Shown here: positions 1-48,443 of the stretch, in pieces
How the letters are laid out: the number at the start of each line of letters is the position of its first letter
Position numbering within the stretch: position 1 is the first letter of the stretch
Origin: Candidatus Berkelbacteria bacterium CG10_big_fil_rev_8_21_14_0_10_43_13
Lineage (GTDB): Bacteria; Patescibacteriota; UBA1384; XYA2-FULL-43-10; 1-14-0-10-43-13
Length of the DNA stretch: 48,443 nucleotides
Reading direction: 5' to 3'
Assembly: GCA_002773985.1 (NCBI GenBank)
Contig: PEZW01000006.1
Span: forward strand, 1-48,443
Position numbers and translations under genes: made by a program
The notes under the pieces: generated by a model
What the model was told of the DNA's origin: nothing
Seen by the model: only the letters and a program-made list of their open reading frames with translations
Database searches by the model: none

Positions 1-1
1 C

Positions 2-1246
2 TTCAATATTTCCGTTGGTGGCGGTACCCCATCTAGTCTGGCTGTTGTCCTCTTGATCGGTATTACAGCTGGTTTCTCAACCTGCATGGCTTTGGTTGGC
101 GGCTTGATCTTGGGAATTTCCGCCAAATTTGCCGAAAAACATCCCGAAGCCACATCTGTCCAGAAATTCCGCCCGCATTTATTTTTCAATCTCGGTCGTA
201 TCACCTCGTATTTTTTGCTTGGTGGCCTGATCGGTCTCGCCGGCACGGTTTTCCAGTTTTCCGGCGCTGTTCTCGGCATTCTAATTATTGCCGTCGGCAT
301 CGTCATGCTTGTCGTCGGTCTGCAGTTAACAGAATTGTTTCCAGTTATCAAAGGTATCAGCTTTTCGCTACCAGCCGGCATCAGTAAATTTTTTGGTATT
401 AAAAAACATCACCAAAAAGAATACAGCCACGCCAATTCGGCGCTGACCGGCGCCCTGACCTTCTTTCTGCCCTGTGGCTTCACTCAAGCGATGCAACTCT
501 ACGCCATGAGCACCGGTAGTTTCTGGCGAGGGGCCTTGATACTTGGTATTTTCGCCCTCGGCACCACGCCCGGACTTCTCGGTATCGGTGGTCTGACCTC
601 GGTCGTCAAAGGCGTTTTTGCCCGCCGCTTCTTTATGGGCGCCGGCTTCGTCGTCGTCGCCTTGGCGGTTTTCAATATTTCTAACGGCATGAATCTGTCC
701 GGCTTGACTTCAACACTGTCGAACTCAAATAACGAAGCACGAAGCACGACCGTTGCCGATCAAAATGTCAAATCTGTCGACGGCGTCCAGGTGATCAATA
801 TGACTCAGCTCTCCTCCGGTTATTCACCCAACACTTTCACCATTAAAGTCGGAATACCAGTCAAGTGGGTCGTCAATTCCGTCGATTCCAACAGTTGCGC
901 CGCCAGCCTCTACTCGCAAAAGCTCAATATCCGGAAATTTCTGCAGTTTGGTAAAAACACGATTGAATTCACTCCGACTGAGGTTGGTATTATTCCGTTT
1001 TCCTGCTCGATGGGAATGTACCGCGGCTCATTCAAGGTTGTCGCCGGCGAAGGCACCACCTCAATTAAAACCCCGTCCTCCGCCAAGGCTACGGACGGCG
1101 AGCCAAACACCCCAAGTTTCCCGAATACCCCGACAAAAACCGATCAGCAAGTCGGCACCCAGACATTCAGCGCGACCTATACCTTGAAAGGCGACATCAG
1201 CCCGGAGAGTTTTACCGTCAAGGCCAACCTGCCGGTCAAATTTTAA
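2..1246 (+). CDS. Polytopic membrane protein (DsbD_2 / TauE-SafE-like permease type) with C-terminal cupredoxin-like domain; 5' end runs off the window
   Basis: Frame is open from nt 2, so the ORF-track TTG at 53 is not a proven start. Multiple hydrophobic segments incl. FFLPCGFTQAMQLYA. Soluble tail FTIKVGIPVKWVVNSVDSNSCAASL...FSCSMGMYRGSFKVV looks like a small blue-copper fold. Lies directly upstream of copA. Confidence 0.7.
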   Translation, partial: FNISVGGGTPSSLAVVLLIGITAGFSTCMALVGGLILGISAKFAEKHPEATSVQKFRPHLFFNLGRITSYFLLGGLIGLAGTVFQFSGAVLGILIIAVGIVMLVVGLQLTELFPVIKGISFSLPAGISKFFGIKKHHQKEYSHANSALTGALTFFLPCGFTQAMQLYAMSTGSFWRGALILGIFALGTTPGLLGIGGLTSVVKGVFARRFFMGAGFVVVALAVFNISNGMNLSGLTSTLSNSNNEARSTTVADQNVKSVDGVQVINMTQLSSGYSPNTFTIKVGIPVKWVVNSVDSNSCAASLYSQKLNIRKFLQFGKNTIEFTPTEVGIIPFSCSMGMYRGSFKVVAGEGTTSIKTPSSAKATDGEPNTPSFPNTPTKTDQQVGTQTFSATYTLKGDISPESFTVKANLPVKF

Positions 1247-1426
1247 GTCAATCCAAAGGACGACGACCAAGGTTGTATGAGCTCGATCACTTTGCCGGGA
1301 CCAACAGACAATTATGAAATAATGCAGAAGGATACGCCGATCATTTTCAATTTCACTCCCAAGCCAGGCACCTACAAAATTACCTGCGCCATGGGCGTGC
1401 CACTAGGAACAATCATTGCAGAATAA
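1247..1426 (+). pseudogene. In-frame remainder of a second cupredoxin-like repeat, cut off by TAA 1244-1246
   Basis: Reading through the TAA gives FTVKANLPVKF*VNPKDDDQGCMSSITL...FNFTPKPGTYKITCAMGVPLGTIIAE. This is colinear with the first repeat FTIKVGIPVKWVVNSVDSNSCAASL...FTPTEVGIIPFSCSMGMYRG. Next stop is TAA 1424-1426. Confidence 0.55.
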
Positions 1427-1454
1427 TTAATTTGTCGTTCCCATTTCCTCATCT

Positions 1455-1532
1455 GTCGTTCCCGCGAAGGCGGGAATCTAGACAAGAAGGAATGGATCCC
1501 CGGGTCAGATCGATGTCTGCCCGAGGATGACA
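1455..1532. repeat. Family-1 palindromic repeat unit (two GC-rich hairpins)
   Basis: GTCGTTCCCGCGAAGGCGGGAATC hairpin followed by GGATCCCCGGG...CCCGAGGATGACA. The same modules recur at 16029, 18207, 25747, 30470, 32480, 33895 and 47337. Confidence 0.85.
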
Positions 1533-4238
1533 CAAAGGAGAACCATGAAACACAAGCTTTTTTTGAAAATATCAGGCATGCACTGCACTGCCTGTGAGAA
1601 GGTTTTGAAATCGGAGATGGATGATCTCCCGGGTATTTTTGAGGCGAATTTTGATTCGACCAAAAATACCGGTCAGATCACTTACGATACGGAGAAGGTG
1701 GATTCGGCCAAAATTATCGAAACGATCAAAAAACAGGATTATAAGGCCGAAATCATTGACGAAAAAATGCTTGATGATGGCGATGACCATTCTGATCATG
1801 GAGACGGCGGCTCAGAAGAGTTGATTATGCCGTCTGAGACTAAATCTAAAAATAAAAAAGAGGTGGGTGGCGAAGCCGATAAAAGAATTTCGCTCTCCAT
1901 CTCCGGCATGCACTGTGCTTCCTGCGCCGGCATCATCGAGAGATCGCTCAAAAAAGTACCTGGCATCACGCAGACCAATGTTAATTTTGGCACAGAAAAA
2001 GCTTCCATTCTCTTTGAGGAGAATGTCACGAGCGTTGAGTCAATGATCGAAGCGGTCAAAAATGCCGGCTACTCTGCGACACTCGTGAACGAAAAGGATA
2101 CCGAGTTCGAACGCCGCAAGAAAGAGAAGGAAATCAATGATCTTTGGAAAAAATTCCTTTTCGGTTTTATCTTCTCTCTCCCGATGCTCTATTTTATGTT
2201 TATGGATTTCTTCAAGTGGCTCCCGGGCGGAAATATCTTGCCGCCCTATTTTGGCCTTGTTTCTCTTCTCCTTGCCACTCCGGTTCAATTTATCATCGGC
2301 GCCGGTTTCTACAAGGGCGCTCTCTCAAGTTTGAAGATGAAAACCTTTGGTATGGATTCACTGATCGCCATCGGTACTTCAACTGCTTATTTTTATAGCT
2401 TGATTAATTACATTATTTTTGCGCTCAACAATCGCTCAATCATTGGCCTTGACGGGATGAAAATTCCCGATCTCTACTTTGAAACGGCCGCTTTTCTAAT
2501 TACCTTCGTTGTTCTCGGCAAATGGCTCGAAGCCAAAGCGAAAGGGCGGACTAGCGATGCTATCCGAAAATTGATGGGGCTGCAGCCCAAGACTGCCCGG
2601 GTCATCCGACAGGGCAAGACTGTCGATATCCCGATCGATGATGTCGCCCACGGCGATATTATCCTCGTCCGGCCGGGTGAAAAGATCCCTGTGGATGGCG
2701 TCATCACCAAGGGCTCGTCCGCTCTCGACGAGTCGATGGTTACCGGCGAGAGTTTGCCGGTTGAAAAAAAGGTTGGCGATACTGTCATCGGCGCGACTAT
2801 CAATAAGACCGGCAGTTTTGAGTTTGAGGCAACCAAAGTCGGCGCCGAGACGACATTGTCGCAAATTATCAAGCTGATCGAGGAGGCGCAGGGCTCGAAA
2901 GCACCGATCCAAGATTTTGCTGACCGCATCTCCGCTTGGTTCGTCCCGGCTGTCATTATAATCGCGATTATTACTTTAATTGTCTGGCTTCTGCTCGGCG
3001 CCGGTGTTTCGTTTTCACTGATGGCTTTCACCGCCGTCATTGTCATCGCCTGCCCCTGCGCTCTCGGACTGGCAACACCGACGGCTCTGATGGTCGGTAC
3101 CGGCAAGGGCGCCGAATATGGTGTTTTGATCAAAGGTGGCGAACCGCTTGAGATTGCCAAAGGGATCAAGACAATTATCTTCGACAAGACCGGTACACTG
3201 ACAAATGGCAAGCCGGCAGTGACGGAGATTGGAATACTGAATCATGAATCAAGAATCATGGAAAAAGACATCCTAAAAATCGCCGCCACATTAGAACGGA
3301 ATTCTGAGCACCCTCTAGCTGAGACGATTGTGAAAAGAGCTGAGAGCGAAAAGATAAAATTAAGAGATGCCACGGACTTCAAGGCCATTCCTGGCCACGG
3401 TGTCGAGGCAAAAGTCGACGGCAAAAAGTATTATTTTGGTAAGCCGAAATACATTGAGTCAGTCGTCAAAAAACCCATGATTCATGATTCGAAATTCATG
3501 ATTCGAAAACTTGAGGAGCAAGGCAAAACAGTTATGGTCTTATCCGACGACGCCGAAGCCATCGGAATAATAGCCGTTGCCGATACCGTCAAGGAAACTT
3601 CGAAAGAAGCTGTCCTAAAACTGCAAAATCTTGGGCTATACGTCTGGATGATAACAGGTGACAACGAGCGAACCGCCAGAGCCATCGCCAAGCAGGTTGG
3701 GATCACAAACGTGCTTGCTGAAGTGTTGCCGGAGGATAAGGCAAATGAGGTCAAAAAACTTCAAGACAAAGGAAACACCGTGGCTATGGTCGGTGATGGG
3801 ATCAATGACGCGCCAGCCCTGGCTCAAGCTGATCTCGGCATCGCCATGGGCTCCGGTACCGACGTGGCAATGGAATCCGGCGGCATCGTTATCGTCAAAA
3901 ATGACCTCCGCGATGTTGTCACAGCCATCAACTTGTCCAAAGAAACTTTCGGGAAAATTCGCCAAAACATGTTCTTTGCCCTCTTTTACAATATCATCGG
4001 CATCCCGATAGCGGCTCGGGTCTTCTTTGGCTTTGGCTTGGTCTTGAAGCCGGAGCTGGCCGGCTTGGCCATGGCACTTTCATCAATTTCTGTTGTCACT
4101 AATTCTCTTCTTTTGCGCCGCTTCCGGCCAAATCACAAAAATTGGCTCTCAACTATAGCACCAATTGCAATGGTTTTCGTTTTTACCCTGCTTTTCATCG
4201 AATTTGCTAAAATCAGTAGCAGTATGGCAACTAAATAA
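1527..4238 (+). CDS. copA: Copper-translocating P1B-type ATPase
   Basis: Two N-terminal HMA domains (GMHCTAC, GMHCASC), TGES, CPC motif [29 protein letters not shown] 1527 lies inside the repeat. ATG 1545 (MKHKLF) follows AAGGAG 1535-1540 and is the likelier start. Confidence 0.96.
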
Positions 4239-4253
4239 TTAGAAAGGCAATGT

Positions 4254-4781
4254 ATGACAAAGTACAAAGGCTTCTTCCTGGTCATCGTCATTATGATAGT
4301 TATTCTTGTTGTCAAATCGATTAACTCTAATGATGTCGCGGGCAAGCCAGATAATTCACCACAGCAAAACGCTGCTGACTCGAATTCCGGCACAGCTAAT
4401 TACTCTGCGCCTGCCAGCACAAAAGTGACGGTGACGATGATTAAAACCTGCGGTTGTTGCCGGCTTTATTCTCAATATCTTTCTAAGAAAGGTTTTCAAG
4501 TTGAGGATATTTTTGTTGACAACATCGACACGGTCAAAGTTGAATACAAGATTCCTGAAGACCAGCGAAGCTGTCACACAACAATTGTTGGCAATTACAT
4601 TGTCGAGGGACACATTCCGGTCGCGGCGATCAATAAAATGCTGGCCGAGAAGCCAACTATTCGTGGTATCACCATGGCCGGCATGCCCTCCGGCTCACCG
4701 GGAATGCCCGGCGACAAAGATCCTTTCGATATCTATAAACTGACCGATAGCGGTAAGGGTGATCTATTTATGTCGCTTTAA
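4254..4781 (+). CDS. DUF411-type periplasmic metal-binding protein (copper-resistance CopG family, not the RHH CopG)
   Basis: N-terminal TM anchor, then CGCC, SCHT, GHIP and GMPSGSPGMPG motifs typical of DUF411. Immediately downstream of copA. Confidence 0.8.
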   Translation: MTKYKGFFLVIVIMIVILVVKSINSNDVAGKPDNSPQQNAADSNSGTANYSAPASTKVTVTMIKTCGCCRLYSQYLSKKGFQVEDIFVDNIDTVKVEYKIPEDQRSCHTTIVGNYIVEGHIPVAAINKMLAEKPTIRGITMAGMPSGSPGMPGDKDPFDIYKLTDSGKGDLFMSL

Positions 4782-4793
4782 TAATCTTGGACG

Positions 4794-5339
4794 ATGATGA
4801 GAAAAATTTTTAACAGACTCCTACTTGGGATTTTTTCAAGCCAGCTTTTCCTCGTCAGGGAAGCTTCCGCCCATTGTCCCCTCTGCACGATCGGCGCCGG
4901 AGCGGTAGCTGTCGGCGCGTCTTTTCTCGGAGTGAAGGATATCGTTAGCGGAATTTTTATCGGTGCTTTCGCCGCCGCGCTCGGCCTGTGGAGTGCCAAA
5001 TTAATCAAGAAGCGATTTATCAGGTTTCAAAACGAGATCATCGCGGTGGCGATTTTCTTTTTAACGGTTCTGCCTGTTTCTCAAATTGTCAGAAGCTATC
5101 TCCCCCTCTATATTGATTGGGGCGGAGCGTATGGTTCGATTTTTAATCGGACTTACATTTTCAACGCCCTGCTCGTCGGCAGTCTCGTCGGCGCGCTCAT
5201 CATGCTAATTTCCCCTCGGCTCAGTCAAAAACTCAAAGCCAAGAGCGGCCGCTCGTTTCCATTTCAAACCATGACGATAATATTTTTGTTATTAATTGTC
5301 GCCGGCATAATTTTGCAATTAACTGCAACATCGTATTAA
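4794..5339 (+). CDS. Integral membrane protein with HCPLC motif after a signal/anchor segment, function unknown
   Basis: 181-aa ORF with several hydrophobic helices. CxxC (HCPLCT) lies just after the first hydrophobic stretch. Same strand and tight spacing with the copper cluster. Confidence 0.6.
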   Translation: MMRKIFNRLLLGIFSSQLFLVREASAHCPLCTIGAGAVAVGASFLGVKDIVSGIFIGAFAAALGLWSAKLIKKRFIRFQNEIIAVAIFFLTVLPVSQIVRSYLPLYIDWGGAYGSIFNRTYIFNALLVGSLVGALIMLISPRLSQKLKAKSGRSFPFQTMTIIFLLLIVAGIILQLTATSY

Positions 5340-5365
5340 ATGAATACAAGAACAATATTTCTGAT

Positions 5366-5506
5366 ATGTGGCTTAGTTCTTATCCTCCTGCTGCTGCTTA
5401 TCACCAGGCCGTTTTTGCCCTGGCTATTTATCCTGGTCTGGCCATGGCTCCCTCCTCCGTTTCGGTCGTTTCAAATTCACTGTTGCTAAGAAAAACAAAA
5501 TTATAA
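5366..5506 (+). pseudogene. Relic of the C-terminal ~45 residues of a second heavy-metal P-type ATPase
   Basis: Frame gives ...AVFALAIYPGLAMAPSSVSVVSNSLLLRKTKL*, matching the copA C-terminus in this window ([24 protein letters not shown]). No upstream ATPase body is present. Confidence 0.5.
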
Positions 5507-5527
5507 AAAAATTAGAAAGGAGTTACA

Positions 5528-5662
5528 ATGATGGATTGGGGTTATATGGCCGGCGGAGGAAGTGGCACAATGATGTTCTTCGCCTGGATTATCTACATCT
5601 TGGTTATCTTGCTTTTAGTTTTTGGCCTGATGGCACTTTGGAAATATATCAATAGGAAATAA
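5528..5662 (+). CDS. 44-aa single-pass membrane peptide
   Basis: ATG preceded by AAAGGAG at ~8 nt. Sequence MMDWGYMAGGGSGTMMFFAWIIYILVILLLVFGLMALWKYINRK has a Gly-rich head plus one TM. Below the ORF-track length cutoff. Confidence 0.5.
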   Translation: MMDWGYMAGGGSGTMMFFAWIIYILVILLLVFGLMALWKYINRK

Positions 5663-5767
5663 ACCGACCACAGAAGTTGACAGAATGTTTAAATGCGGGT
5701 ATCTTTTACTCTCCACTATTTTTTCTGTAAAAGAGACGTTAGGTGCATATACAATTTTAAAATAATA

Positions 5768-5973
5768 ACCAGTGTTGCGTAATTGTCATCCTGAACCGAT
5801 GTTGTCCTGAAGGTGAAGGATCTGATAGACCTGTCCTGCCGGCCGGCCGTAGCCATTCGACTTGCGCGCATGGTCTGAGTGTAATTGAAGACTTTAACGA
5901 AGGCTGGAGCGAAGTCGAACGGATTCTTCGTTACCTCAGAATGACACTTCAATACGAATTGCGCAACAGTGGT
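5768..5973. mobile_element. ~206-bp MITE-like element, copy 1 (terminal inverted repeats ACCAGTGTTGCG.../...GCGCAACAGTGGT)
   Basis: About 90% identical by eye to the reverse complement of 22925-23129. Composed of internal hairpin modules (GTCATCCTGA...GAAGGATC, GTCATTCTGAGG...). The ORF-track peptides 5716..5994 and 22907..23131 are translations of the repeat. Confidence 0.85.
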
Positions 5974-5996
5974 AATAATAAAATAAAAATTCATTT

Positions 5997-6191
5997 ATGA
6001 AATATACAGCAAAAACACTGCTCAAGGATATCTACAAGAAAAAGGATGGCGAGAAGATCCTTGGCGACAACGGCGTCCCCTGCGTTTCCTGCCCAATGGC
6101 GGCGATGGAGTTGGATAAGCTCGAAATCGGCCAGATCTGCGATATCTACGGTCTCGACCTCGAAAAAGTTCTAAAGGATCTAAATAAATAG
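5997..6191 (+). CDS. DUF1858-type small protein (hybrid-cluster-associated redox disulfide domain)
   Basis: 64 aa with the PCVSCPMA ... LEIGQICDIYGLD pattern characteristic of DUF1858. Confidence 0.7.
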   Translation: MKYTAKTLLKDIYKKKDGEKILGDNGVPCVSCPMAAMELDKLEIGQICDIYGLDLEKVLKDLNK

Positions 6192-6282
6192 ACCTGGAAA
6201 ATCCTGATTTTTCAATCAATCTAGCCTTTGATCGATACGCAAATTGGCTTTTTTGAGAAAAATATCCTAGAATATTGGCAAC

Positions 6283-7596
6283 ATGACCAAGTATGACATT
6301 GTTATCGCCGGAGCCGGTCCGGCCGGACTGGCACTTGCTGCTGATCTCAGTAGACATTTTAAGGTGGTTGTTCTCGAAAAGGGAAAGGCGGGCGCGACGA
6401 TGTGCTCCTGGTACACCTTTGAGGATAGGGTTCGCACCAACAGCCTCGAAGACGCCGTCGTCGCCAGACCAAAGAATCTGATCTTCTACATGGATAAGGA
6501 TTCTTTTTTTGAATATAAGGACGATCACGTTGTTGTCGATCCAAATAAAGTTCTGGAGATTTTCAAGGATAGAGCGGAGCAAAACGGTTGTAAGATTAAA
6601 AACGGTGTCGAGGTCTCTGACTTTCGCTACACTCACGGTGGAGTAATTGTCCAGACAAATAAAGGAAATTACAAGAGTCGCCTGCTCATAGACTGCATGG
6701 GGACGATCTCACCAATCGTCGTCAAAAGGAAGCTGCAACGCAACTTTTGTGTTTGGGCTGAGTACGGCGCCAAGATGAAAATAAAATTTCCCAAGCTCGA
6801 CCAGATCGGCTTCATCAAGATGCCCAAAACTTACCAACCGGTCGACGATAAGGCCAACTACATGTTCGGAGTCTACCCTCACAACGATCATGAAGGCGAC
6901 CTCTTCCTTTTTGGTTATTATAAGAAGCTGGTCAAGCCGGAGATACTCAAGGAGATGTTTGAAAAGTCGTCGAAGGACCTCTACCCCGGTGAAAAAATCT
7001 CGACGATTAAGGGGCTGATCTACAGCGGTGAATTAAGAAAATATGCTCTAAAAAGAGTCCTCTTCTTCGGCAATTCTGGTGCCTCAACCCCGCCGGTGAT
7101 CGGCATGGGATTCAACGAAGTTCTGCGCAAACATACAATAGTTGCCAAAAGAGTCAGAGAGGCCCTCGAGTCCGATAATCTTTCCCGGCGAGCTCTCGAG
7201 GATATCCTACTCGAGCACCGGACCAGCCCACAATACGCCTTTCTAAAAGTCTGTCAGCGCTACTTCTACTACGGCAACACCGACAAAGAGTGGCGTCGAG
7301 GTGTCCAGGTGTTAAATAAGGCCGGAGCGGATTTTACCAGTCATTGGATGAGAGGCGAACTAAATCTGAGACTGATGAAGCGAGCCCTTGATGCGCTGTT
7401 TGAAGTGGTGGGACTAAAAAAATTGATGAAGTTGCTACCGCTTCGAGAATATATTTCGCTTGTCAAATATACCTCTTCGATCGTCGGAGGCTCGATCTGG
7501 ACCCGCGCTCGAATGTATTTTTTGCATCAGTACAAGGAGAAAGCCGATAAACTACACCTCGAGGCCGAACGTGAACGAGAGATGAATCTGGATTAG
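6283..7596 (+). CDS. FAD-dependent oxidoreductase (geranylgeranyl-reductase / lycopene-cyclase-like)
   Basis: N-terminal dinucleotide fold DIVIAGAGPAGLALA...VVVLEKG. 437 aa. Confidence 0.8.
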   Translation: MTKYDIVIAGAGPAGLALAADLSRHFKVVVLEKGKAGATMCSWYTFEDRVRTNSLEDAVVARPKNLIFYMDKDSFFEYKDDHVVVDPNKVLEIFKDRAEQNGCKIKNGVEVSDFRYTHGGVIVQTNKGNYKSRLLIDCMGTISPIVVKRKLQRNFCVWAEYGAKMKIKFPKLDQIGFIKMPKTYQPVDDKANYMFGVYPHNDHEGDLFLFGYYKKLVKPEILKEMFEKSSKDLYPGEKISTIKGLIYSGELRKYALKRVLFFGNSGASTPPVIGMGFNEVLRKHTIVAKRVREALESDNLSRRALEDILLEHRTSPQYAFLKVCQRYFYYGNTDKEWRRGVQVLNKAGADFTSHWMRGELNLRLMKRALDALFEVVGLKKLMKLLPLREYISLVKYTSSIVGGSIWTRARMYFLHQYKEKADKLHLEAEREREMNLD

Positions 7597-7602
7597 TGAT
7601 TA

Positions 7603-7631
7603 TTGACAAGATCTCGATGATACGCTAAAAT
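7603..7631 (+). promoter_or_regulatory. Near-consensus sigma70-type promoter TTGACA-17-TAAAAT
   Basis: TTGACA 7603-7608, 17-nt spacer, TAAAAT 7626-7631. Lies directly after the oxidoreductase stop. Confidence 0.5.
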
Positions 7632-7731
7632 ACTTTTTGTAATGACAACAAATCGCCAAAAATCATTTGATTATTTTACTTCGCATTTTCCGCGGTGATT
7701 TTTTGAGTGATATTTAATAAAAAAAAATAAC

Positions 7732-7753
7732 GCCGCGGACACGCGGTATTTTT
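7732..7753 (+). terminator. Short hairpin plus T-run in the leader (possible attenuator or sRNA end)
   Basis: GCCGCG-GACA-CGCGGT followed by ATTTTT. An upstream CCGCGG (7691) could pair alternatively. Confidence 0.35.
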
Positions 7754-7780
7754 CATTGTCCGATTTTTATTTTCAAATTA

Positions 7781-8215
7781 TTGAAAGTAATATCGGGTGA
7801 TCAACCCGAGTACCCACACAACCCGTTTACGGGAAGCAATTCTGACCATAGATGGAGTAAACGTCCGATGCTAGAACTAACCCCAGATGAGGTAATCGCA
7901 CTGGGTGCGAAGATCGCGTCTGGCTCCGGTATTCCAAACGGACTTCCGACAGCGTGCTACAGCGGCTCGATGCCTGCCCAAATTCGATCAGTATTGGCAC
8001 TGATCATCTGCAGTCGTCAAGACGACGCAGTCAGAGAGCAGCAGGTCAGCACCGTTGGCTATCTCAAGCGAAACGACCAGCAGCGCTACCACGCAGCAGC
8101 ACGCTACATCTGTGACGTCGTCGAGCTGCTCGACATTACCAAGCTGCAGACCTGCCTCGAACTGTTCAATGATGTGCCGAACCTTGTTCCGCAAACGACG
8201 GACGCAGCCGAATGA
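7781..8215 (+). CDS. GC-rich orphan protein (island A, ORF 1)
   Basis: Open frame with G/C-rich third positions in a visibly GC-rich block. The TTG 7781 start is uncertain; ATG 7868 (MLELTPDEV) has GGAG 10 nt upstream. No recognisable motif. Confidence 0.5.
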   Translation: MKVISGDQPEYPHNPFTGSNSDHRWSKRPMLELTPDEVIALGAKIASGSGIPNGLPTACYSGSMPAQIRSVLALIICSRQDDAVREQQVSTVGYLKRNDQQRYHAAARYICDVVELLDITKLQTCLELFNDVPNLVPQTTDAAE

Positions 8216-8445
8216 TGGAGAACGTCATGGTCGCCGAACCGAACGTGCCCGAACGCAAGCCAAGCCCTGGTTGCTACTGCGGGGGTTCGTGTATTCCGCC
8301 CCCCGCCATCAAGATTGTCGTCGGTGTACCGGCCGAAGAACCGAAGCCGGAAAACGACGATCCGACCTCCGTGGCGCCGACCTCAAGCTGGCGCCCGACC
8401 GAACACATTCCGGGGAGCCAAAGATGGTTTCCTGCTGGGCGCTGA
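8212..8445 (+). CDS. GC-rich orphan Cys/Pro-rich 77-aa protein (island A, ORF 2)
   Basis: ATGA start/stop overlap with ORF 1. G/C-ending codons. Contains CYCGGSC and a Pro-rich tail. Confidence 0.45.
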   Translation: MMENVMVAEPNVPERKPSPGCYCGGSCIPPPAIKIVVGVPAEEPKPENDDPTSVAPTSSWRPTEHIPGSQRWFPAGR

Positions 8446-8474
8446 CACCGTTCTGCGCCTCTACCCCCCGACCG

Positions 8475-8509
8475 CCCCCGCATCTTCCCAACAGGGAAGG
8501 TGACGGGGG
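8475..8509 (+). terminator. GC-rich nested hairpin closing island A
   Basis: CCCCCG..CTTCCC-AACA-GGGAAG..CGGGGG followed by TCCCACCAAAAAATAA. No U-run, so the terminator function is uncertain. Confidence 0.35.
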
Positions 8510-8588
8510 TCCCACCAAAAAATAATAAACAAATATTTTCTTCTACTTATTACTTACCAGCTTACTAGCTTATTGGCTTACCAGCTTA

Positions 8589-9350
8589 TCACCGACCAAC
8601 ATGCTTCGGTGTGAAGCAACAATAGCCAATCTTGTCCGCATCGGCGCCAATTTTTTTCCATTTCCCTTTTGGAATTGCTCTCAACGCCGCCGGATAGAGA
8701 ATATTGTTTTCCTTGAAGATATGGTCGCGCAAACTGGCGATTAGCTCTCCCGACATTTTCAAAAACCTTTCTCGAAATTGTTCAAAATTCTTGATTTTCC
8801 GGTCACTCGCCAAATCGTGTAAATCTTTTTTTAATTTTCGCAATGTTCCATGTTCCATCGTCATTATCTCCGGCGGACCGTACACGCCGTATTTTTCCAC
8901 CTCCGGAAACAGCACTTCCTCTTCGCGCTGATGGTGTTTCTCGGCGGCGATTAAATGGTGCGTCAGATGTTGAAAACGTCCCCAAAAATCTGCCGGTAAG
9001 TCATTTTCTCTGTTGACTGTTCCGACCTCGGAGCTTAGCTTCTCCAAGCTCTCCAAGAATTTTAAAATCTCTTCGTGTTCAGCTACTAAAACACTCAGTG
9101 GATGATTTTCTGGAATCTGTGACTTCATTTTTTCCAGATCGTCAGACATTAATTCCAAATGTGCGGCACAAAGATGACTGAGCGATGACGGATCGATGCC
9201 CTCCTCGATGATAGCTTGCTCAGCCATAATCAGATCTTCGGTATCGACGCTTTTTAGAAAATTTTTTGCTTCCGCCTTTATCTTGTCCGGAGACTCTGTC
9301 TCACTTCGCCGCAAGATTTTCTTCAATTTTTTTACTTTACTTTTCTGCAT
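8589..9350 (-). CDS. DUF438 / hemerythrin HHE cation-binding domain protein
   Basis: Repeated H..E/HH patterns (HLTHHLIAAEKHHQREEEVLFPE, MEHGTLRK, RDHIFKENNILYP). GGAGG 3-nt upstream of the ATG. Confidence 0.8.
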   Translation of the reverse strand: MQKSKVKKLKKILRRSETESPDKIKAEAKNFLKSVDTEDLIMAEQAIIEEGIDPSSLSHLCAAHLELMSDDLEKMKSQIPENHPLSVLVAEHEEILKFLESLEKLSSEVGTVNRENDLPADFWGRFQHLTHHLIAAEKHHQREEEVLFPEVEKYGVYGPPEIMTMEHGTLRKLKKDLHDLASDRKIKNFEQFRERFLKMSGELIASLRDHIFKENNILYPAALRAIPKGKWKKIGADADKIGYCCFTPKHVGR

Positions 9351-9441
9351 ATTCCTCCATGTGACCGAGTGCCGGAGATACGGAGGGACCGAGAGATTGT
9401 TTTTTCAACCCTCTGCCACTCTGATACTCTGCCTCTAGTCA

Positions 9442-9846
9442 TTAATTAATTATCTCCGTCAACGTTGTGTTGGTCAAAAATTCGTCTATAAAGACCTCAA
9501 TCTTGCCGACAGTTTGGCGGAAAAGACAGGTCTCCTTCGGACAATACGGCGCCCGGCCGTCGGCACATTTGATGATGTTCGCCGGCTGGACAGCACGAAG
9601 CACCTCAAGCAAATTGATTTCACTTGGATCACGAGATAGGCGAAATCCGCCGTTTGGCCCAAGTCGCGATTCTACGATTCCGGCGCTTGCTAGACGCTGA
9701 AAAATCTTTGCCATCAGCGATTCAGAGATACTTCTCTCCCGTGCCAAGACCTTGGCATCGCGGAAATTTTCCCCGCTCTTGCTCAGCTCAATCAGCCCCA
9801 ACATCGCATACTCAGTTTCTTTTTTAATCAACACATTAACCTCCAA
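9442..9846 (-). CDS. Rrf2-family transcriptional regulator
   Basis: TEYAMLGLIEL ... SLMAKIFQRLASAGIVESRLGPNGGFRL wHTH signature with C-terminal Cys residues. The likelier start is GTG at 9834, after GGAGG. Confidence 0.85.
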   Translation of the reverse strand: MEVNVLIKKETEYAMLGLIELSKSGENFRDAKVLARERSISESLMAKIFQRLASAGIVESRLGPNGGFRLSRDPSEINLLEVLRAVQPANIIKCADGRAPYCPKETCLFRQTVGKIEVFIDEFLTNTTLTEIIN

Positions 9847-9872
9847 AATGATTACGAAACTACAAAATGACT

Positions 9873-9944
9873 ACAATCATTACAAAACTTGACACGAGAG
9901 TGATTTGTAAGATTTGTGACTATTTGTAGTTTTGTAATGATTGT
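9873..9944. promoter_or_regulatory. 16-bp perfect inverted repeat upstream of the Rrf2 gene
   Basis: ACAATCATTACAAAAC (9873-9888) and GTTTTGTAATGATTGT (9929-9944) flank 40 bp. Confidence 0.3.
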
Positions 9945-10077
9945 CATATTTAAGACTATTAAAGTCCTAAATAGCCATCTAGTCAAGACAACTTTTTTTA
10001 CCATATAAAAAAATACCGTGTCAGAAACGATACTTTCTCAATTTCGTATTTTTGTATAATTTGTATTTTCGTGATTA

Positions 10078-10179
10078 TTATCTTATCCCGAAAAATTTGA
10101 TCGCTTTTCTGGTTCGCTCCTCCTCGACTTGGTTCAGAGGAATGTTTTTGATCTCGGCAATTTTAATCCTTCTTTGAGC
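10078..10179 (-). pseudogene. Diverged duplicate of the TatD C-terminus
   Basis: Translates to AQRRIKIAEIKNIPLNQVEEERTRKAIKFFGIR*. Compare the tatD end here, VAKKIAEIKNIPLAQVEEETTKKAMKFFGIK*. The flanking TTTTCGTGATTAT word is also duplicated. Confidence 0.6.
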
Positions 10180-10245
10180 GTAAATTTACCAGTAGAGCGT
10201 ATATTGACAAAATCACGGTATACAGGTAATTCTAAACCGAATTCC

Positions 10246-10914
10246 CTATCCCGCGGCCAGATATTTTTTCACTGTATCAGCGAGATATTTTTTGATCGTT
10301 TCGAGATCAATCTCATCACTTTTAAATAAGATCGGCTCGATTTCGATGTCGTCGAAATAAACCAGGCTTTTGAGAATTGTGTTGGTGTTAATTGTTGGAA
10401 ATTTTTCTGTCGCAATTTCAAAAAGGTTCTCCAGACTGATATCGTGTAGAATAAAATAAAGGTCAACATAGTCCTTCAAAACGGATCGGCTGGTAATCGC
10501 CGACAATTTCATCGCCCCGACCTCTCCGACGGAAGCCATATTGAAATTATTCTCGTCTAGTAGTGGCTCAACCAGTCTATATGGGTAGCTAAAAAAACTT
10601 AGTTTAATATTCTCGTCAACAACAAGAGTCAGTGTGTCCTTTTCCTCCTGTGTTTTGACAATCCTGTGGTCGGCAAAGACTTGCTCAACTTTGTGAAATA
10701 ATTCTTCAGTCGAGAAAGATCGAGACGAAAAGAAGTCAAAATCAATGCTATCACGATGACCAATCTGCAAAGCCAAGGCTGTGCCGCCCGCAAGATAAAA
10801 ATCATCCTTGAATGGTTTGAAAAGCGGCAAAAGGTCGAGACGTTTTTGGTCTAAAATTTCCCAATGGAATTGTTTATCCATTTGATATCCTGTCTTGCTT
10901 CGACTTTGGCTCAA
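10246..10914 (-). CDS. Nucleotidyltransferase of the AbiEii/AbiGii (DUF1814) toxin family
   Basis: FYLAGGTALALQIGHRDSIDFDFF nucleotidyltransferase core. Overlaps the upstream small gene. Confidence 0.8.
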   Translation of the reverse strand: MSQSRSKTGYQMDKQFHWEILDQKRLDLLPLFKPFKDDFYLAGGTALALQIGHRDSIDFDFFSSRSFSTEELFHKVEQVFADHRIVKTQEEKDTLTLVVDENIKLSFFSYPYRLVEPLLDENNFNMASVGEVGAMKLSAITSRSVLKDYVDLYFILHDISLENLFEIATEKFPTINTNTILKSLVYFDDIEIEPILFKSDEIDLETIKKYLADTVKKYLAAG

Positions 10915-11161
10915 TATTCAAATATATTTTCCACAAAGCCAGTGACTTTTTGTCCCATTGACCGATTGGAATCGTCTCAGCTGTTTTTCGGATTTCTTCT
11001 GTCTTGTAAGTTCGGAAAAGCCAGTCTGTCGCTTCTTTGGTACCAAAATTAAGAACCTGAGCGATAATTATTTTTTTATGAATATCAAAATCAATCTCAT
11101 CGATGTCATAAGACCAGAGAACATTTTGAACCGATTTTGGTAGTCTCGTCTGCATATTCAT
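10874..11161 (-). CDS. Small partner protein of the nucleotidyltransferase (DUF6922-like, putative antitoxin)
   Basis: 95-aa ORF overlapping the NTase gene by 41 nt. Pairing and order are typical of two-gene NTase modules. Confidence 0.55.
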   Translation of the reverse strand: MNMQTRLPKSVQNVLWSYDIDEIDFDIHKKIIIAQVLNFGTKEATDWLFRTYKTEEIRKTAETIPIGQWDKKSLALWKIYLNIEPKSKQDRISNG

Positions 11162-11302
11162 ATTATATCACAATCTCACTGAATTAGCTCCGACACTTTC
11201 GTAGTTTCGTCCCGACGACAACTATTGAGCAAAGAAAGTAGTGTCGGGATCCCGCTGCCGTCAGACGGCCATCGGGATAAAGTTTTCGTATTTTCGTGAT
11301 TA

Positions 11303-12088
11303 TCACTTGATGCCAAAAAACTTCATTGCTTTTTTGGTCGTTTCCTCCTCGACTTGAGCCAAGGGAATATTTTTAATCTCGGCAATTTTTTTCGCTACTT
11401 TGACGACATAAACCGGTTCGTTTCTTTTGCCACGTAGCGGCTCTGGAGCTAGATACGGCGAATCAGTTTCGATCATCATTGAACCAAGAGGGATTTTCTT
11501 TATCGCGTCGACAAGATCAGGATTTTTGTAGGTGATATTGCCGGTAACGGAGATCGCCAGACCGATATCGAGAATTTTCTCAGCAAAATCATAATCACCG
11601 GAAAAGCAGTGAATGACCCCCTTGATCTGATTTTTGTAAGTTTTCAGGATCGCCAAGATGTCAGCATCAGCTTCACGGCTGTGAACAATCGCCGGCAAGC
11701 CGGTTTCTAGCGCCAGATCCAGCATTTGTTCAAAACAGAATATTTGCTCTTCACGTGTCGGATAATGAGAGTATTTCGAGGAACGTTTCAAATAATAATA
11801 ATCAAGTCCGATCTCACCGATAGCGACGACTTTTTCGTGATTTGTCAACGCCATCAACTGACCCTTTGATTCAATATCAAGATCGTTGGCACAGTGCGGA
11901 TGAAAACCGGCGGCGGCATAAACTTCAGGATAACGTCTTGCAATATCAAGAGCGTGTTTTGATGTGTCAAAATCGACTCCGGGATTGAGAATTCGCCCGA
12001 CACCGACTTCCTTGGCACGTCCAAGCACAGCCGAAACTTCGGTCTTGTACTCCGGAAAATCTAAATGTGCGTGAGTATCTATGAACAT
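11303..12088 (-). CDS. tatD: TatD-family metal-dependent hydrolase/DNase
   Basis: MFIDTHAHLDF start, HCFSG and ETDSPYL motifs. 261 aa. Confidence 0.92.
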   Translation of the reverse strand: MFIDTHAHLDFPEYKTEVSAVLGRAKEVGVGRILNPGVDFDTSKHALDIARRYPEVYAAAGFHPHCANDLDIESKGQLMALTNHEKVVAIGEIGLDYYYLKRSSKYSHYPTREEQIFCFEQMLDLALETGLPAIVHSREADADILAILKTYKNQIKGVIHCFSGDYDFAEKILDIGLAISVTGNITYKNPDLVDAIKKIPLGSMMIETDSPYLAPEPLRGKRNEPVYVVKVAKKIAEIKNIPLAQVEEETTKKAMKFFGIK

Positions 12089-12125
12089 CGCAAAAATTTC
12101 TAATTACTCTAATTGTTCTAATCAT

Positions 12126-12220
12126 CTCCTCCCCTTAGCAAGGGGAGGTTGGGGTGGGGTATGGTTTCAATTAGTTTAACCCTATCATACCCCATCTAAC
12201 TTCCCCTGTCTCAGGGGAAG
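12126..12220. repeat. Inverted pair of family-2 hairpin repeats
   Basis: CTCCTCCCCTTAGCAAGGGGAGGTTGGGGTGGGGTAT (12126-12162) faces ATACCCCATCTAACTTCCCCTGTCTCAGGGGAAG (12187-12220). Confidence 0.85.
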
Positions 12221-12249
12221 AACCACTAAAACTTAGGTCAATTATCATT

Positions 12250-13104
12250 TTACTTTACTGTTACACTATAAACTATACACCCGACTATCACCAGCGCACC
12301 AATCAGATCACGCTTGTAACCTCTGCGCTCGTGGAAATAGAAATATGATGGCAGATATGTCAGGACAGGTCCGAGAAGCAAGATGATTGTCGTCTCGGAG
12401 ACACCGATCGTCCGCAAGGCGTAATATTTCAACACCATCATAGTCGCCCCGAGCAGAGAAGCAATCACCAGCCAGCGCATCGCATCACGGTATTTGAGCA
12501 CATTAGTATTTGGTTTATAAATGAAGAGAAAAATGATCGCCACGACCAAAACTCGGGCGAAATAAAGAATCATCGGTGAGTAAACCACAAGTAATTTACG
12601 CAAAAGAATGGTTTCGATAGCGATGAAGAGCACTGCCCAGAGCGTCCGTTTGGCTGATTTTGTCAGTTGCAGATGATGACGCCGGATCTTCGTCGCGACT
12701 AGAGCAAGTGAAGCGACGATACCGGCGAAAAAGATGTGGATGTTGCGCTCCGCCGGCAGAAAAATTGCCGCTAAAACGATCGTGATCAAGGGTGCAGTCA
12801 GGATGATCAGTTCATACTCACACAGCGGCTCTGTCTGCAAACTTTCAGCCACCAATACATTCCAAATCGCTGCCGCCGATACCATCAAGACAAAGAGTAT
12901 GATGTATTGCGCTGAAAAAGCGCCCGGTTTTATACTGGCATCGAAGCGCAAAAAGAAAGCCGAGATAATCGTCAGCAAGACAAAAACATAAGGCAAATAA
13001 TATTTGAGCGGTAGCTTCAACTTGCCCAAAAGATATTTGAGGCTGGTATCGTTTCCCGCCGAAGCTATCGCTGCTAGAAATGCACTGAGCAAAATCCCCT
13101 CCAA
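12250..13104 (-). CDS. EamA/DMT-type 10-TM transporter
   Basis: 284 aa, almost entirely hydrophobic helices in two halves. TTG start 6 nt after the GGAGG supplied by the repeat at 13111. Confidence 0.75.
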   Translation of the reverse strand: MEGILLSAFLAAIASAGNDTSLKYLLGKLKLPLKYYLPYVFVLLTIISAFFLRFDASIKPGAFSAQYIILFVLMVSAAAIWNVLVAESLQTEPLCEYELIILTAPLITIVLAAIFLPAERNIHIFFAGIVASLALVATKIRRHHLQLTKSAKRTLWAVLFIAIETILLRKLLVVYSPMILYFARVLVVAIIFLFIYKPNTNVLKYRDAMRWLVIASLLGATMMVLKYYALRTIGVSETTIILLLGPVLTYLPSYFYFHERRGYKRDLIGALVIVGCIVYSVTVK

Positions 13105-13110
13105 ATGTTT

Positions 13111-13144
13111 CCTCCCCTTAGTAAGGGGAGGTTAGGTGGGGTAT
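13111..13144 (-). promoter_or_regulatory. Family-2 hairpin repeat supplying a self-paired Shine-Dalgarno for the EamA gene
   Basis: Minus strand reads ATACCCCACCTAACCTCCCCTTACTAAGGGGAGGAAACAT-TTG. The 9-bp stem CCTCCCCTT/AAGGGGAGG contains the SD. Confidence 0.6.
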
Positions 13145-13227
13145 GACCCCAACGTATTTATGACAAACCTTCAATTCTTATTCTAATACAAAAAAAGACC
13201 CTTTGCTATAAGGTCATGTTGTTTTAA

Positions 13228-13265
13228 GGTGGGTCCCCGTCGCCTTGCGGCGGCGAGGTCCCACC
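13228..13265. terminator. 17-bp GC-rich hairpin at the 3' boundary of island B
   Basis: GGTGGGTCCCCGTCGCC-TTGC-GGCGGCGAGGTCCCACC (two mismatches). On the minus strand it is followed by TTAAAACAAC. Confidence 0.4.
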
Positions 13266-13337
13266 ACGGTAGTCAGCGTGCGGTTGCTTAGCCACAACGC
13301 CTGGCTCTACGACCTCCATCCCGTTTCTCGGCCCATG

Positions 13338-13904
13338 CTACAGAGGAAGTATCCTGGTCATCAGAGCTTTCTCCCTCCTTCGGTGGAAAAGGCTCTTGAC
13401 CGGCAGGTCTCCAAGCCTTTCCAGTGACTGACCGAAGCTCGCGATCACCGCGCCATCTCGGTCGACCAGATCGACGAAGATACATGCTGTTTCTGTCTCT
13501 CCCAGACCTTCAGTCAGAATAACGGTCATGGGACCGCTTTCGACGGTAGCTTCCACCGACTCCCCCGGATGAAGCGTGGTCTCGCAGTTGCCACAGTCGT
13601 CACGGTTCAGAACACGAACGTCAATTCTCTTCTCACTTTCGTCCTGGCACCACGGGTGGTAGCTCGGATTGAAGAAAGCCACCCTCATCAGCTCATAGGT
13701 GACATCGCTACTACCGATGTTCTCGACCACCAAATCGACGACGTACTCTTTCACTCCTGTCTTGTCGTCGGCATGGTATAGACCACGGCTCAGCGCTATC
13801 GAGACCGTGATTGCATTCGACGGCGTGGCGATATCCCGTTCGGCATCAGACAGGATGTGGAGACAAATCAGCGCCAAACAGACAACTACCAGTACTCGCT
13901 TCAT
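13338..13904 (-). CDS. GC-rich orphan secreted protein (island B)
   Basis: MKRVLVVVCLALICLHILSDA signal-like N-terminus. GAGAGG ~6 nt before ATG 13904. The ORF-track start 13943 lies upstream of the predicted TSS. Several Cys residues (WCQDE, DDCGNCE). Confidence 0.55.
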   Translation of the reverse strand: MKRVLVVVCLALICLHILSDAERDIATPSNAITVSIALSRGLYHADDKTGVKEYVVDLVVENIGSSDVTYELMRVAFFNPSYHPWCQDESEKRIDVRVLNRDDCGNCETTLHPGESVEATVESGPMTVILTEGLGETETACIFVDLVDRDGAVIASFGQSLERLGDLPVKSLFHRRREKALMTRILPL

Positions 13905-13934
13905 CACCCACCTCTCTCGAACAGAATTGAGATA

Positions 13935-13963
13935 TTTATACACTTCTTATTAAATATTTTCAA
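13935..13963 (-). promoter_or_regulatory. Promoter TTGAAA-17-TATAAA for island B
   Basis: Minus strand: TTGAAA (13963-13958), 17-nt spacer, TATAAA (13940-13935). The composition switch begins ~15 nt downstream. Confidence 0.45.
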
Positions 13964-14181
13964 TCCCAAACCAAAAAATCCGCTTTGAAAAAAACGAATA
14001 ATAAGAAAGACTATTTTGTGTTATTCTTCCAATCGCGGGAATAACGGCTCTGGCTCGAGTGATTCAGAGATCAGACTTTAATTTGAATATGTACCAAACA
14101 AAATCCCCTCCGAAATCAGTTACTTTGACTAGATTATAGAACAAAAAAGATATCAAGTCACCTATGTAATTTCAAAAACAC

Positions 14182-14586
14182 TCAGGCTTCAGCAATTATC
14201 TGAGCACTTTCCAGAAGAGTTTCTAGATCGTTATAAATCGTATCTTTCTTCTCCGGTGAAACAATCTTTTCGTCCTCCAGCAACTCACTGATCACCGATT
14301 TTATCGCCTCAGCATGGTCTTCCTGATACTCCGGTTTGGCAAGTATTTCCGCAAATCTGTCCTGATTTTCCTGCGTTGGTCCTTCAGTCAAACTTTGCAA
14401 AAATCCTTTGTCTGTTGCAGACAGCTTGCCAAAAATATTGAGAATAAAATTTTTCAGAATGAGTTCTCTCACCTTCACTTTCAACTCATCACTTTCTTCC
14501 TTTCTGAGTTGAAAATGATTGAAAATTTGATCGATTATTGAGTCTTGGTTCATACTATTTTGATTATTAAGATCCCGAATCTTCAC
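14182..14586 (-). CDS. Acidic helical hypothetical protein
   Basis: 134-aa ORF, 4 nt after the upstream gene, same strand as metG. No motif recognised. Confidence 0.55.
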   Translation of the reverse strand: MKIRDLNNQNSMNQDSIIDQIFNHFQLRKEESDELKVKVRELILKNFILNIFGKLSATDKGFLQSLTEGPTQENQDRFAEILAKPEYQEDHAEAIKSVISELLEDEKIVSPEKKDTIYNDLETLLESAQIIAEA

Positions 14587-14590
14587 TGAT

Positions 14591-15721
14591 TTATGTTTTA
14601 TCCTCTGGTTCGACCATAGATAAATCTCCGTCGGCTTGCCTACTGTTTCCGCCTACCGGGGAAATGGAAGCGGGATTAGGGACGTCCTCTCCTCTTGCCA
14701 GGGAAATGGATTTAGGATTAGGGTTATTTGTACCTAGAGAATTTAGATAATCTCTGATTCGATCAGGAAGATGATCCTTGCCTATTCCAAACATCCTTGT
14801 TGCTAAGCCTGCTGAAAAACCATTGACACCAATAGACTCGCGTATCTTTTCCAGTGAACCAAATCGAGAATCCCTAAAATTAAATTTTGATATTTTGAGT
14901 TTGACAATCGAGCTCAGATTCGGACAATTAATTGCCACTGGACCTTGAAGCTTGAAAAGGTTAACGCTTTGCAACTGCGGCGAGTCAAAAACACTTAAAT
15001 TTTGACCGCCCATAATCTCGTCCACTTCTATTAGATTAGAAGCTCTGAATTCATGTATTCCTTCTCCGATCACAAGGTGATCTATTTCGGTAATTTCCGG
15101 CGGAATCGTCTCGGACTCAGAAAAAGGTTTCTCTATTTTGAGCGGTCCGGAGTCATAGCTTTTCCACTCAAGTTTCGCTGTGCCGTCAGAATTTATCTTG
15201 ACATTATATAAACCTCGAGTACCGGGTGGGCAGCAGTCATCTAAAAACTGAGCAATCTTCTGCCCGACTTCCTCATTCTGCTCAACGCCAGACTGCTCCT
15301 CTTTCTGGCCAACACTAGGTTGTTCCTCGGTTATATCAGCATTTTGCGACTCCCTCGCTGACAAAGTTTGTCGCAGAGAATCTGCTTCTGATTTAATTGC
15401 ACGAAATTTCCTCCCAGCCATGGAGCTAGCAAGGAGGGAAACTGCGACCCCAGGATAAAACGCGGCAAGACCTGAGACAACACCGACAGCTGTTACTCCA
15501 ATAGCTTTCACTAGCGCTAGACTAGCTTTGTCATCGAGTTCAGCTAATTTCGCTTGTAATTGCTGATAGTCCGGGCTGTGTTCTGCTTCAACTGTTTCGT
15601 CGGCAGGTACAGAATCGACGCCAGCCTCATCCGGTGGATTTTCAGATTCTTCGACCTCGGTGCCTTCATCTAATTTGGTTTCGTCCTCTGGGTTGTACGA
15701 TAGTACTTCAGGCATTTTCAC
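14591..15721 (-). CDS. Hypothetical protein with acidic N-terminus, one TM region and an LRR-like C-terminal half
   Basis: 376-aa ORF whose ATG overlaps the metG stop by 14 nt. Hydrophobic stretch AIGVTAVGVVSGLAAFYPGVAVSLLA. Repeated NL..V/L patterns. Confidence 0.6.
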   Translation of the reverse strand: MKMPEVLSYNPEDETKLDEGTEVEESENPPDEAGVDSVPADETVEAEHSPDYQQLQAKLAELDDKASLALVKAIGVTAVGVVSGLAAFYPGVAVSLLASSMAGRKFRAIKSEADSLRQTLSARESQNADITEEQPSVGQKEEQSGVEQNEEVGQKIAQFLDDCCPPGTRGLYNVKINSDGTAKLEWKSYDSGPLKIEKPFSESETIPPEITEIDHLVIGEGIHEFRASNLIEVDEIMGGQNLSVFDSPQLQSVNLFKLQGPVAINCPNLSSIVKLKISKFNFRDSRFGSLEKIRESIGVNGFSAGLATRMFGIGKDHLPDRIRDYLNSLGTNNPNPKSISLARGEDVPNPASISPVGGNSRQADGDLSMVEPEDKT

Positions 15722-17237
15722 CCCGCATAAAAAGTGATTGCTCTTCTAATCGTGGGAACAGTGGCACGGGCTCGAGAGATTCGAGCTGATTTTTCATTTT
15801 TTCAGAAGTTTCTGGCATAAATGGCAGGAGTAACTCTGCAATTAAATCTAAATTATTAAATACCTGTAGCAATACCGCTCTTAATTTTTGTGTTTTGTTT
15901 TCCTTTGCCAAAACCCACGGCTGTTTGTCAGCAATGTCTTTATTGGACACAATCGCCAAGTCGTCAATCTTTTTCAGCGCCCCCATAAAATCAAGTTGTT
16001 CCAGTTCGGCGTCGATGGTCACAACCTTGTCATCCCGGACTTGATCCGGGATCTTGTCGCTTAAGATTCCTGCTTTCGCAGGAATGACAACATCGTATTT
16101 ATTTATCATCGAGATCGTCCTCTGCAACAAATTCCCGATATTATTCGCCAATGAATTGTAATGCGAGCCAATTTTTTCGACTGAAATATCGCCGTCTTCA
16201 CCGAAGGGGAATTCACGCAGTAGCGCATAGCGCACGGCATCAGCACCGTATTTCGCCACAACCTCGTTTGGATCGATGACATTGCCAATAGTCTTGCTCA
16301 TTTTCTGATTATTAATTGTAAAGAAGCCGTGGGCAAAAACTTTTTTCGGCAACTCGAGATCAGCCGCCAAGAGCATCGCCGGCCAGATGACAGCGTGAAA
16401 CCAGAGAATGTCTTTCGCCATCAGATGTAAATCAGCCGGCCATATTCCCCCTCCTGAGTCAGGAGGGGCTAGGGGTGGTATGGCGGTCCCCCTCCTCTCC
16501 GAGGAGGGGTTAGGGGTGGTGTGTGCGTAAATCCCCATCGCTGAATAATAATTTAGCAGCGCGTCAACCCAGACATAAATTGTCTGCTCTTTATCGTCTG
16601 GAAATGGAATCCCCCATTTGACGCCGGCTCGTGAGATAGAGACATCTTCAAGTCCCTGTTTTATTTTTCCGACAACTTCGTTTCGGCGCGCTTCCGGTCC
16701 AATCTCAAACTCGCCTGATTCAATCTTTGCCAATATCTTGTCACCAAACTCAGACAGTTTGAAAAAGTAGTTTTCCTCCGCCTGCTTGACTGGCTCCTTT
16801 TTGTGATCAGGGCATTTGCCGTCAACCAGCTCAGATTCTTTCAGAAATTTCTCACAGCCAACACAATAAAGTCCTTCGTATTTTTGCTTTTCAACAAAAC
16901 CCTTCTCTTTCAACATCAAGATAAAATTCTGAACGATTTTTTCATGCTTCGGATCTGTCGTGCGGAAAAATTCATCGTAAGAGATGTTGAGATTCTTCCA
17001 AGCGTCTTGAAATTTTGGCACTAATTCGTCTGCAAATTGCTGTGGCTCTTTGCCCGCCTTCTCAGCCGCTTCGGCAATCTTGGCACCGTGCTCGTCAGTG
17101 CCAGTCAGGAAAAAAACCTCATCACCCTTGGCTCGGTGATGACGCGCCAGCACGTCGGCGGCAATCGTCGTATAGGCGTGACCGATATGCGGAACGTCGT
17201 TGATGTAATAGATTGGAGTCGTAATATAGTATTTCAT
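15708..17237 (-). CDS. metG: Methionyl-tRNA synthetase
   Basis: PHIGHAYT (HIGH) and KMSKT motifs, Cys knuckle CVGCEKF...CPDH. Carries two repeat-derived in-frame insertions. Confidence 0.95.
   Translation of the reverse strand: MKYYITTPIYYINDVPHIGHAYTTIAADVLARHHRAKGDEVFFLTGTDEHGAKIAEAAEKAGKEPQQFADELVPKFQDAWKNLNISYDEFFRTTDPKHEKIVQNFILMLKEKGFVEKQKYEGLYCVGCEKFLKESELVDGKCPDHKKEPVKQAEENYFFKLSEFGDKILAKIESGEFEIGPEARRNEVVGKIKQGLEDVSISRAGVKWGIPFPDDKEQTIYVWVDALLNYYSAMGIYAHTTPNPSSERRGTAIPPLAPPDSGGGIWPADLHLMAKDILWFHAVIWPAMLLAADLELPKKVFAHGFFTINNQKMSKTIGNVIDPNEVVAKYGADAVRYALLREFPFGEDGDISVEKIGSHYNSLANNIGNLLQRTISMINKYDVVIPAKAGILSDKIPDQVRDDKVVTIDAELEQLDFMGALKKIDDLAIVSNKDIADKQPWVLAKENKTQKLRAVLLQVFNNLDLIAELLLPFMPETSEKMKNQLESLEPVPLFPRLEEQSLFMRGENA
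16029..16088. repeat. Family-1 palindromes inside metG
   Basis: GTCATCCCGGACTTGATCCGGGATC ... ATTCCTGCTTTCGCAGGAATGAC. Translated in frame as VVIPAKAGILSDKIPDQVRDDKVV. Confidence 0.85.
16447..16522. repeat. Two tandem family-2 hairpin repeats inside metG
   Basis: CCCCCTCCTGAGTCAGGAGGGGCTAGGGGTGGTAT and CCCCCTCCTCTCCGAGGAGGGGTTAGGGGTGGTGT. Translated as TTPNPSSERRGTAIPPLAPPDSGGGI just before the conserved WPAD. Confidence 0.85.
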
Positions 17238-17274
17238 AAGCCAATATTAACAGAACGGACTCCAACTTTCTACC

Positions 17275-17303
17275 TTGACATTGTCTCATATATAGTTTAG
17301 AAT
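17275..17303 (+). promoter_or_regulatory. Promoter TTGACA-17-TAGAAT for island C
   Basis: TTGACA 17275-17280, 17-nt spacer, TAGAAT 17298-17303. Confidence 0.55.
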
Positions 17304-17328
17304 ATCTGCTGGCAGAGGAGACTAGACC

Positions 17329-17508
17329 TTGATATGCTCGATCTGCAAGAAACCGGTGCCATCGTGTCAGAAGGACAACGGTAACGACGGCAAAACTTTT
17401 GTCGCCGTTACTCACTTTCACACGAGAACTGGCAAAGAATGCGAGGGAAGTGGCCGAGAGCTCGTCGAAGAATCAGCCGAACTTCCAGAACTAGCCATCA
17501 CCGGCTAA
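17329..17508 (+). CDS. 59-aa Cys-containing mini-protein (island C), possible zinc ribbon
   Basis: TTG start 8 nt after GAGGAG (17315-17320). MICSICKKPVPSCQKDNGNDGKTFVAVTHFHTRTGKECEGSGRELVEESAELPELAITG. One residue below the ORF-track cutoff. Confidence 0.45.
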   Translation: MICSICKKPVPSCQKDNGNDGKTFVAVTHFHTRTGKECEGSGRELVEESAELPELAITG

Positions 17509-17621
17509 GTCAAATCGCGGTGAAGTCAAGTAACCGCGACACAAAGGGGGAACACACACAGCAGCGCCCGCCGTTCCGCCGGCGCTGCACCCCACTTTAT
17601 TTTATTACAATGATTGTGATT

Positions 17622-17646
17622 TCACCCTTCTGGGGGTGATTTTTTA
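17622..17646 (+). terminator. Intrinsic terminator ending the island C transcript
   Basis: TCACCC-TTCT-GGGGGTGA followed by TTTTTT. A second GC hairpin lies at 17561-17588. Confidence 0.6.
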
Positions 17647-17780
17647 GTTTAACATAGAATAAAAAGCGACTTTTGAAATTTAAATTTAGAACTTGAGATT
17701 TGACCTGCCCGCAATTGCTCAGCTTGTGCAGGCGGGTTAGTCCCCCAAAGGGGGATCTCCCTTTGGGAGAAAATTAGAAA

Positions 17781-18668
17781 TTAGGTCTTCGACTCTGAGG
17801 GATGAGCCCTCAGGCTCAGACTCGAATGAGACTTAGAAATTTTCTTCACGACTAGTACTATTTCACCCTTAACTTGATGCTCGCCAAGCGATTGAATAAC
17901 TCCGTCTACCCCACCGCCCCAATATTCCTCAAACATCTTTGTCATTTCACGACCGATAAAGACCTCCGTGTCAGCGCCAAAATAGGTCTTAATATCCTCC
18001 AGCGTTCGCTCTAAGCGGTTTGAACTTTCATAAATTACAATTGGACAATCGAGCAATGATAATTTTTTAAAACAGGTCTGACGGCCTTTTTTCTTTGGCA
18101 AAAATCCAGCGAAATAAAATTCTTTTTCGATCATGCCTGAAACTGAGGCAATCGCCGTTACGGCAGATGGACCAGGGATCGGAACTATTTGAATGCCACC
18201 AACGCTGTCATCCCGGACTGTGAGCTTGAGATCCGGGATCCAGGAAGTCGACACAGTCATTCCCGCGGAGGCGGGGATCCATTCCTTGATGTTTGGACTT
18301 GCCTGGATTCCCGCCTCCGCGGGAATGACAACTCTCTCGTTTGTCATTTCTCTGATTTTGCAAATCAGGACCTGCCCTGGATCGCTGATTGCGGGAGTTC
18401 CTGCATCCGTGACGAGTGCAATGTTTTTGCCTGATTTAAGCTCGTTAATTATAAAATCAATCTTCGATAGTTTGGAATGCTGAAAATAAGAAACGAGTGG
18501 TTTCTTGATCTCGTAATGTGCCAAGAGTTGACCGGTGTGACGTGTGTCCTCGCAAGCGACCAAGTCAACTGACTTCAGGATCTCCAGCGCTCGCAAGGTG
18601 ATGTCGTCGCGGTTGCCTATTGGTGTTGCAACTACATACAAAGTGCCTTGTTCGGAAATTTGTTTCAT
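17781..18668 (-). CDS. rsmI: 16S rRNA (cytidine1402-2'-O)-methyltransferase
   Basis: GTLYVVATPIGNRDDITLRALEILKSVDLVACEDTRHTG signature. Contains a ~40-50-aa repeat-derived insertion and a repeat-derived C-terminal tail. Confidence 0.9.
   Translation of the reverse strand: MKQISEQGTLYVVATPIGNRDDITLRALEILKSVDLVACEDTRHTGQLLAHYEIKKPLVSYFQHSKLSKIDFIINELKSGKNIALVTDAGTPAISDPGQVLICKIREMTNERVVIPAEAGIQASPNIKEWIPASAGMTVSTSWIPDLKLTVRDDSVGGIQIVPIPGPSAVTAIASVSGMIEKEFYFAGFLPKKKGRQTCFKKLSLLDCPIVIYESSNRLERTLEDIKTYFGADTEVFIGREMTKMFEEYWGGGVDGVIQSLGEHQVKGEIVLVVKKISKSHSSLSLRAHPSESKT
17789..17828. repeat. Hairpin repeat forming the last codons and stop region of rsmI
   Basis: TCGACTCTGAGGGATGAGCCCTCAGGCTCAGACTCGAATG. 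The same sequence occurs at 47384-47423. Confidence 0.8.
18207..18329. repeat. Three consecutive family-1 palindromes inside rsmI
   Basis: GTCATCCCGGAC..GATCCGGGATC, GTCATTCCCGCGGAGGCGGGGATCC and GGATTCCCGCCTCCGCGGGAATGAC. Translated as VVIPAEAGIQASPNIKEWIPASAGMTVSTSWIPDLKLTVRDD. Confidence 0.9.
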
Positions 18669-18710
18669 ATTGACTGTTTGTTAAGTATTTTCAGAATAGC
18701 GGCAACATCA

Positions 18711-18744
18711 ATACCCCACCTGACCTCCCCTTGATAAGGGGAGG
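18711..18744. repeat. Family-2 hairpin repeat
   Basis: ATACCCCACCTGACCTCCCCTTGATAAGGGGAGG. Confidence 0.8.
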
Positions 18745-18827
18745 AAGCCATCGGCGTTGCTACCACAAATAATGTGCCAGGTTTATTCATATCTCAATTT
18801 TTACCACAAAATCAGCCAATTGTCCAC

Positions 18828-18856
18828 TTGTGGTCCATGCGTAATTAAGCTAGTAT
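18828..18856 (+). promoter_or_regulatory. Candidate promoter TTGTGG-17-TAGTAT for island D
   Basis: Hexamers at 18828-18833 and 18851-18856. The composition switch begins ~10 nt downstream. Confidence 0.4.
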
Positions 18857-18880
18857 TTTGCTGTTCGCGGAGACGTTATC

Positions 18881-19156
18881 ATGCCAGGCCGTGCGACTCG
18901 CCGGATCCTCCTGACGCATTTACACAGAAGAAAAGCTGTCAAGGTTCGATTCGATGTCGTCGTTCTCGACTCACCCAGTGGAAAGACAAGGACAACGATA
19001 ATACTTGGACCGAGCCAATATGCTGGTTCAGGAATTGTCAGGTTTGACAATGAAACTTTGGTGATCTTGCCATACGGCAAAAAAAATGAACTTGAGTTCA
19101 TTGTCGAGTCCGTCTGTCGTCCCTCACTTGTCCCAAACACCGACCCGCCGGCCTGA
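18881..19156 (+). CDS. GC-rich orphan 91-aa protein (island D)
   Basis: ATG 7 nt after GGAGA. Beta-strand-like alternation (VKVRFDVVVLDS, TTIILGP, IVRFDNETLVILPYG). The stop sits inside the hairpin GCCGGCCTG...CAGGCCGGC (19147-19181). Confidence 0.5.
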   Translation: MPGRATRRILLTHLHRRKAVKVRFDVVVLDSPSGKTRTTIILGPSQYAGSGIVRFDNETLVILPYGKKNELEFIVESVCRPSLVPNTDPPA

Positions 19157-19233
19157 CGTCCAGTAGTGACGACAGGCCGGCAAGGAAAACTACCCTACTA
19201 TTCGCTATTCGTCTAATTAGCTATTGATTTTGC

Positions 19234-20616
19234 CTAAACAACCATCGTGTAGATCGCTGCCGCTCCGGCAACCGTCATCAGGATGACGCAGAGCCAGCCG
19301 AGAAACTTTGACAGGCCGCTACTGCTGTAATCACCCATAATCTTTTTGTTACTTGAGATCAGCACTATCAGCAAAAGCAATATTGGTGCTGCCAGACCGT
19401 TGGCCACTGCCGAATAAATCAGCGCCTTGATCGGATTGAGGCCGGTAAAATTTATCCCCCAGCCAATCAAGGTCGCGAAGATAATCACACCGTAAAAAGC
19501 GGAGGCCTTTTTCAAATTTAGATTTAGTCCCTCGCGCCAATTAAACATCTCTGATAGAGCATAGGAAACACTTCCCGCCAAGACAGGGATTGCCAGCAGA
19601 CCAATCCCGATGATCCCGATAGCGAAGAGCAGGTAAGCATTATCACCAGCGATCGGTCGCAGGGCGTTGGCAGCATCTGCCGCCGAGGCGATATTGGTGA
19701 TACCAGTCTTGTGCAGGACAGCAGCACAGACTGAGATGATAAAAAACATCACCAAGTTTGAGTAAAACATTCCCGACCAGACGTCCGCTCGCATCCCTCT
19801 GAGCCGGTCAGGATTTGCCGCCATTTGACGCAACTTGATCGAAGTATTACCCTGATCAGCCGAATCCTCAACCTCCTGATTTGACTGCCAGAAGAAGAGG
19901 TAAGGTGAAATAGTCGTGCCGAGAATAGCACAGACAAGAATAATCTGGTCCTTGGTCCAAGCCATGTGCGGCACGAGCAAACCATGAAAAGCCGCTTGCC
20001 AATCCATATGCACAGAAGGGATAAAGGCAGTGAAAATGTAGGCAAAGAGAGCAAAGGATAGATATTTGAGATATTTAGAGTAGACACGGTAGCTAATAAA
20101 TATTTGTAGAGCCAGGGTGATAATGACGAACAGAAGAGTAAATCTGATAAAAGAAATGCCTGGGTAGAGTAATCGGGCCGCGGCCGCCATCGCTCCGAGA
20201 TCAGCACCGATGTTGAAAATATTGGCGGCTAGCAAGAGAAGCGTCGCCAAGACAAGGACCCAACGAGGAAAATGACGTTTGATATTGGCAGCCAGACCAC
20301 GACCAGTGACAATACCAATCCGAGCACACATTTCCTGAACACCAGCCATCAGCGGAAAAGTCACCAGTGCCAGCCAGTTGAGAGCAAAACCGTACTGAGC
20401 ACCTTGCTGAGAATAGGTCGCAATACCAGAACAGTCGTCGTCAGCGGCACCAGTCGTCAGTCCTGGACCAAGCACGTTCCAATACGCCTTCGTCTTCAGC
20501 GCCGGTTTCGTCGACATCGCTCCGTTGGCCATTCGTTCCGTCATTTCGATCGTTTTGTCGAGCACAATAGCCGGCGACTCCGCCACTCTTTCAAAAAAAT
20601 CTTTTTCTTTTGGCAT
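19234..20616 (-). CDS. mntH: NRAMP-family divalent metal transporter
   Basis: GPGLTTGAADDD and MAGVQEMCARIGIVTG motifs. ~11 TM segments. Confidence 0.9.
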   Translation of the reverse strand: MPKEKDFFERVAESPAIVLDKTIEMTERMANGAMSTKPALKTKAYWNVLGPGLTTGAADDDCSGIATYSQQGAQYGFALNWLALVTFPLMAGVQEMCARIGIVTGRGLAANIKRHFPRWVLVLATLLLLAANIFNIGADLGAMAAAARLLYPGISFIRFTLLFVIITLALQIFISYRVYSKYLKYLSFALFAYIFTAFIPSVHMDWQAAFHGLLVPHMAWTKDQIILVCAILGTTISPYLFFWQSNQEVEDSADQGNTSIKLRQMAANPDRLRGMRADVWSGMFYSNLVMFFIISVCAAVLHKTGITNIASAADAANALRPIAGDNAYLLFAIGIIGIGLLAIPVLAGSVSYALSEMFNWREGLNLNLKKASAFYGVIIFATLIGWGINFTGLNPIKALIYSAVANGLAAPILLLLIVLISSNKKIMGDYSSSGLSKFLGWLCVILMTVAGAAAIYTMVV

Positions 20617-20681
20617 TTTCCCCTCACTTATTTGGAATTAGGAATTATGAATTATGAATCAGAGAGCAAGGAGAAACTCAC

Positions 20682-21668
20682 CTAATTCGTTATTCTTAAT
20701 TCCTGATTCAGTGTTTGCGCAAACTTTGCCCAATCTTCAATAGACAATTCCTGTGCTCGGACGTTTTCCGATAATCCGACTGATTTAATTATAGCTGATG
20801 CTGTTGTTTTGTCGATATGGTAACCAGCTGATAAATTATTGGCTAGTGTCTTGCGTTTCGAAGCAAAACCGATATGAACGGTGCGGAAAAAGGCTTTTTC
20901 ACCAAGAGACTGAGTGGCAGAGAGACTGAGTGGCAGAGTTTTTTCTAGTTTTTCTCTCCGACTCTCCGACTCTCCGACTCTCCGAAACTTGTGCGTTTTG
21001 ATCCGTATAATCGCACTATCTACCGCCGGAGCCGGAAAAAATGACTCCTTCGGAACGACACTGATTATCTCCGGCTCACCGTAAGCTTGGACTGAAATCG
21101 CGAGGACGGACAGATGCCCTGGCTTAGCGCAAATTCTTTCAGCAACTTCCTTCTGAACAAGCAGGGTTATGCTCTCGGGTTTGTTCTCTAGAGTCAGAAA
21201 AAGCTGGAGAATTTTTGAAGTTATATAATACGGGATATTGGCAACAACTTTGTAAGCTGGACAATCTTTGGTCAACTCCGAAATGTTTAGTTTTAGTATA
21301 TCAGCATTGATAATTTCAAGATTGCTCGATTGCTCGACCCGCCTGCCGGACGGGCAGGTTGCTCGATTGTCTTTACTCCCCAACAATGGAACAATTGAAC
21401 AATGAAACAATTGCCCTAGAAGCTCCGCCAATTTGTCATCCATCTCCACGGCAATAATTTTTCCGGCTTTTTTGACTAGTTCGACTGTTAGTGTCCCCAC
21501 CCCTGGTCCGATCTCAATTACTAAATCGTCAGGCGCAATCTCCGCCGTTTCGACGATTTTCTCCAAAACTTCACGATCAACTAGAAAATTCTGCCCCAAA
21601 GAGTGCTTGGTGTAGAGGCCATTTAGTTTTAAATATTGAATTAGTTGTGTTTTGTCGCTTAAATCCAT
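20682..21668 (-). CDS. rsmA: 16S rRNA (adenine1518/1519-N6)-dimethyltransferase
   Basis: SLGQNFLVD, EIGPGVGTLT and ANIPYYITS motifs. Lengthened by two low-complexity insertions. Confidence 0.88.
   Translation of the reverse strand: MDLSDKTQLIQYLKLNGLYTKHSLGQNFLVDREVLEKIVETAEIAPDDLVIEIGPGVGTLTVELVKKAGKIIAVEMDDKLAELLGQLFHCSIVPLLGSKDNRATCPSGRRVEQSSNLEIINADILKLNISELTKDCPAYKVVANIPYYITSKILQLFLTLENKPESITLLVQKEVAERICAKPGHLSVLAISVQAYGEPEIISVVPKESFFPAPAVDSAIIRIKTHKFRRVGESESRREKLEKTLPLSLSATQSLGEKAFFRTVHIGFASKRKTLANNLSAGYHIDKTTASAIIKSVGLSENVRAQELSIEDWAKFAQTLNQELRITN
20906..20985. repeat. Tandem repeats inside rsmA (16-bp x2 and 8-bp x3-4)
   Basis: GAGACTGAGTGGCAGA x2 (20906-20938) and CTCCGACT units (20954-20985). 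Encodes RRVGESESRREKLEKTLPLSLSATQSL. Confidence 0.85.
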
Positions 21669-21676
21669 GTTCTATC

Positions 21677-21710
21677 CCTCCCCTTAGCAAGGGGAGGCTA
21701 GGTGGGGTAT
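21677..21710 (-). promoter_or_regulatory. Family-2 hairpin repeat supplying a self-paired SD for rsmA
   Basis: Minus strand: ATACCCCACCTAGCCTCCCCTTGCTAAGGGGAGGGATAGAAC-ATG. Confidence 0.6.
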
Positions 21711-21743
21711 GTCTGACCTAATACCTAATCTTAATTCTTAATT

Positions 21744-22733
21744 CTAATCAGTCGATGGATAGTATTTTTCTACTCTCACATTTGAAATAATACCCTGACC
21801 GAGCGAGGCTCCGAGTGCTGTAAATGCTGATGTAGAGAGATCAAGAATCCGTCCCGGAGTCTGGATGCCGCCGCCGGAAGTAGTGATATCGACACTTTTG
21901 CCGTTCGCCAGATTGACAACATGAACTTTTGTCCCTTTTGGCAAAATATTACAGGCACCAATCATATTTGATGTGTTGATATACCAACTCGCCTTACCGG
22001 AACCATAAACGACAACCTTCGTCCCGATTTCGTCAATTTCACTGACTGGCACTTGAGTGACTTCGCTTTTGATCAATGTTTTAGAAACCTCTTCGCCGTC
22101 CTCGCGAATAACCAGATAAGTTTTGGCTCGACTACCCAGGACGCCCTTTTGCAAAACACTTTTTGTTCCCTTTTCCAAACTTGGATTTTCTTTTTTGACA
22201 ATACTGAAATTAATATTCTCGCTTTCGACCACGTTTGTCCTGGCAACACGGGCAATGTGAATCTCCATCTCTAACTCAGTCCTCGTATCAGTCGCAAAGT
22301 TTATCTTATCGTCGGCACCGAGTGATTGGACTTTGCCGTCAGTCAGGACACCGCCGACCGTCTTGGCCCAGCTCCGAACTGTGATATTTTTCTTACCATC
22401 GACAACTGTAAAGACCGGCGCGCGATAAAGAGTGATCTTACTACCGATTCCCATCTTAATATCAGGAAAGGCTGTAAACTTGTCTTCGACAAATGGCTTC
22501 GCGCCGATGTCACTTGCAATTTTGATCGGATCAATGTTTGCAGTAGTACCCGAATATTCCTTGACCAAGTGGCCATCCGGCGCAATCTCGTCGATGATAT
22601 ATGGCAGAGCCAGTTCCTCCCCTCCCCGAGGAGAGATTAGCTGGGGTTTGTCAAACGACGAAAAAGTCATCGCCCCAACACTCAGGGGAATAATGGCGAC
22701 ACCAGCAAAGAGAAATTTGAAGTTAAATTTCAT
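21744..22733 (-). CDS. Secreted cell-wall protein with G5 and 3D/RlpA-like (DPBB) domains
   Basis: N-terminal signal/anchor. C-terminus GKASWY...GTKVHVVNLANGKSVDITTSGGG...LDLSTSAF is typical of the 3D/RlpA fold. An in-frame family-2-like repeat lies at 22616-22648. Confidence 0.75.
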   Translation of the reverse strand: MKFNFKFLFAGVAIIPLSVGAMTFSSFDKPQLISPRGGEELALPYIIDEIAPDGHLVKEYSGTTANIDPIKIASDIGAKPFVEDKFTAFPDIKMGIGSKITLYRAPVFTVVDGKKNITVRSWAKTVGGVLTDGKVQSLGADDKINFATDTRTELEMEIHIARVARTNVVESENINFSIVKKENPSLEKGTKSVLQKGVLGSRAKTYLVIREDGEEVSKTLIKSEVTQVPVSEIDEIGTKVVVYGSGKASWYINTSNMIGACNILPKGTKVHVVNLANGKSVDITTSGGGIQTPGRILDLSTSAFTALGASLGQGIISNVRVEKYYPSTD

Positions 22734-22739
22734 ATGGTT

Positions 22740-22773
22740 CCTCCCCTTAGCAAGGGGAGGCTAGGTGGGGTAT
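22740..22773 (-). promoter_or_regulatory. Family-2 hairpin repeat supplying a self-paired SD for the G5/3D gene
   Basis: Minus strand: ATACCCCACCTAGCCTCCCCTTGCTAAGGGGAGGAACCAT-ATG. Confidence 0.6.
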
Positions 22774-22924
22774 GTTTCCACCTGAAGCTAATTTATTAAA
22801 CTCCAACTATTTTACAACAAAAAAACCGTTAACTCAAATTTTTGTCAATGGTTCCTCTCCTTTCCAAGGAGAGGTTGGGTGAGGTGAAATTGATGCCGTT
22901 CTGAATATGGTTTTGTATTTTTAT

Positions 22925-23129
22925 ACCAGTGTTGTAAAATTCGACGCTTGGTGTCATTCTGAGGCAACGAAGAATCTGTTCGACTTCACTCCAGCCTTCG
23001 TTAAAGTCTTCAATTACACTCAGACCATGCGCGCAAGTCGAATGGCTACGGCCGGCCGGCAGGACAGGGCTCTTAGATCCTTCGCCTCCAAGCAAGATCG
23101 GCTCAGGATGACAATTACGCAACACTGGT
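22925..23129. mobile_element. ~205-bp MITE-like element, copy 2 (inverted relative to copy 1)
   Basis: The reverse complement aligns end to end with 5768-5973, with the same termini ACCAGTGTTG.../...CAACACTGGT. Confidence 0.85.
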
Positions 23130-23488
23130 AATAGTGGTATTTTTGTATAATTTGTATTTTTGGGGTTATCTACCACAAAATTAGCTGCTACCAATTTATT
23201 TGTTAATTAAAACTGGTTTTGTCCAATTGCTTCAAACCTCTAAACAAGTCTTGCACAATTGTTTGCAACCTCAAAAAAGTTAGATGCGATATATGCCCTT
23301 CAAGCAGAGAAATACTCCACTCTCGGGTTATGTTTTCCCCTCCGAAGTTCGAGATAGTTTGAGCCCATACAACGGGTTCAATGCCCCTCAACATTCGAGG
23401 TACTTTTATTGTACCCCTACCACATTTGTCCTGTCAAACAACACCCTAAGTCCTAAGTCCTAAGTCTTTAGTCCTTCGTCCCTCTGCC

Positions 23489-23517
23489 TTGCTTTTTTTC
23501 TGTTTTTGGGCTAGATT
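23489..23517 (+). promoter_or_regulatory. Promoter TTGCTT-17-TAGATT for island E
   Basis: Hexamers at 23489-23494 and 23512-23517. GC-rich sequence starts at ~23521. Confidence 0.45.
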
Positions 23518-23587
23518 TTACACGGTTCGATCTGACCCCAGCCAAACTGGGTTACGCAGTACCATGCCTCCGAAGGGGAGAACGCAA

Positions 23588-24964
23588 ATGAAGAAGGTGC
23601 TGATCGTCGTCCCAGCAAGAGAAGACGGAACTGGGAGATTTCTAAAACCATTGATGACCCCCGGGTCAGCGATGGCAGTCGCCGGTTTCACCCGAGAGGT
23701 TGCCGACCAGCTTGATCTCGACATCCGCTGTGTCATCTGGGATGAGCACGTCAAAGGCCCTGTCCGGTCCGACAATCTGGCGGGCTACGATCTCTGTCTC
23801 CTGACCTACCTGACTCCAAGTCGGCTCGGCGCGTATCGCGTCGCAGATTTGGCTCGGGAGTTGGGAGTCCCGACGATCGCCGGTGGCATCGACGTCACCG
23901 GTCTCTGTCGTGACGGAGACCAAGACCAGCTGATGGAGCATTTCGACGCAATCTACTCCGGTCATCTGACCGTAGCAAGTTGGCAAAGAGTGCTGACAGA
24001 CTGGCGGAACGGTGCTTTGCGCGGGAATATCTACCAGCCAGGTACTGGAGAGAACTTCGAGTTTGTCATTCCCGCTTGGGACCTGATCGACACCGACAAC
24101 TACATCTTCTCTGCGATCCAGAGCTCTGCCGGGTGCCCCTACGACTGCGAGTTCTGCGGGGTCGGTCTGGTCGCAGGATTTCGCAGAGTCCATCTCAAGC
24201 CAATCGAACTCCTCGAGGCCGAGATCAAACACCTCCTCTCTGGGGGTGCAAAATTCTTGGTCGACTGCTCAGACTGCTTCGGAGCAAATCTCGAGCACTA
24301 TCGAGACACGGTCTTGCCGCTACTCAAGGAGACTGGCATTCCTTGGGCGACCGAGATCTCAATCCCGCTCCTCGTCGGCGCGGACGGTGAGTCAGGACTA
24401 CTACAGGAGATGAAAGACGCCGGTTGCGTCCTCGTCTATATCGGTGTCGAGTCGCTGAAAGAGAAGTTCGGCAAGAACAAACTGAACCTGGTCGAGCGGA
24501 CAATCGAGCGTTGCAACCAGCTCGTAGTGCTGGTTTTAGTATCACTCGTCCTTGATTGCGAGGCCGATGCGACGGCCAAGTCTGTCAAGGACACCATCAG
24601 CCAGTTGTTGAAACTGGGAGTGCACTTCTTCCAGTTTTCACTCAGCGCGGCAATCCCCGGCACTAGGTTGCACGCTCATGTCATCGCTGAGGACAGCCTA
24701 CTGACAAGCGACCCAACAGTGTATGATGGTTTGCACGCCACCATCGGACACATTGCTTCGCCGCAAGAACGCACGCGCTGGCTGAAGTACGGCTGGAGGC
24801 GAGTTTATGGGCCGTGGAACCTGGCCAGACTGATCGCCTGGACCAAGACGCATCAGCCGGAGCTTCTGCCGATTCTCGTCAGTACGTTCCGCCGTATCCA
24901 AGCCGGCGCCAGTGTCTGGAAGAGAGCACATCGAACTCGACAGTCACAGCAGACTGACAACTAA
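23588..24964 (+). CDS. Class B (B12-binding domain) radical SAM enzyme, GC-rich (island E)
   Basis: Rossmann-like N-terminal domain (KVLIVVP...CLLTYL...IAGG) followed by SSAGCPYDCEFC (CxxxCxxC). ATG 23588 follows GGGGAG. The ORF-track start 23489 coincides with the promoter. Confidence 0.85.
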   Translation: MKKVLIVVPAREDGTGRFLKPLMTPGSAMAVAGFTREVADQLDLDIRCVIWDEHVKGPVRSDNLAGYDLCLLTYLTPSRLGAYRVADLARELGVPTIAGGIDVTGLCRDGDQDQLMEHFDAIYSGHLTVASWQRVLTDWRNGALRGNIYQPGTGENFEFVIPAWDLIDTDNYIFSAIQSSAGCPYDCEFCGVGLVAGFRRVHLKPIELLEAEIKHLLSGGAKFLVDCSDCFGANLEHYRDTVLPLLKETGIPWATEISIPLLVGADGESGLLQEMKDAGCVLVYIGVESLKEKFGKNKLNLVERTIERCNQLVVLVLVSLVLDCEADATAKSVKDTISQLLKLGVHFFQFSLSAAIPGTRLHAHVIAEDSLLTSDPTVYDGLHATIGHIASPQERTRWLKYGWRRVYGPWNLARLIAWTKTHQPELLPILVSTFRRIQAGASVWKRAHRTRQSQQTDN

Positions 24965-24997
24965 CCGTAGAGAACACTCGTTCTCGAATAGCCGCAG

Positions 24998-25021
24998 CCG
25001 CCCCCTGGAAAGGGCGGTTTT
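24998..25021 (+). terminator. Intrinsic terminator after the radical SAM gene
   Basis: CCGCCC-CCTGGAAA-GGGCGG followed by TTTT. Confidence 0.6.
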
Positions 25022-25031
25022 GCACTTGGTC

Positions 25032-25064
25032 CCTCTCCTTTTTAAGGAGAGGTCAGGTGAGGTT
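25032..25064. repeat. Family-2 variant hairpin repeat
   Basis: CCTCTCCTTTTTAAGGAGAGGTCAGGTGAGGTT. A sister copy lies at 22854-22886. Confidence 0.75.
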
Positions 25065-25124
25065 TATTTAGAAACAAAAAAACTAAACTGGTTTGGCCAC
25101 CGGTTTTTTCTCTAATTTGCAAAT

Positions 25125-25337
25125 TCACACTTCGTGGTCTTGAAATTTATCGAGAAAAGCCTGATTGGTTTCGATTAGACCGTCAATATTTTCCTCAACT
25201 TTCTCGAGTCGATTTTCAACTTTGTCTAGCCGACCTACAATCTTATCCAACCGACCACTAACTCTCATTTCCGATTGGTCAACAGCAAAAGTAACTATGT
25301 CTTTAATCTGTGTTAAATCTTTTTCATTTAATGGCAT
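25125..25337 (-). CDS. 70-aa coiled-coil protein
   Basis: Heptad-like repeats RLDKIVGRLDKVENRLEKVEENIDGL. Native AT-rich composition. Confidence 0.5.
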   Translation of the reverse strand: MPLNEKDLTQIKDIVTFAVDQSEMRVSGRLDKIVGRLDKVENRLEKVEENIDGLIETNQAFLDKFQDHEV

Positions 25338-25377
25338 CTTCGTCCTCTTTTCTTGTTTTCATTGTACCACCGCGTCT

Positions 25378-27531
25378 TCAAATTATGTCAAGTAAACACT
25401 CGGAGATATTTTCAATAAATCTTGATTTTTCGTTAAATTGCAATCGGCCATAAAGATTGCGCTCGCCGGCATGAATTAGATACAATCGTTCCTTGGCTCG
25501 AGTGATGCCGACATAACAAAGACGTCGCTCCTCCTCCATCTCGTTTTCATCCACTAAGGCCCGAGAATGTGGAAAGAGTCCTTCCTCTACGCCGATGACA
25601 AAAACAGCCCGGAATTCGAGTCCCTTGGCCGAATGGAGGGTCATCAGGGTGACGACACCACCGTCAGATTTAATCTGATCTGTGTCCTGTGTCAACGAAA
25701 CTTGTTGTAAAAATAATTCCAAGGCAGTCTCGCCGTCAATAAAATTGTCATCCTCGGAACCAGCGGTGTTCTTGAGAGTGGTGCCAGGGGATCCATTTAA
25801 TAAGTCATGGATTCCCGCTGTTCGACTGTCGCTCACAGTCTGAGTGCAATCGAAGACCTCCGCGGGAATGACAGACTGCATTTGAGCCTCAACCTGTGCC
25901 GCCACAGTTGAAAGTTCAAGCACGTTTTCCCATCTTCCCTCGCCCTCAGCCGTGCCATCGAGCAAATATTTCTTGTAACCGGATTTTTCAGCAATATTTA
26001 AGATCAATTGGTCTAAAGGCAGAGTTAAAGATGTTTTATGAAAATCGAAAAGCAACTCGTAAAACTGTTCCACTTTCGGTGAAAAATTGTTCAATTGTTC
26101 CATTGTTCCATTGCTAAATAAACTAAAATAGTTCGGCAATTCGCGTAATTTATCGATTGTTTTCTTACCTATTCCTCGCGGAACTGCGCTTACCGCTCGT
26201 TCAAATGATTCAAAATCAGCCGGATTATAAATCAGTCGCAAGAAAGCAATCATATTTTTAATCTCAGCTCGTTCATAGAACCGAAAACCGCCGACTATTT
26301 TGTAGGGAATCTTGAAACGCAAAAAGGTTTCCTCGATCGCTCGCGACTGGGCATTGGTTCGGTAGAGGACAGCAATATCACTATAATTACTGTTCGAAGC
26401 CGTAGGCTGAGAACTTCTCGCTCCACTCGAAGAATAATGACGCGCCAGCGATTTAATTTCCATCGCCACAAATTCGGCCTCATCCTTCTCGTTCAGTGCT
26501 TGATAAACCGTTATCGGCATACCCTCAGCCTTTTCTGTCCATAGTTTCTTATCGGTCTTGTTTTTGTTAAATTTGATGACATCGTTGGCCGCTGTCAAAA
26601 TCGTTTTACTTGAACGATAATTCTGTTCCAGCTTGATGACAACAGCGTTTTTGTAATCTTTCTCAAAGTTCAAGATATTGCGAAAATTGGCTCCTCGCCA
26701 ACTGTAGATACTTTGGTAATCATCACCAACAACCATAATATTTTTGTATTTCTTTGCTAATAACTTTGCCCAAATATACTGTGCCTGATTGGTGTCCTGA
26801 TACTCGTCAATCAAGATGTATTTAAATAATTTCTGGTATTTTTCCAAAATTTCCGGATTATTTTGAAAAAGAAAAACACAATTCATAATCAAATCGTCAA
26901 AATCCATCGTGTTTGTTTGACGTAAATATTTTTCGTAACGATCATAAACTCTGGCTGTGACTTTTTCAAAGGGCGAATTGACATATTTTTTGTACTCGGC
27001 AGAATCAATCAGCTCGTTTTTGGCGCCGGAAATGAAGCATTGAATTGAGCTTGGGTTAAAATTTTTCGGATTGATCTCCAAATCGCGCATTATGCGTTTA
27101 ATTATTGAAATCTGGTCATTGCTATCAGCAATCGTAAAATTGCGATTGTAATTGATAGAATCAGCTTCTCTTCTCAAGATCCTGACACAAACAGAGTGAA
27201 ATGTCCCGGCCCAAGGCAGACGCGTAGCGCCGGAATCAGGAATAAGGAATGAGGAATTAGGGTTTTCGCCCCCACCTTTATTCTTAATTCTTAATTCTTT
27301 ATTCAATAACTGCGAGACTCGAGCAGTTATTTCCCCAGCTGCTTTGTTCGTAAAAGTCACCGCCAAAATATTATAGGGCGAAACTTTTTTCTCTCGAATC
27401 AAATAAGCTATTCTGTGCGTCAGTGCCTTCGTCTTGCCGCTACCAGCGCCAGCCAGAACCAGCAGTGAACCTTCAGTGGTTAAGACTGCCTTTTGCTGTT
27501 CCGAATTTAGATTTTTTAACAACTCGTTCAC
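25378..27531 (-). CDS. pcrA: ATP-dependent DNA helicase, UvrD/PcrA family
   Basis: AGAGSGKT, DEYQDTN, TLHSAKGLEF and YVGITRA motifs. GTG start. Carries repeat-derived insertions. Confidence 0.93.
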   Translation of the reverse strand: MNELLKNLNSEQQKAVLTTEGSLLVLAGAGSGKTKALTHRIAYLIREKKVSPYNILAVTFTNKAAGEITARVSQLLNKELRIKNKGGGENPNSSFLIPDSGATRLPWAGTFHSVCVRILRREADSINYNRNFTIADSNDQISIIKRIMRDLEINPKNFNPSSIQCFISGAKNELIDSAEYKKYVNSPFEKVTARVYDRYEKYLRQTNTMDFDDLIMNCVFLFQNNPEILEKYQKLFKYILIDEYQDTNQAQYIWAKLLAKKYKNIMVVGDDYQSIYSWRGANFRNILNFEKDYKNAVVIKLEQNYRSSKTILTAANDVIKFNKNKTDKKLWTEKAEGMPITVYQALNEKDEAEFVAMEIKSLARHYSSSGARSSQPTASNSNYSDIAVLYRTNAQSRAIEETFLRFKIPYKIVGGFRFYERAEIKNMIAFLRLIYNPADFESFERAVSAVPRGIGKKTIDKLRELPNYFSLFSNGTMEQLNNFSPKVEQFYELLFDFHKTSLTLPLDQLILNIAEKSGYKKYLLDGTAEGEGRWENVLELSTVAAQVEAQMQSVIPAEVFDCTQTVSDSRTAGIHDLLNGSPGTTLKNTAGSEDDNFIDGETALELFLQQVSLTQDTDQIKSDGGVVTLMTLHSAKGLEFRAVFVIGVEEGLFPHSRALVDENEMEEERRLCYVGITRAKERLYLIHAGERNLYGRLQFNEKSRFIENISECLLDII
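25747..25872. repeat. Family-1 palindromes inside pcrA (one with an extra internal segment)
   Basis: GTCATCCTCGGAACC...CCAGGGGATCC and GGATTCCCGC-[~40 nt]-GCGGGAATGAC. Translated as SVIPAEVFDCTQTVSDSRTAGIHDLLNGSPGTTLKNTAGSEDD. Confidence 0.85.
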
Positions 27532-27653
27532 TTTATGAACTTTCTAACTTTATGAACTTTCTACTCACTGAGTATAACAATTCATCCGAACAAATGCCAA
27601 ACATACAATCCTTCGTCTGGACTCTGAACAGAATAATTTGTTAATATCTTCAT

Positions 27654-28361
27654 ATGAATAAAAAAGTTTTAGTTTCCTTGACTTCAACAGACAATCCCGA
27701 TTGGGATAAGAATATTGCTGATTTGGTAAAATTTGACATTGCCGAATTTGCTCTTTTTTTGACGATGCTCCACAACGAGAAAGAGCGTAAGCAGATTTAC
27801 AAGAAAATTAAAGCGGCTGTACCTGAAGTCAAGATCCCCTTTTGTCATATTCACCAAAATATCTCACCGGACGAGCTCAATTATTTGATTTCGGATTTTG
27901 GTACAGAACTTTTCAATCTCCACACGACGCGTGAATTTCCCCTCGTTTACGGCTACAATCAATTTCGTGACAGAATTTTAATTGAAAACAGTGGTCCGGC
28001 GATTCAAGACGGATTGAAAGAATCTGACATCGAGGGATTTGCTGGTGTCTGTCTTGATGTCTCACACTTAGAAAAAAGCCACCTTAAGGATTTTCCTGGC
28101 TATGATATTACAATTGCAACTCTGCAAAAATATCCTGTACTCGCCAACCATATTAGCGCCATTGTCAAGAAACCATTATTTTATTCCGGACGCAACCACG
28201 ATCTCGCTGCCCACAAATTTACCAAGCTATCACAATTCGATTATCTGAAAAATTATCCGACTAAATATTTTGGTCGGTTCATAGCACTAGAAATTATAAA
28301 TTCGATCTCCGAACAGCTCGAAGCCAAGACATATATTGAGAAAATTATCAGCTCTAAATAA
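27654..28361 (+). CDS. Hypothetical protein (possibly TIM-barrel-like), function unknown
   Basis: 235-aa ORF of native composition, divergent from pcrA. No motif I can name with confidence. Confidence 0.55.
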   Translation: MNKKVLVSLTSTDNPDWDKNIADLVKFDIAEFALFLTMLHNEKERKQIYKKIKAAVPEVKIPFCHIHQNISPDELNYLISDFGTELFNLHTTREFPLVYGYNQFRDRILIENSGPAIQDGLKESDIEGFAGVCLDVSHLEKSHLKDFPGYDITIATLQKYPVLANHISAIVKKPLFYSGRNHDLAAHKFTKLSQFDYLKNYPTKYFGRFIALEIINSISEQLEAKTYIEKIISSK

Positions 28362-28367
28362 ACAGAT

Positions 28368-28408
28368 GTGACCGCCTTACTTCCCCTTGCGAGTTTTCAG
28401 GCGGTCAC
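28368..28408. terminator. Hairpin between convergent genes, overlapping the island F stop
   Basis: GTGACCGCC-[23 nt]-GGCGGTCAC. Confidence 0.4.
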
Positions 28409-28951
28409 CGATTTGTCAGATACCGAGAACGTCAGTCTCGGCGCGTTTTCGCTGATCACACGGGTGCCGGCTTCCCACGGCACGATATCGTAATTATCGC
28501 GCTCCAAGGCACCAACGTCCCATTCTCTGACACGATTATTCCAGCGGTAGAAGATGATTCTCGCCTCGCCCTCGAGATTTCTCACGAAGGAGACGTTCAT
28601 CTTGCCATCCGCCAGCTCAGGCAGCGCCATTCCCCGCTGCACAGCGACGATGACCCGCCAGACCAAGCTCAGGTCGACTTCAAGTGCCGTTGCTCCGCCG
28701 CATGACTGGATAACTTCGTCAGTCCCCATCGGCCACCTCAAAGTCCAAACCCAGGCCGCACGACCCGGCACCACTACATCCGGAGCGTCGATATTGTCTG
28801 GTAGAAAATCCCACACAAATCGATCATTCCGCCAAATTCCAATGCCGCAGGTGTTACTGGCCATGTCTGGATTGAAGAAGTTTGAGTCCGAATAGTCACG
28901 AACCGTCGGAACCCAAAAACAGGTTCCTATGCTGCCAAGTTTTTCCGACAT
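28397..28951 (-). CDS. GC-rich orphan Trp-rich protein (island F)
   Basis: ATG 28951 is 9 nt after AGGAGG. 184 aa with many Trp (FWVP, IWRN, VWDF, AAWVWTLRWP, YRWNN, REWD, VPWE). The ORF-track start 28996 lacks an SD. Confidence 0.5.
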   Translation of the reverse strand: MSEKLGSIGTCFWVPTVRDYSDSNFFNPDMASNTCGIGIWRNDRFVWDFLPDNIDAPDVVVPGRAAWVWTLRWPMGTDEVIQSCGGATALEVDLSLVWRVIVAVQRGMALPELADGKMNVSFVRNLEGEARIIFYRWNNRVREWDVGALERDNYDIVPWEAGTRVISENAPRLTFSVSDKSVTA

Positions 28952-29083
28952 GGCTAGCTTCCTCCTGCGTTTAGAGTTCGCCTCTCGATTCCCCAATCGA
29001 TGACTGGGTATGCCCTGAGGGCTTAGCCGACTACCTCTCTAATATAAAAAAGAGCCAAGCAGCTAATCCCTCATGGCAGTCTA

Positions 29084-29112
29084 TTTCTAACACAAATCGT
29101 TACGATTAACAA
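29084..29112 (-). promoter_or_regulatory. Candidate promoter TTGTTA-17-TAGAAA for island F
   Basis: Minus strand hexamers at 29112-29107 and 29089-29084. Implies a ~125-nt GC-rich leader. Confidence 0.35.
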
Positions 29113-29124
29113 GCCGCTAAAACC

Positions 29125-29150
29125 AAAAAATCCCCTATTGGGGATTTTTT
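29125..29150. terminator. Bidirectional terminator-like hairpin
   Basis: AAAAAATCCCC-TATT-GGGGATTTTTT. Confidence 0.6.
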
Positions 29151-29875
29151 GGGGCGGGCAGAAATGATTTGCAGACTGATCGGAAATCTATAATTTAATA
29201 ATATTCCGGCTGCATCAACTTCTGCCCATTGTTAAGGAGCGTTGACTTCTATCTCCTCCAAGGAAATAATTCCCTTAAAAGAAATCGTCGCCGTTCCTTA
29301 CTTTGTTTCTCACCTTTTTCTTTTCTTTTGAGGTGATTTGTCCTGATCCAAAGATAGATGTTTTTGCTTTTCGGGCATTTGATATTTAATTCAAGCCCGG
29401 CGTATCATCTTTCTTCAGTCTTTTGTTTGGGTTTATTTCTCCTTAATCAATTTTCATTTTTCAAAGAGAATTCCCTCACTTTTATTCTTGCCTCAATACG
29501 ATTTTTTCGTAGTTTCGTATTTTTTCGTATTTCGCGGTTTTTTAGCAAGAATGAGCTGGGCGGAACAAACCGCATATTTTAAGGATTTGTTCCGTTGTTG
29601 AAAGGTAGGGGCGGACCTTTCAAAACCCCATCTCACACTCGCTAAACCTTATTGATCGAAATTTGTAAGATTTGTAATCAATTTGTAGTTTTGTAATCCA
29701 TTTTGTTAAGGTACCATTTCCTTTTTTGTTTTTGGAAATTGGATTATTGTATCAAACTAGATCACGCCTTGTCAAGGACTTTGACCACTTTATCATGGTA
29801 TAGTGCTATTTTTGTTAGAACCAGACTATCTAATTATATAATATAATAACATTAGAACACCGGCTTTATAACAAA

Positions 29876-30457
29876 TTATTTATGAAAAATCATCGTGTTT
29901 TTTAGCACATTGACTATCTCCTGTTCGACAAACTCTTTGGTGATCTGAGAAGGTTCGAAATCACCGTGTGATCCGATGACTCCGCCCTGATTTGGCATAA
30001 AGGTTGAAACCGTAATTCCTATCTTGCGCGCATACTGATTTGACACAAATGAGATATAAGGCGTCGATTCTGGCTTATAAAAAGACCTGTCGACAGTTGC
30101 CGGGTAGATATTGAAGGTGATACTGGCAGGTCGACAATGTGCCGTCGCGTCGACAGATTCCTCGTCTTGAGAAACGTGATAGTCATGACCATAGGCGTTT
30201 AGTTGGTTTCCAACATCGACAAGCACTGGCCAAATTACATCTTTCTCAAGCCTAGTAAATTCAACCACAAATGCATTTTGGGCAGTTTTTTCTGCCTCTT
30301 TCTTTGTCTTAAGTCCGTTTAAGTCCTGACTATAGCGTGTCATCAAACTGTCAAGCTCTGTCTTATTGTTTTCTTGCACATAGCTCCTTGTTAGATTTGA
30401 GGAAATTATACCACATTTAGCAATTAGCCTATTAGTAATTAGCAAATAACTGCTCAT
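29876..30457 (-). CDS. Hypothetical protein
   Basis: 193-aa ORF of native composition. No motif recognised. Confidence 0.5.
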   Translation of the reverse strand: MSSYLLITNRLIAKCGIISSNLTRSYVQENNKTELDSLMTRYSQDLNGLKTKKEAEKTAQNAFVVEFTRLEKDVIWPVLVDVGNQLNAYGHDYHVSQDEESVDATAHCRPASITFNIYPATVDRSFYKPESTPYISFVSNQYARKIGITVSTFMPNQGGVIGSHGDFEPSQITKEFVEQEIVNVLKNTMIFHK

Positions 30458-30469
30458 TCATCCTCTTTG

Positions 30470-30570
30470 TCATCCTCGGGTTCAGCGGTGTGACTTGAGA
30501 GTGAAGCCCGGGGATCTGGGACATTTAGTTACAATTGTGCTGCCTGGATTCCCGCCTACGCGGGAATGAC
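30470..30570. repeat. Family-1 palindromic repeat unit (intergenic)
   Basis: GTCATCCTCGGGTTCAGCGG...AGCCCGGGGATC plus GGATTCCCGCCTACGCGGGAATGAC. The first half is the reverse complement of 47480-47528. Confidence 0.85.
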
Positions 30571-30647
30571 AGTAGTTACATTAGCGAATCAGCAACTAGC
30601 AACGAACCACTAACCTACCAACTACTAACTACTAGCTAACTAATGGA

Positions 30648-32030
30648 CTATTCCTCCGATCCCTCCTGTATTCTCCTTCGGTCGATGTTGCCAAAACGCA
30701 TCTGGGCCGGATTGAAGAAAAGCTCGATATTGCCGATCGGACCATTGCGGTGTTTGCGGATGAGAACCTCGGTGATCCCTTTGCGTTCCGTTTCAGGATG
30801 ATAATACTCGTCACGATAAAGAAACATCACCACATCGGCATCCTGCTCGATAGAGCCAGATTCACGCAGGTCTGAAAGTTGCGGTCTCTTGTCATCTCGA
30901 TGCTCGACAGCACGTGATAACTGAGACAGAGCGATGATCGGAACGTTCAGTTCACGAGCCAAACCCTTCAGACCACGAGAAATTTCCGAGATTTCCTGGA
31001 CTCGATTACCCTCGCTGTTTCGCGATGTTCCCGACATCAGCTGGAGATAGTCGATGATGACCAGACCGAGATTTTGCTCCATCTGGAGACGACGCGCCTT
31101 TGTCCTTATATCCATAATGTTGCCGCTAGGAGAATCGTCGATGTAGATTGGCGCTTCTGACAGCACACCCATCGCGTATCCGATCTTCGGAAAATCATCA
31201 TCAGAAAGATTACCGGTTCGCAATTTCCACGAGTCGACACCGGCTTGTGATGACAAAAGACGGTCAACAATCTGGTCTTTGCTCATCTCGAGAGAAAACA
31301 CTGCCACAGGAATTTTATCCTCGATCGCTACGTGTTCCGCTATATTTAGAGCGACTGAGGTTTTACCCATTGACGGGCGGGCGGCTAGGATAATTAGATC
31401 TGATTTCTGAAAACCGGCGGTTAAATTGTCCAAATCTTTGTATCCGCTTGATATGCCACGCAAAGCGCCATTGTCCTTGTCTTTGTGAATCTGGTCAATT
31501 CTCTCAAAAGCGTCGGTCAAAACATCCTTGATCGCAATGAATTTGTTTTTTTGAGAACTCTCTGCGATGGAAAAAAGCGATTGTTCAGCTTTGTCTAAAA
31601 CATCGGAAATGTTCTGGTCCTCCTCGTAGCCAAGTTCGGTGATATTGGCGCCGGCAGAGACCAGCCGACGCAGAATAGATTTATCACGAACGATAGCCGC
31701 ATAGAAAACAATATTAGCCGAGGAGGGCGTGCCGTTGACGATTTCCGCCAAATAACCGGCACTGCCGACACTTTTCATCAGATCAGTACTCTCCAAAATT
31801 TCCGACAAAGTAACAATGTCGATTGGCATTCGTTTTTCAAAAAGATCAATCATCGCCTTATAAATAAGGCCGTTGCGACTATCGTAAAAATCATCCGAAT
31901 CAAGAATATCAGCAATTTTAATAATCGCATCCTTGTCCACCAAAATAGAGCCAAGGATACTTCTCTCGGCTTCGATGTTTTGCGGTGGCATGCGCAGATT
32001 GCTTGGGTTTTTATCTTTTTTCGTAACCAT
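30648..32030 (-). CDS. dnaB: Replicative DNA helicase
   Basis: PPQNIEAERSILGSIL N-terminus, ARPSMGKTS Walker A, IIDYLQLM, SQLSRAVE. Confidence 0.95.
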   Translation of the reverse strand: MVTKKDKNPSNLRMPPQNIEAERSILGSILVDKDAIIKIADILDSDDFYDSRNGLIYKAMIDLFEKRMPIDIVTLSEILESTDLMKSVGSAGYLAEIVNGTPSSANIVFYAAIVRDKSILRRLVSAGANITELGYEEDQNISDVLDKAEQSLFSIAESSQKNKFIAIKDVLTDAFERIDQIHKDKDNGALRGISSGYKDLDNLTAGFQKSDLIILAARPSMGKTSVALNIAEHVAIEDKIPVAVFSLEMSKDQIVDRLLSSQAGVDSWKLRTGNLSDDDFPKIGYAMGVLSEAPIYIDDSPSGNIMDIRTKARRLQMEQNLGLVIIDYLQLMSGTSRNSEGNRVQEISEISRGLKGLARELNVPIIALSQLSRAVEHRDDKRPQLSDLRESGSIEQDADVVMFLYRDEYYHPETERKGITEVLIRKHRNGPIGNIELFFNPAQMRFGNIDRRRIQEGSEE

Positions 32031-32074
32031 TATAGGACTTATAGGACATATATGACCTATAAGTCCTATAAGGG

Positions 32075-33778
32075 CTACTCTATCTCAAAAACTTCGGCGG
32101 CAATCTTATTCATGTCCTCTTTTTTTTCAGCTTGTATCGGCTTCGATTTACCATCATGAATTTTGCAGACAACGCGACAATTTTTGCCGATGACATTTGT
32201 AATAATCTTCGAGAGTATTTGCGCATGCTTAGACTCAGAAATTCTCTCCTTGTGAAATTTAAATTTTACCCCGATCGTCAATGTGTCGTCGGTCAGGTTA
32301 TCCGGCTTAGCATCACGCAGTAGCGCTGCCAAAGTCGCATTTTCTTTCTTTGTCTCCGAAATTATCTCCTGCCAGATGTCCTTCGTCATCTCCATCACCG
32401 GGACGGGACAGAGAATCTCAGGAGTATCAACTTCTTGATCAGATTTTCTGGTAGCCGCCTCGTTTTCTCCTTCATTTTTGTCATCCCGGACTGCGGCTCG
32501 AGATCCGGGATCCAGAGCCTGTCCCGATCTTGCCGAAGGAAAGTTTGGTTGCGATTGTGCCGCCTGGATTCCCGCCTTCGCGGGAATGACAGCTGCAATA
32601 TTTTGGTCTTGTTTAAGGTCTTGGATTTCAGATTTCAAATTTTTCTCAGCACTGAGTACTGAATCCTGAGTACTGAATCCTGAGTACTGTGTACTTTTGA
32701 CCACCGACAATTCCAGCGGCAATACCGGAATTGAAACCTCTTTGAAGAGCTTGCCATTTTCGATAAAAATCTGAAGCAAAAATAGAGCACGATCTTCGTC
32801 AGCCTGCCCAGCCAATTCAGTCAATCTTTTGATCTCTTCCTTGGTTCCGTCCAGTTGGATCGTCTTGGCAACTTTCAGGAGTACAACTTGGCGCAGTGTC
32901 GTGATGACAGCTCGGTTAAATTCGGCCAAATCATAACCTTGATTGTGAAGCTCTTGGGCGATTTTTAATCCCTCCTCCGGGATGTTATTAAAAATCGCCC
33001 CGATGAACTTCTCCACTTCGGCGTTTTCGGCCAAACCCAATATCTGTCTCGTTTCTGAAATCGTAATTTTTCCATTTGCACCGGCTGCGACCTGCTCGAG
33101 TAAACCCAGGGCATCTCGATGAGCACCCGATGCAGAGACAGCAATCAGGTCGAGTGAATCATCGTCTATCTCAATCTTTTCTGTCTTGGCGACTCTTTTC
33201 AGATTTTCCACCAGCTCTTCTCTGCCAGCTCGCTTGAAATCAAACCTCTGCGCTCGCGACAGGATGGTCGCCGGAATTTTGTGAATTTCCGTCGTCGCTA
33301 ATATAAAAACAACGTGCTCAGGCGGCTCCTCAAGCGTTTTCAACAAGGCGTTGAATGCGCTCTTCGAGAGCATATGAACTTCATCGATGATATATACTTT
33401 CTTTTTCAATTTCGTCGGCATCAGACGGGCTTTTTCGATCAAGTCACGAATGTCGTCGACACCGGTATGTGAAGCGGCATCGATTTCGATGACGTCAATC
33501 GCCCGACCGTCGTTGATGTCAACACAAGCTGTGCATTTATTGCATGGCTCCCCTGTCGTCGACTTGTTGTCTTTCTTGGCCGCTAAAATCTCCTCACAAT
33601 TTATCGCCTTAGCCAACAATCTTGCCGTTGATGTTTTGCCGATCCCACGCGGACCAGTCAGGAGATAAGCGTGAACAAGTTTATCACTTTTGACGCTCTC
33701 CAAAAGCGTCTGGACGACATGCCCTTGCCCAATCATTTCAGAAAAATTTTTTGATCTGTATTTTTGATAAAAAGCCAT
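32075..33778 (-). CDS. dnaX: DNA polymerase III subunit gamma/tau
   Basis: GPRGIGKTS, zinc module CNKCTAC, DEVHMLS, SRAQRF. ATG 33778 (MAFYQKYR) is the likelier start; the ORF-track start is 33829. Confidence 0.92.
   Translation of the reverse strand: MAFYQKYRSKNFSEMIGQGHVVQTLLESVKSDKLVHAYLLTGPRGIGKTSTARLLAKAINCEEILAAKKDNKSTTGEPCNKCTACVDINDGRAIDVIEIDAASHTGVDDIRDLIEKARLMPTKLKKKVYIIDEVHMLSKSAFNALLKTLEEPPEHVVFILATTEIHKIPATILSRAQRFDFKRAGREELVENLKRVAKTEKIEIDDDSLDLIAVSASGAHRDALGLLEQVAAGANGKITISETRQILGLAENAEVEKFIGAIFNNIPEEGLKIAQELHNQGYDLAEFNRAVITTLRQVVLLKVAKTIQLDGTKEEIKRLTELAGQADEDRALFLLQIFIENGKLFKEVSIPVLPLELSVVKSTQYSGFSTQDSVLSAEKNLKSEIQDLKQDQNIAAVIPAKAGIQAAQSQPNFPSARSGQALDPGSRAAVRDDKNEGENEAATRKSDQEVDTPEILCPVPVMEMTKDIWQEIISETKKENATLAALLRDAKPDNLTDDTLTIGVKFKFHKERISESKHAQILSKIITNVIGKNCRVVCKIHDGKSKPIQAEKKEDMNKIAAEVFEIE
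32480..32590. repeat. Family-1 palindromes inside dnaX
   Basis: GTCATCCCGGACTGCGGCTCGAGATCCGGGATCC ... GGATTCCCGCCTTCGCGGGAATGAC. Translated as VIPAKAGIQAAQSQPNFPSARSGQALDPGSRAAVRDDK. Confidence 0.9.
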
Positions 33779-33894
33779 ATGATTAAACAGTGAATAATTA
33801 AACACCAAGAAACAAGTTACAAGATACAAACAATATTCAAACTACAAAGTTTCAATTTTCAAATATTTGATATTTTAGGACTTACGCGGTTCCT

Positions 33895-33980
33895 GTCATT
33901 CCTGACTGTGGCTAGAGAGCAGGGATCTTACTATATAATAGCTCAAGATCCCGCATCTCAAGTTTACAGTGCGGGATGAC
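33895..33980. repeat. Family-1-like double hairpin at the centre of a ~300-bp palindromic composite
   Basis: GTCATTCCTGACTG...CAGGGATC and GATCCCGCATC...GTGCGGGATGAC. Flanked by inverted word tracts at 33805-33890 and 34005-34090. Confidence 0.75.
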
Positions 33981-34370
33981 AAATATGGGAATGATTCAAA
34001 CGAGCAAGTCCTAGAATTTTGAATTTTGGATATTGGATATTGAAACTTATTTGTTTCTTGCTTCTTGTATCTTGTTTCTTGTGTCTTCCATTGCTTTCTC
34101 ATTATAGGCTGTATCGGCCGCCAAAAAAAATACCTCTACGCAAGGTGTTAAAATCCCCAGTCCTATTTTAGAAATTAAAAATTAGAAATTAGAAATTGTC
34201 CCGTTTTCCCCATTCCTTCCACAGGGTTATGAACAAGCCAGTCAGCCGGTAAGCTTATCAGCTTATCAGCTTTTAAGCTTACAAACTGACTAACTGACTA
34301 ACTGACTGGCTGACTGGCTGATAGGCTGACTAGCTTGCTCGCTTAAATCTCCGCTTTTTCCTCGTCTATA

Positions 34371-34399
34371 TTGCTACTTTTTCCAAATAAATATACAAT
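34371..34399 (+). promoter_or_regulatory. Promoter TTGCTA-17-TACAAT
   Basis: Hexamers at 34371-34376 and 34394-34399. Confidence 0.5.
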
Positions 34400-34412
34400 G
34401 AACGGAGTGAAT

Positions 34413-34477
34413 CTTGTTGAATTTTGAGGGTTTGCAAGCGCATGTGACTCTCGAGAGCGCCCTCAAAATTCAACAAG
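34413..34477 (+). promoter_or_regulatory. 18-bp perfect stem-loop in the 5' leader of the HU-GspE gene
   Basis: CTTGTTGAATTTTGAGGG (34413-34430) pairs with CCCTCAAAATTCAACAAG (34460-34477). Ends 20 nt before ATG 34498. Confidence 0.6.
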
Positions 34478-34497
34478 AGAACATAAGGGCAACAAAG

Positions 34498-36546
34498 ATG
34501 AACCAAAGAGAATTGACGAAAATTTTGTCGAAAAAAATCAATCTGCCGGCCAAGAAAACACGGAAATTGATCGAGTCTTTTGGCGACGTCATCAGCCTTG
34601 CTGTGAGCAAAGGCGAAAAGGTCACTTACTCAAATTTTGGGACATTTTATTTGGTCAATTACCCCTCAAAGGTTATCAACCACCCGATCTTCGGTAAAAA
34701 GAAACGCACCGTCATGCTGGCGACAAATGTCGTCAAGTGGATGCCCTCCGACAGTATCAAGGATCTGGTCAATCATCACCTGCAAACTGAAAATGTGACA
34801 ACTTTTGGTGCCGCCAAGACTATCCGGGAGGCCAAGAAAAAGGCTGGCATCGCTGAGTACAAGGCTCTTGATATCTCCAAGGCTGAACACAGCGCGCTGA
34901 TAGAGATTCAGAAAAAGGAGAAAGAACCGGCACCGGAGGAAGAAATCACCGAAATACCAATTCGTGTTATCAAAAAAGATTGGACAGACCTACCCATTAC
35001 TCATCTCGACACTCCAGTACGGCGGACCACACCTTTTACCAGAGCTCTATCTCAAGTCGAGTACATCGATCTCTCAAAAATCCAAATACCGAGTACGATT
35101 CTCTGTCTTGTCCCGAAGGAAATTGCCCATCGGACAAAAGTGGTTCCGATCGACCTGAAAGACGAGATCCTGATTATCGGTATGACTGACCCGACGGATC
35201 ACGAAGCGCTCGACACGATCAAGAAGTTGGTCCGCAAACAGATCTCACCTCGACTTATCTCCGAGAAGGATCTAACTCAAATACTAAACAGGTATGACAT
35301 GCTCGGTATCGAGTCGGCGCAAGCCACCACCAAGCCAGCCGAGACTCGCCAAATCGATTGGAAAAAGACCACTCCTGTCAGTCGAGTTATAAATTTAATT
35401 TTGAAACGTGCCGTCCGTGAACAGGCAACGATGATACATTTTGATACCGAAGATGACGACATCGTCGTCAGATTTAGAATTGGCGACCAGCTTCTCGACA
35501 AGGCATCACTCAGTAAATCTCTTCATCAGAAAGTTTTGGCTCATTTCAAACGTCTCGTCGATCAATCCGAAGAAAAAAATGGTGTCACTCGGCAGTTATT
35601 TTCCCTAAATGTCGCGGGAGTGCCAGAAGAATTTGAGCTTATCGGCATCACTGCTGTTGATGGCGAAAAGATCGTCATCAAAACCAAGAACCGTCTCAAA
35701 GAATTGAAAAAATTGACTGAGATTGGTTTTAGAGACAGAGATTATCAAGCGATTATCGAAAATGCTCCCCGACCCGGCGTGAACCTAATCACCGGTCAAG
35801 AAGACGTCGGACGAGCAGGAATGTTTTATGCCCTGGCTGATTTTTATCGAGACCAAAATCTCCATGTCGTTACGCTCGAGAAAAGTCCTGCACTTGCCGT
35901 CTCCGGAGTGAGTCAGATCGATATGAACAAAATCCCCGGTTTTGATTTAAATGCGACCATTTCGACGCTCGCCGCCTTTGATTGTGATGTTCTGATGCTC
36001 GATAGTATTCCTGGCGCGGAAATTTTCAATCAGATTCTAACACTTTTTGCAGAAAAAATTATTGTCATTTCCGTCGAAGCTTATGACTCGATCACAGCGA
36101 TCACCACTCTACTCGGCACAGGGATCAATCCGGCTGTTTTTGCAAAAAAACTAAACCTAATTCTCGCCTCCAAAGAGATATCTCGCCTTTGCCCTCATTG
36201 TCGCGAGTTGGTCAAGATTGACAGTAAAACCGTCCGCCAGATTCGCGATATTTTGGCCGATCTGCCGGCAGACGAACGGGCCAGACTGAGAAGACTCGGT
36301 AGCCATTTTTACCAAGGACAGGGTTGCAAGAAATGCAACGGTTCCGGCCACATAGGCAACACCATGATGCTTGAGCTACTCGTTGCCAATGAAAAAATCC
36401 GCGACCTGATCGCGGATGATTTTGACGCAGAAAAAATTAGAAAAGAAGCTCTCAAAAACCACTTCACGACTTACGCACAGGACGGTATCATCATCGCACT
36501 CATCGGAGAAGTTGCGATCTCTGATGTCTTACCAGAGATCAAATAA
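34498..36546 (+). CDS. Fusion protein: HU/IHF-type DNA-binding domain + GspE/PilB N-terminal domain + degenerate secretion-ATPase domain
   Basis: N-terminus MNQRELTKILSKKINLPAKKTRKLIESFGDVI...FGTFY (HU fold). T2SSE_N-like LVPKEIAHRTKVVPIDLKDEILIIGMTDP. ATPase core with Walker A replaced by GQEDVGRAG. CPHC...CKKC tetracysteine retained. The ORF-track start 34414 lies in the leader hairpin. Confidence 0.75.
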   Translation: MNQRELTKILSKKINLPAKKTRKLIESFGDVISLAVSKGEKVTYSNFGTFYLVNYPSKVINHPIFGKKKRTVMLATNVVKWMPSDSIKDLVNHHLQTENVTTFGAAKTIREAKKKAGIAEYKALDISKAEHSALIEIQKKEKEPAPEEEITEIPIRVIKKDWTDLPITHLDTPVRRTTPFTRALSQVEYIDLSKIQIPSTILCLVPKEIAHRTKVVPIDLKDEILIIGMTDPTDHEALDTIKKLVRKQISPRLISEKDLTQILNRYDMLGIESAQATTKPAETRQIDWKKTTPVSRVINLILKRAVREQATMIHFDTEDDDIVVRFRIGDQLLDKASLSKSLHQKVLAHFKRLVDQSEEKNGVTRQLFSLNVAGVPEEFELIGITAVDGEKIVIKTKNRLKELKKLTEIGFRDRDYQAIIENAPRPGVNLITGQEDVGRAGMFYALADFYRDQNLHVVTLEKSPALAVSGVSQIDMNKIPGFDLNATISTLAAFDCDVLMLDSIPGAEIFNQILTLFAEKIIVISVEAYDSITAITTLLGTGINPAVFAKKLNLILASKEISRLCPHCRELVKIDSKTVRQIRDILADLPADERARLRRLGSHFYQGQGCKKCNGSGHIGNTMMLELLVANEKIRDLIADDFDAEKIRKEALKNHFTTYAQDGIIIALIGEVAISDVLPEIK

Positions 36547-36549
36547 ATA

Positions 36550-36948
36550 CTACTTCTGGTCGCCCTTAGCTGCCACTGAGAGGGACTTTTCGATCGCATC
36601 GATAATCTTGGCCGGCATCGTCTCGCTTTTGATCAGATATTGATCGTAGGGTTTCATAATGCTTTTGATCTTGTCGATCTCCTGAACAAGCGCTGTCAAC
36701 AAGATAACCGGCGTCTTGACGGTCGTCTCATCCTCGCGCAACTTTTTCATCACGTCGATGCCATTTATCTTTGGCATCATGATGTCGAGCAGGATTATTT
36801 CCGGCTTTTCAGAGTAAACCTTGGACAACGCTTCCTCGCCGTCGTACGCCGAGACGACGACGTAGCCCTCCGCCCGCAATCTTTCCGCATACATCTCGTG
36901 CAATGTCATGTCGTCATCGACTAAAAGGATTTTTGCTTTTGTTGTCAT
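36550..36948 (-). CDS. Stand-alone response-regulator receiver domain
   Basis: KILLVDDD, phospho-acceptor region IILLDIMMP, LTAL and K residues. 132 aa. Confidence 0.85.
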   Translation of the reverse strand: MTTKAKILLVDDDMTLHEMYAERLRAEGYVVVSAYDGEEALSKVYSEKPEIILLDIMMPKINGIDVMKKLREDETTVKTPVILLTALVQEIDKIKSIMKPYDQYLIKSETMPAKIIDAIEKSLSVAAKGDQK

Positions 36949-36963
36949 ATTGTCTCCAAATCG

Positions 36964-38040
36964 TTAGTTATTCTTAAATATTACATAGTCATAAAGATCG
37001 TAGAGCGAACCGTTTTGCAAGCTGACGTCAGCTTGAAGTGTTCTCGCCGTTCCACCAAAATATCCGGTCGATGTAATAGTGTTGTTGGCACTGTTTAGGG
37101 GATGCTGGCTTGCTCTTAAACCGATTTCTTTAAGTGAATAGTAAATACCCGCACCAATCGGCTTGAGAAAAAGTGTCGCTCTGTCATAACCAACTGCTGG
37201 CGACATTTCAGCCCTCAGATTAGACATCGTACCAATATTGCTTGTTGCGTTGTATGCATAATTTTTAGCAGTCGAAAGGTCAGAAATAATGTCAGGGCTT
37301 AGAGAAGAACATCCTGTCGGATTATACAAAAGAGTCTTCTTTTCAGTAACCTTATCAGTACCACTTTGTTGAAGTTGAAGTTTTACTTCAATCACTACAC
37401 ACTTGGCAGCGCGAAATACAGCTGGGTATTGGGTACTTAATAATGGTTCGACTGGCTTAAATGTCAAAGTAATGTCCGAGACAGCCGCAAATGAAAACAT
37501 ATCGCCAAGGTCGATCTTTCTCGTCTCATCTCGAGCGATGTGATAATCCTCGTCCAAGTCAGCTTTTGTCAGATCACTATTACCGGCCAAGGTGCCGATA
37601 GGGTTGCCATCCTTCGATGCCGCGCCCATTCTGAGGTCGTAAAACTGTGAATTTAGATCTGTAGTAATCCCGATTGGAGATGTTTTTGCAATTCCATTTA
37701 CAGCTGTACTAGCTAACGTGCTAGTAGAAAGGTTGGTGCGAAAAACATTGTCCGGTGCCGCGAGCCAATTCTGTGCCGGATAAGGATAGGCAGTTGGATT
37801 AGCAAATGTCGGCACCTGCCCATCTGTCGGTACCGCATTTGCACCTCGACTGACGCGATAGCGCAGAAAACCCTCTTCAATCCCCGACTCAGCAGCATAG
37901 TAAGCCCCGATGCCACTCTCATAAGCGGAACTGTTTGAGATCTGGATGTCGAGAACTTTGCCAAAAGTAAAACCGACCGCACCGACAGCGGATACCAGAA
38001 GCATCGCTATGACAATCGCCGATCCCCTCGTCTTTCTCAT
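36964..38040 (-). CDS. PilX-N-like pilus assembly / minor pilin-like protein
   Basis: N-terminus MRKTRGSAIVIAMLLVSAVGAVG, typical of the PilX N-terminal domain. The rest is Ser/Thr/Asn-rich and extracellular-like. Confidence 0.6.
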   Translation of the reverse strand: MRKTRGSAIVIAMLLVSAVGAVGFTFGKVLDIQISNSSAYESGIGAYYAAESGIEEGFLRYRVSRGANAVPTDGQVPTFANPTAYPYPAQNWLAAPDNVFRTNLSTSTLASTAVNGIAKTSPIGITTDLNSQFYDLRMGAASKDGNPIGTLAGNSDLTKADLDEDYHIARDETRKIDLGDMFSFAAVSDITLTFKPVEPLLSTQYPAVFRAAKCVVIEVKLQLQQSGTDKVTEKKTLLYNPTGCSSLSPDIISDLSTAKNYAYNATSNIGTMSNLRAEMSPAVGYDRATLFLKPIGAGIYYSLKEIGLRASQHPLNSANNTITSTGYFGGTARTLQADVSLQNGSLYDLYDYVIFKNN

Positions 38041-38111
38041 CCATGACCTTCGCTAACTTGTGTTAAATTATACACTCGGTTGTCAATTAATGCAAAAACC
38101 GATCACAAGCT

Positions 38112-38528
38112 TTAAACTTCCGGCAAGTCTAATTTCTCAAGAAAATCACTGGCATTGACTATTTTGGTTGTGCCAAACTTTTTCAAGGGAAGAATGTGCT
38201 TTTTATCGCCAGTCACGAGATAATCGGCTTGTGCCGACATTGCACACTCTAAAATATGGTTATCGTCTGCATTACTCTTAATTACATCCACTTTTTTATC
38301 AGGTTGTATGACTTTCACAAATTTTAATATTTCGAGAATAATTTTATCTGTCGTATTTTGACCATAACCGAATTTAGCGATAAAAATGCGTTCGATCTCG
38401 ACAATGATAAAATCGCTACAGTAAATCTCAAATTTTCCCTCTTTTGCCAAATCCAAAACCAGCGAAGGTTTGCTGTTTGGGAAAATTAAACCGGACAGAT
38501 AAATATTGGTGTCAAGGACGACTTTCAT
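38112..38528 (-). CDS. vapC: PIN-domain toxin
   Basis: MKVVLDTNIY start with conserved acidic residues. 1-nt overlap (TAATG) with the upstream antitoxin gene. Confidence 0.85.
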   Translation of the reverse strand: MKVVLDTNIYLSGLIFPNSKPSLVLDLAKEGKFEIYCSDFIIVEIERIFIAKFGYGQNTTDKIILEILKFVKVIQPDKKVDVIKSNADDNHILECAMSAQADYLVTGDKKHILPLKKFGTTKIVNASDFLEKLDLPEV

Positions 38529-38764
38529 TATAATCTCTCTGAATCTACCATTTTTTCAATGTCGTCTTCTGAGCTAATGTCCAGTTTTCTGGCCTTTGTT
38601 ACGATGTCGCTCTGCAAAATAGCCCAATTACTCTTGGTTCTGATATAGAAGACCGCAGCTTCTTTTATGAGTTCCGAACGGCTGCGATATTCTTCTCTTG
38701 CCTTTTGATCAATTTCAGATAACAATTGCTCCGGCAAGGAAATGTTTACAGTTTTAACTTTCAT
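38528..38764 (-). CDS. Ribbon-helix-helix (CopG/MetJ-type) antitoxin
   Basis: 78 aa. N-terminal beta-strand VNISLPEQLLSEID followed by helices RSRSELIKEA. Confidence 0.7.
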   Translation of the reverse strand: MKVKTVNISLPEQLLSEIDQKAREEYRSRSELIKEAAVFYIRTKSNWAILQSDIVTKARKLDISSEDDIEKMVDSERL

Positions 38765-38843
38765 GTGTTTATTTCTCCTTTCAACAAATATTGTATGGTT
38801 TTTGTTTTACGGTGTCAATAGCCATAGAAATAAATGTCAATAT

Positions 38844-38970
38844 TAGGACTTACGCACCGTAGAGCAAACATTAGTTTGTTGGAGATGAATCACACAATCT
38901 AATCAGACGTTGCCCCAACACGCTAATCCGCCAGCTGGCGGAGTGGTCTACAAGGCTTTTGCGTAAGTCA
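38844..38970. mobile_element. ~125-bp MITE-like element with 10-bp perfect termini
   Basis: GACTTACGCA (38847-38856) and TGCGTAAGTC (38960-38969). The end motif TTAGGACTTACGC also occurs at 33877. Internal ATCCGCCAGCTGGCGGA hairpin. Confidence 0.6.
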
Positions 38971-39145
38971 TATCAATATTTTAACCTATTCAATATATAA
39001 AAAAATAGCCACTCTAAAAGTGACTATTTTTTCTAAATCTGGCTTGGCTGTGCCACGTGGCCGAGCTGAGATAATAAATGTCTGTCCCGTAAAAAGACTT
39101 TGTCTTCACGGGACACATAAAACACTCGCTCTGCTCGGTTTTACG

Positions 39146-39212
39146 TGGTACCGCGTATGGGAGTCGAACCCATGATCTTCGCCGTGAGAGGGCGATGTCC
39201 TAGACCACTAGC
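39146..39212 (-). pseudogene. tRNA-Glu(CUC)-like sequence lacking a 5' acceptor strand
   Basis: D-arm, anticodon arm (TCGCC-CTCTCAC-GGCGA), T-arm (ATGGG-TTCGACT-CCCAT), ACGCGGT-A-CCA are all present. The expected 5' ACCGCGT/GCCGCGT is replaced by the hairpin repeat GGGAGATCCCCCTTCGGGGGAAC (39221-39243). Confidence 0.55.
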
Positions 39213-39263
39213 CTCCCGGAGGGAGATCCCCCTTCGGGGGAACGAACACATAACTTTAAAGTA

Positions 39264-39338
39264 TGGTACCGTTAACGGGACTCGAACCCGTGTTACTGCC
39301 GTGAGAGGGCAGCGTCCTAACCGCTAGACGATAACGGC
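39264..39338 (-). tRNA. tRNA-Glu (anticodon CUC), CCA encoded
   Basis: GCCGTTA/TAACGGT acceptor, GTC-TAGCGGTTAG-GAC D-arm, CTGCC-CTCTCAC-GGCAG anticodon arm, ACGGG-TTCGAGT-CCCGT T-arm. Confidence 0.9.
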
Positions 39339-39378
39339 AAAAAACATTAATTGTGCAAAGTCTTTCGTCCATTCTGTC

Positions 39379-39452
39379 TGGTTCCGAGACTAGGATTCGA
39401 ACCTAGATAAGCAGATCCAGAATCTGCTGTCCTGCCATTAGACGATCTCGGA
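39379..39452 (-). tRNA. tRNA-Gln (anticodon CUG), CCA encoded
   Basis: TCCGAGA/TCTCGGA acceptor with U1-A72, GCAGA-TTCTGGA-TCTGC anticodon arm, CTAGG-TTCGAAT-CCTAG T-arm. Confidence 0.9.
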
Positions 39453-39510
39453 ATATCAACAGAATCCCTGGCTACCCTTGAACGTTCGGATTGTACCATT
39501 TTACATGACT

Positions 39511-40638
39511 TTACTCAAGATCAAACGGTACTGTATAAACTTTTTCGATTTCTTTGATAACTTTTTGCCAGTCAAAATTTTCCACTCTCTCGATACCGCC
39601 ACGCTTTAGTTTCGCAGCCAAGGCGGGGTGATCGAGTAGTTCGATGACGGCTTTCGCAAGCTGTTTGCTATCTCTCGACGGTATGAGCAAGCCATTTTTT
39701 CTGTTCTCAATTATATCGGGTATACCACCGACTCTTGTCGCCACGATCGGCACTCCAGCATTCATCGCTTCCAAAACGACAATACCAAAAGTTTCAGCCA
39801 CTGAGGGCAAGACGAAGACATCCCATTTCTTGAAAAATTTCTCGACATTTTTCTGCCGCCCCAGAAGTGTGATGTGCCTCTCCAGCTTTAAACTTTCAAC
39901 TTTAAACTTTAAACTTTCCTTGAGCTCCCCTTCGCCCACTATCTCGAGTGTCGCCAGGGGGAATTTTTTCAAAATTTCCTCCATCGCCTCGATCAGATAT
40001 ATCTGACCTTTTTGCGGATTTAAATTACCAATCGTCCCAATCACCGGCGCCCGATTCGCCGCCTTTATTGCTCGGGGTTTGGAGTTTGGGGTTTGGAGTT
40101 CGATTGCGTTTGGAATAATTATTGCCTGTTCCTTGGTCGCCAAATCATTATTAATCAAAAAACTTTGAACCGACGAGGAAACAGCGATGACGCGATTCAT
40201 TCGCCGGAGAACACGCCGAAGCATAAACTTTTGCCAAAATTCAGTCATCGGATTTTTCAAATGGTAGTCAGCATCCCAGCGATGCTCGGTATAGATGCGG
40301 AAAGCACTCTGCGGCGCGACCTTTGAGGTAAATAAGCCAGCTCTGGTGCCATGAGAATGGACCACCATCGGTCCAAACGGATCATGACTTGATTTGATTT
40401 TGGTCAGATAATTTTGAAGTTCGAACAAGGAAACAATATCGAATTTTGATTTGAACGGGACATGAAAAATAGTCACACCCTTGATCTGACTGACCTTGTT
40501 TGAAAGCTGACCTTCAGGACAGATCAAAAACGGCTCGAATTTCTTCTGATCGAGGGATTTGAGCAGACCAAAAACATGACTCGGTCCGCCGCCGAGATCA
40601 GCATCGGCAATAATTTCGACAACCTTAATCCTCTCCAT
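39511..40638 (-). CDS. GT4-family (GT-B fold) glycosyltransferase
   Basis: C-terminal FGIVVLEAMNAGVPIVATRVGGIPDII motif. Contains word-tract codons at 39886-39919 and 40074-40100. Confidence 0.85.
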   Translation of the reverse strand: MERIKVVEIIADADLGGGPSHVFGLLKSLDQKKFEPFLICPEGQLSNKVSQIKGVTIFHVPFKSKFDIVSLFELQNYLTKIKSSHDPFGPMVVHSHGTRAGLFTSKVAPQSAFRIYTEHRWDADYHLKNPMTEFWQKFMLRRVLRRMNRVIAVSSSVQSFLINNDLATKEQAIIIPNAIELQTPNSKPRAIKAANRAPVIGTIGNLNPQKGQIYLIEAMEEILKKFPLATLEIVGEGELKESLKFKVESLKLERHITLLGRQKNVEKFFKKWDVFVLPSVAETFGIVVLEAMNAGVPIVATRVGGIPDIIENRKNGLLIPSRDSKQLAKAVIELLDHPALAAKLKRGGIERVENFDWQKVIKEIEKVYTVPFDLE

Positions 40639-40839
40639 AGAACTATTTTATCACTCTTGGCCATTTGTACCAAACCATTTATCATCTCGGACAGATGACT
40701 CTTTTCCTCTGTCATCTCGACCGAATCCGCCAACTGGCGGAGGAGTGGAGAGATCTTTACCAAAAAAATATCCTCGCCAGATTTCTCCGCCCTCGATGTT
40801 CATCGGGGAGTCGAAATGACAATTACACGACACTGGTAA

Positions 40840-42309
40840 TTATTGTAACTTTTCGATTGCCAGATTCAGTCGTTTTAGTGTCTCGTCCTTGCCCAGCGCT
40901 AGGGCCAGCTCGACTGGGGAGGGTGATTTTTCCTCACCCGATAGAGCGACGCGCACCGGCCAGAAAACATCACCATTAGTCAAATTATTATTCTCAACAA
41001 TCACCGACAGCGATTGTTGAATTGTTTCATTGTTCCATTGCTCAATTGTTGGCAACTTCGATTGAACCAATCTCAATGCTTGAAGGGTTGTAGCCTGATC
41101 GGATTTTTTGAAAACCAAGATCCCTGCGACATACTCGGGAGTTTGGCGTAATTTCAAGATGTACTCAGCCGCTTCCTTTAGCGTCTTGTATCCACCGCGC
41201 CCGATCAAATTTAGTTCTGCTTTTTGAATATTTGGTAATTTAAAATTTTGGAATTGATTTAGGATTTCGGATTTAGGATTTAGGATTTCTTCGGTAATGT
41301 AGTGTGCATTGATCGAATTGAGCTTTTCAATATTAAATATCGCCGGCGCTTTATTGAGATTTTTCAATTTAAATTCGCCAACTAAATCATCAAGAGAGAA
41401 AAATTCTCGCTCGTCCTTCGGATTCCAGCCCAGCAGGGCGATAAAATTTATGATCGCCTCCGGCAGATAACCAAGCGATTTGAACTCCTCGACCGAGGTC
41501 GCACCATGACGTTTTGACAATTTACTTTTATCAGGCGCCAAGATCATCGAGAAATGGCCAAACTTCGGCTGATCCCAGCCAAGCGCTTCATAGAGAATGA
41601 TATGTTTTGGCGTTGATGACAACCACTCCTCCGAGCGCAAAACGTAATTGATCCCCATCTCGTGATCGTCAACGACAGATGCCAAGTGATAGGTCGGATA
41701 ACCGTCTGATTTTAGTAGCACTTGGTCGTCGAAAAGTGACAGATCAAATTTGACGTCGCCACGGACCAAATCATCGACAACTACCTCGCCCGTCGCCGGC
41801 ATTTTCAGTCGAATTACGTAGTCGCCATCACTAGCAAGTTGGGGACGTTTCTCCCCAGAGAGAAGCGTCCCCGGACGATTTACAACATCTTCAATTTTAA
41901 TATTCTTCTCTCGACAAGTGCCATCATAGCCCGGCAATTTGCCAGACAACTTTAATTCCTCACCTTTAACTTTCAACTCATCTTTCGTACAAGTACAGAT
42001 ATAGGCCTTGCCCTCATCAACCAATTTCAAAGCGTATTTTCGATATAAATCCAGTCTCTTGGACTGAGTCACGATATCGTCAATATTATCAGGAACCAAG
42101 CCCAGCCACTCTAGCGCCTCGACCAATCGCTTGTCAGAACCTTCGACGTAGCGCGCTCGATCGGTGTCCTCGATCCGCAAATAAAACTTGCCGCCGGTAC
42201 TCCGAGCCGCCAGATATTCAAACAGCGCCGTCCGCGCTCCACCGATGTGAAGCTCTCCGGTCGGACTCGGCGCAAAACGAGTAATAATATTGTTGTAATT
42301 CATGATCAT
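40840..42309 (-). CDS. gltX: Glutamyl-tRNA synthetase
   Basis: FAPSPTGELHIGGARTAL (HIGH) and KLSKRHG (KMSKS) motifs. Confidence 0.95.
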   Translation of the reverse strand: MIMNYNNIITRFAPSPTGELHIGGARTALFEYLAARSTGGKFYLRIEDTDRARYVEGSDKRLVEALEWLGLVPDNIDDIVTQSKRLDLYRKYALKLVDEGKAYICTCTKDELKVKGEELKLSGKLPGYDGTCREKNIKIEDVVNRPGTLLSGEKRPQLASDGDYVIRLKMPATGEVVVDDLVRGDVKFDLSLFDDQVLLKSDGYPTYHLASVVDDHEMGINYVLRSEEWLSSTPKHIILYEALGWDQPKFGHFSMILAPDKSKLSKRHGATSVEEFKSLGYLPEAIINFIALLGWNPKDEREFFSLDDLVGEFKLKNLNKAPAIFNIEKLNSINAHYITEEILNPKSEILNQFQNFKLPNIQKAELNLIGRGGYKTLKEAAEYILKLRQTPEYVAGILVFKKSDQATTLQALRLVQSKLPTIEQWNNETIQQSLSVIVENNNLTNGDVFWPVRVALSGEEKSPSPVELALALGKDETLKRLNLAIEKLQ

Positions 42310-42447
42310 AATCTAGCACAATTACTTCTGTCTGTCATCCTGAGCGTCAGCGAAGGATCTCATGTAATCTCGTATTAGGTATTTCGTATTACGTATTAGG
42401 CAGATAACCGCATTATACGTTATACGCTATACGTTATACGATTTTTT

Positions 42448-42807
42448 TCAGCCTTCTACCGCTGATTCAATGTGCTCTATCTTCGGCTCATTCCCCGACC
42501 AATCAACCCCGACGACATCGATCCGGATCGCCCGGCTGGGATATTTCTGACTGATTGCTCGCGCCAGCAATTTTAATTTATTTTGTTTGGCATATCTGAC
42601 CAGATCGACAGCTTGACCAAATCCCCCACCGCGAACAGTCTTGACCTCGACGATGACGATGGTCTTTCTTTGCTCGGCCAAAATATCAATTTCACCAAAA
42701 GGAAAATTGATATTGCGATCGAGAATTTTGTAGCCTTTTGACTCGAGGTATCTCGCCACCGCTTCCTCACCGGCATTACCGGTTTTTTTGTTTTTAGTTT
42801 TGTCCAT
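42448..42807 (-). CDS. yraN: YraN-family (UPF0102) endonuclease-like protein
   Basis: GEEAVARYLESKGYKILDRN...GEIDILA...VEVK pattern. 119 aa. Confidence 0.85.
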   Translation of the reverse strand: MDKTKNKKTGNAGEEAVARYLESKGYKILDRNINFPFGEIDILAEQRKTIVIVEVKTVRGGGFGQAVDLVRYAKQNKLKLLARAISQKYPSRAIRIDVVGVDWSGNEPKIEHIESAVEG

Positions 42808-43002
42808 AGATTTAGGACTTAGGGTTTAGGATTTAGATTTTAGGACATTAGTCTTTATCCCTTATCTTTAGTCATTTTAATAATACTTTATACCTTATAC
42901 GTAATACGTAATGTTCTTATTCTACCACTTGTTCACAACTTGCAAAGAGAAAAAGGTGTATACTATTTCCTAACATCCCCACGGGAGAGGAGATCCACCG
43001 TC

Positions 43003-43512
43003 ATGGCCCAACACGCGTATGTGCCGAGTCGCGCCGTTGACCCTGATCCGGACCGAGCCTTCCCTGTGACATGGGAGGGCTTGGAGCCAACTTTGCACCA
43101 GATGCTCGTCAGATTTGGCGAGCTACAACCAGAGTGTGATCCGGAGGTACTGGCCTGCATGGATCACCATATCGGGCCAATCGTCGCCGCACTACCAGTC
43201 AGACAACTACAACCGCTGGTCCGAGGCGCCGGTTTCGCTCAAGGGCTGAAACTCTACTGGCAAGCCTGTCCCGGACAAGGCTGGAATGTCTTCGACATCC
43301 TTCATCGCTCAGAGGCCAATGTCGCTGATCACACCTGGACTGGTCAGACAAGACCAGGTCAGCGTGTCGGGCTTTGGCGCCCAAGTATCGGCTCGGTTGA
43401 TGGCTTGTTCGAGGAGATCCCGATCGTTGTCGGCGAGACAGGTTGGGACCCTGAGGAAGTCCCCGTCCTCCACTACTTCCCGCCGATCGTCACTGTCCGT
43501 CCCCCCGTCTGA
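43003..43512 (+). CDS. GC-rich orphan protein (island G)
   Basis: ATG 43003 follows GGAGAGGAG. 169 aa. G/C-ending codons. No motif recognised. The ORF-track start 42940 lies in AT-rich DNA without an SD. Confidence 0.5.
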   Translation: MAQHAYVPSRAVDPDPDRAFPVTWEGLEPTLHQMLVRFGELQPECDPEVLACMDHHIGPIVAALPVRQLQPLVRGAGFAQGLKLYWQACPGQGWNVFDILHRSEANVADHTWTGQTRPGQRVGLWRPSIGSVDGLFEEIPIVVGETGWDPEEVPVLHYFPPIVTVRPPV

Positions 43513-43539
43513 GGAGTTCCCGCTCCTCAAGCCTGCTCC

Positions 43540-43570
43540 CCGGCATCACTCCTTCATGGAGTGGTGCCGG
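43540..43570 (+). terminator. GC-rich hairpin closing island G
   Basis: CCGGCATCACTCC-TTCATG-GAGTGGTGCCGG followed by GCCCCACCAAACAAATTT. A second small hairpin GAGGAG-TTCCCG-CTCCTC lies just upstream. Confidence 0.4.
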
Positions 43571-43587
43571 GCCCCACCAAACAAATT

Positions 43588-44307
43588 TCAAATCAGTTCT
43601 CGTCTACTCGAATTTAATTGATTAGCATTAAGCTTAAGCAAGAAAATTAAATCATCTATCATCTTATTTTTGACATAGTTTTTTTGTTTCGTGTCCAATA
43701 CCTCTCCCAAACCGTGAAGAATGTTGAGTGACTTTTCGTTTTTTTCGAGATAACCAAGCAACTTCTCAAAATATTTTGATACTTTAATACCAGTGCGATT
43801 TTCGATAATCTCTTTTTTTATCGACCACTGTTTGTCCAAAAAAAACCAGGCGTCAAACCAATCACGATTGACCATTTTTTTACGACCGAGAACAGCCACA
43901 AGTTTGTTCGCAAACATACAATCTTGATCCATTACCAGTATCGGCAGACCGAAATACTCGAGAAGTTGATAAGTGTTGTCAATATATGTTTTTCTTGAGA
44001 TTTCGATCTTAATATTATGCTCGCCTTTTTTGTACGAAACGAGAAAAAAGATGGTTTTTTCTTTTATTTGTTCATCCTTAATCTCGCCATACTTTGAGCA
44101 AATTGCTTTTACTTGATTAAAAATTTTTTTATTGTCTCTATCATCCAAAAGATCAAAATCCAGGTCAGTCGAAAATCTAGGCAACCCATAAAAAAGATAC
44201 GCTGCGGTACCGCCCTTGAATCCAAGCTTTTGACGTAGCTCTGGCTCGCTGTAAATATCAACCAATATTCTTGTCATCAAATTTTCATGCAGAGATCTAT
44301 CAAGCAT
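43588..44307 (-). CDS. AbiEii/AbiGii-family nucleotidyltransferase toxin (type IV TA / abortive infection)
   Basis: FKGGTAAYLFYGLPRFSTDLDFD core. 8-nt overlap with the upstream AbiEi-like gene. Confidence 0.85.
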   Translation of the reverse strand: MLDRSLHENLMTRILVDIYSEPELRQKLGFKGGTAAYLFYGLPRFSTDLDFDLLDDRDNKKIFNQVKAICSKYGEIKDEQIKEKTIFFLVSYKKGEHNIKIEISRKTYIDNTYQLLEYFGLPILVMDQDCMFANKLVAVLGRKKMVNRDWFDAWFFLDKQWSIKKEIIENRTGIKVSKYFEKLLGYLEKNEKSLNILHGLGEVLDTKQKNYVKNKMIDDLIFLLKLNANQLNSSRRELI

Positions 44308-44884
44308 AAGCCTCCTTTAGTTTTTTAACTTTTTCCAATACTTTAGAACTTTGATAAATATTCGCTATCGCAAGACATTTATCCCAATCGACATTGGATA
44401 AATTATCAAAGGCAAAGCCTGACCATAAATATATTAGGTCTACAATCGCTCGCTCTTTAGTTGAAATTGTTTTGTCTCCTAGAAACCTTAACCCAAGTGG
44501 ATTTAGTAGTACCGAATCTTTGATTTTCAAATATACATATTCCGTTTCACCGACAACTATCGTTCGACTTTCCCTAGATACAGAGAAGACTCTCGAGTCA
44601 TATTGAAAGTTAACCCCCTCACGCGCCAGCACTGAGTACAATCCGAAATATGAGGGCACAATCATCTTGTTGGCCAACTCTACTACATCGTATTTACCAT
44701 CGAGGGCATAAAATCCCTTGCGAATAAAATATAATTTTTCTGATTTGAGATAACGATTGATCTTTGTCTTTAGATAATTTGAATTGTCAATTTGCCAGAT
44801 CAAAGCCAAATCTTTTATTGAAAAGACTGTTTTGTTGCTCTTGTACAGCGACACAATCGCATTTTCTTTGTTTAGTGGCGTCAT
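44300..44884 (-). CDS. AbiEi-family antitoxin/transcriptional regulator
   Basis: N-terminal wHTH-like region plus VPSYFGLYSVLAREGV segment, typical of AbiEi. Gene order is AbiEi-AbiEii. Confidence 0.78.
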   Translation of the reverse strand: MTPLNKENAIVSLYKSNKTVFSIKDLALIWQIDNSNYLKTKINRYLKSEKLYFIRKGFYALDGKYDVVELANKMIVPSYFGLYSVLAREGVNFQYDSRVFSVSRESRTIVVGETEYVYLKIKDSVLLNPLGLRFLGDKTISTKERAIVDLIYLWSGFAFDNLSNVDWDKCLAIANIYQSSKVLEKVKKLKEAYA

Positions 44885-44949
44885 AGATAAGTTATCAATT
44901 ATGATTACTTATATCTTACGCTAATATTTATGTCTTGTCAATAGCACAC

Positions 44950-44979
44950 AAAAAAACACCGCTTTCGCGGTGTTTTTTT
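44950..44979. terminator. Bidirectional intrinsic terminator
   Basis: A7-CACCGC-TTTC-GCGGTG-T7. Related hairpins lie at 45984-46008 and 46957-46982. Confidence 0.75.
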
Positions 44980-44997
44980 CTTCTCCTCGAGCTCTTC

Positions 44998-45066
44998 CTC
45001 CCCTCTCCGAGGGGAGGCTAGAGCCTGCCCTGAGCGAAGCAAGGCGGAGCCGAATGGGTGGGGTGC
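44998..45066. repeat. Family-2 hairpin repeat with a nested insertion
   Basis: CCTCCCCTCTCCGAGGGGAGGCTAGAG-[CCTGCCCTGAGCGAAGCAAGGCGGAGCCGAA]-TGGGTGGGGTG. Confidence 0.7.
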
Positions 45067-45070
45067 AACT

Positions 45071-45172
45071 TTATGAACTTTCTAACTTTACAAACTTTTG
45101 AACTTTCCACTTTATGAACTTTCTAACTTTACAAACTTTATGAACTTTATGAACTTTATGAACTTTCCAACT
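45071..45172. repeat. Degenerate tandem word tract (TTT-N2-3-AAC units, 7-9 bp)
   Basis: TTTATGAAC TTTCTAAC TTTACAAAC TTTTGAAC TTTCCAC ... TTTCCAAC. Followed by the conserved block TATAGACTCTCT..GAGAGGAGTTGGCAG (45173-45215, also at 47237-47283). Confidence 0.85.
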
Positions 45173-45227
45173 ATAGACTCTCTTTGATCTGCGAGCGAAA
45201 TGAGAGGAGTTGGCAGTAGTCAAAAAA

Positions 45228-45554
45228 TCAAGCAATCTTAATACCGTGCTTTTTTATTTCATAAGTCATTATTGAGTCCTCATCTTCAAATTCTTTGGGT
45301 GACAGACCATGCGGCTCGATCCGAAGATCGACATCAAATCTCAGTTTTCCGAGTTTAAAGCGATTTTGAAACCATTTTTTGACGTCTACTTCGTCAAATT
45401 TATCGGAGATTACGGCGATATCAATATCACTTTCCTCATCAAAACTGCCCTTGGCAAAAGAACCAAAAAGATAGATCTGTTTAAACGGAAAATGATTCTG
45501 CCGCAGATGTTGGGCATATCTTTTGCCTATTTGTTTTGCTTCAGTTGTTGACAT
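45228..45554 (-). CDS. MNT-type nucleotidyltransferase (HEPN/MNT module, pair 1)
   Basis: GSFAKGSFDEESDIDIAV (GS...DxD) motif. Overlaps the HEPN gene by 28 nt. Confidence 0.85.
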   Translation of the reverse strand: MSTTEAKQIGKRYAQHLRQNHFPFKQIYLFGSFAKGSFDEESDIDIAVISDKFDEVDVKKWFQNRFKLGKLRFDVDLRIEPHGLSPKEFEDEDSIMTYEIKKHGIKIA

Positions 45555-45934
45555 AATTTTTCTTTCAAACTTTTAACTTCACTTAAATATTTTTGGGTTA
45601 TTTCTCTAGTTGCAAATTTATAAGCTCGGTATTTAATTTCCGGATATCTGGCTTCCAAATTAAAATCGTTTATTTCACTTAATAGATTGTTCTCTTTTTT
45701 ACTTAATTTCAAGCTGGCACGGACTGCCAACTTCGATAAATCGTGAATTTTTGGCGCCTCCTCTTGGCTTGTTCGGACGATGTGAGCCTTGAGCACTTTT
45801 TCCAAAATCAAATGACCGAGAAACAATGTCCAGACAAAATGGCCAAGCTTGAACAGACCGTCCATCACCGCAACATCATTTTCAGCACTTTCTAACCAGT
45901 ACTCAATCAATTTTTGAACTCTTTTCCTGTCCAT
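45527..45934 (-). CDS. HEPN-domain protein (pair 1)
   Basis: MDRKRVQKLIEYWLESAENDV...HLILEKVLKAHIV...APKIHDL...ARYPE helices. Upstream ORF-track codons (to 46042) run into the repeat array. Confidence 0.8.
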   Translation of the reverse strand: MDRKRVQKLIEYWLESAENDVAVMDGLFKLGHFVWTLFLGHLILEKVLKAHIVRTSQEEAPKIHDLSKLAVRASLKLSKKENNLLSEINDFNLEARYPEIKYRAYKFATREITQKYLSEVKSLKEKLCQQLKQNK

Positions 45935-46014
45935 CTTGGCAAGATTATAGCATATTTTGCCAGAAAAAAATATATTGTCATACAAAAAAACACCACTTTC
46001 GCGGTGTAGTAAAT

Positions 46015-46143
46015 GTAGCCCACGCTTTAGCGTGGCTAGCAAACTAAAGTTTGCGCTACGGGGGTATTGTAGTCCACGCTTTAGCGTGTGTTCAAGCTGA
46101 GGCTTGATCTACATTTCAATCCGTAGCCCACGCTTTAGCGTGG
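46015..46143. repeat. REP/BIME-like array A: five alternating GTAG-hairpin units, 54-bp period
   Basis: GTAGCCCACGCTTTAGCGTGG at 46015, GTAGTCCACGCTTTAGCGTG at 46069, GTAGCCCACGCTTTAGCGTGG at 46123. The two 33-nt intervals each contain an inverted GTAG hairpin (rc GTAGCGCAAACTTTAGTTTGC; rc GTAGATCAAGCCTCAGCTTGA). Confidence 0.85.
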
Positions 46144-46192
46144 TGCAACCTTATAAACTTTCAAACTTTCTACTTTATAAACTTTCTACTTT

Positions 46193-46570
46193 CTAAAGCA
46201 ATTTCATCAAAATAAATTTCTTATATCGATTTGCTAAATTCTTGTCGAATGTCACAAAGGTTTTGCAATTATTTACAACGGCACATGCAACCTGAAGTGC
46301 GTCTTCAAAATCATTGCCCTGGATATTGTGAACGGCCCACATCACTTCAGCATTACCACAATCAGTAACACGGTGGCTCTTTAACAATCCAAGCAAGACT
46401 TCTAGAGATATTCCGTCTTTCTGACCGAAGTAAACAAACAGGTGCGCTGTTAACGGCGAGATTACAACATCATGCGAGGCAATATATTTTTGGGCCTTTT
46501 CCGCGCCTTTACGATCTTTTAGAAAAGATTCCAGTAAAACATTGGCATCAACAAAAACAGAGTTATTCAT
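46193..46570 (-). CDS. vapC: PIN-domain toxin
   Basis: MNNSVFVDANVLLE start (ATG 46570) overlapping the antitoxin stop. C-terminal FEDALQVACA...TFD. The ORF-track extension to 46738 is out of frame within the antitoxin gene. Confidence 0.8.
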   Translation of the reverse strand: MNNSVFVDANVLLESFLKDRKGAEKAQKYIASHDVVISPLTAHLFVYFGQKDGISLEVLLGLLKSHRVTDCGNAEVMWAVHNIQGNDFEDALQVACAVVNNCKTFVTFDKNLANRYKKFILMKLL

Positions 46571-46865
46571 GATCACTCTTATACTTTGGGTTATTATCAA
46601 GCATGTTGTGATAAAGCTCTTTGACTGATTTAGCGGAATCAAGCTCGGATTTTCGTGAAGTCTTGTTGACCTCACGAACTTTTGCAACATACGCCTGCAT
46701 AGCTGACAAGCTACCGGGTTTTTCAAAGACCTTTCCATCGTAGTCCGGCTGGATCACAAAAGCGGACCTGGATCGGTAGGTCACTTTGATAGACTCTCCT
46801 CTACCGACTCTCTTCACAATTTCATCAAGATTGTCTCTTAGGTTTTTTGCTGTAATAGTTTTCAT
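46563..46865 (-). CDS. Phd/YefM-type antitoxin
   Basis: MKTITAKNLRDNLDEIVKRVGRGESIKVTYRSRSAFVI N-terminus is typical of Phd/YefM. Coupled to the PIN gene. Confidence 0.7.
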   Translation of the reverse strand: MKTITAKNLRDNLDEIVKRVGRGESIKVTYRSRSAFVIQPDYDGKVFEKPGSLSAMQAYVAKVREVNKTSRKSELDSAKSVKELYHNMLDNNPKYKSDHE

Positions 46866-46984
46866 AGTTGAAGTTTAACTTAAACTTAAACTCTTGTCAA
46901 GGGATTATTCTATTGTCAACCCATTGTCAACCACCCCATCATTTTTATAACACAAAAAAACACCACTTTCGTGGTGTAGTATTT

Positions 46985-47143
46985 GTAGCCCATACTTTCG
47001 TATCGGCCGGAAACGTGGGTGAAGATGAAGCGTGACTAGCAAACTAAAGTTTGCGCTACGGGGGTATTGTAGTCCACGCTTTAGCGTGTGTTCAAGCTGA
47101 AGCTTGATCTACATTTCAATCCGTAGCCCACGCTTTAGCGTGG
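46985..47143. repeat. REP/BIME-like array B (first unit carries a 30-bp insertion)
   Basis: Same five units as array A with near-identical intervals. Units at 46985 (expanded), 47069 and 47123. Confidence 0.85.
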
Positions 47144-47149
47144 TGCAAC

Positions 47150-47236
47150 TTTACAAACTTTATGAACTTTATGAACTTTCCAACTTTATGAACTTTCTAA
47201 CTTTACAAACTTTATGAACTTTATGAACTTTCCAAC
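47150..47236. repeat. Degenerate tandem word tract (TTT-N2-3-AAC units)
   Basis: TTTACAAAC TTTATGAAC TTTATGAAC TTTCCAAC TTTATGAAC TTTCTAAC ...; homologous to 45071-45172. Confidence 0.85.
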
Positions 47237-47336
47237 TATAGACTCTCTCTCTGATCTGCGAGCGAAATGAGAGGAGTTGGCAGCTGTTTACCCTGAGCAA
47301 AGCCGAAGGGCTGTCGCACCCTAGTAACTGCTCACT

Positions 47337-47528
47337 GTCATTCCCGCCCCGTATCAGAGTACGGGGTAAACTCCGGCGGGTCATCGACTCTGAGGGATGA
47401 GCCCTCAGGCTCAGACTCGAATGGGAATCCAGACAGCACAATCGCGACCAAACCTCCCTGCCTTGCCGGCAGGCAGGCTGGATCCCCGGGCTTCACTCTC
47501 AAGTTACACCGTCGAACCCGAGGATGAC
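47337..47528. repeat. Nested cluster of family-1 palindromes
   Basis: GTCATTCCCGC...GGAATCC hairpin interrupted by CCCCGTATCAGAGTACGGGG and by the 17789-type repeat. Then GGATCCCCGGGCTTCACTC...CCCGAGGATGAC. Confidence 0.8.
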
Positions 47529-48000
47529 AAAGAAGATGACTGAGCAGTTACGTACCCTGCCCTATTTTCAGAATGAAAAATATGCTATGATTATCATCAA
47601 GATGGAAGAAGAAAGAACAAAAAAATCAGTTGATTACTGGCTCGAAACCGCAGCCGATGATTTAGTCACTGTCGAGGCCTTGTTCCAATTAAAACGCTAC
47701 GTCGGAACACTTTTTTGGGGACACTTGCTGCTGGAAAAAATTTTAAAGGCCCACGTTGTCAAAATCACAAAAGCAGAGGCTCCTTATACCCACGATCTTC
47801 TAAGACTGGCAAAACTAGCCAAGCTTGATTTGAGCAAAGAAGACGAGGACCTGCTTGACGCAGTAAACAGATTCAACATCCGAGCCAGATATCCTGATTA
47901 CAAGCTGGCTATTCACAAAGAAGCAACCGCAAAATACACTAGAAAATACGTTGTCAAAATTAAAGTGTTGTATGAGAATTTATGTCAAAAGATCAAGTAA
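47524..48000 (+). CDS. HEPN-domain protein (pair 2)
   Basis: Paralog of 45527..45934 (SVDYWLETAADDL...HLLLEKILKAHVV...APYTHDL...ARYPD). ATG 47524 lies in a repeat end. ATG 47602 (MEEERTKK) matches the paralog start. Confidence 0.8.
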   Translation: MTKKMTEQLRTLPYFQNEKYAMIIIKMEEERTKKSVDYWLETAADDLVTVEALFQLKRYVGTLFWGHLLLEKILKAHVVKITKAEAPYTHDLLRLAKLAKLDLSKEDEDLLDAVNRFNIRARYPDYKLAIHKEATAKYTRKYVVKIKVLYENLCQKIK

Positions 48001-48299
48001 AAAAAATTGTAAAAATTTATGCCGACTATCTGATCCGACAAGGTTTTGCATTTCAGAGTATTTATTTATATGGATCATATGCTAGGGGTAACGCTCATGA
48101 GTGGAGTGATATCGATGTCGCCGTCATTTCGCCAAAATTTGCCGGCAAAGACTGGGATGAAAACGAACAACAGCTTTGGCGCTGGAGACGTGATATAGAT
48201 ATTCGTATCCAGCCTCTTGGTTTCTCACCTGATGAATTTGAAAAAAATCTCTCTCCCCTCATTAGCGAGGTCAAGAAAACCGGAATCAGAATTAAATAA
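47982..48299 (+). CDS. MNT-type nucleotidyltransferase (pair 2)
   Basis: GSYARGNAHEWSDIDVAV motif. 19-nt overlap with the HEPN gene. Paralog of 45228..45554. Confidence 0.85.
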   Translation: MSKDQVKKIVKIYADYLIRQGFAFQSIYLYGSYARGNAHEWSDIDVAVISPKFAGKDWDENEQQLWRWRRDIDIRIQPLGFSPDEFEKNLSPLISEVKKTGIRIK

Positions 48300-48351
48300 T
48301 AGTCTGTATTTTGAATCTCTAGCTTATAAGATTAAATTCTACTTTTTAATC

Positions 48352-48443
48352 GTAGCTCACGCTTTCTTGTCGGCCGGAAACGTGGGTGAAGATGAAGCGT
48401 GACTAGCAAACTAAAGTTTGCGCTACGGGGGTATTGTAGTCCA
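48352..48443. repeat. REP/BIME-like array C (cut by the window end)
   Basis: Expanded first unit as in array B, inverted GTAG hairpin, then GTAGTCCA at 48436. Confidence 0.8.

Follow-up and report, generated by a model that had tools for sequence, protein, structure and literature searches.

GC-rich gene blocks in conserved intergenic slots of a Berkelbacteria-like bacterium: probable lineage-own accessory genes

The window (the whole stretch of DNA analyzed, 48,443 nucleotides, 44.8% GC) comes from a tiny-celled, Berkelbacteria-like CPR bacterium whose MetG and GltX match “Candidatus Berkelbacteria” MAGs at 60% and 66%. A first-pass annotation had described seven GC-rich blocks adjoining core genes, a placement with which Pfam labels on the same contigs agree. 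As also proposed there, each block appears to be an autonomous unit of a putative promoter or leader, one or more ORFs, and a hairpin, and our comparisons uphold this description. The features are as follows (z scores relate hairpin folds to shuffles; GC segments carry their segmentation scores).

7603..7760, + strand: conserved slot 1 leader (promoter and terminator scans, species B alignment)
7603-7631, + strand: promoter-like TTGACA-17-TAAAAT in the slot 1 leader (promoter scan)
7732-7747, + strand: terminator-like hairpin and T run, closing ~100 nt of the slot 1 leader (terminator scan)
7868..8215, + strand: block 1 ORF A, 115 aa, GGAG 10 nt upstream, no known family
7897-8516: block 1 GC segment, score 34.2
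8212..8445, + strand: block 1 ORF B, 77 aa, proline-rich, start overlapping the ORF A stop (ATGA)
8474..8510, + strand: block 1 terminal GC hairpin, then CCCACC and an A run; z = -4.7; kept in species B
13197-13215: canonical terminator beyond the block 2 hairpin (terminator scan)
13228..13265, - strand: block 2 terminal GC hairpin, GGTGGG...CCCACC; z = -2.5
13228-13875: block 2 GC segment, score 22.2
13338..13904, - strand: block 2 ORF, 188 aa, signal-peptide-like N-terminal segment, weak DUF4352 (Ig-like) similarity
17275..17303, + strand: slot 3 promoter-like TTGACA-17-TAGAAT, 11/12 consensus matches
17329..17508, + strand: block 3 ORF, 59 aa, small CxxC...H...C zinc-ribbon-like protein, marginally GC-rich
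17561..17588, + strand: block 3 terminal GC hairpin; z = -3.7; kept in L019
18828..18880, + strand: slot 4 promoter-like site and ribosome-binding site (pattern match, alignment A2)
18881..19156, + strand: block 4 ORF, 91 aa, GC 0.50, same-place ORFs in L019, L040, and L011
19147..19181, + strand: block 4 terminal GC hairpin, overlapping the stop codon; z = -4.4
23523-25038: block 5 GC segment, score 52.8
23588..24964, + strand: block 5 ORF, 458-aa radical SAM enzyme (CPYDCEFC), Pfam PF04055, family of 9
24994..25023, + strand: block 5 terminal hairpin, short T run; z = -2.1
28368..28408, - strand: block 6 terminal hairpin including the stop codon; z = -2.7; kept in L033
28372-28790: block 6 GC segment, score 18.2
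28397..28951, - strand: block 6 ORF, 184 aa, sparse family of 166- to 234-aa proteins
28952..29085, - strand: block 6 promoter region and structured 5' leader (alignment A3)
42977-43578: block 7 GC segment, score 33.8
43003..43512, + strand: block 7 ORF, 169 aa
43539..43571, + strand: block 7 terminal GC hairpin, then CCCCACC and an A-rich tail; z = -7.2

GC-rich segments were called by log-odds segmentation against a null of 200 shuffles, whose top score was 14.1. Five of the seven claimed blocks (1, 2, 5, 6, and 7) exceeded this maximum, with edges near base-exact relative to the earlier reading. The claim did not stand for the other two: the block 3 segment (17441-17593) scored 9.0, which is chance level, and block 4 (18866-19181, GC about 0.49 to 0.50) fell outside the top 14 segments, its GC excess not being significant. 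The reported preference for G/C-ending codons was borne out, with a GC3 of 0.60 to 0.66 in the block genes versus about 0.38 to 0.55 in their neighbors. Three stretches absent from the earlier list were similarly GC-rich: one inside a housekeeping gene (426-668), one within the P-type ATPase gene (2524-3114), and one of stacked hairpin repeats (47258-47523).

At least eight independent assemblies were 99.9 to 100% identical to the window over all block junctions (contigs from JGI 3300008255, 3300004210, 3300004208, and 3300025142 and ENA ERZ27293400, ERZ27293386, and ERZ17912254; runs SRR6240789 and SRR6053076). Because contigs from independent samples span every block, chimeric assembly, a concern raised at the outset, is ruled out.

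The 3' ends of all seven blocks folded more stably than shuffles (z = -2.1 to -7.2), in agreement with the claim that a GC-rich hairpin closes each block, and three terminal hairpins share a GGG.CCCACC plus A-rich ending. The promoter claim held in part. A loose TTGNNN-17-TANNNT pattern, mildly enriched in the window (37 occurrences versus 26.5 +/- 4.7 expected), precedes blocks 3, 4, and 5 and lies 160 nt upstream of block 1, but the window scan did not find it in that form upstream of blocks 2, 6, and 7. Support for the putative promoters comes from cross-species conservation rather than from pattern matching. As first reported, we saw no integrase or transposase among the annotated genes of the window, nor direct repeats flanking the blocks; a recombinase, a reverse transcriptase, a template repeat, and a shared att-like motif were likewise not found in the window. 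Only one insertion at the block loci left a footprint, and it is a gene pair of normal GC (14182-15721) rather than a GC-rich block. Searches of the block proteins against PHROG, PADLOC, and NCBIfam gave no match except for the radical SAM enzyme, consistent with the orphan status originally assigned.

We compared these loci with related sequences (L011, L019, L020, L033, L040, and L042) and with “species B,” three contigs common to two samples and probably originating from a single genome. The slots and their predicted expression signals are common to sister species. In L019 the order is metG, slot 3, rsmI, slot 4, Nramp, ksgA, G5, radical SAM; L020 keeps this order, with radical SAM adjoining pcrA. 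L033 carries dnaX, dnaB, a 169-aa ORF, a block 6 homologue, and a 235-aa ORF, and L042 carries EamA and TatD followed farther along by hemerythrin, two small ORFs, and the FAD oxidoreductase. Slots are also recognizable in L040 and L011, and GC-rich ORFs occupy slots in L011, L040, and L042. Slot 3 is vacant in L040, as are slots 4 and 6 in L020, while other GC-rich genes fill slots 2 and 5 in L011 and L040. The proposal that whole units come and go is sustained over deeper divergence: now and then a unit is lost or gives way to another GC-rich gene in its slot.

Two blocks behave like ordinary inherited genes. The block 2 orthologue in species B is 80 to 81% identical in amino acids (GC 0.53 to 0.58, GC3 0.65 to 0.70), 98% of the DNA is alignable at 84% identity, and the gene is present in L019 and L042; it is inherited, diverging at its neighbors' pace, with a product predicted to be secreted. 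The block 5 protein scored 34.4 bits against PF04055 (cutoff, 29.5), and its NCBIfam matches fell far below cutoffs, the distant relatives being of the B12-binding type. Homologues from its nine-member family lie in the matching slot of L019 (78% amino acid identity) and L020 (49%). The gene is GC-rich throughout (GC 0.56 to 0.58 and GC3 0.67 to 0.72 in four genomes, versus 0.42 to 0.49 for neighbors). Its four-fold-site divergence (K4, 0.65) equals that of metG (0.68), which indicates co-inheritance and points to vertical descent at the neighbors' pace.

Blocks 1, 3, 4, and 6, by contrast with their flanks, have highly diverged orthologues among L042, L019, L033, L040, and L011. Between the window and species B, only 0 to 3% of their ORF DNA was alignable, versus 49 to 94% of the adjacent noncoding DNA (71 to 87% identity). 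Promoters, leaders, ribosome-binding sites, and terminators are 71 to 95% identical in relatives, and in four alignments (A1, A2, A3, and A6) identity collapses just past the start codon or leader and returns at the terminator. The four blocks' ORFs are near saturation at all three codon positions yet remain open and of similar length.

The slot 1 leader is ~95% identical to species B, versus ~80% in flanking coding DNA, and identity collapses at ~7760. ORF A was called as an identical 115-aa gene on independent contigs; species B has a 96-aa ORF at its position and orientation and a 72-aa ORF (GC 0.61) at the place of ORF B. By blastn, 0% of ORF B is alignable to species B, and its residual nucleotide identity is 0.53 versus 0.43 +/- 0.03 in shuffles (z about 3.6). 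Overlapping ORFs occur in several frames of block 1.

At slot 3, the first hexamer keeps its TTGA core unchanged (TTGACA in the window and L011, TTGAAA in L019) and an upstream AATATTA.CAGAA stretch is conserved in all three, while the second hexamer diverges. None of the block 3 DNA (0%) is alignable to species B, and small ORFs with CPECG or CPVCG stand at its place in L019 and L011, so that the CxxC...H...C pattern is kept across relatives. At slot 4, GGAGA..ATCATGCC is conserved in the window, L019, and L011. The block 4 counterparts (92 aa in L019, 95 aa in L040, and about 76 aa in L011) share an MP.. start and a C-terminal ..PPA/T, and the hairpin is kept in L019, where a G-C pair has become A-T by compensatory change. 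Nucleotide identity of blocks 3 and 4 to relatives is at the shuffle baseline, and block 4 gave no codon-phase signal in the cross-species comparison.

The block 6 family, with 11 matches in an exhaustive HMMER search of 1.84 billion representative proteins, shares the motif LGGE..L..W....G..L.DG..N..F/YVR...G..R....W. The orthologue in the same slot of L033 (31% amino acid identity, GC 0.57, tblastn E about 4e-24) has a leader near identical to that of the window up to the ATG. Identity by codon position is 0.51/0.62/0.48, a divergence exceeding that of the neighbors' third positions, and four-fold sites are saturated (p4, 0.68 versus 0.26 to 0.53 in neighbors), although with only 28 sites in a hard-to-align gene. 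The AF2 model (pLDDT, 73.6) had no significant fold match in the PDB. In L020, where slot 6 is vacant, the block 6 leader is absent (alignment A4), and a block 6-family gene occupies another slot without the same leader or terminator. For slot 7 no relative was recovered, and block 7 stayed unplaced in every relative; its protein had no homologue among 5.8 billion clustered proteins and no phage match, and a single-sequence AF2 model was of low confidence (pLDDT, 44.6).

Codon usage follows the host's habits. All three codon positions are GC-shifted, as is the amino acid make-up (Lys, 3.4% versus 8.3%; Pro, 6.5% versus 3.8%), but codon preferences match the core genes (AGA, 0.22; TCA, 0.39; GGT, 0.30), the Gly, Arg, Pro, and Ser families show the same preferences as the host, and the GC3 shift occurs only in codons whose first two bases are weak. 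In a more distant Berkelbacteria genome, genes with high expression did not favor C-ending codons, which leaves a translational-selection explanation without support.

Based on these comparisons, we think it somewhat probable that the blocks are accessory genes of the lineage's own, resident in fixed intergenic expression slots, with persistent GC-richness. That richness goes with the block gene class in every lineage examined. The proteins may be fast-evolving, probably for interaction with other cells or phages, and their alleles either old or in rapid turnover; the conserved flanks could let homologous recombination shuffle them. Instead of marking a donor, the GC excess would then be maintained by a force specific to this gene class, with GC-biased gene conversion at recombination-prone loci and selection against A/T-rich codons as candidates. 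GC-biased conversion of 10 to 15 points would be larger than is usually reported for bacteria.

An ancient import, in which the sub-clade ancestor took one or more GC-rich genes from high-GC donors and passed them on vertically, the genes ameliorating in part and owing their fast divergence to weak constraint, seems unlikely but is the strongest competitor. It would fit the GC shift across codon positions and amino acids, the lack of GC-rich blocks around gltX in a more distant Berkelbacteria genome (L022), and four-fold divergence between lineages (p4, 0.4 to 0.67) short of full saturation. Polarized changes in the window lineage of the radical SAM gene, GC-to-AT over AT-to-GC by 8 to 1 (small counts), also fit amelioration, but metG shows a like excess (14 to 4, too few to show equilibrium), so the bias is not block-specific. 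Further against import, the codon choices above, AGA included, are the host's; blocks 3 and 4 exceed their surroundings in GC in every lineage, although their identity is at the shuffle baseline; and no donor-like homologue was found among 5.8 billion clustered or 1.84 billion representative proteins, the closest homologues being in the same CPR lineage or absent. For L011 and L040 slots to hold different GC-rich genes, the same gaps would have had to receive many separate imports.

Rather improbable is a dedicated diversification or cassette exchange mechanism that replaces or hypermutates the ORF between leader and hairpin while enriching G+C. The sharp divergence edges in four slots, ORF divergence beyond the neighbors' third positions, the relocated block 6-family gene of L020, and the shared hairpin ending would suit it. 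However, the window holds none of the recombination or retroelement components listed above, the L020 copy lacks the same leader and terminator, blocks 2 and 5 are not hyperdivergent between the window and species B, and the near-identity of the window strain, blocks included, in at least eight samples indicates no ongoing variation.

The original interpretation, that moron-like single-gene cassettes were recently and repeatedly acquired from a high-GC donor, conceivably a host, now appears very improbable. The units are autonomous and compositionally unlike their flanks, whole units differ in presence between lineages, and block 7, found in this species only, could be a recent import; nevertheless, blocks 1 to 6 have same-locus orthologues of matching composition in sister species, the recurrence of locus and composition (six of seven blocks) being the very outcome named beforehand as speaking against acquisition. 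The matching K4 of radical SAM and metG, the host codon dialect, and the lack of any donor, phage, or mobility signal oppose it as well. Least credible is that the small blocks are noncoding, GC-rich structured RNA or spacer in which a scarcity of stop codons leaves incidental ORFs: the overlapping frames of block 1, Cys and Trp frequencies near those of random GC-rich sequence, the missing codon phase of block 4, and the poor block 7 model would allow it, but the ORFs stay open, with corresponding lengths, starts, and stops, in as many as four lineages although divergence is nearly saturated, block 6 belongs to a protein family, shows a codon-phase signal, and was modeled with a confident fold, block 3 retains its cysteine pattern, and Rfam matched no block even at E <= 0.5.

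The blocks resemble phage morons as single-gene, off-composition units, each carrying a promoter and a terminator, that vary in presence between collinear genomes. Unlike morons, they sit in a cellular chromosome between housekeeping genes rather than in a prophage, lack PHROG or phage matches, and are mostly position-conserved across species, not sporadic. Targets of diversity-generating retroelements, which are common in CPR, likewise show localized hypervariability in small CPR proteins, but no reverse transcriptase or template/variable repeat pair was found with the blocks, whose variability covers whole ORFs and is nil among same-strain samples. Hypervariable allelic loci with conserved flanks, such as the agr and comQXP specificity regions and the variable regions of flagellin and pilin, evolve under diversifying or balancing selection. 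They share with the blocks excess divergence bounded by conserved sequence and synonymous sites diverged as in old alleles, but the blocks vary over the whole ORF rather than one domain, at several unrelated single-gene loci, and those systems are not known to be enriched in GC. The Lawrence and Ochman model reportedly explains compositional islands by horizontal transfer with amelioration; the blocks share the atypical G+C at all codon positions but have no donor or mobility genes, are present in relatives, use host-like codons, and have a composition that survived extensive sequence turnover. Similar as well are the taxonomically restricted (orphan) genes of Vakirlis and Kupczok (2024; PMC11293555), diverged beyond recognition, which are also short and lineage-restricted, with conserved synteny and only residual similarity to the orthologue. 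Those orphans match their genomes in GC (0.45 versus 0.46; rho, 0.96), and rapid divergence of orphans is expected to drift toward A+T (PMC11293555), whereas the block class is 10 to 15 points GC-richer than its genome, an excess that runs counter to the usual trend for bacterial orphan genes.

Seven candidate GC-rich single-gene units (blocks 1 to 7) lie in intergenic gaps, here called slots, between housekeeping genes of the window, and most likely they are a class of accessory genes belonging to the lineage itself and held in fixed slots.

Candidate units of the window
7795-8521: block 1, two ORFs of 115 and 77 aa
13228-13920, reverse strand: block 2, ORF of 188 aa
17311-17600: block 3, ORF of 59 aa
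18866-19181: block 4, ORF of 91 aa
23521-25021: block 5, radical SAM gene of 458 aa
28368-29077, reverse strand: block 6, ORF of 184 aa
42981-43575: block 7, ORF of 169 aa, in the slot from yraN to AbiEii

Log-odds segmentation recovered five blocks with almost base-level precision, scoring 18 to 53 against a top score of 14.1 in 200 shuffles, while block 3 scored at chance level (9.0) and block 4 fell outside the top 14 segments. The first-pass annotation had described all seven as GC-rich; five have a composition unlike the host genome, and blocks 3 and 4 do not. GC3 is 0.60 to 0.66 in the block ORFs versus about 0.38 to 0.55 in their neighbors. GC-rich hairpin repeats stacked at 47258-47523 form a further GC-rich segment, missing from the first list, which has 48- to 70-nt repeats in common with 17784-17831 and 30447-30516. 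The region 43588-48443 is an AT-rich island (GC, 0.32 to 0.40) of toxin-antitoxin and defense-type genes (AbiEii, two HEPN/nucleotidyltransferase pairs, and PIN) with internal repeats of about 100 to 130 nt at 1-kb spacing, and by composition it forms a third class of DNA in the window.

The 3′ hairpins of all seven units fold better than shuffles (z = −2.1 to −7.2), in line with the proposal that each block ends in a GC-rich hairpin. Across the window, matches to the loose promoter pattern exceed expectation only mildly (37 observed versus 26.5 ± 4.7 expected). Predicted transcription starts fall at about 7632, 17310, 18862, 23523, and 29085 (the last on the reverse strand). Contigs from at least eight samples match the window at 99.9 to 100% identity across every block junction, which excludes chimeric assembly. 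As had been claimed, the window holds no integrase or transposase and no repeats flank the blocks; gene labels likewise reveal no integrase, transposase, or reverse transcriptase on the identical contigs, and no reverse transcriptase on the window. The orphan status of the block ORFs other than the radical SAM gene also held, with no match in Pfam, PHROG, PADLOC, or NCBIfam, and the lack of a PADLOC match rules out defense systems. With the gathering score or E ≤ 0.5 as threshold, Rfam covariance models found nothing within any block, and related loci had no match either, ruling out known structured RNAs as the identity of the blocks. All-against-all BLASTP found no paralogy among blocks, save that a 300-aa ORF of the related contig L020 belongs to the block 6 family. 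Elsewhere in the window, the stretch 39157-39214 on the reverse strand, beside tRNA-Glu and tRNA-Gln, is tRNA-like and matches part of the Rfam tRNA model (34 bits, model positions 9 to 63); ARAGORN made no tRNA call there.

Other repeated elements of the window
12119-12162, 13102-13145, 18711-18746 (inverted), 21668-21711, 22731-22774, 22845-22888, 25023-25066, and 44992-45021: hairpin family of about 40 nt, ATACCCCACCTA.CCTCCCCTT-loop-AAGGGGAGG
1450-1486, 18283-18331, 30524-30572, 32544-32592, and 47330-47500: second hairpin repeat family, CTGGATTCCCGCC..GCGGGAATGACAG
27503-27571, 45067-45194, and 47130-47260; 23436-23467, 27230-27265, 41253-41288, and 42806-42841; 21380-21414, 26078-26127, and 41013-41054: short tandem arrays of 8- to 9-nt oligomers (AACTTTATG; TTAGGAC/T; ATTGTTCC)
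5808-5947 and 22951-23090: 140-nt inverted repeat, 94% complementary, in two small-ORF regions 17 kb apart

Most of the ∼40-nt hairpins stand just upstream of minus-strand housekeeping start codons (TatD, EamA, RsmI, KsgA, and G5), and their 3′ arm resembles a ribosome-binding site, which could thus be sequestered. Some of the 8- to 9-nt arrays occur in promoter-proximal intergenic DNA, such as the divergent stretches that precede blocks 5 and 7, and others occur within coding regions (ksgA, pcrA, and gltX).

The window has a G+C content of 44.8%, and protein identities place its source among the Patescibacteria (CPR) near “Candidatus Berkelbacteria.” MetG is 75% identical to that of the MAG L011 and 60% identical to that of “Candidatus Berkelbacteria” RIFOXYA2_FULL_43_10 (L012), and GltX is 66% identical to that of “Candidatus Berkelbacteria” LacPavin_0818_WC55 (L022). 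Neighboring genes, named from Pfam labels on public contigs identical to the window, include P-type ATPase, FAD oxidoreductase, hemerythrin/DUF438, Rrf2, an AbiE module, TatD, EamA, MetG, RsmI, Nramp, KsgA, a G5 protein, PcrA, DnaB, DnaX, GltX, YraN, and a toxin-antitoxin island. The comparison drew on five related lineages: species B, L040, L011, L020, and the more distant L012. Species B comprises contigs L019, L033 (identical to L037), and L042 (identical to L043); all come from two shared samples (JGI 3300014208 and ENA ERZ27249449), from which we infer a single-genome origin. Gene order is conserved across the window and the recovered lineages, and four more contigs (L035, L036, L038, and L039) proved to come from the window strain itself. 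Searching genomes with the PilB-like ATPase and FAD oxidoreductase as queries, or with slot 1 leader DNA as probe, yielded nothing useful; the block 6 leader, used as a metagenome probe, returned only a known species B contig.

Nucleotide comparison with species B revealed that divergence in slots 1, 3, 4, and 6 is confined to the ORFs.

Window versus species B (blastn)
Housekeeping genes: 59 to 100% alignable, identity 73 to 90%
ORFs of blocks 1, 3, 4, and 6: 0 to 3% alignable, identity not applicable
Noncoding DNA adjoining blocks 1, 3, 4, and 6: 49 to 94% alignable, identity 71 to 87%

In slot 6, near-identity extends over about 700 nt of upstream noncoding DNA, the promoter, the structured leader, the ribosome-binding site, and the ATG; identity then drops to about 50% directly after the ATG and recovers at the hairpin that contains the stop codon. 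In slot 1, conservation is about 95% over the promoter (7603-7631) and over the leader, which runs for about 130 nt and ends in a terminator-like hairpin; it is lost in the GC-rich stretch and returns at the terminal hairpin. Slots 3 and 4 have equally sharp divergence boundaries, and the slot 4 hairpin shows compensatory change between lineages. The claim that the blocks are autonomous transcription units is thereby upheld, as conserved promoters or leaders and hairpins accompany the ORFs in the sister species. Two noncoding elements of these slots stand out. One, the conserved slot 1 stretch at 7603-7760 on the forward strand before the block 1 ORFs, consists of a near-consensus promoter followed after ∼100 nt by a terminator hairpin (7732-7747), is about 95% conserved in species B, and is a candidate small RNA or attenuator. 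The other, of about 450 nt at 29110-29560 on the reverse strand upstream of block 6, ends in a terminator and is 88 to 95% conserved among the window, L033, and L020, above coding DNA, with apparent compensatory changes; it has no Rfam match, is retained in L020 despite the missing block 6, and is a candidate new noncoding RNA.

Each of slots 1, 3, 4, and 6 contains, in conserved synteny, an ORF of like size and orientation, and sequence comparison indicates that the occupants are still homologous and still ORFs, more weakly for blocks 3 and 4, where only motifs are shared. In L033, the block 6 homolog shares 31% identity across 175 aa (tblastn E of about 4e-24); for the proteins encoded on either side, identity is 97% (DnaB), 90% (169 aa), and 81% (235 aa). 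Block 6 identity by codon position (0.51/0.62/0.48) is a coding signature, and its four-fold sites look saturated (difference proportion, 0.68; n = 28) versus 0.26 to 0.53 in neighbors. Block 1 consists of two small ORFs in both species (115 and 77 aa in the window, 96 and 72 aa in species B), and its residual nucleotide identity stands at a z of about 3.6 over shuffles. Block 3 encodes a small CxxC...H...C protein in all three lineages compared, and block 4 ORFs of 91, 92, 95, and about 76 aa have a common start and a C-terminal ..PPA/T motif. Across codon positions, identity is 0.40 to 0.54 in the divergent ORFs versus 0.57 to 0.68 at third positions of neighbors. An exhaustive HMMER search for block 6 returned only 11 proteins, a sparse family of 166 to 234 aa plus short matches within giant repeat proteins; the family had no match among PDB sequences, and its best fold match, HigB2/RelE (E of 0.4, TM of 0.2 to 0.3), was not significant. 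An indexed homolog search found no match for blocks 6 and 7, and structure prediction from the single block 7 sequence reached a pLDDT of 44.6, too low to be informative. Short block 6-family matches also occur in other giant multirepeat proteins (P0029, P0030, and P0032). A 2,295-aa giant protein and an ABC transporter lie between the 235-aa gene and pcrA in species B (L033 5864-12751) and are absent from the window.

Blocks 2 and 5 are inherited like ordinary genes, and 98 to 100% of their length aligns to species B, at 84% and 78% identity, respectively. The block 2 ortholog in species B is 80 to 81% identical, with a GC3 of 0.65 to 0.70. The block 5 radical SAM gene occupies the same slot in L019 (78% amino acid identity) and L020 (49%), and a homolog in L021 (53%) sits in another gene context. 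Across four genomes its GC is 0.56 to 0.58 and its GC3 is 0.67 to 0.72, with neighbors at 0.42 to 0.49, and its four-fold-site divergence from L019 (0.65) equals that of metG (0.68). The protein carries CPYDCEFC, a CX3CX2C cluster-binding motif, and belongs to the radical SAM superfamily (PF04055, 34.4 bits; gathering cutoff, 29.5), with no NCBIfam subfamily reaching its cutoff. Its family comprises nine members, all at least 47% identical; the member with a source name is annotated Patescibacteria, three examined contigs show CPR-like gene contexts, and the next matches are YgiQ-type enzymes at 25 to 30% identity. By the first-pass annotation's own measure, finding blocks 2 and 5 at the same loci with GC-rich composition in the sister species refutes recent import for both.

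Residency in the slots extends beyond species B, as the same intergenic gaps house GC-rich ORFs in every recovered lineage, with turnover of their occupants. Slot 3 is empty (63 bp) in L040, and slots 4 and 6 are empty in L020, which keeps the conserved element upstream of slot 6. In L011, two other GC-rich ORFs replace the radical SAM gene in slot 5, and in L020 slot 5 holds a block 6-family gene lacking the window's leader and terminator. Slot 2 of L040 contains a 152-aa ORF, possibly a remote homolog of block 2, and a 324-aa metallophosphoesterase-like ORF, both with GC3 of 0.74 to 0.77. At the place of the window's AT-rich AbiE module, species B carries a radical-SAM-like gene of 342 aa that is GC-rich (GC3, 0.80). 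The comparison thus confirmed that whole units are gained, lost, or replaced, but blocks 1 to 6 have orthologs in the same slots of relatives and are probably not recent inserts. The sole footprinted insertion is a normal-GC gene pair at 14182-15721 (376 and 134 aa) that is absent in species B. Downstream of it, at 14020-14075 on the reverse strand, is a relic of the metG 3′ end that translates to ...SLEPEPLFPRLEE and a stop, as in L019, and that is the footprint of the pair's insertion into the end of metG.

Most likely, then, the blocks make up a class of accessory genes that belongs to the lineage and occupies fixed expression slots; some members would be ordinary and slowly evolving, and others would be fast evolving or old alleles swapped via conserved flanks. 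Whole units are now and then lost or replaced, and G+C richness is probably a lasting property of the gene class, not a donor signature. Diversifying selection combined with recombination, and not a higher mutation rate, would probably account for the divergence, and the GC excess may result from GC-biased conversion or from selection against A/T-rich codons. Translational selection for C-ending codons found no support, as GroEL, L27, and L19 of L022 have no such preference, although L022 is another species and the test is a weak one. Between lineages, four-fold divergence amounts to 0.4 to 0.67, and polarized substitution counts are too small to tell a GC excess at equilibrium from one under amelioration.

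A more radical alternative is that, within slots fixed by a conserved promoter or leader and hairpin, the ORF is specifically replaced or hypermutated by an unrecognized mechanism that drives or requires G+C enrichment. The window strain shows no variation between samples, and this speaks against hypermutation being under way. The mechanism would have to act with none of the known recombinases, reverse transcriptases, or templates, and a template for a diversity-generating retroelement (DGR) or silent cassette was ruled out for the window, which holds no repeat copy of any block. We consider this alternative improbable; if true, it would be a new way to generate protein diversity in ultra-small symbiotic bacteria.

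Repeated recent import of cassettes from a high-GC donor, as originally proposed, fares worse. Blocks 1 to 6 have same-slot orthologs in relatives (L019, L033, L042, L040, L020, and L011), and the nearest homologs are CPR syntenic orthologs or absent, so no donor lineage was found. Nor do mobility genes or footprints mark the block boundaries, the lone footprint flanking the normal-GC gene pair. The blocks also speak the host codon dialect: in the Gly, Arg, Pro, and Ser families they use core-gene codons (AGA, 0.22; TCA, 0.39; GGT, 0.30), which argues against a typical high-GC donor. The GC3 excess over core genes is confined to codons with weak bases at both the first and the second position (TTC, 0.71 versus 0.30; ATC, 0.69 versus 0.46; AAC, 0.59 versus 0.34; AAG, 0.58 versus 0.37). 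The proposal had itself counted the same ORFs, loci, and composition across the lineage as evidence against import, and the sister species has GC-rich ORFs in the same slots. A phage origin was dismissed, with no PHROG match, no viral contig carrying the radical SAM gene, and no phage tblastn match for blocks 6 and 7.

The original observation is therefore partly confirmed and its mechanism largely refuted. The lineage-own gene class that remains is a moderately surprising and apparently undescribed variant of fast-evolving orphan loci with a persistent GC excess. Since atypical G+C does not mark transfer from host to symbiont here, calling transfers by composition can be misleading in CPR genomes. 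If the excess is due to GC-biased gene conversion at recombination-prone loci or to transcript selection, these loci would offer a tractable natural test case; if it is due to a dedicated diversification process, that process would be a new mechanism. The block proteins (one secreted, one zinc-ribbon-like, and one of a sparse family with giant-surface-protein matches) are candidate host- or phage-interaction factors, which are a gap in CPR biology.

Like phage morons, the blocks have their own promoter, ORF, and terminator, but morons sit in phage or prophage genomes, whereas the blocks adjoin metG, rsmI, pcrA, dnaB, gltX, and similar genes. Integron cassettes have attC sites, an array, and intI; the block hairpins differ with no common repeat family covering them, the contigs' genes include no integrase, and the blocks are scattered, each with its own promoter. 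DGR targets need a reverse transcriptase and a near-identical template repeat, and neither a reverse transcriptase domain among the contigs' genes nor a repeat copy in the window was seen. In their evolutionary pattern, the blocks resemble orphan genes that have lost all recognizable similarity while their synteny was kept, and also allelic loci that are hypervariable between conserved flanks. Work on gene transfer among groundwater Patescibacteria found mostly intraphylum exchange and reported nothing comparable to the block pattern (PMC12455944). In a survey of bacterial orphans, orphan GC tracked that of the genome (0.45 versus 0.46; rho, 0.96), phage-derived and de novo candidates were GC-poorer, and fast divergence was expected to add A+T (PMC11293555). 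Those orphans match their genome in GC, whereas the fast-diverging class described here is unusual in staying 10 to 15 points GC-richer through near-complete sequence turnover in conserved regulatory frames.

Follow-up and report, generated by a model that had tools for sequence, protein, structure and literature searches.

A dispersed hairpin repeat of groundwater Patescibacteria compared with the BoxC/PIT/TM potential triplex motifs: probable passengers at the rsmA and G5 start sites

Introduction

BoxC is the name that the architecture described here received in E. coli during the 1990s; Hoyne and Maher (2000, 2002) treated such repeats as PIT elements, and Holder et al. 2015 (PMC4666352) as TM or TMECO. 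The TMECO pattern is CCCTCNCCC-N3-6-GGGNGAGGG-N3-GGGNGAGGG, and the 23 copies in E. coli K-12 feature conserved stems and variable loops (PMC4666352). Inverted pairs of TMECO always combine two subtypes, and the motif has no transposase association and no promoter or terminator activity (PMC4666352). The distance from TMECO to an ORF is 10-310 nt "with no trend", and the motif shows an excess of local rearrangement (PMC4666352). The isolated G strand of TMECO forms a stable purine-motif triplex in vitro, and none was detected in vivo (PMC4666352).

At the rsmA and G5 genes of the DNA analyzed here, the repeat pairs a Shine-Dalgarno (SD) sequence just 5' of the start codon, as ROSE and fourU elements and translational operator hairpins do. 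In SD-sequestering RNA thermometers (ROSE, fourU), the stem is short or carries mismatches and opens at 30-42 C. By contrast, the helix of the present repeat is perfect over its 9 bp, 7 of which are G-C, and is predicted to be stable to about 100 C, and the element is mostly located away from start codons. MITE-like repeats, including the Neisseria Correia elements and ERIC, can incidentally donate a promoter, an RBS or a processing signal. They are longer repeats with terminal inverted repeats, target-site duplications and demonstrated effects. By analogy, the present element may be regarded as a dispersed repeat that can incidentally lend an expression signal to a neighboring gene, however, it is shorter. 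Rickettsia palindromic elements, reportedly described by Ogata et al. in 2000, are said to be small and palindromic, to lie in frame in genes and to add peptide segments; they are also said to be about 100-150 bp long, restricted to Rickettsia, and devoid of a triplex-type mirror block. Like them, the repeat lies in frame in MetG, the G5 protein and homologs of RsmA, where the in-frame segments add peptide to the protein.

The repeat and its copies in the window

The window is the whole 48,443-nt stretch of Berkelbacteria DNA that was analyzed. It has a GC content of 44.8% and contains no HIP1 sites. DNA identical to the window occurs solely in groundwater and aquifer metagenomes, and the RsmA homologs with a named source come from Patescibacteria MAGs, Berkelbacteria included. 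A cyanobacterial SDR/HIP context for the repeat was rejected on the strength of the missing HIP1 sites and of these homologs. The syntenic relatives used for comparison are L137 (GCA_030649445.1), L138/L139 and L140/L141, which share the gene order UvrD ... G5, rsmA, Nramp, rsmI, metG ... EamA, TatD, and their RsmA proteins are 57-63% identical to that of the window.

The repeat follows the formula ATACCCCACCT-RR-CCTCCCCTT-NNN-AAGGGGAGG. At rsmA, positions 21710 to 21677 of the minus strand are ATACCCCACCTAGCCTCCCCTTGCTAAGGGGAGG; the spacer GATAGAAC comes next and leads to the ATG (21668). An earlier note on this DNA, made from the letters alone, described the repeat with an NCTA loop. The repeat itself is confirmed, but its loop is 3 nt long (GCT, ACT or ATC); the NCTA formula holds one A too many, and a pattern with a 4-nt loop has 0 matches in the window. 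The note was right that the 5' and 3' arms are perfectly paired in a 9-bp stem, which has an RNA energy of -14.8 kcal/mol, and the other copies that it named, at 12128, 12187, 18711, 25032 and 44997 and in metG, do exist (Table 1).

The arm pattern CCTCCCCTT-N3-AAGGGGAGG with up to 3 mismatches is found 8 times in the window, vs 0.02 expected from shuffles, and the combined head and arm pattern is found 6 times vs 0 expected. Five of the 8 matches are canonical, with stems at 12128, 13111, 18724, 21677 and 22740. The remaining three are a variant at 22854 and 25032, in which a CCTCACC head covaries with CCTCTCC and GGAGAGG arms, and a divergent copy at 44997. All 8 copies feature a perfect 9-bp stem, every stem difference between copies being compensated, while loops (GCT, ACT, ATC and others) and linkers (AG, AA or GA) change around invariant stems. 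The copies at 12128 and 12187 form an inverted, head-to-head pair. The copy at 22854 precedes the G5 promoter and overlaps a 121-aa ORF at the 3' end of that ORF, and the copy at 44997 has about 35 nt inserted between its purine arm and the third-strand block GGGTGGGGT. L137 features an intact copy at the site that matches the degenerate 22607-22650 copy of the G5 gene.

Table 1. Copies of the repeat and associated start-site features in the window (position 1 is the first letter of the window)
Feature	Coordinates	Strand	Details
rsmA copy, canonical	21677..21710	-	head ACCCCACCT 21708-21700, linker AG
rsmA copy, arms	21677..21697	-	CCTCCCCTT 21697-21689, loop GCT, AAGGGGAGG 21685-21677
rsmA copy, 3' flank		-	spacer GATAGAAC 21676-21669, ATG 21668
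G5/DPBB (YabE-like) copy	22740..22773	-	followed by AACCAT, ATG 22733
EamA copy, canonical	13111..13144	-	5' of the transporter gene
TatD copy, canonical	12128..12162	-	39 nt 5' of TatD start (12088), outside RBS position
Degenerate copy	12187..12219	+	ACCCCAT-CTAAC-TTCCCCT-GTCTC-AGGGGAA
rsmI copy, canonical	18711..18744	+	between divergent rsmI (start 18668, -) and 91-aa ORF (start 18881, +; 136 nt away)
Variant copy	22854..22887	-	head CCTCACC, arms CCTCTCCTT and AAGGAGAGG
Variant copy, 22854 subtype	25032..25065	-	convergent intergenic (3' of genes on both strands)
Divergent copy	44997..45064	-	CCTCCCCTC-TCC-GAGGGGAGG
metG copies	16449..16520	-	two tandem in-frame sibling-type copies, ACCACCCC-TAR-CCCCTCCT-N5-AGGAGGGG
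G5 gene copy, degenerate	22607..22650	-	within 5' part of G5 gene
EamA native SD and probable start	13090..13102	-	GGAGGGG 13102-13096, ATT, TTG 13092-13090
G5 sigma-70-like promoter	22809..22837	-	TTGAGT-17-TAAAAT, conserved in L137 and L138

Three-strand architecture and the mirror rule

The 5' head of the repeat is the mirror of the pyrimidine arm over 7 nt, reversed and not complemented. An inverted repeat with an adjacent mirror repeat is what an intramolecular triple helix requires, and the literature already describes this architecture. The G-rich strand reads CCTCCCC(TT-NNN-AA)GGGGAGG(YYA)GGTGGGGT, in which GGTGGGGT mirrors AGGGGAGG after a 3-nt loop. This layout is of class II and gives 8 legal triplets (G.G-C and T.A-T). 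The head on the C strand has an A where the mirror predicts a T in 142 of 149 copies. This A is illegal in a pyrimidine-motif triplex and legal as T.A-T on the G strand, and the conserved relation therefore points to single-stranded G-rich DNA. Work cited in the triplex-motif literature gives the pyrimidine motif as the only triplex type that RNA can form. For rsmA, G5 and EamA, the G-rich strand is the template rather than the mRNA.

Two other folds were considered and rejected. A pyrimidine-motif RNA triplex in the mRNA, with the head as the Hoogsteen strand, would have A for U/T in 142 of 149 copies, and its six C+.G-C triplets would require acid pH. A G-quadruplex on the G strand would be built from short G-runs and would leave the T/A covariation unexplained. 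A search of the window against Rfam returned tRNAs alone at gathering thresholds and just noise around the element at E<=1, and a literature query with both arm sequences retrieved unrelated eukaryotic papers only.

Covariation across the three strands is seen within the window between the canonical copies and the variants at 22854 and 25032. It is also seen between orthologous sites, as the L137 copy at the EamA site is a CCTCACC / CCTCTCC / GGAGAGG variant in which all three strands are changed. To examine the mirror rule, every hairpin in which one arm consists of 7 or more pyrimidines was taken from the window and from 130 or more loci, which gave 640 oriented hairpins (about 320 real) from many phyla. 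The commonest upstream 7-mer is the reversed pyrimidine arm for 12 of the 12 commonest arm types. The arm CCTCCCC goes with the head CCCC[A/T]CC in 149 cases, CCCCTCC with CC[T/A]CCCC in 65 cases, and CCCTCTC with CTC[A/T]CCC in 13 cases; the heads CTCCCCT, CCCCTCT, CCC[A/T]CCT and CCCACCC accompany the arms TCCCCTC, TCTCCCC, TCCTCCC and CCCTCCC, and CCTCACC, CCCCCTC and CTCATCC accompany CCTCTCC, CTCCCCC and CCTTCTC, respectively. A mirror score of 6-7 out of 7 is reached by 291 of the 640 hairpins vs 87 of 640 when the heads are swapped between families, and perfect scores number 95 vs 10 in the same control. The covariation indicates that the three-block relation is maintained, and selection at the mRNA level is not supported.

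An exact-pattern scan located the 32-34-nt sequence in nine species-representative genomes, labeled Nitrospirota, Patescibacteria, Gracilibacteria and Gemmatales. The metagenome contigs that carry it number at least 119, and their GC content spans 33-64%. By matching exactly, this design inflates the apparent cross-phylum sequence identity of the repeat. The same scan found no exact copy in viral contigs, and one cyanobacterial contig (L077) carries the element. Most contigs carry one copy, and the boundaries of the copies are sharp. Pairing with the sibling ACCTCCCC-NNN-CCCCTCCTT-NNN-AAGGAGGGG, head-to-head or tail-to-tail, is frequent.

Relation to BoxC, PIT and TM motifs and to REP elements

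The repeat shares with BoxC, PIT and TMECO the succession of a C-rich block, a loop, a G-rich block, a 3-nt loop and a mirrored G-rich block, the third strand tolerating A or T at one position. All are about 35 nt long, dispersed and multicopy, with conserved stems and variable loops, and all feature inverted pairs of two subtypes and lack mobility genes. They also have in common that no fixed distance to ORFs holds family-wide and that local rearrangement occurs, in the present case as the deletion in L014 described below. There are several differences from TMECO. The stem in the window is CCTCCCC/GGGGAGG vs CCCTCNCCC/GGGNGAGGG, and the TMECO pattern is unmatched; TMECO-like arms (CCCTCTC, with the head CTCACCC) occur at other loci and not in the window. 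The purine block holds a canonical GGAGG. The host is an uncultivated member of Patescibacteria, with exact copies in several phyla in the exact-match scan. TMECO is reported to be always intergenic, whereas copies of the present repeat also lie in frame within genes, and two of them abut start codons. The architecture class is thus shared and the TMECO subfamily is not, and the element is placed here as a different sequence subfamily within the BoxC/PIT/TM architectural class. The reading preferred here, which is held as probable, is that the element belongs to the BoxC/PIT/TM potential intrastrand triplex motifs and that its two start-site copies are passengers.

REP, BIME and REPIN elements resemble the repeat in being short, GC-rich, hairpin-forming and dispersed, often in inverted pairs and mostly extragenic. 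An element of this type would be moved by a RAYT or an IS200/IS605-type Y1 transposase that recognizes the hairpin and head on single-stranded DNA, and the length of about 35-40 nt, the hairpin with an asymmetric conserved flank, the frequent inverted dimers with the sibling type and the sharp boundaries would fit such an origin. One account of these elements (PMC3733652) gives a GTAG or CGTC tag as defining two REP superfamilies; the repeat has neither tag, as its ends are (C)ATACCCC and GGAGG(RA). No RAYT is found nearby, no Y1 transposase is present among the window proteins, and transposases are absent both from the window proteins scanned and from the Pfam marks of neighboring loci. The triplex motif of E. 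coli also lacks a transposase association (Holder et al., PMC4666352). Additionally, a REP family is usually confined to one species, while exact matching found identical copies of the element across phyla, and the mirror (not inverted) relation of the head to the stem arm is foreign to REPs. A REP-type origin is thus regarded as very improbable.

Placement relative to start codons

The earlier note interpreted the repeat as a mobile module that delivers a hairpin-locked SD to unrelated genes and could impose common translational control on them, for example through temperature or a helicase; another unfolding factor would serve the same model. This predicts that copies favor SD positions. The distance to start codons, which the note had proposed to tally genome-wide, was determined family-wide for 134 exact copies from many organisms, 19 of them within long ORFs (9 sense, 10 antisense) and 115 intergenic. 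In the intergenic set, the 3' neighboring gene turns its start toward the element 48 times and its stop 47 times; for the 5' neighbor, the numbers are 46 (start) and 44 (stop). A start in the sense orientation at 4-12 nt was found for 7 of 115 copies, compared with 4, 7 and 3 in three control geometries, and a cruder distance tally gave 12 vs 7. The family-wide tally therefore shows no excess at SD distance, and the absence of both an orientation bias and a distance excess among the 115 copies speaks against a module for RBS delivery.

The placement in the window itself is less even. Two of the 8 intergenic copies lie at SD distance in the sense orientation (3 of 8 with the longest-ORF start of EamA). 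If copies were spread uniformly over the 10.2 kb of intergenic sequence, p would be about 0.009 (0.0004 with EamA); the local excess is real, and it rests on two or three events. This excess is compatible with a preference for insertion near 5' ends or with the survivorship of copies that bring an SD.

The EamA gene was the third case of an element-borne RBS in the earlier note, and here the claim does not stand. The canonical copy ends 6 nt before the TTG at 13104 that opens the longest ORF. The EamA genes of L137, L138 and L140 start with TTG or ATG followed by (L/F)-S-A, after GGAGGG and 3-4 nt, and the corresponding module in the window, GGAGGGG-ATT-TTG-CTC-AGT, falls inside the first four EamA codons as the note had drawn them. 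A second in-frame start of EamA thus carries a conserved SD of its own, a situation that the note itself had named as counting against its reading, and comparison of the orthologs makes the TTG at 13092, 12 nt downstream of 13104, the likely start. The JGI record (L010) uses the TTG at 13104, giving a product of 284 aa vs 279-281 aa in the orthologs. A similar module, GGAGGGGATTTTG, is observed at 14089-14114.

The placement claim thus holds for rsmA (8 nt) and G5 (6 nt), whose starts are confirmed by orthologs, and not for EamA; likewise, the arm of the element is the sole SD at rsmA and G5, where GGAGG alone is SD-like at a usable distance, but not at EamA. The ATG of rsmA at 21668 is correct because 13 homologs begin with M-(x)-DL(S/T)DK, and that of G5 at 22733 because MKFNFKFLFA is conserved. 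The note was also right that GGAGG at both genes is fully paired, the partner being the CCUCC-containing arm.

SD use and the stability of the hairpin

SD tetramers (GGAG, GAGG or AGGA at -18 to -4) precede 11 of the 43 window ORFs, and 3 of these 11 owe their SD to copies of the element. A TAnnnT box lies 4-10 nt before the start of 8 of the 43 ORFs. The native SDs are 3-5 nt from the start, and those of the elements are 6-8 nt away. In many genes, a -10 box is observed 6-9 nt 5' of the ATG.

The probability that GGAGG is unpaired is predicted to be 0.002-0.016 at 10-37 C, and the predicted hairpin withstands temperatures of up to about 100 C. Temperature control, as the earlier note had suggested, does not agree with a stem predicted to remain closed over this range and an SD predicted to be less than 2% unpaired at or below 37 C in an organism of groundwater, and on account of the predicted stability and this habitat a thermosensor is not credible. 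Because the pairing arm includes the anti-SD core CCUCC, the ribosome would have to compete with an intramolecular mimic.

The idea of a mobile cassette with common control draws on the fully paired GGAGG, which has no SD-like competitor at 6-8 nt from the confirmed start codons of rsmA and G5, on the enrichment at SD distance within the window, and on the identity of the two copies, which would respond alike. In L014, moreover, the same leader and element drive rsmA directly. Against these stand the own conserved SD and start of EamA, and the position of 6 of the 8 intergenic window copies, of all coding-sequence copies and of about 94% of the 115 intergenic copies off SD distance, with the 7 copies at SD distance being at control level. 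The E. coli relatives lack promoter and terminator activity, and their distances to ORFs follow no trend (PMC4666352). The rsmA and G5 orthologs work without an SD, about 75% of the window ORFs lack one, and the predicted stability of the stem is unlike that of known RNA thermometers. The conserved head would have no role in a cassette, and its A for T suits a DNA triplex on the opposite strand. Taken as a dedicated cassette, the repeat is therefore quite unlikely.

Initiation at rsmA and G5

The two genes do not appear to need an SD: 32 of the 43 window ORFs start without one, and in the syntenic relatives neither the element nor an SD was found 5' of the start of rsmA or of G5. The rsmA gene of L137 has a 73-nt A/T-rich spacer upstream and a GTG start, and that of L140 has TATAAT 7 nt before its ATG. 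The G5 promoter is sigma-70-like and is also recovered by a generic promoter scan. In L137 and L138, the ATG of G5 lies 7-9 nt past the -10 box, and on this evidence the ortholog starts of rsmA and G5 look leaderless-like. In the window, 66 nt separate the -10 box of G5 from its ATG, consisting of 26 nt, the element and AACCAT. This insertion parts the promoter from a leaderless-like ATG, so that a new means of initiation is required, and the GGAGG of the element is the only recognizable initiation signal left at G5. The element is probably transcribed in the G5 leader and in the G5-rsmA intercistronic region, since a promoter is located upstream and none is seen between the genes.

A further explanation is exaptation by survivorship, in which copies 5' of starts persist as weak constitutive RBSs and share no regulation. 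Consistent with it are the 66 nt inserted at G5, which part its conserved promoter from its ATG, and the local excess at SD distance. Bacterial ribosomes can generally use spacings of 6-8 nt. The presence of native SDs in the genome implies that its ribosome can use SDs. However, the SD is paired with the CCUCC arm in a stem of -14.8 kcal/mol and is predicted to be unpaired less than 2% of the time, the native SDs of the lineage lie 3-5 and not 6-8 nt from the start, internal cistrons such as L137 rsmA initiate without an SD, and the excess is absent family-wide. Survivorship is thus considered unlikely. In the preferred reading, the translation of rsmA and G5 would be mainly SD-independent, with the hairpin tolerated. 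RBS use at the two genes is nevertheless possible; that the paired GGAGG contributes weakly to initiation is a tentative proposal, somewhat more doubtful than not, and G5 is its main candidate because the insertion destroyed the leaderless-like arrangement of that gene.

Age of the start-site copies and local deletion

The rsmA and G5 copies are identical over 34 nt, loop and linker included. This identity and the absence of the copies from relatives at 57-63% RsmA identity suggest that they are recent. In L014, an assembled variant from another sample, positions 21713-22739 (1,027 bp) are missing and one copy is present at the junction, which indicates that L014 lost the G5 gene between direct repeats. 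The locus was found in no RNA run, and the DNA runs consist of Logan unitigs that break at the repeat, so that they speak neither for nor against this deletion. By analogy, the deletion fits the instability reported for TM motifs.

Proposed model and significance

The model that best combines these observations is one in which the G-rich single-stranded DNA is predicted to fold into a hairpin with a reverse-Hoogsteen third strand. The three-strand relation is what is conserved, while loops and linkers drift. Such repeats are frequent in the present genome, where they occupy intergenic sites as well as in-frame sites within genes, and the GGAGG would be a by-product of G-rich purine composition. 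Two recent, identical copies appear to have landed directly 5' of the rsmA and G5 starts, where the element would join the mRNA leader or the intercistronic region. These copies are probably tolerated passengers, and the start codons would sit in A/U-rich unstructured sequence 6-8 nt beyond the foot of the hairpin. The element would then not be a dedicated, co-regulated RBS cassette, and its identical copies may double as recombination substrates.

A more far-reaching idea is that triplex repeats act as portable leader or RBS cassettes in SD-poor, leaderless-rich Patescibacteria, with a shared need for an unfolding factor. It is regarded as highly unlikely. If it were true, GGAGG would become an initiation signal after insertion before a formerly leaderless ATG and would be held by a very stable hairpin and an internal anti-SD mimic (CCUCC). 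The rsmA gene and the cell-wall G5/DPBB gene would share a need for a DEAD-box helicase or S1, the identical copies would make the intervening gene deletable by recombination, and the locus would be a compact case of a repeat rewiring initiation in largely SD-less organisms.

Under the ordinary reading, which is the preferred one, the value of the finding lies chiefly in annotation. Gene callers take the 34-nt repeat for a strong RBS, and it probably shifted the called start of EamA upstream by 12 nt. The BoxC/PIT/TM class is extended to uncultivated phyla, with new covariation evidence from at least 12 arm variants and one orthologous three-strand change, and this evidence bears on the question of what triplex repeats do. 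Additionally, MetG, RsmA and other proteins encoded in CPR genomes gain peptide segments from these repeats.

Repeats within coding sequences and other repeat families

Triplex-motif repeats are found in-frame within the coding sequences of metG, the G5 gene, and RsmA homologues. The window MetG features an extra segment, AHTTPNPSSERRGTAIPPLAPPDSGGG, relative to the syntenic locus L140 of a relative, and the metG insertion site in a second relative, L137, contains one repeat copy. Inserts of this kind in RsmA homologues (P0002, P0004, P0027, and P0029) include TPPPTPPQRGGE and TPHPTSPHEGEE. According to its published description (PMC4666352), the E. coli motif occurs exclusively between genes, whereas the repeats of this lineage also occur in-frame within genes.

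The window features additional repeat families. The ATTGTTNN octamer forms tandem runs within coding regions. In the metagenome, the k-mer depth of the rsmA stretch 21328-21418 is 7-fold that of its flanks (125 vs 18), which marks it as another dispersed repeat family that is inserted in genes. A 9-nt unit (AACTTTATG, AACTTTCTA, or AACTTTACA) forms three arrays in intergenic DNA, one of them directly 5' of uvrD, and CTGGATTCCCGCCTNCGCGGGAATGACA is a third dispersed hairpin family. A 183-nt segment is duplicated with 93% identity (5765-5947 and ~22950-23130), and the small ORFs that overlap it have no Pfam match. At the second copy, depth is high and the population shows alternative joints, one of which connects 22975 to 23070 and skips 94 nt.

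In the triplex-motif repeat copy at 44997-45064, an insertion of ~35 nt separates the third-strand block (GGGTGGGGT) from the purine arm. Just upstream, at ~44955-44980, lies a distinct hairpin, CACCGCTTTCGCGGTG, which resembles a terminator and leads into a T run. Toxin-antitoxin or defence-type genes (AbiEii/DUF6922, PIN, and HEPN-nucleotidyltransferase pairs) are densely grouped, and segments of 100-130 nt recur between them (46029-46161 and 47029-47161). The tRNA-Glu and tRNA-Gln genes are adjoined by a weak, partial tRNA-like match at 39157-39214 (34 bits, model positions 9-63), where ARAGORN makes no tRNA call.

Features of the window
Feature	Positions	Gene or location
In-frame triplex-motif repeat	16449-16520	metG
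In-frame triplex-motif repeat	22607-22650	G5 gene
-10-like box	22809-22837	G5 gene
-10-like box	17238-17260	metG
-10-like box	12089-12110	TatD
ATTGTTNN octamer run	21385-21415	inside rsmA
ATTGTTNN octamer run	26078-26127	inside uvrD
ATTGTTNN octamer run	41013-41054	coding region
9-nt-unit arrays	27503-27571, 45067-45194, 47130-47259	
CTGGATTCCCGCCTNCGCGGGAATGACA hairpin copies	18283-18331, 30524-30572, 32544-32592	
Toxin-antitoxin/defence-type genes	10246-11161, 38112-38528, 43588-48299	

Start signals and an assembled G5 deletion variant

Only ~25% of the window ORFs have an SD tetramer. Many genes of the lineage lack an SD and feature a TAnnnT -10-like box 6-9 nt 5' of the ATG, suggesting that their mRNAs are leaderless or near-leaderless. 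The box is also present at the orthologous sites in L137, L138, and L140, and at rsmA and uvrD in L140. The public JGI record starts EamA (284 aa) at an upstream TTG adjoining the GGAGG of the repeat (window 13090-13104), whereas orthologues point to a start at a TTG that lies 12 nt further downstream and has an SD of its own; the repeat thus coincides with an over-long start annotation.

A variant of the locus assembled from another sample (ERZ27293414 k141_1255715) lacks the entire G5/DPBB gene. The missing part corresponds to window 21713-22739 and the deletion joint is one remaining element copy, as would be expected for recombination between the two identical 34-36-nt direct repeats. In this assembled population variant rsmA is placed directly behind the G5 promoter and leader.

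What the first reader, a model, noticed from the sequence alone, without database searches (positions are those of the whole stretch)
46015..46143. GTAG-hairpin (REP/BIME-like) arrays with an exact 54-bp period flank every TA cassette
Three direct copies of GTAG(C/T)CCACGCTTTAGCGTG start at 46015, 46069 and 46123. Each 33-nt interval holds an inverted GTAG-hairpin of a different sequence.

The structure is therefore five alternating-orientation units, each a 5' GTAG followed by a palindrome. This is the hallmark of REP elements organised as BIMEs, which are mobilised by RAYT (TnpA-REP) transposases.

The whole array recurs at 46985-47143 and 48352-end, with a 30-bp expansion of the first unit. 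Each time it lies between toxin-antitoxin cassettes, preceded by an A-run/hairpin terminator, and arrays A and B are followed by a word tract (array C is cut by the window end). No RAYT gene is in the window.

The arrays may be cassette boundaries (recombination sites), insulators or mRNA-stabilising elements. I do not know of REP/BIME systems being described in CPR-like genomes.
Basis: partly seen in the sequence, partly recalled or inferred. Interest (0 to 1): 0.7.

Follow-up and report, generated by a model that had tools for sequence, protein, structure and literature searches.

The report
REP/BIME hairpin arrays in a CPR genome
The repeated GTAG-hairpin arrays are real and belong to the known REP/BIME class of bacterial repeats, whose dedicated transposase (RAYT) I found flanked by the same kind of arrays in related ultra-small (CPR) bacteria, so this is a known system in a phylum where it seems not to have been described.

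Summary
Array A (46015-46143) holds five 20-21-nt units in alternating orientation, each GTAG + 2 nt + 5-bp stem + TTYA loop, with an exact 54-bp period. It recurs at 46985-47143 and at 48352-end.

The REP/BIME reading is supported.
- The unit belongs to a broad family, GTAG-NN-CAnnC-TTYA-GnnTG, whose stem covaries: 140 of 146 non-seed matches have complementary nn/nn.
- In Saccharibacteria and Berkelbacteria MAGs and in unbinned metagenome contigs, genes that pass NCBI's REP-associated tyrosine transposase model are flanked on both sides by the same alternating arrays.
- Array A aligns end to end with those flanking arrays.
- Unit geometry and loop conservation match the experimentally studied Marinomonas REPtron Mb.

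Three details are overstated or unproven. Not every TA cassette is flanked. Array C has no terminator in front. No RAYT is in the window, and I could not find the one belonging to this genome.

The arrays are 95-99% identical, while the neighbouring HEPN/MNT pairs share only about 48% protein identity. This is therefore not a gene-inclusive segmental duplication. I found no evidence for array-mediated cassette shuffling.

Verdict: a new member of a known kind, of moderate interest.

The parts
46015..46143 (.). Array A. Five REP units: + 46015-46035, - 46039-46059, + 46069-46088, - 46092-46112, + 46123-46143. It reads as two head-to-head doublets plus one single unit, with a 54-bp period.
46985..47143 (.). 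Array B. The first unit is expanded (46985-47035, 51 nt). It is followed by - 47039-47059, + 47069-47088, - 47092-47112, + 47123-47143.
48352..48443 (.). Array C, cut by the window end. Expanded first unit 48352-48402, then - 48406-48426, then the start of a + unit at 48436. It is complete in L061 10362-10530.
45990..46007 (-). Terminator-like hairpin (ACACCGCGAAAGTGGTGT + T7) on the minus strand. It lies directly downstream of array A in the direction of transcription of the PIN operon.
46960..46977 (-). The same terminator-like hairpin, next to array B.
   Evidence: (D7)
46147..46197 (.). Word tract (AACTTTNNN)n between array A and the PIN stop codon. One 16-nt unit (46163-46178) is absent in L061.
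47147..47235 (.). Word tract after array B, followed by a shared 39-nt motif at 47245-47283. That motif is also at 45178-45216.
   Evidence: D1-D4, D10
45228..45934 (-). Context: HEPN (45527-45934) and nucleotidyltransferase/MNT (45228-45554) pair.
46193..46865 (-). Context: PIN toxin (46193-46570) and a 100-aa upstream partner (46563-46865). The promoter-like site is at 46900-46872.
47536..48299 (+). Context: second HEPN/MNT pair on the opposite strand. It shares 48-49% protein identity with the first pair.

Best explanation
The arrays are repetitive extragenic palindromes (REPs) arranged as BIME-like arrays.

Structure (shown):
- Each unit is a 20-21-nt single-strand hairpin: GTAG, 2 nt, a 5-bp stem CAnnC/GnnTG, and a loop T-T-Y-A.
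- Units of two classes alternate in orientation: CACGC-like units and CAA(G/A)C units.
- This gives head-to-head doublets of about 45 nt separated by 9-10 nt, hence the 54-bp period.
- The same arrays flank RAYT genes on both sides in related CPR genomes, forming 'REPtrons'.

Mechanism (inferred from characterised RAYTs, E. coli and Marinomonas):
- The units are substrates of a REP-associated tyrosine (HUH/Y1) transposase, a RAYT or TnpA-REP, of a clade common in Patescibacteria.
- The enzyme binds the folded hairpin on single-stranded DNA and uses GTAG as a guide.
- It cuts and rejoins at a nearby CT or CA dinucleotide. That is how such units multiply.

History and effect in this window (inferred):
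- The RAYT is encoded outside the window.
- The three arrays are copies of one array, propagated en bloc inside a toxin-antitoxin island. They share their spacers and are 95-99% identical, whereas the cassettes between them are unrelated or only about 48% identical.
- On the minus strand, arrays A and B sit immediately upstream of an intrinsic terminator and the next promoter; for array A this places it just after the PIN stop codon, whereas no minus-strand gene lies upstream of array B.
- I therefore expect array A to be transcribed as a hairpin-rich 3' end. There it may stabilise or insulate transcripts, as REPs do in E. coli. This is a by-product or secondary role, not the reason the arrays exist.
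For: Unit and array anatomy.

Family and covariation:
- The exact 20-mer is found in 60 loci across several phyla, with partner hairpins of different stems.
- 140 of 146 non-seed matches to GTAGNNCANNCTTYAGNNTG have complementary NN/NN, against 6% expected. Ten stem types occur.
- 98.4% of cells are paired. The covariation score is 0.466 against 0.096 in shuffles, and it collapses when the partners are slid.

RAYT link:
- ORFs L004 2513-3058 and L035 448-1014 score 99.8 and 88.6 bits on NF047646 (cutoff 80). They also hit Pfam Y1_Tnp.
- The HUH motif (NHYH) and the Tyr motif (NYIHxNP) are invariant.
- The proteins are homologous to E. coli TnpA-REP, PDB 4ER8, at E 2e-9.
- 10 of 12 distinct CPR-type RAYT loci, plus all 3 loci from other phyla, carry family units within 350 bp on both sides. 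These include Berkelbacteria RIFOXYA2_FULL_43_10.
- About 80 protein clusters 55-70% identical exist. Where named, they are from Patescibacteria or Berkelbacteria.
- The window's nearest relative by GluRS is Berkelbacteria, at 66%.
- Array A aligns over its full 129 nt at 77% with RAYT-flanking arrays in L161, L004 and L160.

Architecture across CPR loci:
- Head-to-head gaps have a mode of 7 nt and tail-to-tail gaps a mode of 9 nt. Five of the six isolated doublets are head-to-head.
- 37 of 46 doublets are heterotypic.
- Units occur on several contigs of single MAGs, in ordinary short intergenic spacers.

Match to experiment:
- Across 577 GTAG-N2-stem5-loop4 hairpins, with no constraint placed on the loop, T12 is 93%, T13 95% and A15 97%, while position 14 is free.
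- This mirrors the SELEX result for Marinomonas REP-Mb, which has the same geometry (PMC8266576).

Not a gene-inclusive duplication. Terminators and promoters.
Against: - No RAYT is in the window. I could not identify the RAYT of this genome. The one RAYT that co-occurs in the same samples (P0036) is flanked by units with a GGAG tag, so it belongs to another organism. Four other candidates come from other samples.
- Within the 48 kb all units sit in one 2.5-kb region, so genome-wide dispersal in this organism is not shown.
- The nearest sequenced relative has no units in its syntenic 21 kb.
- The three arrays share their spacers. They could therefore have spread by ordinary recombination or gene conversion, without any RAYT activity.
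- Cleavage chemistry, transcription through the arrays and any effect on mRNA are all inferred, not shown.
Confidence: 0.85

Rival explanations
1. The units are REP-derived, but in this genome they are inert relics. One intergenic module (terminator, array, word tract) was copied three times by homologous recombination, gene conversion or replication slippage while the TA island was assembled. No RAYT acts on them today.
For: - The arrays share not only units but also inter-unit spacers, at 95-99% identity.
- They also share flanking non-REP sequence: the terminator hairpin at 85%, TGCAAC plus the word tract, and the 39-nt motif (D5-D7 and D10).
- All copies lie within 2.5 kb. No RAYT is in the window, and no RAYT of this genome was found.
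- A fourth copy of the backbone (44950-45216) lacks the array.
Against: - The left edge of homology among A, B and C falls exactly at the first GTAG. Array C lacks the terminator. The array therefore behaves as a discrete insert rather than as part of a fixed module.
- RAYTs of this clade are common in the window's closest relatives.
- In Marinomonas, REPs also cluster locally although the RAYT is active in vitro (PMC8266576).
Confidence: 0.3
2. The hairpins are selected at the RNA level. They would form a structured 3'-UTR or small RNA that regulates or stabilises the toxin-antitoxin transcripts, and their resemblance to REPs would be incidental.
For: - The minus-strand transcript through array A folds strongly, with z = -6.0.
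- The array lies between a stop codon and an intrinsic terminator.
- The stem covariation would also fit an RNA structure.
- Isolated doublets in other CPR loci sit in short spacers between co-directional genes.
Against: - Units occur in both orientations within every array. Array C has the opposite orientation relative to its upstream gene compared with array A.
- The same units flank RAYT genes on both sides.
- The invariant 5' GTAG and the loop rule T12, T13, A15 match the DNA recognition rules of a RAYT.
- There is no Rfam match.
- The family is not tied to TA genes elsewhere.
Confidence: 0.1
3. The arrays are recombination sites that bound mobile gene cassettes, analogous to integron attC sites (VCR-like) in a cassette array rich in TA genes.
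For: - Repeats of 130-160 nt separate small TA cassettes, and arrays A and B are exactly 1000 bp apart.
- TA cassettes are typical of chromosomal integrons (established knowledge).
- One contig (L065) carries the HEPN/MNT(+) cassette at 99.4% identity with a different upstream neighbour.
Against: - There is no GTTRRRY/RYYYAAC core site at or near any array.
- The arrays fold as local hairpins, not as one long imperfect palindrome.
- The cassettes carry their own promoters and lie in both orientations.
- Other TA cassettes in the window lack the arrays.
- The L065 breakpoint lies at a different repeat, the GTCAT-tag element at about 47325-47423, not at a GTAG array.
- About 20 further contigs from other samples are collinear with the window.
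Confidence: 0.04
4. A degenerate or miniature CRISPR array, with 21-nt repeats and 33-nt spacers.
For: Three direct repeats with a 54-bp period and intervals of constant length.
Against: - The 'spacers' are themselves inverted members of the same hairpin family.
- They are identical in all three arrays.
- The same repeats flank RAYT genes.
- There is no CRISPR hit in Rfam.
Confidence: 0.01

Closest known systems
REPtron Mb of Marinomonas sp. MWYL1 (group 3 TnpA-REP; Corneloup et al. 2021, PMC8266576)
   Same: - The unit geometry is identical: GTAG, 2 nt, a perfect 5-bp stem and a 4-nt loop T12 T13 T14 A15.
- In SELEX, T12, T13 and A15 are required and position 14 is free. Stem positions tolerate swaps, but mismatches hurt.
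- The natural variation here shows the same rule: T 93%, T 95%, A 97% with position 14 free, and a covarying stem.
- REPs are concentrated locally rather than spread evenly.
   Different: - The CPR RAYT carries NHYH and YIH[H/Q]NP motifs. Quentin et al. tabulate DH[LF]H and YI[VI]ANP for group 3.
- I did not compare the two proteins directly.
- The host phylum differs.
- Here two unit classes alternate in long arrays.
E. coli REP/BIME and REPtron Ec (TnpA-REP, PDB 4ER8)
   Same: - The REPs are GTAG-tagged.
- Two REP classes alternate in orientation (Y/Z), giving BIMEs.
- The RAYT gene is flanked by REPs.
- The CPR RAYT is homologous at E 2e-9 over 134 residues.
   Different: - E. coli REPs are imperfect palindromes of about 35 nt with an essential bulge, and the loop sequence is unimportant.
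- The units here are 20 nt, perfect, and have a conserved loop.
- IHF or gyrase binding by BIMEs (established knowledge) cannot be tested here.
GTAG-tagged REP families of Cyanobacteria, Chloroflexi, Planctomycetes and Verrucomicrobia (Di Nocera et al. 2013, PMC3733652; Quentin et al. 2018 class 2 subclasses, PMC6006769)
   Same: - The RAYTs recovered with the CPR query come from these phyla. They are flanked by GTAG(T)-NN-stem-C TTYA G-stem units, often in alternating arrays.
- The tag and the loop are the same.
- Head-to-head and tail-to-tail dimers and clusters occur as described.
   Different: - The stem consensus is lineage-specific, for example AAGCAC or GAGGAC in Nostocales and ACCGGC in Planctomycetes.
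- The CAnnC/GnnTG subtype is shared by CPR, Kiritimatiellia and other PVC MAGs, and one MAG deposited as 'uncultured Deferribacteres'.
- Neither paper lists any CPR or Patescibacteria genome.
REPINs (Bertels & Rainey 2011, PMC3116915)
   Same: The smallest dispersed form in CPR loci is an inverted doublet with GTAG on the outside. Five of the six isolated doublets have this form.
   Different: - REPIN arms are near-identical and form one long hairpin.
- Here the two arms are usually of different classes (37 of 46), so only the GTAG/CTAC ends and the conserved stem positions can pair across arms.
- Population-level properties were not tested.
Integron attC arrays with TA cassettes (e.g. Vibrio superintegron VCRs)
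   Same: The overall layout is similar: repeats of roughly 130 nt between small, often TA, cassettes.
   Different: There are no attC core sites. There is no single long imperfect palindrome. The cassettes have their own promoters and mixed orientation. Cassette exchange at the arrays was not seen.

Membership tests
REP (GTAG-tagged repetitive extragenic palindrome) | A short palindrome preceded at its 5' end by the tetranucleotide GTAG | tested here: met
   Ten units in the window fit GTAG-N1-2-stem5/6-loop4. Three expanded or cut units are also present.
REP (GTAG-tagged repetitive extragenic palindrome) | Hairpin potential maintained across copies by compensatory changes | tested here: met
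   140 of 146 non-seed matches have a complementary variable stem dinucleotide, in 10 types. 98.4% of cells are paired, with covariation 0.466 against 0.096 in shuffles.
REP (GTAG-tagged repetitive extragenic palindrome) | Extragenic location | tested here: met
   All three arrays lie between called genes. In other CPR loci the units lie in intergenic spacers.
REP (GTAG-tagged repetitive extragenic palindrome) | Many copies dispersed over the genome of the same organism | not testable with these tools
   Only 48 kb (plus 2.5 kb in L061) of this genome is available, and all units are in one 2.5-kb region. In other CPR MAGs, units occur on two or more contigs per MAG.
REP/RAYT system (REPtron) | A RAYT gene (HUH + catalytic Tyr, Y1 family) flanked by the cognate REPs | tested here: met
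   Met for the repeat family in related genomes. The proteins exceed the NF047646 cutoff, the motifs are conserved, and 4ER8 is a homologue. Ten of 12 CPR-type loci and 3 of 3 loci from other phyla are flanked on both sides.
REP/RAYT system (REPtron) | A cognate RAYT in the same genome as these arrays | not testable with these tools
   None is in the window. Five candidate RAYTs were traced to contigs and none could be tied to this organism. The array 30-mer found nothing in the metagenome collection.
BIME (bacterial interspersed mosaic element) | REPs regularly spaced in alternating orientation | tested here: met
   The window arrays read + - + - + with a 54-bp period. CPR arrays have periods of 52-57 bp, with head-to-head and tail-to-tail gaps tightly distributed.
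BIME (bacterial interspersed mosaic element) | Two REP classes that alternate (Y and Z in E. coli) | tested here: met
   37 of 46 doublets pair a CAA(G/A)C unit with a non-CAA unit. Random pairing would give about half. The window shows the same pattern.
BIME (bacterial interspersed mosaic element) | Binding of host proteins (IHF, DNA gyrase, Pol I) to the mosaic | not testable with these tools
   Needs biochemistry.
REPIN | Two near-identical inverted REPs forming one long hairpin, dispersed as the replicating unit | tested here: inconclusive
   Isolated doublets exist, and 5 of the 6 are head-to-head. Their arms are mostly of different classes, however.
Integron attC site | R''/L''-L'/R' imperfect palindrome with GTTRRRY and RYYYAAC core sites | tested here: not met
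   Neither core motif is in or beside any array. The fold consists of local hairpins.
CRISPR array | Direct repeats separated by unique spacers | tested here: not met
   The intervals are inverted members of the same hairpin family, and they are identical in the three arrays.

The most novel reading that the evidence does not exclude
In these very small genomes the REP arrays might be more than passengers. They could serve as the landmarks at which a toxin-antitoxin/defence island is built and reshuffled. RAYT-catalysed single-strand cutting and joining, or recombination between near-identical arrays, would move array-bounded cassettes. That would amount to an integron-like cassette system without an integron integrase.

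The evidence does not exclude this:
- The arrays are 95-99% identical around unrelated cassettes.
- In Berkelbacteria locus L035 a RAYT sits next to a HEPN/MNT pair.
- One contig shows the HEPN/MNT cassette in another context.
Probability: 0.07. Interest if true: 0.7.

Novelty: new member of a known kind. Interest (0 to 1): 0.38.

Why it matters
REP/RAYT systems are described mainly in Proteobacteria, Cyanobacteria and a few other phyla. Genomes that carry a RAYT are reported to be larger on average than those without (PMC6006769). Finding complete REPtrons and BIME-like arrays in roughly 1-Mb Patescibacteria extends the system to a large, poorly studied branch of bacteria.

It also gives a ready explanation for a class of intergenic repeats that fragment CPR assemblies; many contigs of this population end at the arrays.

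The family is a useful natural dataset. Its stems vary freely while the GTAG tag and loop positions 12, 13 and 15 stay fixed. This reproduces the in-vitro recognition rules of a distant RAYT. A sister lineage with a GGAG tag offers a test of the guide-sequence model.

It does not reveal a new kind of mechanism.

Tried and rejected
- Rfam, at gathering thresholds and in permissive mode, has no family over the arrays.
- A metagenome scan with a 30-mer spanning units 3 and 4 found nothing, although the contig is known from JGI samples. The window's own sequence seems absent from that collection.
- I searched for this genome's own RAYT. P0036 occurs in the same samples (ERZ27293400, ERZ909571) but is flanked by units with a GGAG tag and different spacers. 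P0067 is Berkelbacteria RIFOXYA2. P0014, P0042 and P0037 come from other samples. I gave this up.
- The syntenic locus in the nearest genome (Berkelbacteria LacPavin, GluRS 66%) has no units, so it gives no information on how the island was built.
- I looked for strain-level cassette shuffling. About 20 contigs from other samples are collinear with the window. The one exception (L065) breaks at a different repeat.
- The CRISPR and attC readings were considered and rejected.
- A decayed RAYT inside the island is rejected, because tblastn finds nothing at E<=10.
- I did not annotate all window ORFs with Pfam. The absence of an integron integrase in the first 38 kb is therefore not formally shown.
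Full report
**1. The observation**

Reading 44800-48443 and searching for GTAGYCCACGC confirm exact copies at 46015, 46069 and 46123. Further exact copies are at 47069 and 47123, and variants are at 46985 and 48352. There is no other exact copy in the 48,443 bases.

A scan for GTAG followed by a perfect hairpin finds minus-strand units whose GTAG is at 46059 (GTAGCGCAAACTTTAGTTTGC) and 46112 (GTAGATCAAGCCTCAGCTTGA). The same holds at 47059, 47112 and 48426. Array A is therefore + - + - +. It reads as two head-to-head doublets (GTAG on the outside, 2-3 nt between the hairpins) separated by 9-10 nt, plus a final single unit. That layout gives the exact 54-bp period.

Arrays B (46985-47143) and C (48352 to the window end) repeat it. 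In both, the first unit is 51 nt instead of 21 nt.

Single-stranded array A folds at -38.8 kcal/mol, against -18.3 +/- 2.8 for shuffles (z = -7.3).

Three details of the finding do not hold:
- The PIN_3/RHH pair at 38112-38764 and the AbiEii pair at 43588-44884 have no units. The left flank of the first HEPN/MNT pair has none either.
- Array C has no terminator hairpin in front of it.
- A longer contig of the same population (L061) shows what follows array C. It is a word tract, other GC-rich hairpins and a GC-rich ORF, not another TA cassette.

**2. The unit belongs to a widespread, structurally constrained family**

The exact 20-mer GTAGYCCACGCTTTAGCGTG occurs in 60 loci of the species-representative genome collection. 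The hosts include Kiritimatiellia and other PVC bacteria, Saccharibacteria, Berkelbacteria, one MAG deposited as 'uncultured Deferribacteres', and a KSB1 MAG.

Next to it lie partner hairpins with different stems, such as CAGCC-TGAA-GGCTG and CAAGC-TAAA-GCTTG, each ending in CTAC. The common form is GTAG-NN-CAnnC-TTYA-GnnTG.

I then searched all fetched DNA with GTAGNNCANNCTTYAGNNTG, placing no constraint on the two variable stem positions. Of 146 matches other than the seed 20-mer, 140 have complementary nn/nn, against 6% expected, in ten different dinucleotide types. On 61 distinct units, 98.4% of cells are paired. The covariation score is 0.466 against 0.096 +/- 0.020 in shuffles, and it collapses when the 3' partners are slid.

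Rfam has no family for the region.

**3. The link to RAYT**

While mapping units and ORFs in the CPR loci, I found two homologous ORFs of about 185 aa, each flanked on both sides by arrays of these units:
- L004 2513-3058 (Saccharibacteria)
- L035 448-1014 (Berkelbacteria)

Both pass NCBI's equivalog model for the REP-associated tyrosine transposase, NF047646, at 99.8 and 88.6 bits against a cutoff of 80. Both hit Pfam Y1_Tnp. The HUH motif (NHYH) and the tyrosine motif (NYIHxNP) are invariant. The only solved structure matched is E. coli TnpA-REP, 4ER8, at E 2e-9.

Searching the genome and metagenome collections with these proteins recovered the same arrangement repeatedly. With the loci fetched by exact protein look-up added, I tallied 15 distinct RAYT loci. 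Ten of the 12 CPR-type loci, and all 3 loci from other phyla (Pontiellaceae L034 and the 'Deferribacteres' MAG L106 and L111), have family units within 350 bp on both sides. Typical patterns are + - + - + (- +) upstream and - + - + downstream, with a -10-like TATAAT between the last unit and the start codon. This is the 'REPtron' arrangement (PMC6006769).

The big protein database holds about 80 clusters that are 55-70% identical. Where a source names them, they are called only 'transposase' or 'hypothetical protein', from Patescibacteria or Berkelbacteria.

The window itself is from a relative of Berkelbacteria. Its GluRS is 66% identical to that of a Berkelbacteria MAG, and the next hit is at 49%.

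Array A aligns over its whole 129 nt at 77% identity with RAYT-flanking arrays in L161, L004 and L160. Unit order, class and spacing are therefore conserved, not just the 20-mer.

More distant RAYTs recovered with the same query come from Cyanobacteria, Chloroflexi and Planctomycetes. They are flanked by units with the same tag and loop but lineage-specific stems. These correspond to the GTAG REPs already described in those phyla (PMC3733652).

**4. Architecture**

Across 20 CPR loci the units alternate:
- Head-to-head gaps are 2-13 nt, with a mode of 7.
- Tail-to-tail gaps are 6-14 nt, with a mode of 9.
- Five of the six isolated doublets are head-to-head.

Doublets are heterotypic. In 37 of 46, a CAA(G/A)C unit pairs with a non-CAA unit (CACGC, CAGCC and others). 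With near-equal class frequencies, random pairing would give about half. This parallels the Y/Z alternation of E. coli BIMEs. The window's arrays follow the same rule.

In single MAGs, units occur on several contigs and in short spacers between ordinary co-directional genes. One example is Berkelbacteria RIFOXYA2_FULL_43_10, whose RAYT is on one contig (L262) and whose arrays are on another (L053).

**5. The closest experimentally characterised relative**

Corneloup et al. (PMC8266576) studied REPtron Mb of Marinomonas sp. MWYL1. Its REP is GTAG, 2 nt, a perfect 5-bp stem and the loop T12 T13 T14 A15. This is the same geometry and numbering as here. Their findings were:
- The RAYT cuts single-stranded REP DNA at CT and CA dinucleotides 5' and 3' of the hairpin.
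- GTAG acts as a guide.
- SELEX requires T12, T13 and A15 and leaves position 14 free.
- Stem swaps are tolerated, but mismatches are not.

I collected 577 GTAG-N2-stem5-loop4 hairpins from all fetched loci, with no constraint on the loop. Position 12 is T in 93%, position 13 is T in 95%, position 15 is A in 97%, and position 14 is T/C/A/G at 58/34/6/2%. The natural variation therefore reproduces the in-vitro rules.

The proteins are not obviously of the same subgroup. Quentin et al. tabulate DH[LF]H and YI[VI]ANP for group 3, whereas the CPR proteins have NHYH and YIH[H/Q]NP. I did not place them phylogenetically.

**6. What the three copies in the window are**

The cores of A and B are 107/108 identical, and B and C are 87/92 identical. 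The two HEPN/MNT pairs share only 48-49% protein identity and 66% DNA identity, and they lie in opposite orientations. The cassette between A and B is an unrelated PIN pair.

The copies do share their spacers and some flanking sequence: the terminator hairpin at 85%, TGCAAC plus the word tract, and a 39-nt motif. They are therefore copies of one array, not independent accretions of units.

Homology among A, B and C begins exactly at the first GTAG. A fourth copy of the backbone (44950-45216) has other GC-rich hairpins in the slot where the array would be. The array thus behaves as a discrete insert. I cannot tell whether it spread by RAYT action or by recombination.

**7. Position relative to transcription**

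On the minus strand the order is: PIN stop codon (46193), word tract, array A, an intrinsic-terminator-like hairpin with a T-run (46007-45990), a promoter-like site (45981-45954), then the HEPN/MNT operon. Array B is likewise followed by a terminator (46977-46960) and the promoter of the PIN operon (46900-46872).

Array A is therefore expected to be part of the 3' end of the PIN transcript. A stabilising or insulating effect, as known for E. coli REPs, is plausible but is only an inference.

**8. Cassette shuffling**

Contigs carrying the exact MNT, PIN and MNT(-) proteins come from about 20 samples. They are collinear with the window, and many end at the arrays.

One contig, L065, has the HEPN/MNT(+) cassette at 99.4% identity but a lipoprotein-like gene upstream. 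The breakpoint lies at a different repeat, the GTCAT-tag element at about 47325-47423, not at a GTAG array.

Between the window and L061, the only differences in 10.5 kb are one 16-nt word-tract unit, a 1-nt deletion in array C and one substitution.

**9. The literature**

Searches for RAYT or REPIN together with candidate phyla radiation, Patescibacteria or Saccharibacteria found no description of REP/RAYT systems in these bacteria. The two broad surveys list none.

[quoted passage not shown] Quentin et al. report that genomes carrying a RAYT are larger on average.

**10. Verdict**

The REP/BIME interpretation is right. The cognate enzyme family exists in the window's relatives, in the canonical REPtron arrangement.

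This is a known kind of system in a phylum where it appears undescribed. The cassette-boundary idea is unsupported but not excluded.

Noticed in passing
window 16029, 16088, 18207, 18256-18329, 25872, 30447-30570, 32480, 32590, 33980, 42334-42365, 47325-47555; L065 667-835: A second hairpin repeat family is dispersed through the window. Its members carry a GTCAT tag, for example GTCATTCCCGCGAAGGCGGGAATCCAG and GTCATCCCGGAC..ATCCGGGATCCAG. The core is nearly identical to the Neisseria REP ATTCCCGCGCAGGCGGGAATC quoted in bioRxiv 10.1101/2021.07.10.451892. At 47325-47555 two such hairpins form a MITE-like element with terminal inverted repeats GTAACTGCTCA. Compared with L065, one of its hairpins is split by an insertion of about 80 nt.
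   Followed up: partly
window-wide, e.g. 20630-20709, 27232-27304, 32651-32695, 34014-34335, 41256-41288, 42371-42440, 42809-42912, 27530-27563, 45067-45172: Dozens of intergenic tracts consist of 7-9-nt words repeated 3-6 times, each with its own word. Several come as inverted partners that would form long hairpins built of tandem words, for example GGAATAA x4 facing TTAATTC x4 at 27232-27304, and ATTAGGA facing CCTAATT at 20630-20709. The AACTTTATG word next to the arrays also occurs at 27530-27563, far from any GTAG unit.
   Followed up: partly
window 46163-46178: One 16-nt unit of the word tract beside array A is absent from the otherwise 99.8% identical contig L061. The tract is therefore length-polymorphic between samples.
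   Followed up: yes
L061 11190-12705 (about 0.7-2.2 kb beyond the window end): A 368-aa ORF of conspicuously high G+C (11460-12566, minus strand) has no Pfam hit on record. It is flanked by direct repeats of about 45 nt (TTCACCTGTT.C.CAACTCAAAGC...GGCTTTCAGTTGAGGAAGGGTT). It looks like a foreign insertion.
   Followed up: no
L254-L259 (RAYT P0036; samples ERZ27293400, ERZ909571 and others): A RAYT 63% identical to the Berkelbacteria one is flanked by units of the same hairpin family, but most of them carry GGAG/CTCC instead of GTAG/CTAC. This is a natural variant for testing whether the tetranucleotide co-evolves with the enzyme or guides cleavage.
   Followed up: partly
L001, L009, L036, L039, L042, L047, L048 (Kiritimatiellia/Verrucomicrobia): In PVC genomes a tail-to-tail doublet (..CCAGCCTGAAGGCTGGACTAC - 15 nt - GTAGTCCACGCTTTAGCGTG..) sits inside a larger element. 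That element is bounded by inverted repeats of about 23 nt (GGCGCATCTGCGATTCGGTGCA), giving a composite MITE-like form of the same REP family.
   Followed up: no
L065 1-700 versus window 46700-47423: The HEPN/MNT(+) cassette, with the start of array C, occurs at 99.4% identity next to a different upstream gene encoding a lipoprotein-like 182-aa ORF. This is either a second genomic copy or a rearranged strain.
   Followed up: partly
window 39157-39214 (minus strand): Rfam reports a third tRNA match that is partial (34 bits, model positions 9-63), next to tRNA-Glu and tRNA-Gln. ARAGORN does not call it. It may be a truncated or unusual tRNA.
   Followed up: no
L088, L095, L097, L099, L108, L110, L114, L119 and others (cyanobacterial RAYT loci): GTAG units lie inside the RAYT coding region of many cyanobacterial homologues. 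This matches the REP insertions within tnpA-REP genes reported for subclass 2.4 by Quentin et al. 2018.
   Followed up: no
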